Shown here: positions 1 to 32,000 of the stretch, piece by piece
How the letters are laid out: the number at the start of each line of letters is the position of its first letter
How positions within the stretch are numbered: the stretch's first letter is position 1
Assembly (NCBI RefSeq): GCF_003966335.1
Contig: NZ_CP034549.1
Span: 960,001 to 992,000, forward strand
Length of the DNA: 32,000 nt
Source: Nonlabens ponticola
Lineage (GTDB): Bacteria; Bacteroidota; Bacteroidia; Flavobacteriales; Flavobacteriaceae
Direction: 5' to 3'
Notes under the pieces: model-generated
Databases searched by the model: none
Told to the model about the DNA's origin: nothing
What the model saw: only the letters and a program-made list of their open reading frames with translations
Translations under genes and position numbers: made by a program

Positions 1-1280
1 GATCTAAGATCTTGTGATTGTTCCTTATCCTTATTGCGTTCCATAAGAATGGTACTTAAACCAATAACTCCATATAATGGAGTTCTCAATTCGTGACTCA
101 CAGTCGAGAAGAAATCGCTTTTGACTTTAGCCAGTTGTTGGGTTTTTTCTTTCTCTTGTAGGTATTGATCGTTTTTTCTTTCTAAGACTTTGATGAATTG
201 CTTTCGTCGTTTAGATACAAAAATGGTAAATATCAAAAAGCCTATTACTAAAGTTATCAGCGCTGCAAGTAGGTAATTGAGTTCAGTTCTATTTTCAATT
301 GTTGCTTGCTGTTCATCTATTGCCAGATTTTCTTGAGCAATTTCCTTCTGCATTTCATCAAAATTGAATTTAGCAGCAAGGCGTTTGCTTACCTCGTCAT
401 TTTTAAATAATTGATTGATTTCAGCTAGGCTGTCGTGTTTAAAAAGGTAGCTATAAGCTTCCTGATATTTCTCTTGTGATTGTAGTGCATTAGCATATTC
501 TTTGTAGGCATTAGCTAGAATCTCGCTGAAGCCATTTCGTCGGGCGATGGCGATGGCATTTTCAAAATAGAGTTGTGCAACTTTGTAATTTCTTGAAGTC
601 ATGTTGCGTTTTGCAAGTATTAGATTGGTACTTGCTCTAAAATCTTCGCTCACATTAGGTGAGGTTAGTAGTTGCCTAAGCGGTTCAATAAGACCATCCG
701 CAATTTCTTTATTTTCTTCAGTAGGCTTGTCCATTAGAGCCTGATAATAATTATAATAGGTATTTTCAAGCCCTAAAGTATCATTGATCTTTTTATTGAT
801 TTTGATGGCATTCTTGTAATAAAAAACACCTTTGTCAAAAGTGCTGTCTGTTAGCGTGAGTAAACTAGCTAGTGAGGTATAAGAATTTGCGAGTGCTGAT
901 GGATCCTTACTTTTTCTCGCATACTCATAAGACTTTAATAAGCTTTCTCTTGCCTTAATGGTATCTTCTAGGACTAGATAATCATACCCTAAATAATTAT
1001 AGGAATAGTGTAGGGTAAGGTCATCACCAGCTTCTTTGGCAAGTTTTATCGTTTTGATATTATTTTTAAAAGACTCGTCAAACTTACCAATGGTGTATAG
1101 GTAATACGATTGATCAAGCATCTCATCAAGCTCAGCTTTACTTACAGTTGTATCTTGCTGTGTACTTACATTATTTACGAACGATACTCCAGCTTTAATG
1201 CTATTAACGCTTGCATAAGTATTACCAAAACATGCTATGAGCGCGAGGCAATAAAAAAGGTTTCTGATTATAGAGTGCAT
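1..1280 (-). CDS. TPR-repeat sensor histidine kinase (partial; C-terminal part lies beyond the window edge)
   Basis: My reverse-strand translation starts at ATG (complement of 1278-1280): MHSIIRNLFYCLALIACFG... (signal or TM segment). It continues through TPR-like repeats, a TM segment (LNYLLAALITLVIGFLIFTIFV), a coiled-coil region and the HisKA H-box FFSTVSHELRTPLYGVIGLS near position 100. It is absent from the ORF track because it runs off the window. Confidence 0.85.
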   Translation of the reverse strand, partial: MHSIIRNLFYCLALIACFGNTYASVNSIKAGVSFVNNVSTQQDTTVSKAELDEMLDQSYYLYTIGKFDESFKNNIKTIKLAKEAGDDLTLHYSYNYLGYDYLVLEDTIKARESLLKSYEYARKSKDPSALANSYTSLASLLTLTDSTFDKGVFYYKNAIKINKKINDTLGLENTYYNYYQALMDKPTEENKEIADGLIEPLRQLLTSPNVSEDFRASTNLILAKRNMTSRNYKVAQLYFENAIAIARRNGFSEILANAYKEYANALQSQEKYQEAYSYLFKHDSLAEINQLFKNDEVSKRLAAKFNFDEMQKEIAQENLAIDEQQATIENRTELNYLLAALITLVIGFLIFTIFVSKRRKQFIKVLERKNDQYLQEKEKTQQLAKVKSDFFSTVSHELRTPLYGVIGLSTILMERNKDKEQSQDLR

Positions 1281-1397
1281 AAATGTCAAGGTAGTAAAGA
1301 GGTATCTACAATGATTTGATCGCAAAATAGAGAGTAAATTGCTGTATTGCTTGATTTTAGACTGTTTCAGCTGTCATTTTACGATGAATTACATAAA

Positions 1398-3470
1398 ATG
1401 ATCCATCACAGTAACTATCTTGAGGCTTTTTTACTTCAAATAGTTCTCTTGAAAACAATCCATTTATTTCTGTTTTGTCTCTTTATTTCAGCTTTGGGAT
1501 GGTCGCAAACAGACTCACTGCAACCTATCGTTATTAAGACTGTGAAAACCGTAGATCTTGATGACTCACTAGAAGATTTGCCGTTCTCGCTTTCGCGAAA
1601 GCGGTACCCCAATAAAAATCTCCAACAACAGCTGTCACTGGATGAGTACCTACAAGGCATTCCAGGACTTTTTGTTCTCAATCGCAATAATTATTCTCAA
1701 GATCTGCGCATATCTATGCGTGGCTTTGGTGCGCGGTCGGCCTTTGGGATAAGAGGCATCAAGATTGTCGTTGATGGAATACCGGAAACCACGCCCGATG
1801 GCCAAGGACAAATTGACAATCTTGCACTAGGGATTATAGACGAGATTACCGTGTTGCGTGGCCCATCATCCTTACTGTATGGGAATGCGGCTGGTGGCGT
1901 GATTGATATACGTACCCAACAGGATTTTGAAAATAACTATGTGCAGGCAGGAATTACCACTGGTAGTTTTAACATGACTAATTATGATGTGCAAGCAGGT
2001 TTTAGAACGGGAAAAGCCAGTACTGTAATCGCTGCCAATCGCATTACGACGGATGGTTATCGAGACCACAGTGGTTTTGAAAGTTATGGTTTCAATGCAA
2101 CCACGCGGTTACCACTAAGCGACACAGATGGAGTAAACTTTCAACTCAATTACACCAATAGTCCATTAGCGCTGGATGCTGGCGGTTTGACTATTGAAGA
2201 AGTAAATCTTGATAGATCCCAAGCCAGAGCACGTAATGTTGAGTTTGACACACAGGAACAGGTACAGCAGATTAAAACGGGAATTAGCTACAAGAAAGAC
2301 TGGCAGGATATTGCTCTTAATTCCTATGCGTTTTATACATATCGTGATTTTAATAACAAGCTACCTTTTGAGAATAGTGGCGCAGTTGAATTATACCGCA
2401 ACTACTATGGTCATGGAACTGATATATCATTTTATAATGAATTAGGTAATTGGAATAACCAATTGCAAGCAGGCTATGCAATCGCTTTGCAGGAAGATCA
2501 GCGTTTGCGATTTGACAATGAGATGGGCGATGTTACAAATCAGGTTTTAGGGCAGCTGGAACAATATCACAACTATGGTTTTTATGTAATTGATAAATTG
2601 CAAAATAACAACTGGACAATTCTTGCTGGATTGCGATATGATATCAATCGCATAGGTGTAGAAGATAGATTTGCAAATGATGGCAGCGGCGATAGCGATT
2701 ACCTCAATGCCTTGAGCGGCAGCCTAGGAGTCAACTATAGCCTGGGAAACATCGATCTATTTGCCAATTTCTCTACCAGTTTTGAGACGCCGGCGTTAAG
2801 TGAATTATCTGCAAATCCAGACGGCAGTGCAGGTTTTAATCTAGATTTAAAACCGCAAACCGCCCAGAATTATGAGATAGGTATCAAGTCATCAATGCAA
2901 AGATTTGATTACAGCGTCGCACTATTTTACATACAATCACAAGATGATCTTGTTCCTTTCCAGATAGAAGAATTTGATGGTAGGACCTTCTACCGCAATG
3001 CTGGTGAGATAGATAGGCAAGGACTTGAGCTGTCTGCCGCATATCAATTGAGTACGTCTTTAGGATTTAGCGCGACATACACGTATAGTGATTTCACGTA
3101 TGAAGATTATGAGATAAATGGTACTGATTTATCAGGAAACAGGCTGCCTGGATTGCCAGAGCATCTCGCGAGTGTAGCGATCAATTACAGCAGGTCAAGA
3201 TTTGCCGCTCAAACGTCAATGGATTATCGTGGTGAATTGTTTGCAAATGATTCTAATGAGACGCTGGTGGATGATGCCTTTATTGCAAATGCCAGTGTCA
3301 ATTATGACTTCACTGTAGGTAATGATAGGTTATCGATTTACGGTGGCCTCAATAATTTTTTAGATCAGGATTATTTTGATAATGTAAGGCTCAACGCCTT
3401 TGGCAATAGGTTCTATGAGCCAGCGCAAGGAATCAATGGTTACCTGGGTGTTCGTTATCGATTTGAGTAG
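1398..3470 (+). CDS. TonB-dependent outer-membrane receptor (metal/siderophore-type)
   Basis: 707-aa track ORF. It has a plug domain (LDEYLQGIPGLFV, ISMRGFG, DGIPETTPDGQG, IDEITVLRGPSSLLYGNAAGGVI), a long beta-barrel and a C-terminal aromatic-rich end (GYLGVRYRFE). The start is uncertain: ATG at 1398, or TTG at 1449 which would give MKTIHLFLFCLFISALGWSQ, a clean signal peptide. The track start at 1347 is a TTG. Confidence 0.9.
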   Translation: MIHHSNYLEAFLLQIVLLKTIHLFLFCLFISALGWSQTDSLQPIVIKTVKTVDLDDSLEDLPFSLSRKRYPNKNLQQQLSLDEYLQGIPGLFVLNRNNYSQDLRISMRGFGARSAFGIRGIKIVVDGIPETTPDGQGQIDNLALGIIDEITVLRGPSSLLYGNAAGGVIDIRTQQDFENNYVQAGITTGSFNMTNYDVQAGFRTGKASTVIAANRITTDGYRDHSGFESYGFNATTRLPLSDTDGVNFQLNYTNSPLALDAGGLTIEEVNLDRSQARARNVEFDTQEQVQQIKTGISYKKDWQDIALNSYAFYTYRDFNNKLPFENSGAVELYRNYYGHGTDISFYNELGNWNNQLQAGYAIALQEDQRLRFDNEMGDVTNQVLGQLEQYHNYGFYVIDKLQNNNWTILAGLRYDINRIGVEDRFANDGSGDSDYLNALSGSLGVNYSLGNIDLFANFSTSFETPALSELSANPDGSAGFNLDLKPQTAQNYEIGIKSSMQRFDYSVALFYIQSQDDLVPFQIEEFDGRTFYRNAGEIDRQGLELSAAYQLSTSLGFSATYTYSDFTYEDYEINGTDLSGNRLPGLPEHLASVAINYSRSRFAAQTSMDYRGELFANDSNETLVDDAFIANASVNYDFTVGNDRLSIYGGLNNFLDQDYFDNVRLNAFGNRFYEPAQGINGYLGVRYRFE
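1588..1603. repeat. Palindromic repeat copy 1 (CGCTTTCGCGAAAGCG), inside the TonB-dependent receptor CDS
   Basis: Exact 16-bp palindrome read directly from the sequence. It is translated in frame as LSRK within PFSLSRKRYP. Confidence 0.95.
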
Positions 3471-3545
3471 GCAATAATTACATGTTTCCTCGATCGCGTT
3501 AACGTTATTTTATATATTACCGTTTTTATCTAACTCGCTCGCTCA

Positions 3546-4133
3546 ATGGATGATTTAATCACCAACTTTCTTTTTGGTTTCTGGCATGTTCTCGATCTAC
3601 AGGCCTATGACCACATACTTTTCATCACACTTCTTGCCATGCCATTTTTATTCAACAGTTGGCGCAAATTGTTGCTGCTGGTCACGGCCTTTACCATAGG
3701 TCATTCCATCTCCTTGTTATTGGTGGTTTATGGCAAGGTCACGTTTGCAACTGCATACATTGAATTTCTCATTCCAGTGACGATAGCTGTGACTGCTTTG
3801 TATAACATTTTTACTGCAGGAAGAAGACATCGCGATAGCACGCCATGGCTCACGGCTATGATTGCCTTGTTTTTTGGTTTGATTCATGGCTTCGGTTTTT
3901 CTAGTGCTTTTAAAATGTTGGCGTCTGGTAGTGATCAAAACACCTTGCTGTTGTTGCTTGAATTTGCTTTGGGTATTGAGGCGGCACAGCTGGTAATCGT
4001 TCTTATCGTTTTGACGATTACATTTATCTTTACGGGTATCTTCCGTTTCAATAAAAAGGAGTGGACACAGATTATTTCGGCAATTATTCTGGGTATTGTG
4101 ATCCCTATGTTGATCGACCGCTGGATCTGGTAG
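3546..4133 (+). CDS. HupE/UreJ family membrane protein (putative Ni/Co-type metal transporter)
   Basis: 195 aa with multiple TM segments. The N-terminal GFWHVLDLQAYDHILFI, the GHSISL motif and GLIHGFGFS are characteristic of HupE/UreJ. It lies 75 bp downstream of the TonB-dependent receptor on the same strand. Confidence 0.8.
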   Translation: MDDLITNFLFGFWHVLDLQAYDHILFITLLAMPFLFNSWRKLLLLVTAFTIGHSISLLLVVYGKVTFATAYIEFLIPVTIAVTALYNIFTAGRRHRDSTPWLTAMIALFFGLIHGFGFSSAFKMLASGSDQNTLLLLLEFALGIEAAQLVIVLIVLTITFIFTGIFRFNKKEWTQIISAIILGIVIPMLIDRWIW

Positions 4134-4146
4134 ATGTGTTTTAATA

Positions 4147-4641
4147 TTGATGGCTGTTACGCTTTCGCGAAAGCAAAATCACCACCATCATAACAACAAT
4201 TATCAAGCATTGAAAAAGGAAAAACAGCTCAAATATGACATCGCCTACTTGAAAATGGCGACGGAATGGGCGCAGCTGTCCTATTGCAAGCGACGTAAGG
4301 TAGGTGCGCTTATCGTGCGCGATCGCATGATTATAAGCGATGGTTATAATGGTACTCCTAGTGGTTTTGAGAACTACTGCGAGGACGATGATGGCTATAC
4401 AAAATGGTATGTCCTGCATGCCGAGGCTAATGCGATACTCAAAGTCGCTGGCTCTACACAATCCTGTGCTGGCGCAACCTTGTATATTACCATGTCGCCA
4501 TGCCAGAACTGTAGCAAGCTCATCCACCAGAGTGGCATTAAACGTGTAGTCTATGTAGAGGCTTACAAGGACGATAGTGGGCTGCAATTTTTGCAAAAAG
4601 CTGGCGTTCAAGTAGATCAAATCGCTAACCTAGATCAATGA
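4147..4641 (+). CDS. Deoxycytidylate (dCMP) deaminase, ComEB/CMP-dCMP deaminase zinc-binding family
   Basis: It has the HAEANAI and PCQNCSKLI zinc-ligand motifs and YNGTPSGFEN. The start is uncertain. The first 21 codons (MMAVTLSRKQNHHHHNNNYQA) are encoded by palindromic repeat copy 2 and its tail. An in-frame TTG at 4210 would give (M)KKEKQLKYDIAYLKMATEW, which looks like a typical N-terminus. Confidence 0.9.
   Translation: MMAVTLSRKQNHHHHNNNYQALKKEKQLKYDIAYLKMATEWAQLSYCKRRKVGALIVRDRMIISDGYNGTPSGFENYCEDDDGYTKWYVLHAEANAILKVAGSTQSCAGATLYITMSPCQNCSKLIHQSGIKRVVYVEAYKDDSGLQFLQKAGVQVDQIANLDQ
4161..4189 (+). repeat. Palindromic repeat copy 2, extended form: GCTTTCGCGAAAGC-N7-CCACCATC
   Basis: Core at 4161-4174, 7-nt spacer aaaatca, then CCACCATC at 4182-4189. 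It lies between HupE/UreJ and the conserved part of the dCMP deaminase. Confidence 0.95.
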
Positions 4642-6218
4642 AAAAACGCTACATCTTTTATCCCTTATTCCTAGGACTTTTTATGGCCGCTGGTATCCTG
4701 CTAGGTCATTATTTGTCTTATAATGGAATGGATAATAGTTTGATGGCGACCACCAGTGTGCAAAAACGTAAACTCAACAGGCTTATCGATATCATCGACC
4801 AGCGATACGTGGATGAGGTCAACACTGATAGCATTGTAGATGTCACAGTAAACGATATTCTAGGAAATCTCGATCCACATAGTGTTTACATACCCAACGA
4901 TCAGGCAGCCGATGCTGCTACAGATTTGCGCGGGAATTTCGTGGGTATCGGTATAAGGTATTTCGTTAATCAGGATACCATTTCAGTACTCTCAACTATT
5001 AAGGATGGACCCAGTCGTGAGGCAGGCATAAAGAGTGGCGACAAGATTCTCTATCTAGACGGGCAACCATTATTTGGAGAAGATAAGCTAAGCACTGATG
5101 CGTTAAAAGGTGAAAAAGGAAGCGAGATCACATTAGGTGTATTGCAACCTGGATTTGATGAGATCATCAATGTTCCTGTAACTCGCGGTAATGTTGCTAT
5201 TGAGAGCATTGACGCTGCCTACATGCTTACCGATAAGTTAGGTTACATAAAGGTCAACCGCTTTGCAGAAACTACTACCGAAGAGTTTGACGTAGCGATT
5301 GAGAAATTAAAAAATGAAGGTGCGAGCGAAATCGCGGTAGATTTAAGAGATAATTCTGGTGGTGTTCTAAGTGCAGCACTTAGCATGGCAGATGAATTCC
5401 TGCGTGAAGATCAATTGATCCTATTTCAAAAGGATCGAGAAAACCAGCGTAAGAACAGTTATGCTTCTAGCGATGGAGATTTTGAAGATAAGCAGGTTTA
5501 TATCTTGATAAACGAGAATAGTGCGAGTGCCAGCGAGATTGTTGCCGGTGCGTTGCAGGATAATGATAAGGGCACCATTATAGGTCGCCGCAGCTTTGGT
5601 AAAGGTCTTGTACAACAGGAAATGCAATTGGGCGATGGTAGTGCGGTGCGCATCACGGTTGCTAGATATTACACGCCTACGGGTCGCAGCATTCAGCGAC
5701 CATATGACACAGGTAACGAGGACTATTATAACGAGTACATTGAGCGTTTTGAAAATGGAGAGATGCAGGATGAAAATAATATTGAGGTAAACGATTCTCT
5801 AAAATTCACCACGCCAGCTGGTAAGGTCGTTTACGGCGGTGGTGGCATTATTCCAGATGTGTTTGTTCCAGCACCTTCAAGTTTTGCAGAACAAACGTTG
5901 GAGTATTTTGCAAGAACAGGTTATGCCGATCGTATCGCTAACGATTTTCTACAAAATGAAGGCAAGGATTTGAGAAAGTTACCAAAAAACGAGTTTATTG
6001 AGAACTATAAGATACCACGCAGTTTGATTGATGAGTTCATGGCAAGTGCTAGAAGAAATCAGCGGTCACTGCGCTTGAATAAATACCGGGATTATCTTGC
6101 ATTATTGCTCAAAGCATCGCTGGCCGAGCAATTATACGGTACTGATGTGAAAATAATGATGCTCAACTCTCAAGACACCATGATTCTTAAACTAAAAGAA
6201 TTGAGCGCAGCAAACTAA
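4638..6218 (+). CDS. S41 family C-terminal processing peptidase (Ctp/Prc-like) with PDZ domain
   Basis: 526 aa with an N-terminal TM anchor and a PDZ-like region (GIGIRY...GPSREAGIKSGDKILYLDG). The catalytic region is NENSASASEIVAGALQD...GRRSFGKGLVQ. Its ATG overlaps the deaminase stop (ATGA at 4638-4641), which suggests translational coupling. Confidence 0.92.
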   Translation: MKKRYIFYPLFLGLFMAAGILLGHYLSYNGMDNSLMATTSVQKRKLNRLIDIIDQRYVDEVNTDSIVDVTVNDILGNLDPHSVYIPNDQAADAATDLRGNFVGIGIRYFVNQDTISVLSTIKDGPSREAGIKSGDKILYLDGQPLFGEDKLSTDALKGEKGSEITLGVLQPGFDEIINVPVTRGNVAIESIDAAYMLTDKLGYIKVNRFAETTTEEFDVAIEKLKNEGASEIAVDLRDNSGGVLSAALSMADEFLREDQLILFQKDRENQRKNSYASSDGDFEDKQVYILINENSASASEIVAGALQDNDKGTIIGRRSFGKGLVQQEMQLGDGSAVRITVARYYTPTGRSIQRPYDTGNEDYYNEYIERFENGEMQDENNIEVNDSLKFTTPAGKVVYGGGGIIPDVFVPAPSSFAEQTLEYFARTGYADRIANDFLQNEGKDLRKLPKNEFIENYKIPRSLIDEFMASARRNQRSLRLNKYRDYLALLLKASLAEQLYGTDVKIMMLNSQDTMILKLKELSAAN

Positions 6219-6412
6219 GATTCCTTACGCTCCTTTATTTTATAGGACATCAATAAAATACTGAGTAGAATAATACCACACAGCGCTGCTATAATGCTTA
6301 TCACAGCAATTTGACTATCACCATATAAGATGTTTGAAAAGTCCAGCTTCAAGGCATTAAAAACAATGCTTGCGACGGCTAGCGCCATCAGAACATAAAC
6401 GAGGTACTTCAT
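6215..6412 (-). CDS. Small hypothetical membrane protein (two predicted TM helices)
   Basis: 65-aa ORF with two hydrophobic stretches. It lies 2 nt downstream of the MarC-family gene on the same strand. I recognise no family. Confidence 0.5.
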   Translation of the reverse strand: MKYLVYVLMALAVASIVFNALKLDFSNILYGDSQIAVISIIAALCGIILLSILLMSYKIKERKES

Positions 6413-6414
6413 AA

Positions 6415-7017
6415 TTAAAAGAGTTCTTTAATGTTAGTCGCAAATAGCTTTACAGCTATCGCCAGCAAGATAACACCGAAGATTTTTCTAACCACATTGA
6501 TCCCTTGTTTTCCTAGGACTTTCTCAATTCGTCCAGAGTTCTTGAGTACTATGTACACAAATAAGATGTTGACCAAAATCGCGATTATGATGTTCACCGC
6601 GGCATATTCTGATCTCAAGGAAAGTACAGAGGTAAGCGTACCGGCACCAGCAATCAAAGGGAAAGCGATAGGAATGATGGCCGCGGTTTCTGGCTGATCA
6701 TCCTTGTATAGTTGTACACCTAGAATCATCTCGAGCGCAATAAAAAAGATGATAAAAGCACCAGCTACTGCAAAGGAGTTGACGTCAATCCCAATAAGCG
6801 ACAGCATGCTCTCACCCACAAACATGAATACAATCATCAATAGTCCAGCAACGACACTAGCTTTTTCACTTTGAATGTGACCTACCTTGCGTCGCAGATC
6901 CACTATTATAGGAATACTGCCCACGATATCAATCACGGCAAAGAGTATCATACTTGCAGTAAAGATCTCTTTGAAATCTATGGCAATAAAAAAGTCAGAA
7001 ATCAGGCTAAAATTCAT
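6415..7017 (-). CDS. MarC family (UPF0056/NAAT) integral membrane protein
   Basis: Polytopic membrane protein with MarC-like segments (LFAVIDIVGSIPII, IPIAFPLIAGAGTLTSV). I prefer the ATG at 7017 (MNFSLISDF...) over the track's TTG at 7041. Confidence 0.85.
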   Translation of the reverse strand: MNFSLISDFFIAIDFKEIFTASMILFAVIDIVGSIPIIVDLRRKVGHIQSEKASVVAGLLMIVFMFVGESMLSLIGIDVNSFAVAGAFIIFFIALEMILGVQLYKDDQPETAAIIPIAFPLIAGAGTLTSVLSLRSEYAAVNIIIAILVNILFVYIVLKNSGRIEKVLGKQGINVVRKIFGVILLAIAVKLFATNIKELF

Positions 7018-7341
7018 ATCACGCTTTTTTTCGGCGTGCAAAAGTACTGCCTTTAAGTAGATTAGAAACCACCTGTAAAAGTTAAGTTATGATTAAATAA
7101 CAGATGCCAGTTAGCGTTAATTAGTTGTCAGTTTCCAGTCACCAGTTTTTACTTGTCAAACTCTCATGTCTCTTTGATCATATTCCACAATTACTTGAAA
7201 AAGAAAGTCAGAATTATGACGTTTTGGGTTTTGTTGATTGATTTGTTGAAGCTGCAACATTTTTTTATTGAATATCATGGTCGAATTATTCTGGCAATTT
7301 TAACTACGAGATAGCTCTCGACTGCGCTCGAGCAAGCATCT

Positions 7342-7438
<97 letters not shown>

Positions 7439-7475
7439 CACCAACTCTCCAACTCACTTACTAAAAACCTACTCG

Positions 7476-7483
7476 TATCTTTG
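7476..7483 (+). promoter_or_regulatory. Candidate Bacteroidota -7 promoter box (TATCTTTG, matches TAnnTTTG)
   Basis: It matches the established Bacteroidetes sigma-A -7 consensus TAnnTTTG and lies 19 nt upstream of the ATG at 7502. I saw no clear -33 TTTG. Confidence 0.3.
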
Positions 7484-7501
7484 CTGTATAATTCACAATT
7501 C

Positions 7502-8074
7502 ATGTTTCAGCTAGGGAAGACGATAGTTTCTGATGATGTTTTAGAAAAAGACTTTGTTTGCAATCTCACTGCCTGCAAAGGTGTTTGTTGTGTTGCTGGT
7601 GAAGCTGGAGCTCCTCTTGATCGCGATGAACTCGATATTCTAGATCGTGAGTACGAGAAAGTTAAGCCATACTTGAGACCTGAAGGAATTGCTGCCATTG
7701 AGCAACAAGGAACATGGATCGAGCGTGAGAATGGCGAGCTAGAAACTCCTCTAGTTGATGGTGCAGAATGTGCATATACGCTATTTAAGGAAGATGGAAC
7801 GGCACTTTGCGGAATTGAAGCAGCCTATCGCGATGGTGCGACTCAATATTACAAACCACTATCCTGCCATTTATATCCAGTAAGATTACAGGAATACACA
7901 GATTTTGTAGCCGTCAACTATCATAAATGGCAAATCTGTGACGACGCCTGTGAGCTAGGTGAAGAATTAGGTGTGCCTGTCTATAAATTTTTAAAAGAGC
8001 CTTTAATTAGAAAATTTGGTCCAACTTGGTATGCAGAGTTGGAAGAGATTGCGGAGATGAAGAATAATAGTTAG
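7502..8074 (+). CDS. DUF3109 family cysteine-cluster protein
   Basis: MFQLGKTIVSDDVLEKDFVCNLTACKGVCCVAGEAGAPL... matches my recollection of the DUF3109 N-terminal CxxxCKGxCC signature. I prefer the ATG at 7502 over the track's TTG at 7481. Confidence 0.8.
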   Translation: MFQLGKTIVSDDVLEKDFVCNLTACKGVCCVAGEAGAPLDRDELDILDREYEKVKPYLRPEGIAAIEQQGTWIERENGELETPLVDGAECAYTLFKEDGTALCGIEAAYRDGATQYYKPLSCHLYPVRLQEYTDFVAVNYHKWQICDDACELGEELGVPVYKFLKEPLIRKFGPTWYAELEEIAEMKNNS

Positions 8075-8146
8075 AAATTGAGTGAAATATTTGATTTCGG
8101 TATTATAGCCGAAGATTAAATTGATCAACTGTTGAACAATCTTTAA

Positions 8147-9070
8147 ATGAGAAAATTCTTTTTGATATTGGCCTTGTGTCCAATCCTCTTTTCCTGTTCG
8201 GATTTCAACGGTAAGAAGAATGGCGAGCCTTTAAGTCAGGTAATTAACTCTTCAAGAACAGATTCTGTAGATTGTAGTGAATTATGGGCGAAGAGATTTT
8301 GGGACGATGAGAAGCGAAATCAATTGATTGACAGTATTATTTCAAGCAACGACTTGACGCCTAACAATTCTATACTTCTTAATAGGCTAAGAGCATCCAA
8401 CAAAAACAATCTAGTATTCAAAAAACCGCTTGCACCTATCTATAGATTATCACCTGATGAACTTGGTATTTTTTCATTTCCTAAGTACAATATGGAAGGA
8501 GATGTGATTATATCTTTTTCGCCTGAAATAAGTTTGATGGACAGCCATGGAATAGATTATCCCTTGAATACAGAGAATTACGGAGTTTTACAGTTTTTCC
8601 CAAGTATCATGGATTCTATGTACAGCCAGCAAGAACGACCGAAACTATTTTATCACACAGATCAAAAAACAGGAGTCTTTTCAATAGAAAATTTAGGAGT
8701 TTATGAGGATGAGTGTTTGACCTACCATCAATATAGCATTGACACAACTAGTATTAGTCTTGAGGATCATTTATTGTTTAGCAGTCCATTCAAAATCGAC
8801 TTGGTTTTTGAGAACAAAAAAGAAGTAGATTATCTATTCAAAACTGACCCTATTAAAAATTGTGCTGACTGCGGTAACAGTTGGCATTTGCAAAAGACAT
8901 TTGCAAGACTTGAAGGCACTGAGAATGTGTTTTTCGTTTACGCCGATACGTTCCCATTAAACAATGAATTGGATACACCTTCACGAGCCCTGATTTATGT
9001 TACCGACTCTGACGAAGTTATTTACTTATGGTATGAAGAGATCGATTTATTTGGTTGTAGTTGTCTGTAG
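8147..9070 (+). CDS. Hypothetical lipoprotein
   Basis: 307-aa ORF with a lipoprotein signal peptide and lipobox (MRKFFLILALCPILFSCSD). I recognise no family. Confidence 0.65.
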   Translation: MRKFFLILALCPILFSCSDFNGKKNGEPLSQVINSSRTDSVDCSELWAKRFWDDEKRNQLIDSIISSNDLTPNNSILLNRLRASNKNNLVFKKPLAPIYRLSPDELGIFSFPKYNMEGDVIISFSPEISLMDSHGIDYPLNTENYGVLQFFPSIMDSMYSQQERPKLFYHTDQKTGVFSIENLGVYEDECLTYHQYSIDTTSISLEDHLLFSSPFKIDLVFENKKEVDYLFKTDPIKNCADCGNSWHLQKTFARLEGTENVFFVYADTFPLNNELDTPSRALIYVTDSDEVIYLWYEEIDLFGCSCL

Positions 9071-9094
9071 GTCATACTGATTTGTGTTGCGTTA

Positions 9095-9198
9095 GGGATT
9101 GCAGTGAAAATCCTTTTCATCGTGCGACAGGCATGATGAAAAGACCTGCCTGCCTGCCGGCAGGTTGTTACGTAAAGCCCAATCCCCAAATTTTTGGG
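9095..9198. other. GC-rich multi-hairpin intergenic element (possible structured RNA or repeat element)
   Basis: The outer stem is GGGATTG (9095-9101) with CAATCCC (9180-9186). Inner hairpin 1 is 9113-9125 with 9131-9143 (13 bp including one G-U). Inner hairpin 2 is ACCTGCC (9144-9150) with GGCAGGT (9159-9165), and contains (CCTG)3 and the palindrome CCTGCCGGCAGG. A further CCCAAA/TTTGGG hairpin lies at 9185-9198. Confidence 0.3.
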
Positions 9199-9274
9199 AA
9201 ACGCCCTAATAATGCCATTTATCAATAACCTTTGCGCTTTAGCCTACTCAATATAGATGTTTCATCAAACCAAT

Positions 9275-9307
9275 AAAAAGCCGCCTAATCCATTGGGTTA
9301 GACGGCT
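9275..9307 (-). terminator. Rho-independent terminator downstream of nrdA
   Basis: Read on the minus strand: AGCCGTCTAA-loop-TTAGGCGGCT followed by TTTTT. This is a 10-bp stem with one mismatch, 23 nt after the nrdA stop. Confidence 0.7.
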
Positions 9308-9329
9308 TATCAACATTATTATAGACTCC

Positions 9330-11120
9330 TTACGCCTCGCAGCTAGCACATTCTTTCTTCTGCTTGAATTTTTGCGCGGCGTTCATGCTGTGCTGGTAGT
9401 ACAAGGACTTGAGTCCTAGCTTCCAGGCAGTGATGTGGATTTTGTTCACATCTTTAGTAGCCATTTCTGGGTGCACGATGATATTTACAGACTGTCCTTG
9501 ATCGATATGATTCTGGCGGTTTGCTGCCTGATAGATGATGTCCATCTGGTCCAGCTCGCTGTAGGTCATAAAAACGGCCTTCTCATTCTCGGTTAAGAAA
9601 TCGAGGTGCTGCACGCTACCATCATGATCGCGTATGTCGCGCCACACTTCTTGAGTGTTCATGCCTTTTTCTTCCAGCAATTCTACCAGGAATGGATTCT
9701 TTATCGTGGTCTTGATTTTGGCAATGTCTTTCACATAGATATTGGACCATATAGGCTCGATACCTTGCGATACTTGACCTAAAATAAAGGCGCTTGATGT
9801 TGTAGGTGCCACAGCGTTAAGAGTTGCATTTCTACGGCCATAGCCTTTGAGTAATTCTGGCTCGCCAAATTTCTGTGCCAACTCTTCGCTCGCTTTATAA
9901 CTTTTCTCTTTAAGCGTCTTGAAGATCTCGCTGTTCAGGTCATAGGCTTCCTTACTGTTAAAGGCATGTCTTCTTGACTGTAATAGTGAGTGCCATCCTA
10001 GCGCACCTAATCCTAGGGAACGGTTCTCCTTAGCAAAATTGTAAGCGCGTTCCATAAATAGGAATGTCTGCTGGTCTTCTAGTTTGTCGCTATCACGGTA
10101 AGCCTCTAATTTCTCAAGGAACTCCGTAATTACCGCATCTAGGAAATACACCATTGTTTCAACGGCGTCTGTATTCTTCCACTTGTCATAATGCAGTAGG
10201 TTGATGCTGGATAATACACAAACAAAAGAGTACTTATCGCTGGACGGCAGCATGATCTCAGTACACAGGTTGCTGGCATAGATAGGCATCTTTTTATCCT
10301 GATAGACATCTGCCGCATTGTTGTTGGCATTGTCTGTAAAGAAAATGTATGGATAGCCCATCTCACCACGTGATTGCAGTACGCGTGCCCAGATGGTACG
10401 CTTTTTCTCATCACCTTCTATCATTTGCTCCATCCATTCATTGGTCACGGTCACACCGTGCGTTAATTCTTGGATAGGATTACCTTCAGTCCCTATTTCT
10501 AGGAATTCATTGATGTCTGGATGCTCAACTGGTAGGTATGGAGAGAAACGGCCACGACGCACAGATCCTTGACTTACTACATCCACCATGGATTCAAATA
10601 ATCTCATGATGTGAACCGCGCCAGAAGCCTCACCATTGTTTTTAATGGCTGCACCACGATGGCGTATTTTACCAAAGTAACCAGAAGTACCACCACCTAG
10701 CTTTGACATCATCCCGACCTCAGACTGTGAGTATAGGATGTTACCTATATCATCATCAATGTGAGAACCAAAACAACTAATAGGCAAGCCACGACGCTTA
10801 CCAAAGTTGGACCATACTGGCGACGCAAGTGAGTAGAAACCTTCACTCATGTAACCATAGAACTTGTCTGCATAGCCTGGAATACCTAGAATGGTTTCTG
10901 CACGCTCTGCGATTTCTCTTATACGACTTTCTGGTGTCGCGCCTGGTGTCAAATATCCAGCTTCTAGAAATTTGCGACTATTCTCATTAAGCCATTTAAA
11001 ACCGCCATCTTCTTGCGGCTTTGCAGCGTTTAGTGCTGCTTTTCTAGCATCAACTAGTTTCTGGTTGGCATCAACCTTTGCGTCTTGTACTTGTTTTGTC
11101 GTGGTATTCTGTTCTTTCAT
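9330..11120 (-). CDS. nrdA: Ribonucleoside-diphosphate reductase, catalytic (alpha) subunit, short form without ATP-cone
   Basis: 596 aa with a class I RNR catalytic core (ISCFGSH, NLCTEIMLP, GLGALGWH, APTTSSA). The C-terminal redox Cys pair is CASCEA. No VxKRDG-type ATP-cone is visible at the N-terminus. Confidence 0.95.
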   Translation of the reverse strand: MKEQNTTTKQVQDAKVDANQKLVDARKAALNAAKPQEDGGFKWLNENSRKFLEAGYLTPGATPESRIREIAERAETILGIPGYADKFYGYMSEGFYSLASPVWSNFGKRRGLPISCFGSHIDDDIGNILYSQSEVGMMSKLGGGTSGYFGKIRHRGAAIKNNGEASGAVHIMRLFESMVDVVSQGSVRRGRFSPYLPVEHPDINEFLEIGTEGNPIQELTHGVTVTNEWMEQMIEGDEKKRTIWARVLQSRGEMGYPYIFFTDNANNNAADVYQDKKMPIYASNLCTEIMLPSSDKYSFVCVLSSINLLHYDKWKNTDAVETMVYFLDAVITEFLEKLEAYRDSDKLEDQQTFLFMERAYNFAKENRSLGLGALGWHSLLQSRRHAFNSKEAYDLNSEIFKTLKEKSYKASEELAQKFGEPELLKGYGRRNATLNAVAPTTSSAFILGQVSQGIEPIWSNIYVKDIAKIKTTIKNPFLVELLEEKGMNTQEVWRDIRDHDGSVQHLDFLTENEKAVFMTYSELDQMDIIYQAANRQNHIDQGQSVNIIVHPEMATKDVNKIHITAWKLGLKSLYYQHSMNAAQKFKQKKECASCEA

Positions 11121-11122
11121 AA

Positions 11123-12397
11123 TTAAAATAGGTCGTCTTTGGTTACACTTTGTGCTCTCTTGGTATAGTTGATGGATCTCTTCACAAAGAAGTCTCCATG
11201 TTTTGTTGCAATAATCTCGTCGTCAAACCATTCTGTTTGTGCGACAAGCTCTTCATCGATCTCAAATACTGGCTCGATGCCTATGCTTGATAGGGAATTG
11301 TTGAATCTGTTCTTGATGAATTCATTCACGACCGCTTTAGGCAAGAAGTCTAGTTCACCTTCTTCAAATATCCAGTCCACAAGGGCGCTTTCTGCCTCAA
11401 AGGATTTGATACACATGTTTTTTATGCGGTCGTGGTATTCTTGAATAAACCATCCTGGTTGCTCCTCACGCAAGATCTTGATCAAGTCGATACCAAAGTC
11501 ACCGTGGATTTGCTCCTCTTTACTCGTTGCCTCAACCACATTAGAAATTCCCTTCAACATATTCTTGTGCTTGTTAAAGCCCATGATGATTAGGAATTGT
11601 GAGAATAGTGATACGTGCTCGATAAATAATGAGAACAGCAGTACAGCTTCTGCATAGCTCTGATTATCGTCTGCCTTTGAGTTGCGCAATGCATTCTCAA
11701 GATACTGCACTCGCTTCATGATGACCGGCTTCTTTTTAAGCGCCTTGAACTCTTCATTCAAGCCTAGAATCTCGATGAGGTGTGAGTAGGCATCTGCGTG
11801 GCGCACTTCACTTTCTGCAAATGTGCTGCCCACGGCACCTATCTCTGGCTTAGGCATGCGGTGGTACAAATCACCCCAAAATGACTTGACGGCCACTTCA
11901 ATTTGAGAGATCGCAAGCATGGTGTTCTTAATCGCGCTGCGCTCAACATCAGTCAATTGTGATTTAAAGTCCTGGATATCGCTGGTAAAATTATACTCTG
12001 TATGGATCCAGTAGCTGTGTCTTATCGCAGGTACATAATCATATAATTGTGGATACTCATACGGCTTGAGGTTCACGCGCTTCTCAAAGATGTCTGTCTT
12101 GCGTTCCAGCGCGCGTTGATTACGGTATAGGATATAGGCTTTGGCAGCTTCATGAAATTCTGTCTCCATGAGTCTGTTCTCGACGATGTCTTGAACCTGC
12201 TCGATGGTAGGTATATAATTAGGATCAATATCCTTGCGTTTCATCAAAGTTTTATAAACCGCAAGCGCCACGTTTTGGGCGTCTTCTTGCGTACCTGTAT
12301 TCACTGCTTGCAAGGCCTTGAACACCGCATTTGTTATGTTGTTGAGGTCAAACGGTTTAACGCTAAAGTCTCTTTTCCTAATCTGTGTAATTTCCAT
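11123..12397 (-). CDS. nrdB: Ribonucleoside-diphosphate reductase, radical-generating (beta) subunit with N-terminal ATP-cone
   Basis: 424 aa. Residues about 4-95 form an ATP-cone (TQIRKRDFSVKPFDLNNITNAVFKAL...IEQVQDIVENRLMETEFHEAAKAYILYRNQR). The ferritin-like metal-ligand motifs are FAESEVRHADAY, FSLFIEHVSLF and EEQIHGDFG. The stop is 2 nt before the nrdA start. Confidence 0.95.
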   Translation of the reverse strand: MEITQIRKRDFSVKPFDLNNITNAVFKALQAVNTGTQEDAQNVALAVYKTLMKRKDIDPNYIPTIEQVQDIVENRLMETEFHEAAKAYILYRNQRALERKTDIFEKRVNLKPYEYPQLYDYVPAIRHSYWIHTEYNFTSDIQDFKSQLTDVERSAIKNTMLAISQIEVAVKSFWGDLYHRMPKPEIGAVGSTFAESEVRHADAYSHLIEILGLNEEFKALKKKPVIMKRVQYLENALRNSKADDNQSYAEAVLLFSLFIEHVSLFSQFLIIMGFNKHKNMLKGISNVVEATSKEEQIHGDFGIDLIKILREEQPGWFIQEYHDRIKNMCIKSFEAESALVDWIFEEGELDFLPKAVVNEFIKNRFNNSLSSIGIEPVFEIDEELVAQTEWFDDEIIATKHGDFFVKRSINYTKRAQSVTKDDLF

Positions 12398-12601
12398 GTC
12401 CTAACTTTTTGTTTACTGTGTTATTTAAAAGTCGCAATAGATCAAGGAAATTTTAAGGCGATATGTAGATGGTTGTTCACATGCTTATCAACAGTTATTT
12501 GAGCATGTGGCTAGACTGTATTTAGATGGTTTTAGTAGGTTGTTTCCTACTCTTGTATCCTGCATAAGTTCGTTGCCTGTTAATATGATTTTTTGGATTT
12601 T

Positions 12602-12615
12602 GCTTTCGCGAAAGC
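12602..12615 (-). repeat. Palindromic repeat copy 3 (GCTTTCGCGAAAGC) in the nrdB upstream region
   Basis: Exact core. Read on the minus strand the flanks are ATGAC-core-AAAATCCAAAAAATCATATTAACA. This resembles copy 2 (GTTAC-core-AAAATCACCACCATCATAACAACA), so it appears to be a degenerate extended copy in the opposite orientation. Confidence 0.9.
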
Positions 12616-13019
12616 GTCATTTCCAAACACAGCCGTGACAAAAAAATGTCAACTAGCAGCTCATTTAAGATGTAAACAAGATGCCTTAGGATAATTGATT
12701 CAATTCTTGTCAAAATGTGACGATCCAGAAATGATCTCAAAGTTTATGAAGATGTCTCTTATTAGTAAGCGGACTATAGTGACATATTGTTAAATCTTTA
12801 TAGATTGTTGTAAAAGACCGCTTATTATATGACGATCCTTACTGATTTTTGGTATTATCCTTATCAATAGAGTTAAATAACTTAACATAAGCAAGCTCAA
12901 ACGCGCTATTCTCGTTAAGATCAAGGTAAGATTACGGTAAACCTATGCTAATAGTGGTTTTGCAGCTATATCGTGCCTGTATATTTGTAACAGAATTAAT
13001 AACCATACAAACGAATATT

Positions 13020-13466
13020 ATGAATTATACAGATAAAGTAGGAAACAAATTAAACGCATTACTCGAGAAAAACTATGATGCAGAAGCTGGCTATAAACTA
13101 GCAGCCGAGAAGGTACAAAACATGAGATTGAAAGAATTTTTCAAGACACAAACTCAAGAGCGTTATAATTTTGGTCATGAATTGAAAGAGGAACTTAAAA
13201 GCTTCGGGCAAGAGCCGGATAAAGGAACGAGTATTAAAGGTGATTTACACAGAACGTGGATGAATATCAAATCAACTTTTACGAGTGATAATGAGGAGGC
13301 GATTCTTGAGGAAGCTATAAGAGGAGAAAAAGCAGCAATCGAGGAATACAATGAAATTATTAGTGAGACTACATTGCCGCCATCAACTAAAAATGTGTTG
13401 ACAAAGCATAGAGATAATATCCAGACAGCATTGAATAGAGTAAATGCCATGGAAGAGATGTTCTAG
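13020..13466 (+). CDS. PA2169/DUF2383 family four-helix-bundle (ferritin-like) protein
   Basis: MNYTDKVGNKLNALLEKNYDAEAGYKLAAEKV...RGEKAAIEEYNEII... matches my recollection of the DUF2383/TIGR02284 family. I prefer the ATG at 13020 over the track start at 12945. Confidence 0.8.
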   Translation: MNYTDKVGNKLNALLEKNYDAEAGYKLAAEKVQNMRLKEFFKTQTQERYNFGHELKEELKSFGQEPDKGTSIKGDLHRTWMNIKSTFTSDNEEAILEEAIRGEKAAIEEYNEIISETTLPPSTKNVLTKHRDNIQTALNRVNAMEEMF

Positions 13467-13490
13467 AATTAGTCCAGAACAACCAACTTA

Positions 13491-13527
13491 AAAACCCTGT
13501 TTTTCATTAGAAAAGCAGGGTTTTTTT
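13491..13527 (+). terminator. Rho-independent terminator
   Basis: AAAACCCTGTTTTTC-atta-GAAAAGCAGGGTTTT followed by a T-run. The stem is 15 bp with one G-U. Confidence 0.8.
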
Positions 13528-13679
13528 ATGCACTTATTTCAACGTTTCTGTTCATAACTCTATTTGAGTGATACTAGGTATTCCTCTATCTTTAAGGCTG
13601 TTGCTGTAACAATGGAGTGAGCCGTCAAAACGCTGATTATCAAGTTTATGCAACTCAATCTCTTGCTTTATTCTTGCCT

Positions 13680-16600
13680 ATGTACCTAATATTTGATACC
13701 GAGACTACTGGACTGCCTAAACGTTGGGATCTTCCCTATACTGAAGTTGATAACTGGCCTCGAGTAGTTCAAATTGCATGGCAACTGCATGACGGTCTAG
13801 GTAACATGATTGACCACCAAGATTACCTTATAAAACCTGATGGTTATGATATTCCTTACGATTCAGAGCAAATCCATGGTATCTCTACCGCACTAGCTCA
13901 AGATCAAGGATTACCCTTGCAAGAAGTGCTGGCAAAATTCAATGATGCACTGGCGATGACCACCTTTGTTGTGGGTCACAACCTAGAATTTGACCTTAAC
14001 GTCACTGGTGCAGAATTTATACGTGCTAACATTGCAAACGATCTACACAAATTGCCGGTACTTGATACCTGTACTGAAGATACTGCGAGATTATGCCAGA
14101 TTCCAGGTGGCCGTGGCGGTAAGTTCAAACTGCCTACACTTACTGAGATCTACAAGTTTCTGTTTAATCAGGAATTTAGCGAGGCACACAATGCCACTGC
14201 AGATGTTGAGGCGACTACTAGGGTATTCCTAGAGCTCATAAGGCAACAACAATTCTCGCTAGCTAGTTTAAAGCAGGCAGCTGGGTACTTTGTTAGCTTT
14301 CGCGAAAGCAACCCAACCACCATCCAACCTGCAGGCATCGAGCATGTGAACTTGAAAAAGGCATCTGCACGCCTGGCAACAAGTTCCTCAAACCAGATTA
14401 CCGATCAAGAAATTGAAGAGAATCTGGACGAGTTGAGTAGCGCGCCATTTGCCCATTTACACAACCACAGTCAATTCTCGATTTTACAATCTACAGCCAG
14501 CGTTCAAGATCTAGTACATGCCGCGGCGGCTAATGATATGCCAGCCGTTGCCATGACGGACCATGCCAATATGATGGGCGCCTTTCATTTTGTAAAGGCG
14601 GTGAAATCATATAACGCCAGTCTCACATCAGACGAGAACATGCAAGAAAAGAAACCTATCAAGGCTATCATAGGTTGTGAGTTTCAAGTTTGTGAGGACA
14701 TGTATGATAAGTCTTTTAAAGACAATGGTTATCAAATAGTGCTGCTTGCCAAAAACAAAAATGGCTACCACAACATTTCCAAAATGTCGAGTCTAGCTTA
14801 CACAGAAGGCTTTTACTATGTGCCTCGCATTGATAAAAAGTTGATCGAGCAGTACAAGGAAGATATTATTGTGCTGACAGGAAACTTGTACGGCGAGGTA
14901 CCATCAAAAATCCTAAACATAGGAGAGAAGCAGGCAGAAGAAGCACTCATCTGGTGGAAAGAACAGTTTGCAGATGATTTGTATGTAGAACTCATGCGTC
15001 ATGATCAAGAAGATGAACAGCGTGCGAATGCGGTTCTCATTGATCTAGCTCGCAAACACGATGTAAAGCTGGTCGCTACAAACAACACCTATTATATACA
15101 TAAGGAAGATGCCAATGCACACGATATTTTATTATGTGTCAAGGATAATGAGAAGCAGGCCACACCTATAGGTCGCGGTCGCGGTTATCGCTATGGATTG
15201 CCCAATCAGGAGTACTACTTCAAGTCCAGCGATGAGATGAAGCAAATTTTCAAGGATCTGCCCGAGGCTATTTTAAACGTTGCTGAGGTAGTAGATAAGA
15301 TCGAATCCTATGAACTGGCACGCGATGTTTTGCTACCCAAGTTTGATATCCCTGCAGAGTTCATCGATGAGCGCGATGAGCACGATAATGAGAATCGTGG
15401 TGAGAATGCCTATTTGAGACATCTTACCTATGAAGGTGCGGCAAAGCGTTATGGCGAGCTGACTGATGAAATAAAGGAACGACTAGATTTTGAGTTACAA
15501 ACCATCAAGAAAACCGGTTATCCAGGTTATTTCTTGATTACTTGGGACTTTATAAAAGCCGCTAGAGAAATGGATGTGGCCGTAGGTCCAGGTCGTGGAT
15601 CTGCTGCTGGTAGTGCGGTGGCGTACTGCTTATGGATTACAAATGTTGATCCAATACATTACGATCTACTTTTTGAGCGTTTCTTGAATCCAGATCGTGT
15701 ATCGATGCCCGATATTGACATTGACTTTGACGATGAGAATCGTGGTAAGGTCATGGATTACGTCATCGAGAAGTATGGTAGCGATCAAGTCGCGCAAATC
15801 ATCACTTATGGTACCATGGCGGCAAAATCCAGCATACGCGATACTTCTCGCGTACTCGATTTACCTCTAGGCGATGCCGATAGAATCGCAAAGCTGATTC
15901 CAGATTTTGCCAAACTCAAAAAGATTTTTGCGTTAGAACCTAACAAGATAAGCGGCGCTTTCCGTAGTGATGATGCAGAGATGGTGCGCGAACTTATCCA
16001 GATAAGTGAAGGCACAGATCTTGCTGCCGAGACCTTGAAACAAGCTAGAATCCTAGAAGGATCTGTGCGCAATACAGGCGTGCATGCCTGTGGTGTGATT
16101 ATCACACCAGATGCGCTGACCAATTTTGTACCTATCGCCACTGCCAAAAACTCTGACCTGTACGTCACGCAGTTTGACAACAACGTTGTGGAAAGCGCTG
16201 GCCTGCTTAAAATGGACTTCTTGGGACTCAAAACCTTAAGTCAGATTAAGGATACGGTAGCTATTATAAAAGAGCGCCATGGAATGGAACTCGATATAGA
16301 AGCCATACCGCTGGATGATGATAAGACCTATGAGCTATTTCAGCGAGGTGAGACCGTTGGAATATTTCAATATGAAAGTGCTGGTATGCAAAAGTACATG
16401 CGTGATCTAAAGCCTACACAGTTTGCCGACTTGATTGCCATGAATGCCTTGTATCGTCCTGGACCACTAGAATACATTCCAGACTTTATTGATCGCAAGC
16501 ATGGTCGCAAAGAGATCACTTATGACCTGCCAGCGATGGAAGAATACCTTGAGGAAACGTATGGTATCACGGTTTATCAAGAGCAGGTAATGCTACTATC

Positions 16601-18032
16601 ACAAAAGCTGGCAAACTTCTCCAAAGGTGATGCAGATGTTTTGCGTAAAGCCATGGGTAAAAAGCAGATGGCAACACTGCAGAAGATGAAACCACAATTC
16701 CTAGATGCTGGTGAAGGCAACGGCCATGATCGCGAGATACTGGAAAAGGTATGGAAAGACTGGGAAGCCTTTGCATCCTATGCCTTTAATAAATCGCACT
16801 CGACTTGCTATGCGTGGATAGGTTACCAAACGGCCTATTTAAAGGCCAATTATCCAGCAGAGTTCATGGCGGCAACGCTGTCAAATAACATGAACCAGAT
16901 CAAGGACGTGACCAAGTTCATGGACGAGTGTCGCCGCATGGGACTGGATGTTTTGGGGCCTGACGTGAATGAGTCAAACTATAAGTTTACTGTAAATAAG
17001 AATGGTGCAGTGCGATTTGGAATGGGTGCGGTAAAAGGTCTAGGTCATAGTGCTGTCATGACCATTATTGAGAACAGGAAAGAGGCGCCATACCACAGCA
17101 TCTTTGATATGGCCAAACGCATTGATTTACGCGCGGCTAATAAAAAGTCTTTTGAAGCACTCGCTTTAAGCGGTGGATTTGATGGTTTAGGTGGTGACAA
17201 TCGCGCTCAGTTTTTTCATACCAGCGATAATGGTCAGATATTCCTGGAGTCAGTAGTCAAGTATGCACAGCGATTTCAGGAGAATGAGAACAGCGCTCAG
17301 GTCAGCCTTTTTGGAGAAGCTAGTGAGGTGCAAATACCAGAGCCGCAATTGCCTATTTGTGAAGAATGGGGCACGATGGAAAAGCTCAAACGAGAGAAAG
17401 AGGTTGTGGGCATTTACATATCTGGTCATCCACTAGATGATTATAAAAAGGAGATAGAATTCTTCTGCAATTCTAACCTTGAGAGCTTGCAGGACTTAAA
17501 TTTAGTCGTGAATCGAGAGCTCAGTTTTTGTGGTGTAATTACAGAGTGCCAGCACCGCATGACCAAGGCCAACAAACCTTGGGGAACGTTTGTTCTCGAG
17601 GATTATAAGGATACGTATGAATTCCGCATGTTTAATGAGGAGTATTTAAAATTTAGACACTTTCTCGTTCCTAATACCTTTTTGCATGCACGCATCAAGG
17701 TGCAACAAGGCTGGATTGATAAGAACACAGGCAAGCCACGTGATCCACGCATCAACTTCTTGGAGATGCAGCAATTACAGGATGTCATGACGGGCGCTGC
17801 GCAATCCTTGACCATCCAGTTACACGCTAGCGAGGTGATGGAGAAACGGGTAGAGATGCTCAAGGAAGTGTTGGAGAAACATCGTGGCGATCACCATTTA
17901 TATTTTAACCTCAAAGATTATGAGGAGAAAATATCTATCAACATGTCCAGCAAGCTGCAAAAGGTGAACGTCACTGCAGAGTTGCTGGAGATTTTGGATA
18001 AAGAAGACATCAGCTATAATGTGAATCAGTAA
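13680..18032 (+). CDS. dnaE: DNA polymerase III alpha subunit (DnaE) with fused N-terminal DEDDh 3'-5' exonuclease domain
   Basis: N-terminal Exo I is MYLIFDTETTGLP, Exo II is VVGHNLEFDLNV and Exo III is HNATADVEAT. The PHP domain starts at FAHLHNHSQFSILQS. The Pol III alpha core follows (GYPGYFLITWDF, GPGRGSAAGS, MPDIDIDFDD, GLLKMDFLGLKTL, FNKSHSTCYA), then a C-terminal OB region. I prefer the ATG at 13680 over the track's GTG at 13617. Confidence 0.95.
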   Translation: MYLIFDTETTGLPKRWDLPYTEVDNWPRVVQIAWQLHDGLGNMIDHQDYLIKPDGYDIPYDSEQIHGISTALAQDQGLPLQEVLAKFNDALAMTTFVVGHNLEFDLNVTGAEFIRANIANDLHKLPVLDTCTEDTARLCQIPGGRGGKFKLPTLTEIYKFLFNQEFSEAHNATADVEATTRVFLELIRQQQFSLASLKQAAGYFVSFRESNPTTIQPAGIEHVNLKKASARLATSSSNQITDQEIEENLDELSSAPFAHLHNHSQFSILQSTASVQDLVHAAAANDMPAVAMTDHANMMGAFHFVKAVKSYNASLTSDENMQEKKPIKAIIGCEFQVCEDMYDKSFKDNGYQIVLLAKNKNGYHNISKMSSLAYTEGFYYVPRIDKKLIEQYKEDIIVLTGNLYGEVPSKILNIGEKQAEEALIWWKEQFADDLYVELMRHDQEDEQRANAVLIDLARKHDVKLVATNNTYYIHKEDANAHDILLCVKDNEKQATPIGRGRGYRYGLPNQEYYFKSSDEMKQIFKDLPEAILNVAEVVDKIESYELARDVLLPKFDIPAEFIDERDEHDNENRGENAYLRHLTYEGAAKRYGELTDEIKERLDFELQTIKKTGYPGYFLITWDFIKAAREMDVAVGPGRGSAAGSAVAYCLWITNVDPIHYDLLFERFLNPDRVSMPDIDIDFDDENRGKVMDYVIEKYGSDQVAQIITYGTMAAKSSIRDTSRVLDLPLGDADRIAKLIPDFAKLKKIFALEPNKISGAFRSDDAEMVRELIQISEGTDLAAETLKQARILEGSVRNTGVHACGVIITPDALTNFVPIATAKNSDLYVTQFDNNVVESAGLLKMDFLGLKTLSQIKDTVAIIKERHGMELDIEAIPLDDDKTYELFQRGETVGIFQYESAGMQKYMRDLKPTQFADLIAMNALYRPGPLEYIPDFIDRKHGRKEITYDLPAMEEYLEETYGITVYQEQVMLLSQKLANFSKGDADVLRKAMGKKQMATLQKMKPQFLDAGEGNGHDREILEKVWKDWEAFASYAFNKSHSTCYAWIGYQTAYLKANYPAEFMAATLSNNMNQIKDVTKFMDECRRMGLDVLGPDVNESNYKFTVNKNGAVRFGMGAVKGLGHSAVMTIIENRKEAPYHSIFDMAKRIDLRAANKKSFEALALSGGFDGLGGDNRAQFFHTSDNGQIFLESVVKYAQRFQENENSAQVSLFGEASEVQIPEPQLPICEEWGTMEKLKREKEVVGIYISGHPLDDYKKEIEFFCNSNLESLQDLNLVVNRELSFCGVITECQHRMTKANKPWGTFVLEDYKDTYEFRMFNEEYLKFRHFLVPNTFLHARIKVQQGWIDKNTGKPRDPRINFLEMQQLQDVMTGAAQSLTIQLHASEVMEKRVEMLKEVLEKHRGDHHLYFNLKDYEEKISINMSSKLQKVNVTAELLEILDKEDISYNVNQ
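14296..14324 (+). repeat. Palindromic repeat copy 4, extended form, in frame inside the dnaE exonuclease-PHP linker
   Basis: Core at 14296-14309, 7-nt spacer aacccaa, then CCACCATC at 14317-14324. It is translated as SFRESNPTTI. Confidence 0.95.
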
Positions 18033-18084
18033 ATATCTGTTCTGTTTAGTCCGATTTAGATTTAATGGTAAACGCAGTTTAGTG

Positions 18085-18588
18085 ATGAATTTAAATAAGT
18101 GGATCATTTACGTATTGAAATCCGCAATAGTTTATTCGATTGTGGTTTCCTTATTCTGGATAATTTATTTTTTCTTGGACTCGTTAGCGGGAAATAATCC
18201 TCAAAATTCTTTTTTGAATTACTTCTATTTGATATGCAGCAGTTTAGCACTATGCATTCTTTGGATTGAAAACTATACTCCGTCATTTCATACCATTTAT
18301 AGAAGTACATTCATCTTGTTATCTGTCGTGCTGATGATATACTCTATTCACCTAGTCTCTGATGGAGCAGGATGTAGGTTTTACCAACACATATCAGACT
18401 TGTCATTGATGATCTATTTGGGTACTGTTTTGATGAGCTTTATACTATTGTACAAATTCATAAGAAAATCTAAGTCTTCAATTCTAGCATGCATATTGCC
18501 TTTATTATTCATTTTAATTGACCTTTACTTGATAAGAGTAAGTTTTACGGCTTTTTGTGAGATGTATTCTTTTGTTCTGCCAGATTAG
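18085..18588 (+). CDS. Hypothetical polytopic membrane protein (AT-rich orphan ORF)
   Basis: About 167 aa with 4-5 hydrophobic segments. I recognise no family. Two 60-nt lines counted by hand give about 32% GC, against about 38-45% in two dnaE lines. Confidence 0.45.
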   Translation: MNLNKWIIYVLKSAIVYSIVVSLFWIIYFFLDSLAGNNPQNSFLNYFYLICSSLALCILWIENYTPSFHTIYRSTFILLSVVLMIYSIHLVSDGAGCRFYQHISDLSLMIYLGTVLMSFILLYKFIRKSKSSILACILPLLFILIDLYLIRVSFTAFCEMYSFVLPD

Positions 18589-18661
18589 TTTCAATTACCT
18601 AATCAAATATCTCTATAAGTAAGCACGATACTATAAACAACGCCATGGCGCAGGCTTTGCT

Positions 18662-18669
18662 TATTTTTG
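18662..18669 (+). promoter_or_regulatory. Candidate Bacteroidota -7 promoter box (TATTTTTG) for trxA
   Basis: It matches TAnnTTTG and lies 25 nt upstream of the trxA ATG. Confidence 0.3.
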
Positions 18670-18693
18670 TTTATAACATTAAAGTAGAATATT

Positions 18694-19014
18694 ATGGCAT
18701 TAGAAATAACAGACGCAAATTTTGAAGAGACCGTACTCAAGAGTGATAAGCCAGTATTGGTGGACTTTTGGGCAGCATGGTGTGGACCATGTCGCATGGT
18801 AGGACCTATCATTGATGAGGTTTCTGAGGAATACACAGATAAAGCCGTTGTAGGCAAAATGGACGTGGATGCAAACCAAGAGTTTGCTGCAAAATATGGA
18901 GTGCGCAACATTCCTACAGTTTTGGTTTTTCAAAATGGTGAGGTTGTAGGACGCCAGGTAGGTGTCGCTCCTAAAAACGCATACACAGACGCATTGGATT
19001 CCTTACTCAACTAG
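18694..19014 (+). CDS. trxA: Thioredoxin
   Basis: 106 aa with the canonical WCGPC active site (VDFWAAWCGPCRM) and the thioredoxin fold signature IPTVLVFQNGE. Confidence 0.97.
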   Translation: MALEITDANFEETVLKSDKPVLVDFWAAWCGPCRMVGPIIDEVSEEYTDKAVVGKMDVDANQEFAAKYGVRNIPTVLVFQNGEVVGRQVGVAPKNAYTDALDSLLN

Positions 19015-19036
19015 AATCTATTATTTATAGCATTGA

Positions 19037-19062
19037 GCCTGTCCATTTGGACGGGCTTTTTT
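19037..19062 (+). terminator. Rho-independent terminator after trxA
   Basis: GCCTGTCC-attt-GGACGGGC followed by TTTTTT. Confidence 0.75.
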
Positions 19063-19119
19063 ATGTGGTAAGATCAAACCTTGACACTCTTTATCAGTAA
19101 AATTGATCGTAGCTATTTT

Positions 19120-19148
19120 GCTTTCGCGAAAGCTGAAACGCCACCATC
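19120..19148 (+). repeat. Palindromic repeat copy 5, extended form, intergenic upstream of the oxidoreductase gene
   Basis: Core at 19120-19133, 7-nt spacer tgaaacg, then CCACCATC at 19141-19148, followed by tccATAACAtaa. Copy 2 has ATAACAacaa at the equivalent place. Confidence 0.95.
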
Positions 19149-19239
19149 TCCATAACATAATTTAACGCATGCTTGCTGGATATTAGCATTGTCCTAGCAA
19201 GGCAGAACGCGCTTACTCTTTATATTGAGAAAAAAAGCG

Positions 19240-20241
19240 ATGAACAAGCAAATATTACTGGTCAATCGACCTAAAGGAAAACCACAGACAAGTGATTTCA
19301 AATTTGAGGAAATTGACAAGCCTACCGCCAGGGATGGTGAGGTATTGCTCAAGACTTTGTACGTGTCTGTCGATCCTTATTTGCGCGGTAGGATGAGAGA
19401 TGAGAAATCATACATTGAACCATTTGAGCTTGACGCGCCTGTAAAATCAAGCATTGTTGCCATAGTTGAGGAAAGCAAGCACGATCAGTATAAAGAAGGT
19501 GATCATCTGGTAGGTATGCTGGATTGGAAGATGTATCAAACCAGCGATGCGAGTGAACTGCGCCCTGCAGATCCTGATCAAGCGCCGTTAAGCGCTTATC
19601 TGGGAATTCTGGGCATGACAGGTCTTACTGCTTATTTTGGGATGACAGATATAGGTGAGCCGCAGGAAGGCGAGACTTTGCTGGTTTCTGGCGCAGCTGG
19701 CGCCGTAGGATCTGTAGCTTCACAGATAGGAAAGATCTATGGGATGAAAGTTATAGGTATAGCAGGAAGCGACGAGAAAATCAACATGATCCAGGAGCAA
19801 TTTGACGTGGACGCAGGTATCAACTATAAATCAACAGATGATATGACGGCTGCGATTAAGGATTCTACTCCAGACGGTATTGATGTGTATTATGATAATG
19901 TAGGTGGCGAGATTCTAGACGCCGCCATGAATAAAATCAATCGCCATGGGCGTGTGATCAATTGTGGTGCGATAGCACTGTATAATGAAACAGGACAACC
20001 TACGGGACCGCGACTTGAAGTCACTCTGGTAAAAAAGAGTGTGAAAATGCAGGGATTTATCGTGAGTAACTATCAAGATCGATTTCAAGAAGGTATCAAG
20101 CAGCTGGCTCAATGGTTACAAGAAGGTAAACTCAAACATGAGGAAACTATTGTAGATGGTTTTGACGAGATACCACAAGCATTCATCGATTTGTTTGATG
20201 GCAAGAATAAAGGGAAAATGGTCGTAAAGGTTGGAGATTGA
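19240..20241 (+). CDS. NADP-dependent oxidoreductase, medium-chain dehydrogenase/reductase family (YncB/CurA/PTGR1-like alkenal/one reductase)
   Basis: It has the Rossmann motif VSGAAGAVGS, LLKTLYVSVDPYLRGRM, and the C-terminal LFDGKNKGKMVVKV typical of this subfamily. I prefer the ATG at 19240. Confidence 0.9.
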   Translation: MNKQILLVNRPKGKPQTSDFKFEEIDKPTARDGEVLLKTLYVSVDPYLRGRMRDEKSYIEPFELDAPVKSSIVAIVEESKHDQYKEGDHLVGMLDWKMYQTSDASELRPADPDQAPLSAYLGILGMTGLTAYFGMTDIGEPQEGETLLVSGAAGAVGSVASQIGKIYGMKVIGIAGSDEKINMIQEQFDVDAGINYKSTDDMTAAIKDSTPDGIDVYYDNVGGEILDAAMNKINRHGRVINCGAIALYNETGQPTGPRLEVTLVKKSVKMQGFIVSNYQDRFQEGIKQLAQWLQEGKLKHEETIVDGFDEIPQAFIDLFDGKNKGKMVVKVGD

Positions 20242-20423
20242 ACATGAACCTGATTCTGAACACGGCTCAACTGGATAAAACTTGAATAGATTGATTCTAG
20301 TATTTAATGTTTATCGTTTCCCATCACAATCAATAAGACGTGCTAGCTATTTTATGAGGTCAAGAGACTGTCAACTTATAATTGTTAACTGATAACTGAA
20401 AACCGATTGCGTATCTTCACTTT

Positions 20424-21350
20424 ATGAATCTGCAAGACGAACTCAATAAAACTCAAGGTTTTCAAAATCTAGCACTACTGGCCAATCAAGTAGTTGAAGG
20501 TTTTATCAGCGGTTTGCACAAATCGCCTTTTCACGGTTTCAGCGCAGAGTTTGCAGAGCACAAGATCTACAATCAAGGTGAGAGCACACGTCATATAGAC
20601 TGGAAGCTTTATGCTAAGACTGATAAATATTATACTAAGAAGTTTGACGAGGAAACCAATTTGCGATGTCATCTTATAATAGATAATAGTGCAAGTATGC
20701 ATTATCCCAAAGTGGATAAACAGCAGCTGGGTAGCCTTAATAAGATAGGGTACGCCTCACTTGCAGCCGCCTGTGTCATGAATATCCTAAAAAAGCAGCG
20801 CGACGCAGTAGGATTAAGTGTTTATAGCAGTGAATACGAATACTACGCCCCAGAAAAAGGAGGCGAGCGTCATCACCAGATGCTGCTGGATCAGCTATCG
20901 CAGATAAGTGTCAATGAAAGCAGTTCATCAACCGACACTTATAAATACCTGCACGAGATTGCTGAAAATCTCAAACGGCGATCACTCGTATTTCTATTCA
21001 CCGATATGTTTCAGGCAGACAAACACGAGGATGAATTGTTTGAGGCCTTGAGGCATCTTAAATACAACAAGCATGATGTAGTTTTATTTCATGTTCATGA
21101 CAGCAATACCGAAGTAAATTTTGACTTTGATAATCGCCCCACTAAGTTTGTTGATGTAGAATCAGGTGAGCATATCAACTTGTATGCGGATAATGTAAAG
21201 GATGCCTATCGAGAAGCCGTCAAAACATATTTTGATAGACTGAGGTTACGTTCTGGACAGTATAGAATAAAATACATGCCGGTCAATATTCAGCAAGATT
21301 TTAATGTGGTACTGACGACGTTTTTATTAGAGCGACAACTCTTTAAATAG
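20424..21350 (+). CDS. DUF58 domain-containing (vWA-like) protein
   Basis: SPFHGFSAEFAEHKIYNQGESTRHIDWKLYAKTDKYYTKKFDEETN...IIDNSASM is the classical DUF58 signature. Confidence 0.85.
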   Translation: MNLQDELNKTQGFQNLALLANQVVEGFISGLHKSPFHGFSAEFAEHKIYNQGESTRHIDWKLYAKTDKYYTKKFDEETNLRCHLIIDNSASMHYPKVDKQQLGSLNKIGYASLAAACVMNILKKQRDAVGLSVYSSEYEYYAPEKGGERHHQMLLDQLSQISVNESSSSTDTYKYLHEIAENLKRRSLVFLFTDMFQADKHEDELFEALRHLKYNKHDVVLFHVHDSNTEVNFDFDNRPTKFVDVESGEHINLYADNVKDAYREAVKTYFDRLRLRSGQYRIKYMPVNIQQDFNVVLTTFLLERQLFK

Positions 21351-21386
21351 AAAAACCGATCTATCAAGATCGGTTTCAATTTTTTG
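21351..21386. terminator. Bidirectional hairpin terminator between convergent genes
   Basis: AAACCGATC-tatcaa-GATCGGTTT, flanked by an A-run upstream and caaTTTTTT downstream. Confidence 0.7.
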
Positions 21387-21399
21387 CAATAACTTAAAT

Positions 21400-21633
21400 C
21401 TAGTTATCGTCAGTTTTAATTTTCTCAACGTTGCCAGCTTCATCATACTTAATTTTAGTTTCAGAGCCGTCAGCATTCTCGATTTTCACCTTGTCTTCTT
21501 TGATCTTGACTTCATCGCCGTTATCGATCATTTCTTGAACTTTTTCATCTTGAGTCTGTTCTTCATCGCGACATGATATAAGTGCTGAACTTAGTGCTAG
21601 GCATAAAAGGGTAAGCTGGAAATACTTTTTCAT
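21400..21633 (-). CDS. Small hypothetical lipoprotein
   Basis: 77 aa with a signal peptide and lipobox (LLCLALSSALISCRDE). The mature part is charged and low in complexity, with repeated KIK/KVK. Confidence 0.55.
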   Translation of the reverse strand: MKKYFQLTLLCLALSSALISCRDEEQTQDEKVQEMIDNGDEVKIKEDKVKIENADGSETKIKYDEAGNVEKIKTDDN

Positions 21634-21714
21634 TATAAATTATTTAGACATCAAATGTATGTTATTGAATTAAGAGAAAGTTTTAATTATCTCTTAATGA
21701 AATTCTTACAAAAT

Positions 21715-21748
21715 AAAAAACCTGTCCTTGGGGCCGGACAGGTTTTTT
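21715..21748. terminator. Bidirectional Rho-independent terminator downstream of the GH13 gene
   Basis: AAAAAA-CCTGTCC-ttggggcc-GGACAGG-TTTTTT. Confidence 0.7.
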
Positions 21749-21869
21749 GTAACCATATAAATATGAAAAGAGTAAAGGTTACTTACAAGCTTAAAAGTGT
21801 TAGGGACTTTTTAAGCTATTGTGAAAATAGCAGCTATTTTAAAGATTTCCAAAAAACCACGTTTAAAAT

Positions 21870-24602
21870 TTATCTTTTGATAAGTTTTAAAGTGCTATTT
21901 GAGTCGCTTTTCTCAATATCAACTATGTAAACGCCTGATGACAAAGAGCTTATGTCATAAGTACTTTGATTACCAGTAATCGATAAAACTTGTTGACCGG
22001 TTACATTATATATAATCAACCTATCGATATCCTGATTAAAAGATATACTACCGCTAGAAGGATTAGGGTACATCGTTATACTATCAATTGATACTACACT
22101 GTCATCAACGGATGCCGTGGTGTCCAGTGGCTGCGTGCTATATACGCGATATCCGCCTGCTTCTAAAGTTATAGGAGCATTAGTGTCAGAAACATTGATG
22201 GTCTCATTATTAAAGTAATCATACCATATTCCAGTCTGTGTAAAATTAGGCGCTACACTTTGTGGGACCACATTAAAGTTAGCAATTGTGACCACGTCAA
22301 ACTCAGGACCATCAAGCGTCACACGCTTGGTCAAATCGCCTAAATCCAGGTTGTTATTTCTAGTGTTAAACGTTTCAGGATATTTCACTTTCAGGCTTAT
22401 CATTTCACTAGTAACGTTATAAAGAGCATTGCGATCTTCATTATCAAGATATCCTTCTTCAAACGGTATAGGCTTTCTGCCTGTACGACCATTCTGATCT
22501 ATGTCTATCTCATATCCTATCTCACCAAATTGCCACAGCATTTTAGGTCCAGGTATACTATAAAGTATTGCAGCGATAGCCTCTTGCCTTTCTATGGCTG
22601 TATCAAGCTCTGACGCGTCATGATTGTTGCGTGTATCGTTACCAAATTCAAGATTCTTCCAAACCATACGTGGTTCGTCGTGACTCTCTGCATAAGCTAC
22701 AAGGTGTTGATCTTGAAAATTACGTGATGTAAAGTAAGATCTGAATACATTAGAGTTTTCAGCATAACCCATACTATTTTGACCGAATTGGGTATTCATA
22801 TTACCCCATAACATAAAGCCATCATTAGCAAGTCTTGTCTCTTCTGGCGCGTCTGATAAATGTTCTAGAATCATATAGATATCATCGTCAGTAGCGGCTA
22901 GGATATCATTTTTATACTCGTTCAAAATATCTACCCGTGACTGGTCATATTGTCCCCATGCACCTACATTTGTGCCAGAATTAGTTTGCGTGAAACCTTT
23001 AGATAAATCCCATCTAAAGCCATCTAATCTATATTCATTGATGAAGTATATAGATGTTTGTTTGACGTACTCTTTGGTCCACGGGCTCTCATGATTAAAG
23101 TCTGTACCTACATTAAAAGGGTGTCTAGGCGTTTGATTTAAATAAGGATTGTCTGGTCCAGCGTTGAAGCCGCTACCATCAGGCCACATTTGTACCAATG
23201 GGCTTTGTCCAAAGGCGTGATTGTAAACTACATCAAGAATTACAGCTATACCTTTAGAGTGTAGCAAATCAACCAGTTCTTTAAATTTTTCTGGCGGGCC
23301 GTACGCTTTATCAATAGCGCCATGAAATTTTGGGTTGTAACCCCAACTATCAGTTCCTTCAAATTCATTAAGTGGCATGAATTCAACAGCGTTGACACCT
23401 AGATCTTCTATGTAATCAATTCGGTCAATAATTGCTTGATAACTATCCTCATCGGAAAAATCTCTTACTAGCAACTCATAGATGACCAGGTTTTCTTGAT
23501 CTGGTCGTTCAAAATCATTAACGGTCCAATTATACTCTTCCTTGTCATAAGTATGTAATGATACGTCACCTTCAGTTTGACCTTCTGGGTATTCTGGAAG
23601 GTTAGGATAATTACCATCCTTGATAAATGGATCACTTCCTGGATCTAGGATAAGGGTGCTAAATGGATCAGCAATTTTAATGTCAAAATCTACTAGATAT
23701 TGATAACCAAAGGTCTCACCACTCTCAAATTCATCAGAAGGAACGGTGATCCAAAAATACTCACCATCTTTTTTCATTTGATACTGAGTGCTCAAGTTCC
23801 AGTCCGTAAAACTACCTATTAAATTGACATCGCTTTTTCCTGGAGCGGCAAGTAAAAATGTCACACTTCCGTCTTCATTTTCGTTGACACCATTTTGCAA
23901 TCCAACAGGTCTGGCCTCATTGACAGTGGCTCCTGGGACAAAAACAGTTATACTATTAGATGCAGTTTCATTTGATGTACTTCCATTCAATTGAATGGTA
24001 TAATCTCCTGTGGTACTAAAAGTATAGCTTTGCGATATGCTACTGCCATTAGCGGTGGCAATAGATATACCGTTTACTAGTAGATCTAAATCTGCACTTG
24101 ACGAGCTACTATCTCCTTCTATGTCTAGGGTGGTACCAGCAGTAATAATCTCATTGTTGTCAGGTGCCGTAATCAAAACATTCAAGCCAGCTTCAAAAAC
24201 AGGTAGGAATATATCTGGTCTTGTTTGTTGCGATGCACTCGCGTTACGTACGACAAGACATATCTCACTTATTACATCATTTGGATTTACTCCGTAAAAA
24301 CTCTCTAGGCTTGAGCCTAAATTAAGTCTATAGATATTGCCTCCTGTATTTACAAACTGCGGCGCTCCACTATTTTGATTAAAATCAGGTACAATGATGT
24401 TTTGCCAGCGCTCACCGTTTACGGTAACACCAGTATAGGCATAAAGCGTACCTGTCTCATTTTCTAGAGCAGTACCCGTCGCGTCAAATACAAGTGTAAC
24501 CTGATCTGTTTGAGTAGGCGTGGATGGTTCTGTAGTTACAGGTTGTTGCGCTTTCGCGAAAGCAAAAACAAATAAACACACTGCAAGTAATCTATATTTC
24601 AT
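21870..24602 (-). CDS. GH13 alpha-amylase family glycoside hydrolase with C-terminal T9SS sorting domain
   Basis: The four GH13 conserved regions are present: VILDVVYNHA, GFRWDLSKG, MILEHL and YAESHDEP. The C-terminal ~80 aa (ITMYPNPSSGSISF...LSSGVYIVDIE...LKLIKR) is a type A Por/T9SS CTD. The signal peptide is MKYRLLAVCLFVFAFAKAQQ. I prefer the ATG at 24602 over the TTG at 24623. Confidence 0.9.
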   Translation of the reverse strand: MKYRLLAVCLFVFAFAKAQQPVTTEPSTPTQTDQVTLVFDATGTALENETGTLYAYTGVTVNGERWQNIIVPDFNQNSGAPQFVNTGGNIYRLNLGSSLESFYGVNPNDVISEICLVVRNASASQQTRPDIFLPVFEAGLNVLITAPDNNEIITAGTTLDIEGDSSSSSADLDLLVNGISIATANGSSISQSYTFSTTGDYTIQLNGSTSNETASNSITVFVPGATVNEARPVGLQNGVNENEDGSVTFLLAAPGKSDVNLIGSFTDWNLSTQYQMKKDGEYFWITVPSDEFESGETFGYQYLVDFDIKIADPFSTLILDPGSDPFIKDGNYPNLPEYPEGQTEGDVSLHTYDKEEYNWTVNDFERPDQENLVIYELLVRDFSDEDSYQAIIDRIDYIEDLGVNAVEFMPLNEFEGTDSWGYNPKFHGAIDKAYGPPEKFKELVDLLHSKGIAVILDVVYNHAFGQSPLVQMWPDGSGFNAGPDNPYLNQTPRHPFNVGTDFNHESPWTKEYVKQTSIYFINEYRLDGFRWDLSKGFTQTNSGTNVGAWGQYDQSRVDILNEYKNDILAATDDDIYMILEHLSDAPEETRLANDGFMLWGNMNTQFGQNSMGYAENSNVFRSYFTSRNFQDQHLVAYAESHDEPRMVWKNLEFGNDTRNNHDASELDTAIERQEAIAAILYSIPGPKMLWQFGEIGYEIDIDQNGRTGRKPIPFEEGYLDNEDRNALYNVTSEMISLKVKYPETFNTRNNNLDLGDLTKRVTLDGPEFDVVTIANFNVVPQSVAPNFTQTGIWYDYFNNETINVSDTNAPITLEAGGYRVYSTQPLDTTASVDDSVVSIDSITMYPNPSSGSISFNQDIDRLIIYNVTGQQVLSITGNQSTYDISSLSSGVYIVDIEKSDSNSTLKLIKR
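24550..24563. repeat. Palindromic repeat copy 6, inside the amylase signal-peptide coding region
   Basis: Exact core GCTTTCGCGAAAGC, translated on the minus strand as AFAKA within VFAFAKAQQ. Confidence 0.95.
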
Positions 24603-24621
24603 AACAAATAAGGTTTTAAGC

Positions 24622-24646
24622 AAAAAAAAGGGCTGCGAACAGCCCT
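24622..24646 (-). terminator. Rho-independent terminator between the susE-like gene and the GH13 gene
   Basis: Read on the minus strand: AGGGCTG-ttcg-CAGCCCT followed by TTTTTTTT. It lies 20 nt after the SusE-like stop. Confidence 0.65.
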
Positions 24647-24665
24647 CTTTAAAGTTTTATTGAAA

Positions 24666-25775
24666 TTATTGAGCAATCAATTCGTAAGAATAATTGCGTG
24701 GAGTACTCAAATCTAAAACTGCTCTATAGCTGCCAGGATTTTCTACAGCTAGATTACCAGCATTAAATTCTAGATCATTATCACCGTCGTCACCTTGACC
24801 AAAGTTTGCAGTTGGGAAGTCCCAAGTTTGCGCTCTGAATTTAAACTCACCAGCTTCCATATCTAGGTTAACACTCCATTGTTTAGAATCTGGATCATAC
24901 GTCATATCCAATTCATCACCCCAACCAGCAGAATTTGTTGGAGTTGTTGCTTGTCCAATGATACCCCATTGACGATCTGCGGCGCTCCAAGTTGCGTCAG
25001 AGAAATCACCATCACCATTAGGATCTGTGTTTACTGTGATGTAATAGTATCCAGGTCCATCAACGCTAAGGTTGCCACCATCTGTACTCAATGAATCATC
25101 GTCGTCACCTTCACCAAAAGCGTCATCAAACGTACGACCTGGAGTGAATTTGAATTCTGGAGATTCATTTGCCATAAAGATAAAGCCTTCATATTCTGTA
25201 CTACCAAATTCTACTGCTTCAAGAAATGGAGTTTCATCATCACCTGGATTCCAGTTGGACCCGTAACCACTAGCTTCTGCATAATTTCCTGGAACATAAA
25301 GTCTAGGTGAATCTGTCGTGTAAGGAGTAACTGGTAAGATTAGAACGTCAGATACTAATGGATCCATGTCATTATCCGCCGTCGTTCCAACAATTCTCAT
25401 GGCTATAACACCTTCAGAGAATGGAGTAAGACCTAACTCTGCAGATAATTCATTAAGTCTTTCAACAGACAAATCTGCGCTATCACCATTAGTTGTTGTT
25501 ACAGTAACTGCATCATCAAAATTATTAGGATCTGCAGATGCCTGCACCTCATAATTAACCGATATTGGAGTGTCAAATGATGGAGTGTTCCATACGAGAC
25601 GCTCGGCAAGATTAGCACGGGTATCAAACGTTAATATATAAGAAGACGCTGCTTGAGATCTAAAGCTCAATTGTGAATCTGGTTGATCTATGAACAATTG
25701 CTCATCATCATCGCTACAGGAGATAGCTGCCGTGATCGCTAGAAAAGACCACAAAAGGATTGAAAACTTTTTCAT
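24666..25775 (-). CDS. SusE/SusF-like outer-membrane starch-binding lipoprotein
   Basis: The lipoprotein signal is MKKFSILLWSFLAITAAISCSDD. A SusE-type N-terminal domain is present (LVWNTPSFDTPISVNYEVQAS), followed by repeated beta-sandwich-like modules ending in FKFRAQTWDF. It sits directly after susD. I prefer the ATG at 25775. Confidence 0.8.
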   Translation of the reverse strand: MKKFSILLWSFLAITAAISCSDDDEQLFIDQPDSQLSFRSQAASSYILTFDTRANLAERLVWNTPSFDTPISVNYEVQASADPNNFDDAVTVTTTNGDSADLSVERLNELSAELGLTPFSEGVIAMRIVGTTADNDMDPLVSDVLILPVTPYTTDSPRLYVPGNYAEASGYGSNWNPGDDETPFLEAVEFGSTEYEGFIFMANESPEFKFTPGRTFDDAFGEGDDDDSLSTDGGNLSVDGPGYYYITVNTDPNGDGDFSDATWSAADRQWGIIGQATTPTNSAGWGDELDMTYDPDSKQWSVNLDMEAGEFKFRAQTWDFPTANFGQGDDGDNDLEFNAGNLAVENPGSYRAVLDLSTPRNYSYELIAQ

Positions 25776-25794
25776 TTTTTTACAGTTTATAATA

Positions 25795-27396
25795 TTAGTA
25801 TCCAGGATTCTGGACAAGATTTGAATTTAAGTTAAGTTCTGTCGTAGGAATAGGAAATAGGTTTCTAAATGCTGGAGTGGTAACACCATTTTGTACGTTT
25901 CCTTTCCATTCCCATACACCATTAGTAGTAAATTGATTGAATCTCTTGAGATCCTGTCTTCTATGTGCTTCCCAGTGCAATTCACGTGATCTCTCATCAA
26001 GAATAAATTCTAGGGACAAGTCATCCTCATCAATTTCATAGTCATCCTCATCATCATCGCCAAAGGCTCTTTCTCTAATAATATTAATGTAATCAACTGC
26101 AGTATCTTCATCACCACCTGCACCTCTTACAACAAGTTCTGCATACATTAAGTAAGCATCAGCAAGCCTAAATACTGGAAAATCAGTGCTCACAAAGGTC
26201 GGATTCACACCAGGTGTGCCATCTAGATTCACATTTTGAAATTTCACAATAGCAAAGCCATCTTGGAAGTCTCCTACATTTTCAATACTCTTGTCTTGAC
26301 CACTGGTGAAGAAATTTGCTCTACCATCTTCTGAATCCTCTTCATCATCGAACAGTTCAACAAATTCTGGAGTCGTTCTAATTCCACCCCAACCAAAGTC
26401 AAGACCATAATCAGCTGGATCCATTTGCCCACCTACTGGAGCATGTGATAGGAACGTGGTACCACCAAAAGTCTGGGTATTGTTACCGTCATAGTTCAGT
26501 GTCCATATAAACTCGTCTTGAGCACCATTTGAATCATTATCTGCTAAGAAAAGGGCTTCATAACCTAGATCTGTGTCAATGCTGTATCCTTGATCTATTA
26601 CAGCGTTTGTAAATCTCAAAGCATCTTCATAACGCTCTTGACCAGTGTATACTTCTGCATTCAAATACAATTTAGCCAGTAACATCTGTGCGGCTGCTTC
26701 ACTTACTCTACCATATTCATCGCCTTTACCGCTAGGTAACTCGTCAACTACGTCCAACAACTCAGATTCTATGTAATTGAAAAGGTCTGTACCTGAAATG
26801 AATTCTGGCAATTCAGAACCATCTTCAGCAGTATCCTCTGTAGTAAAAGGCAATGTGCCGAAGAGGTCAAGTCCATGGTAATAAGAATATGCTCTTAAGA
26901 ATCGTGCATCAGCGACATAGCCGCGCACTATTTCCTGCTCGCCATTTGATAGAGATGATGCAGCGAGTGCGTCCTCATTGGCTTCTCTAATAAATGCATT
27001 TGCAAGGGTTACCTGGTAACTCAATCTTGCAAACATGGCGCCGATAAATTCATTTTCTGGAGTCCACACCTGCCAGTGCAAGTCTTTTATAGTACCATCG
27101 TTCCATGCAATAATTGCCTCGTCCGTAGTAAGTTGCTGTAGTTTCCAATAAAGACGGCTGTAGTTTGAAAAACCACCGTCGATACCTTGGATATCTGCAG
27201 CGCCATCACCACCTTGTTGACCGCCTATAATAAGACCGGCATACAATTTTGCCCATCTACCTTCAAAGTCTTCCAGACTTTCAAGAGCACCCGATGCAGA
27301 AGTGTTTCCTTCCGGCTCTAGTGTTAATGCTTCTTCACACGCAACAAACGTTGCAGCTGCGAAAAACAGGATAATAATTGATTTATATATTTTCAT
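25795..27396 (-). CDS. susD: SusD/RagB family nutrient-binding outer-membrane lipoprotein
   Basis: 533 aa with a lipobox (FVACEE) and TPR-like SusD regions (RFLRAYSYYHGLDLFG, AKLYLNAEVY, ERSRELHWEAHRRQDLKRF). It lies immediately downstream of susC. Confidence 0.92.
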   Translation of the reverse strand: MKIYKSIIILFFAAATFVACEEALTLEPEGNTSASGALESLEDFEGRWAKLYAGLIIGGQQGGDGAADIQGIDGGFSNYSRLYWKLQQLTTDEAIIAWNDGTIKDLHWQVWTPENEFIGAMFARLSYQVTLANAFIREANEDALAASSLSNGEQEIVRGYVADARFLRAYSYYHGLDLFGTLPFTTEDTAEDGSELPEFISGTDLFNYIESELLDVVDELPSGKGDEYGRVSEAAAQMLLAKLYLNAEVYTGQERYEDALRFTNAVIDQGYSIDTDLGYEALFLADNDSNGAQDEFIWTLNYDGNNTQTFGGTTFLSHAPVGGQMDPADYGLDFGWGGIRTTPEFVELFDDEEDSEDGRANFFTSGQDKSIENVGDFQDGFAIVKFQNVNLDGTPGVNPTFVSTDFPVFRLADAYLMYAELVVRGAGGDEDTAVDYINIIRERAFGDDDEDDYEIDEDDLSLEFILDERSRELHWEAHRRQDLKRFNQFTTNGVWEWKGNVQNGVTTPAFRNLFPIPTTELNLNSNLVQNPGY

Positions 27397-27408
27397 TTGC
27401 GTTTTATT

Positions 27409-30321
27409 TTAAAATTCAAAATTCAAGCCAAAAATGATACCTCTACTACGTGGGAAAATCGCACCATCAACACCATTTCCTATTTCTGGATCTAGTCCAC
27501 TATAGTCAGTGATAACAAAGAGGTTAGTTCCAGTGACTGAGGCTCTTATGCTTCTAAGTGTGTCGGTATTAAACGTATAACCTAACGATAGATTATCCAG
27601 TCTAACAAAGTCTGATTTTTCCACATATTCACTAGAGAATAGTAGAGGTAAAGGAGCACTACTAAATCGATCGTCTAAAATACCATCAGTTGAGTTATTT
27701 AGCCAGTTACCTGGATTCTCTGTGATGGCGTCTGCGTTTTCTCTAGCCGCGCGCACGTTATTATAGTTATATCCACCTACTGCACCTCTCAATGTAAAAC
27801 TCATGTCAAAGTTGTTGTAGCTCATATTAGAAGTAAAACCAAAGAACGCGTCAGGGTTACCTTTCTTGTAACGTACTCTGTCTTCGCTATTTATAACGTT
27901 GTCTCCATTTCTATCTACGAAAACACCGTCTAATGGGTTTCCATCTGCATCATAAACTTGTCTGTAAACAAGGAAAGCTGTTGGATCTGCTCCTACAGCC
28001 CATTCTTGGATAAAGTTGTTAAAGCCTGCACCACCTACCGGCGTTTGTGGTACTGGTGCATCATTATCGCCTAGAGACAGGTCAGTAATCTCGATTTCAT
28101 TGAACGTTAAGTTTCCACCAACGGTCCAGTTAAAACCTTCACCTCTAAATAGATCCACGTTAGCATCAATCTCGATACCGCGACTATTTGTTGCACCTAC
28201 GTTTTGCAAAGCAAAGTTGCCCAGCGATCCTGCTGCAAGCGGGCCGAATTGTAATAAGTCCTCTGTATCACGAGTGTATGCATCAACAGACCCATAGAGC
28301 CTATCATCAAAGAAACCGTAGTCAATACCAACGTTCCATTGGCTAGTTTCTTCCCATTTAAGGTCAGTTACTAGCTCCGGACGCACTGTTCTAAAAAAGC
28401 GCTCTCCTATTTGCACACGAGCCTGATCAGTACTAGGTGTTGATCTCGGGATGAATAGGAAGTCTTCTCCAATATCCTGCTGTCCAGTTACACCGTAACC
28501 ACCTCTTAATTTCAATTGAGAAATGATATTACTATTTTGAATAATGTCGAGATTAGTCAATTTTAAACCTGCACTGGCACCTCCAAATGTACCCCAGCGA
28601 TTATCTGGTGAAAATCGGGAAGTTCCATCTCTAGAAATACTTGCTGATAATACTAATAAGTCTGAAATATCAATAGATGCACGTCCAAAGAAGGAAATCA
28701 AAATGTTTTCATTGAAACCGTCAATTTCAATAGGATTTCTATCAGCATCAAAATTTAAGCTTGTGTTCTCTCTTCTAAATCCTTGGTAGCTACTACCAAC
28801 AGTTAATTCTAATGAAGAGTCAATACCAGATAGATCCGTTTTATAATCAAATCGTCCGTTCAACAATTGGTTTACCCTAAATCCATCATTGAAACTGTTA
28901 AGAAATGGATTGCTGCTAGCTTCCAATACGCCTGAACCAGCTGTTCTGCCAGAGAATGACTCAAACTCATTGTAATCGATACCTGCAGTACCGTTGAATG
29001 ACAACCCAGGAACTCCTGGTATTTTATAATCCGCTTGAAGGGTAGTTCTTATTTGATTGTTTTCTGTTTCTGCAATTAAGCTTTCCAGTAATCCAACAGG
29101 GTTTCTTGGGGCAAGACCATCTACATTCCCATTATTTAGTCTATACTCAAAGAATCCATTCGGGCCATTAGTAGCAAATACTGGTTGAGTAGGGTCAAAA
29201 TCAATGGCAGATCCTATGGCACCTTCATCTGCGTTGCGTATACCTTCCATAGCTCCCTGTACAGATAAGGTCAGTTTTAGATCATTATTCAGCAATCTTT
29301 GTATGACACTTGCATTTATACTCGCACGTTCATAACCTGATCTTTTCAGTGTCCCGTTTTGGTTAGTGTAACCTATGTTAGCTCGTAGAGCGGTAGTTTC
29401 ATAACCTTTGGCAACAGTAAAATTATGTATAACCTGCGTTCCTGTTTGGTAAATCTCATCTTGCCAGTCAGTATTTGCGTTTCCTAATAACGCGATGTCC
29501 TCTGGACTGCCAATTTCATTGATTAAGGCTCTAAATTCATCTCCTGTCAAAACGTCTACCTCATCTGTGTTTTGGTTTGCAGCAAATTGAACATTGTAAC
29601 CTACCTGTAAGTCACTGTTTAATTTACCCTTCTTAGTCGTGATCAGGATGACACCATTAGATGCTCTATTACCATAAATAGCTGTTGCACTCGCATCTTT
29701 TAAAATAGTGAATGATTCAATGTCTGCTGGGTTTATGGTATTTAAATTGGCATTTCTTGAGTCCAGCGGTATACCATCAACAACATATAGAGGATCTGCA
29801 TTGGCACTTAGCGTAGAACCGGCCCTTACTCTAATACGTGGCCCATCACCAGGACGACCAGTCGCAGCAGTTACCTGGACTCCAGCAGCCTTACCAGCCA
29901 GCAATTGTCCTGGAGAAACGATGGCTCCTTTATTAAATTCCTCGTCACTTACTGTGGTTTGTGCCGCAGTAACATTCTCTTGAGTAGTGCTACCGTAACC
30001 AATCAATACGATAGCATCCAGTTGATCAGCACTCTCTTCTAGAGTTACATTTATCACTGATTGACCAGTATAAACTATTTCTTGAGGTGTGAATCCTAAA
30101 TAAGAAAACACAAGGGTCGCACCATCAGGCACATTATTAAGCGTGTATTTTCCATCAAAGTCGGTAGAAGTACCGTTTGAAGTTCCCTTGACAACCACTG
30201 AAGCTCCTAGTACAGGAAGATTTGCTGCGGTATCGGTAACAGTACCAGTGACCACATTTTGCGCCATCGCTATTGCTGGAAGCACCAGTAATATCAAGGC
30301 AAATTTAATTTTTTGAATCAT
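27409..30321 (-). CDS. susC: SusC/RagA family TonB-linked outer-membrane transporter
   Basis: The signal peptide is MIQKIKFALILLVLPAIAMAQ. A carboxypeptidase-regulatory-like domain (VTGTVTDTAANLPVLGASVVVKGTSNGTSTDFDGKYTL), a plug (ESFTILKDASATAIYGNRASNGVILITTKKG) and a large barrel ending in GLNFEF follow. I prefer the ATG at 30321. Confidence 0.95.
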   Translation of the reverse strand: MIQKIKFALILLVLPAIAMAQNVVTGTVTDTAANLPVLGASVVVKGTSNGTSTDFDGKYTLNNVPDGATLVFSYLGFTPQEIVYTGQSVINVTLEESADQLDAIVLIGYGSTTQENVTAAQTTVSDEEFNKGAIVSPGQLLAGKAAGVQVTAATGRPGDGPRIRVRAGSTLSANADPLYVVDGIPLDSRNANLNTINPADIESFTILKDASATAIYGNRASNGVILITTKKGKLNSDLQVGYNVQFAANQNTDEVDVLTGDEFRALINEIGSPEDIALLGNANTDWQDEIYQTGTQVIHNFTVAKGYETTALRANIGYTNQNGTLKRSGYERASINASVIQRLLNNDLKLTLSVQGAMEGIRNADEGAIGSAIDFDPTQPVFATNGPNGFFEYRLNNGNVDGLAPRNPVGLLESLIAETENNQIRTTLQADYKIPGVPGLSFNGTAGIDYNEFESFSGRTAGSGVLEASSNPFLNSFNDGFRVNQLLNGRFDYKTDLSGIDSSLELTVGSSYQGFRRENTSLNFDADRNPIEIDGFNENILISFFGRASIDISDLLVLSASISRDGTSRFSPDNRWGTFGGASAGLKLTNLDIIQNSNIISQLKLRGGYGVTGQQDIGEDFLFIPRSTPSTDQARVQIGERFFRTVRPELVTDLKWEETSQWNVGIDYGFFDDRLYGSVDAYTRDTEDLLQFGPLAAGSLGNFALQNVGATNSRGIEIDANVDLFRGEGFNWTVGGNLTFNEIEITDLSLGDNDAPVPQTPVGGAGFNNFIQEWAVGADPTAFLVYRQVYDADGNPLDGVFVDRNGDNVINSEDRVRYKKGNPDAFFGFTSNMSYNNFDMSFTLRGAVGGYNYNNVRAARENADAITENPGNWLNNSTDGILDDRFSSAPLPLLFSSEYVEKSDFVRLDNLSLGYTFNTDTLRSIRASVTGTNLFVITDYSGLDPEIGNGVDGAIFPRSRGIIFGLNFEF

Positions 30322-30421
30322 TTCTGAAGTTTGAATTAAACGATTAGAGATTATCTTCTTCTCACACGGCATAAAAGTATGTAAATTTAATGTTAAGGTT
30401 ATCTAATAGCTACTGATTCTA

Positions 30422-30435
30422 CGAAAACGTTTTCG
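30422..30435. promoter_or_regulatory. Candidate LacI-family operator, perfect 14-bp palindrome CGAAAACGTTTTCG
   Basis: It is a perfect palindrome with a central CG, which is the general architecture of LacI/GalR operators. It lies in the 190-bp divergent region between susC (start 30321) and the LacI-family gene (start 30512). Confidence 0.5.
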
Positions 30436-30467
30436 GTTTTTATAGTAGATTTAGTTTTTCTATATTA

Positions 30468-30483
30468 CGCTTTCGCGAAAGCG
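30468..30483. repeat. Palindromic repeat copy 7 (CGCTTTCGCGAAAGCG) in the susC/lacI divergent region
   Basis: Exact 16-bp palindrome. The right flank GGTATCCTTACCAAC resembles the flank of copy 1 (GGTACCCCAATAAAA). Confidence 0.95.
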
Positions 30484-30511
30484 GTATCCTTACCAACATA
30501 TTGCAGCACAC

Positions 30512-31531
30512 ATGCCTCAAAAACTGACCCTCAAGAAAATAGCACAGGACTTAAAAGTGTCCATATCTACCGTGTCTAAAGCCTTGCGCGACTCGCACGA
30601 GATAAGTGTAGAGACGCGAGACAAAATCAAGGATTATGCTAAAAAGTATAATTATAAGCCCAACAATATCGCCCTAAGTCTTAAGAACCAAAAGACTAAA
30701 AAAATAGGGGTGATCATTCCAGAAATTGTTCACCATTTCTTTGCTACCGTTATCTCAGGTATAGAGAAAGTCGCTAATGACAAAGGTTATCAAGTGATTA
30801 TTTGCTTGTCAGGTGAGAGTTTTGATAAGGAAGTTGTGAATATGGATATGCTAGCAAATGGTAGTATAGATGGCTTTATCATGAGTCTATCTAAGGAAAC
30901 CCTTGAACGCCAGGACTACCATCACTTGCGCGAGGTGCTCAATCAAGGTATGCCTATCGTGATGTTTGACCGTGCGGTAGAAGGTATTCCTTGTGATAAG
31001 ATTATTATCGATGATGTGGCTGCTGCACAAAGCGCAACAGAGTTTTTACTACGTAAGGGTAAGAGTAAACTAGCTATTATATCAACCGTAGATTATGTAA
31101 ATGTGGGTCGATTGCGCACTCAAGGCTTTAAAGAAGCTTTACTTAAACGAGGTATTGAAGTAAGTGATAAGGATGTCTTAAAAATCGAGGATACCGAAAA
31201 TTCTACGACAATTATCGAAAACTTTTTAAAGGATACGGACTATGACGGTATCATCGCGGTGAATGAACTGTTTGCCGTGACCGCTAGCAAGGCCTTGCAA
31301 AAACTAGGTAAATCCATTCCTGATGATGCAAGCATCATTGCTTTTACAGATGGTATGTTGAGCAAGTATGCCAGTCCTACACTTACAACCATAGGACAAA
31401 AAGGTGAAGACATGGGTGGTCTAGCCGCTGCAAAGCTCATTGAGAGACTAGAGGCGCCTCAAACTATTGAAGAAAGCTACGAAACCGTTATCGTAAAAAC
31501 TTCGCTCGTAGAACGTGAAAGCACGCCATAA
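30512..31531 (+). CDS. LacI family transcriptional regulator (likely alpha-glucan PUL regulator)
   Basis: The N-terminal HTH is TLKKIAQDLKVSISTVSKALRD, followed by YKPNNIALSLK and a periplasmic-binding-protein-like effector domain. Confidence 0.95.
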   Translation: MPQKLTLKKIAQDLKVSISTVSKALRDSHEISVETRDKIKDYAKKYNYKPNNIALSLKNQKTKKIGVIIPEIVHHFFATVISGIEKVANDKGYQVIICLSGESFDKEVVNMDMLANGSIDGFIMSLSKETLERQDYHHLREVLNQGMPIVMFDRAVEGIPCDKIIIDDVAAAQSATEFLLRKGKSKLAIISTVDYVNVGRLRTQGFKEALLKRGIEVSDKDVLKIEDTENSTTIIENFLKDTDYDGIIAVNELFAVTASKALQKLGKSIPDDASIIAFTDGMLSKYASPTLTTIGQKGEDMGGLAAAKLIERLEAPQTIEESYETVIVKTSLVERESTP

Positions 31532-31647
31532 TCTTAATATATTTACATCGCTACATTAAGTTGTAGTTATCAAAACTTATCTTCTTTCACACACATTGAT
31601 TGAGTTTTGATAAGTCATAAGGCTTATCGTCATTTAAAAATAACGAT

Positions 31648-32000
31648 ATGCAAAAGCCCAAGTTAGGTTTTTGGGACATCTGGAACATGAGTTTTGGATT
31701 CCTAGGTATTCAATTCGGTTTTGCCCTACAGGGTTCTACCATGTCACGCATTTTTGAGACGTTAGGAGCAAATAAGGATGAGATCCCATTATTGTGGATT
31801 GCAGCACCTCTTGCTGGACTTATCGTACAACCTATTATAGGTTATATGAGTGATAATACCTGGCACAAGCGTCTAGGGCGACGTCGTCCTTTCTTTCTAG
31901 TTGGCGCTGTGCTTAGTTCTATTGCGCTTCTTTTTATGCCATACTCAAGTGAGGTATGGATCGCTGCTGGATTATTGCTAGTGCTCGATGCTTCAATTAA
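31648..32000 (+). CDS. MFS sugar transporter, SLC45/GPH-like (partial; continues beyond the window)
   Basis: My translation from the ATG at 31648 is MQKPKLGFWDIWNMSFGFLGIQFGFALQGSTMSRIFETLGANKDEIPLLWIAAPLAGLIVQPIIGYMSDNTWHKRLGRRRPFFLVGA... The RLGRRRPF loop motif is typical of this family. Its position fits the maltose/maltodextrin importer found in flavobacterial alpha-glucan PULs. Confidence 0.85.
   Translation, partial: MQKPKLGFWDIWNMSFGFLGIQFGFALQGSTMSRIFETLGANKDEIPLLWIAAPLAGLIVQPIIGYMSDNTWHKRLGRRRPFFLVGAVLSSIALLFMPYSSEVWIAAGLLLVLDASI

Follow-up and report, generated by a model that had tools for sequence, protein, structure and literature searches.

The window analysed here, a 32-kb stretch of the Nonlabens ponticola chromosome, encodes among others a TonB-dependent receptor, a dCMP deaminase, NrdB/A, an exonuclease-DnaE fusion, thioredoxin, an oxidoreductase, a T9SS alpha-amylase, SusC and a LacI-family protein. 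Dispersed among these genes are seven exact copies of the palindrome GCTTTCGCGAAAGC (Table 1). Our exact search returned the same seven positions that a sequence-only reading of the window had reported, and a scan allowing up to two mismatches found no other sites in the window. Approximately 6e-5 copies are expected from the base composition of the window, and none of 100 dinucleotide-preserving shuffles contained a match, in agreement with the earlier view that chance cannot account for the repeat.

Table 1 Copies of GCTTTCGCGAAAGC in the 32-kb window and their genetic context
Copy	Position	Placement	Genes (coordinates, strand)	Details
1	1589-1602	Within ORF, between signal peptide and Plug domain	TonB-dependent receptor (1347-3470, +)	~aa 82; reads L-S-R-K; full 16-mer CGCTTTCGCGAAAGCG
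2	4161-4174	11 nt 3' of first ATG (4150)	dCMP deaminase (4147-4641, +)	Left flank TAC, as in extended consensus
3	12602-12615	Intergenic, divergent region	nrdB, ATP-cone fusion (11123-12397, -); DUF2383 gene (12945-13466, +)	205 nt upstream of nrdB; ~330 nt upstream of DUF2383 gene
4	14296-14309	Within gene, linker between RNase_T exonuclease and PHP domains	exonuclease-DnaE fusion (13617-18032, +)	aa 226; reads S-F-R-E-S
5	19120-19133	Intergenic	thioredoxin gene (18694-19014); oxidoreductase ORF (19225-20241)	106 nt past thioredoxin stop and past trx terminator; 92 nt before oxidoreductase ORF
6	24550-24563	Within gene, signal-peptide cleavage region	T9SS alpha-amylase (21870-24623, -)	Encodes ...FVF-AFAKA-QQ
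7	30469-30482	Intergenic, divergent region	susC (27409-30372, -); lacI-family gene (30512-31531, +)	Full 16-mer; left flank TAC; 97 nt upstream of susC, 30 nt upstream of lacI-family gene

The gene contexts given in the sequence-only reading (dCMP deaminase, nrdB/A, the DnaE fusion, the oxidoreductase and susC/lacI) were correct, as were the two extensions to a 16-mer (1588-1603 and 30468-30483) with GGTAYCC right flanks. Three or four of the seven copies lie within coding sequence: those in the TonB-dependent receptor, the DnaE linker and the amylase signal peptide, and possibly the one at the dCMP deaminase N-terminus. The last may belong to an N-terminal extension that is dispensable (MAVTLSRKQNHHHH...) or, if the downstream TTG is the true start, to the 5' UTR. 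N. tegetincola likewise has a copy just past its trx terminator. A Pfam scan of 24 ORFs in the window detected no transposase or RAYT domain, again as the earlier reading had proposed.

Structure of the motif and its flanks

An extended palindrome, TAC-GCTTTCGCGAAAGC-GTA, has the 14-mer as its core, and the palindrome is longer where it is free of coding constraint. Its optimal form, TACGCTTTCG-CGAAAGCGTA, is approximately 20 bp long; ~19 G-free bases with an (AAN)n pattern (four repeats of the period) border it on either side, and the symmetric footprint spans ~50 bp. Copies that are strictly intergenic likewise show A (on the other side, T) recurring every 3 nt and no G at all for ~19 nt. 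Each strand has a GT-rich 5' flank and, downstream of the motif, an A-rich flank without T-runs. Nothing is conserved past the palindrome and these compositional flanks, and there are no target-site duplications.

Copies are sharply defined. Exact, one-mismatch and two-mismatch sites number 151, 13 and 14, respectively, and an independent metagenome sample yielded 245, 25 and 22, an exact to one-mismatch ratio of ~10:1. One alternative is that the motif, with little or no function itself, is a by-product of sequence-biased repair or methylation, for example through very-short-patch-type repair coupled with an orphan methyltransferase whose target is the TCGCGA or CGCG within the motif. It would then be a HIP1-like by-product, and HIP1 offers a parallel: both motifs are palindromic, highly iterated, genic as well as intergenic and clade-wide, ours is gained by substitution (see below), and HIP1, whose function is unknown, has extensions that likewise preserve palindromy (PMC4390886). 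We consider this origin quite unlikely, since a specificity of 14-20 bp with ~19-bp patterned flanks far exceeds the recognition capacity of a methyltransferase or Vsr-type enzyme, the frequency of TCGCGA beyond the motif is close to its compositional expectation (~63-79 observed, ~82 expected), one-mismatch variants show no directional pattern, and the mutual repulsion of copies described below would not result from mutational bias.

The half-sites GCTTTCG and CGAAAGC are not over-represented on their own, with 25 and 20 occurrences outside the palindrome against ~26 expected from composition; a Chi-type site, read in a single orientation, was rejected on these counts. The hairpin that the 14-mer could form is weak (-1.9 kcal/mol) and no better than those of shuffled sequences. 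Perfect palindromy, half-sites that are not independently enriched and a weak hairpin together argue for recognition of the duplex by a symmetric, sequence-specific protein, probably a homodimer. The lack of per-copy arm complementarity beyond position +4 and the greater length of the palindrome away from coding constraint point the same way. The 3-bp periodicity of A sits awkwardly with a simple duplex-binding model, because it is out of phase with the helix.

That periodicity, along with ~19 nt lacking G, suits single-strand binders with a step of three nucleotides better than it suits duplex geometry, and raises the possibility that the element acts as RNA or single-stranded DNA, its hairpin flanked by (NUU)n and (AAN)n platforms for a single-strand binder (an RNA chaperone or a RecA/DprA-type filament), with effects on mRNA stability or processing, or on recombination. 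The GT-rich 5' flank of each strand is compatible with such a role, and a palindrome gives the same hairpin from either transcribed strand. We nevertheless regard it as very unlikely: the core folds poorly, a stability of -8.3 kcal/mol is reached only by a 22-mer to which few copies extend, covariation is absent, with conservation of the sequence and not of the pairing, Rfam returned no match to the motif, and intragenic copies occupy all frames, where structure would hinder translation. The sequence-only reading had also argued that the motif is no ordinary intrinsic terminator, noting the lack of a U-run after any copy. This conclusion stands, as the hairpin is weak, the downstream flanks are A-rich with no T-run on either strand, and the true trx terminator comes before copy 5.

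Distribution and placement of the copies

Many Dokdonia and Nonlabens species carry the same 14-mer GCTTTCGCGAAAGC at a density of ~1 per 4 kb, as do Flavobacteriaceae MAGs and contigs from marine metagenomes, and we therefore estimate ~800 copies per 3.3-Mb genome. Flavobacteriaceae accounted for 91 of 120 sampled motif-holding genome blocks, named Dokdonia and Nonlabens species among them, often with 2-3 copies per 8 kb. Loci picked via DnaE rather than via the motif held 5 copies in 21.7 kb and 7 in 21.8 kb, and the total for loci chosen independently of the motif was 19 copies in 75.5 kb. Four other Flavobacteriaceae lineages had neither GCTTTCGCGAAAGC nor a substitute palindrome, and no dialects of the motif were found. 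The lytic Nonlabens phage P12024S, which encodes Erf and an exonuclease, has no copies in 35.7 kb. Prophage-like contigs carry the motif at a density similar to that of the host, phage capsid-module and structural-module genes contain intragenic copies, and the motif is kept at orthologous positions in diverged phage proteins.

The sequence-only reading had weighed a genome-wide element against a regulon of dNTP and replication genes. The distribution bears out the former and contradicts the latter, in which the motif would be the operator of a transcription factor controlling nrdBA, dnaE and the dCMP deaminase gene. Its palindromic form and the proximity of three of the seven window copies to such genes fit an operator, yet with ~1 copy per 4 kb whatever the gene function, most of them intragenic, chance alone would be expected to place copies close to nrd, dnaE and the dCMP deaminase gene. 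Intragenic sites include a DUF58 loop, signal peptides and phage capsid-module genes, the positions at nrd and dnaE are not conserved (the N. tegetincola dnaE gene has the motif elsewhere), and operators are degenerate while these sites are exact. A dedicated operator is thus extremely improbable.

Coding sequences contain 106 of the 151 copies (~70%), compared with a coding fraction of 89.5%, and intergenic DNA is ~3-fold enriched. All three reading frames are used (58/24/24), with a preference for the frame that reads AFAKA; frame-0 copies are common near ORF starts, at signal-peptide cleavage sites. Intragenic copies in general often fall at such cleavage sites or in linkers and loops. Copies are also held apart from one another: no spacings below 850 bp were observed, against 13.5 +/- 3.1 expected, and a second, metagenome sample had 4 against 34.3 +/- 4.6 expected.

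This regularity, with an exclusion distance of up to ~850 bp, is what might be seen if the motif organised, compacted or marked the chromosome at intervals, bound by a clade-specific dimeric protein of the nucleoid-associated or ParB/Noc-like kind and without any role in uptake. Perfect palindromes of 14-20 bp are typical of dimeric HTH or ParB-type sites, and the symmetric footprint reaching ~50 bp, the conservation of single sites between species and the retention of the motif in prophage-like contigs could be accommodated in the same way. On the other hand, parS, NBS, SBS and matS systems comprise ~1-100 degenerate sites, compared with ~800 letter-perfect ones here, there is no known candidate protein, and an architectural role gives no obvious reason for selection at each site strong enough to overcome synonymous drift and mould proteins. 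We judge this explanation unlikely.

Copies arise by substitution and persist

Occupied and empty orthologous sites are equal in length and differ by substitutions, not by indels. In one pair of loci (L110 and L071) the motif was gained by substitution without an indel, and the DUF58 loop is a further case. The DnaE linker reads RFRESNP where the motif is present and KFKQSNP or NFSEANP in other lineages, again with no indel; this copy is exact in the two closest relatives and missing from the same position in N. tegetincola, whose dnaE gene has the motif at a different position. Point substitutions thus create copies wherever the local sequence, coding or not, tolerates the motif.

Once present, copies remain identical letter for letter in their DNA sequence, even at synonymous positions. 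Orthologous pairs share the exact motif although their DNA identity is only 69-80%, and three lineages retain it in their DnaE linker; the copy in the amylase signal peptide is likewise kept, the N. tegetincola orthologue having an exact match despite diverged flanks.

These comparisons contradict a mobile element. High copy number, palindromy and ~3-fold intergenic enrichment speak for a selfish element of the REP/BIME or MITE type, mobilised by a RAYT or transposase whose gene lies elsewhere in the genome, and the sequence-only reading had listed an element of this kind first. A MITE was rejected given the alignment of occupied and empty sites without indels, the lack of target-site duplications and the absence of conservation past the palindrome and its flanks. 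A REP/BIME array was rejected as ~70% of copies are intragenic, exact copies outnumber one-mismatch variants ~10:1 and copies repel each other below 850 bp instead of clustering. The identical motif is, moreover, common to several genera with only ~70% DNA identity, and the window has no transposase or RAYT gene. We regard a selfish element of either kind as highly improbable.

A candidate self-DNA tag and its known counterparts

The window's seven copies belong to a sequence tag that is found genome-wide and is specific to one clade, Dokdonia, Nonlabens and related marine Flavobacteriaceae, and that appears not to have been described previously. We put the probability that the motif is a genomic tag maintained by selection or drive, and neither a mobile element nor a regulon, at roughly 0.85. 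Its most likely role would be to label chromosomal DNA of the clade as self for a DNA-transaction pathway. The role that we favour is a preference for conspecific DNA in uptake, recombination or both, as for USS and DUS, in which case biased uptake or conversion would act as a drive that both spreads and preserves the motif. By analogy, the motif seems to resemble in its behaviour the signals for DNA uptake in Neisseria and Haemophilus; we hold the specific assignment to uptake or recombination tentatively, at somewhat less than even odds. The sequence-only reading had listed the binding site of a dimeric protein separately from an uptake-signal-like tag, but the two are mutually compatible.

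To our knowledge, no uptake sequence has been described in Bacteroidota, and we know of no binding protein, competence phenotype or uptake bias in Dokdonia or Nonlabens. Riemerella columbina, also of the Flavobacteriia, shows natural competence and a preference for its own DNA, without an identified uptake sequence (PMC7965970). A purely transformation-driven mechanism fits the conservation of the motif at orthologous positions in phage proteins poorly, unless the phages are long-resident prophages. It is possible, albeit doubtful, that the motif represents the first sequence-specific self-DNA recognition signal outside the Proteobacteria, a 20-bp palindromic uptake or recombination tag with a ~50-bp symmetric footprint and a dimeric receptor. 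If so, in Dokdonia and Nonlabens, marine flavobacteria that are abundant and bear proteorhodopsin, such a signal would shape ~800 sites in each genome, among them stretches that encode protein features such as the cleavage sites of signal peptides.

Several known systems share features with the motif. The parS sites of ParB and the NBS of Noc are 14-16-bp palindromes with TTTC...GAAA arms, bound by dimers and scattered on the chromosome, but they comprise few to ~70 degenerate sites, compared with an estimated ~800 exact ones here, and their arms are spaced as TTTC-N4-GAAA rather than TTTC-GC-GAAA. Chi sites are also clade-specific in sequence, mostly genic and present at ~1 per 4-5 kb, with a GT-rich 5' context (here on each strand), and lacking in a phage with its own recombinase (here P12024S). 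Chi, however, is 5-8 nt long, asymmetric, strand-biased and read on single-stranded DNA, whereas the half-sites of our motif are not over-represented alone. REP/BIME elements and their RAYTs provide another parallel in short palindromic repeats with hundreds of copies and intergenic enrichment. In contrast to REPs, which are extragenic, imperfect, clustered, species-specific and moved by RAYT, the motif is found chiefly within genes, as perfect and dispersed copies that are common to several genera and arise by substitution. HIP1 (GCGATCGC) of cyanobacteria has been linked to orphan GATC and CGATCG methyltransferases. Like the motif it is iterated across a clade in coding and non-coding DNA; it is 8-10 bp long and several-fold denser, compared with a 14-bp core extending to 20 bp and a symmetric footprint of ~50 bp here.

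The USS of Pasteurellaceae and DUS of Neisseriaceae differ from the motif in having asymmetric cores of 9-12 bp rather than a perfect 14-20-bp palindrome, a density of ~1 per 1 kb rather than ~1 per 4 kb, a much less sharp ratio of exact to mismatched copies, inverted-pair terminators and dialects, neither of which we found here, and hosts outside the Bacteroidota. Only 4 of 41 oriented intergenic copies of the motif fall between convergent genes, and its downstream flanks have no T-runs. The following features are common to both: hundreds of near-identical copies common to related genera and far above compositional expectation, mostly intragenic at permissive positions with a preferred reading frame, moderate intergenic enrichment, a core with a weaker AT-rich flanking pattern, sparsity or absence in a virulent phage, spacing more even than random, and birth by point substitution followed by conservation at orthologous sites.

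Exact copies of the palindrome and their setting

An exact search recovered the 14-bp perfect palindrome GCTTTCGCGAAAGC at seven positions in the window, the number the sequence-only reading had counted and judged beyond chance. None of 100 dinucleotide-preserving shuffles of the window holds the motif, about 6e-5 copies are expected from base composition (40% G+C), and there are no extra sites in the window at up to two mismatches to the 14-mer. Inspection of the flanks confirmed that two copies extend to the 16-mer (one further base each side) with GGTAYCC flanks and that no T-run lies downstream of the window copies. A Bacteroidetes promoter (-7 TAnnTTTG) was rejected from the flanks of the copies, as TAC-GC-TTTCG departs from it in both spacing and final base. 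The Rfam search of the window gave no match, which likewise disposes of a known RNA family.

Pfam identifies the window as a Flavobacteriaceae chromosome segment. Its genes run in the order TPR histidine kinase, TonB-dependent receptor, HupE/UreJ, dCMP deaminase, S41 peptidase, MarC and DUF3109; then nrdA with an ATP-cone-nrdB fusion, DUF2383, an exonuclease-DnaE fusion, thioredoxin, a zinc-type oxidoreductase and DUF58; and finally a T9SS alpha-amylase with susE, susD and susC, a LacI-family regulator and an MFS transporter. The Pfam search of the window also found no transposase or RAYT gene, in line with the sequence-only reading. The copy at 4161 falls within the 5′ UTR of the dCMP deaminase gene or, alternatively, within an N-terminal extension that is dispensable.

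Several features of these loci were recorded in their own right. The TAAC array upstream of the DUF3109 gene could be a promoter or leader prone to slippage and phase variation. An ATP-cone on NrdB is an unusual arrangement, which we take to be the one described for Leeuwenhoekiella blandensis NrdB. The exonuclease-DnaE fusion is common to all retrieved Flavobacteriaceae homologues. The thioredoxin-DUF58 interval is a variable slot, occupied by the oxidoreductase in the window and by a ClpP-like gene in two retrieved loci (L243, L245) and empty in three others (L239, L242, L244); in the window and N. tegetincola alike, the edge of the slot bears a motif copy downstream of the trx terminator.

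Positions of motif copies and other features in the window and in retrieved sequences (L numbers)
Feature	Sequence	Position (nt)	Strand	Setting
Motif copy	window	1589 (start)		inside TonB receptor gene, between signal peptide and plug
Motif copy	window	4161 (start)		11 nt past first ATG of dCMP deaminase ORF
Motif copy	window	12602 (start)		intergenic
Motif copy	window	14296 (start)		inside DnaE gene, linker joining exonuclease and PHP domains
Motif copy	window	19120 (start)		intergenic
Motif copy	window	24550 (start)		inside amylase gene; encodes signal-peptide cleavage region ...FAFAKAQQ
Motif copy	window	30469 (start)		intergenic
Tandem TAAC array	window	7342-7464		~31 copies, 89% matches; directly upstream of DUF3109 gene (7481-8074)
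NrdB	window	11123-12397	-	N-terminal ATP-cone (PF03477, aa 5-96) on ribonucleotide reductase small subunit
DnaE	window	13617-18032	+	fused to N-terminal DnaQ-like 3′-5′ exonuclease (RNase_T domain, aa 24-204)
Thioredoxin-DUF58 slot	window	19015-20423
Thioredoxin-DUF58 slot	L239	14773-14946		also in L242-L245
Flank examples	window	4175-4195, 19134-19155
Motif copy	L088	3639-3652		14 nt upstream of tRNA gene (GCCGACGTAGCTCAGGGGTAGAGCG...)
Motif copies	L209	191, 6705, 11185		phage or prophage contig
1.4-kb repeat	L005	5690-7103		Bryobacterales contig; 99.9% identity to the L022 repeat
1.4-kb repeat	L022	3273-4686		Bryobacterales contig

Distribution and spacing across the clade

The 14-mer was scanned in one genome per species (185,579 species, 596 Gb), giving at least 120 blocks of up to 8 kb. 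Among the matches listed, 33 blocks belong to Dokdonia-labelled assemblies (D. pacifica, D. ponticola, D. sinensis and three strains), 24 to Nonlabens-labelled assemblies including BBFL7 (N. tegetincola, N. dokdonensis, N. xylanidelens, N. antarcticus), 28 to unnamed Flavobacteriaceae or unclassified marine MAGs, 6 to other Flavobacteriia and 29 to unrelated, mostly high-GC organisms. These last hold single copies, which are the chance background expected in 596 Gb; blocks with two or three copies are, among the matches listed, flavobacterial only. One such chance copy sits in a 1.4-kb repeat present at two places on a single Bryobacterales contig; the repeat, which has nothing to do with the flavobacterial motif, probably represents an insertion sequence or a duplication.

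For an unbiased density, loci were picked via DnaE and not via the motif. The N. tegetincola locus (21.7 kb) holds 5 copies and that of an uncultured Flavobacteriaceae MAG (21.8 kb) holds 7; adding the window brings the total to 19 over 75.5 kb, a mean of one every 4.0 kb, from which we infer by extrapolation some 800 copies per 3.3-Mb genome. The motif is thus the genome-wide element that had been suspected from the window. No record of the window's thioredoxin was found, and the closest DnaE relatives of the window are only 72-78% identical. Four ~22-kb loci of further Flavobacteriaceae lineages, 64-67% identical at the DnaE N-terminus, contained neither the motif nor any other iterated palindrome, and the idea of motif dialects in neighbouring genera was rejected on this basis. 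An 18-mer metagenome scan gave 120 marine contigs, 885 kb in all, in which the 14-mer occurs 245 times.

The copies are predominantly exact. Among the matches listed, the genome blocks hold 151 exact copies, 13 with one mismatch and 14 with two; the corresponding figures for the metagenome contigs are 245, 25 and 22. They also avoid each other. None of the 59 within-block spacings in the genome blocks listed is below 850 bp, against a random expectation of 13.5 ± 3.1, and only 4 of 125 in the metagenome contigs, against 34.3 ± 4.6; no simulation had so few close spacings (0 of 5,000 and 0 of 3,000, respectively). The avoidance is not absolute, as one retrieved sequence (L241) has a pair 449 bp apart. 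Of 108 motif-bearing genes, only 2 contain two copies.

Position, origin and anatomy of the copies

By a crude ORF-based gene call on the matches listed, 106 of 151 copies lie in coding sequence, compared with 89.5% coding DNA; intergenic DNA is therefore about 3-fold enriched in the motif, yet the majority of copies are intragenic. The sample selected by the 18-mer is 55% intergenic, which shows that the full-length palindrome occurs mainly where coding constraint is absent. Read in its three frames, the motif gives the peptides AFAKA, LSRK and FRES, used by 58, 24 and 24 of the coding copies listed. Frame-0 copies are frequent in the first ~50 codons, where they encode an A-x-A signal-peptidase site. 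The intergenic copies listed show no bias towards gene 3′ ends (neighbour orientations 13 ++, 13 --, 11 -+ and 4 +-). One copy (L088) shows that the motif can sit within or beside a tRNA promoter or leader.

Wherever orthologous DNA is comparable, occupied and empty sites are of equal length; for example, GCTTTCGCGAAAGC in L110 aligns to GCTTTTGCAAGAAG in L071. The DnaE linker reads (S/R)FRESNP with the exact 14-mer in the window and its two closest relatives, KFKQSNP (AAATTCAAACAAAGC) in N. tegetincola, and NFSEANP and similar in other genera. Other lineages carry the motif at different DnaE positions where the ancestral peptide already nearly matched. These are NAFAKAEN, in a PHP loop that varies, and LSRKH, whose counterpart elsewhere is LSKKH or LARKH. 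In D. pacifica DUF58, DPAFAKAEKK occupies a loop whose counterpart in the window is similarly long but differs in sequence.

These observations narrow what the motif can be. A mobile element, including the REP/BIME-like or miniature selfish family proposed in the sequence-only reading, is excluded, the copies being mostly intragenic, free of indels and target-site duplications, unclustered and common to several genera. The dNTP/replication regulon hinted at there fares no better: the exact copies lie at unrelated, mostly intragenic locations, which excludes a regulon operator. The view that the motif is not an ordinary intrinsic terminator holds, given the missing U-tract, weak hairpin and lack of 3′-end bias. 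Assembly or adaptor artefacts are excluded by contig-internal copies in dozens of independent assemblies, including complete genomes, and are countered also by in-frame copies in conserved genes. The motif is left as a sequence that selection, or some drive, favours in itself all over the chromosome.

Persistence of the copies bears on this. The motif is exact in three orthologous pairs at 69-80% DNA identity, in the DnaE linker of three lineages, and in the amylase signal peptide of the window and N. tegetincola; a neutral 14-mer at 70% identity would stay intact with a probability of ~0.7%. Judged from these alignments, the motif is under DNA-level purifying selection or an equivalent drive, synonymous positions included. 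That it is a HIP1-like by-product of repair or methylation ranks third among the readings and seems improbable.

Anatomy was examined in the 151 copies of the 684 kb of genome blocks among the matches listed. Positions +1/-1 are G/C in ~79% of copies, and 101 of the 151 show the 16-mer. Intergenic copies extend to TAC-core-GTA, that is TTACGCTTTCGCGAAAGCGTAA (+1 G 86-89%, +2 T 57-76%, +3 A 74-81%). The outward flanks are nearly G-free to about +19 (2-10% G against a background of 19%), with A peaks at +3, +4, +7, +10 and +13, equivalent to (AAN)x4. Because this pattern recurs both in the separate metagenome sample and in 254 half-sites without any ORF of at least 100 aa within ±30 nt, it is a DNA-level feature and not codon periodicity. 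Translated within ORFs, the flanks yield odd peptides of low complexity; the dCMP deaminase ORF, for instance, has QNHHHHNNNYQ following the motif.

By eye the flanks seemed self-complementary, an appearance due to their T/G-rich versus A/C-rich composition. A permutation test found no copy-specific complementarity of the arms past +4, and therefore no long hairpin, so that an extended hairpin was rejected. Predicted RNA folds have energies of -1.9 kcal/mol for the 14-mer, which does not beat shuffles, -4.3 for the 16-mer and -8.3 for the 22-mer. Outside the palindrome, the two 7-nt half-sites were counted 25 and 20 times, where composition predicts ~26; over-representation is limited to the complete palindrome, and a half-site (Chi-like) function was rejected.

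The perfect palindrome, the lack of independent half-site enrichment and the weak hairpin point to recognition as duplex DNA by a predicted symmetric dimer. That the motif is the site of a chromosome-architecture protein ranks second overall and is unlikely. No duplex-binding model accounts for the 3-nt period of the flanks or for their exclusion of G; these features keep alive the idea of a single-strand element of RecA/DprA type, ranked fourth and slightly less probable than a repair or methylation by-product.

Phages and comparison with known systems

Most IMG/VR matches are single background copies on high-GC contigs. About 12 low-GC contigs carry 2-3 copies each with C|G flanks; we read one of them, L173, as a prophage from its isolate-genome-style IMG identifier. 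Another, L209, has genes for portal, protease, major head and adaptor proteins, and its capsid shares 45% identity with the one of Cellulophaga phage phi39:1. Motif density is host-like in a set of phage or prophage contigs bearing genes of the head module (L209, L234, L237, L206, L143, L228), and orthologous sites retain the motif where the phage proteins themselves have diverged (...GVRFRESE..., ...DRIFxPxRFRESV...). In contrast, P12024S, an isolated phage of Nonlabens (Persicivirga) with an Erf/exonuclease recombination module of its own, has no copy in 35.7 kb even at two mismatches, where host density predicts ~8-9. The motif is thus not in every DNA replicating in these cells, and its presence in prophage-like contigs but not in P12024S indicates that it marks DNA with long chromosomal residence.

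A literature search on the motif, on Dokdonia/Nonlabens palindromes and on flavobacterial iterated palindromes found no description in the papers covered. To our knowledge, sequence-specific DNA uptake signals occur only in Pasteurellaceae and Neisseriaceae. The signature of USS/DUS comprises birth by substitution, permissive sites with frame bias, moderate intergenic enrichment and orthologous conservation. It further includes clade-wide sharing, even spacing and absence from virulent phage (see also PMC1939737, PMC2397512, PMC2346458). In its population genetics our motif shows this entire combination; structurally it falls outside the USS/DUS definition, as a palindrome of 14-20 bp at a four times lower density. 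Another member of the Flavobacteriia, Riemerella columbina, is naturally competent and prefers self-DNA, with an uptake sequence so far not identified (PMC7965970). Given this competence and the matching feature set, we rank first, at a probability of nearly 0.4, that the motif may serve as a self-DNA tag for uptake or recombination.

The motif is of high interest to marine microbiology and the evolution of uptake signals, its hosts being ecologically important, culturable marine bacteria. It explains the odd conserved peptides AFAKA, LSRK and FRES in their proteins, serves as a sharp taxonomic marker by which DNA of Dokdonia and Nonlabens can be binned, separates resident prophages from virulent phages, and may hold the key to making these genera transformable. 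We class it with the iterated genomic tags. As far as we know, the function of cyanobacterial HIP1 has stayed unsolved for decades; our motif, likewise an iterated palindrome, is much longer. Long, perfectly conserved and evenly spaced, it is a third, independent case beside uptake signals and HIP1, and would offer a new system for how and why such tags evolve.
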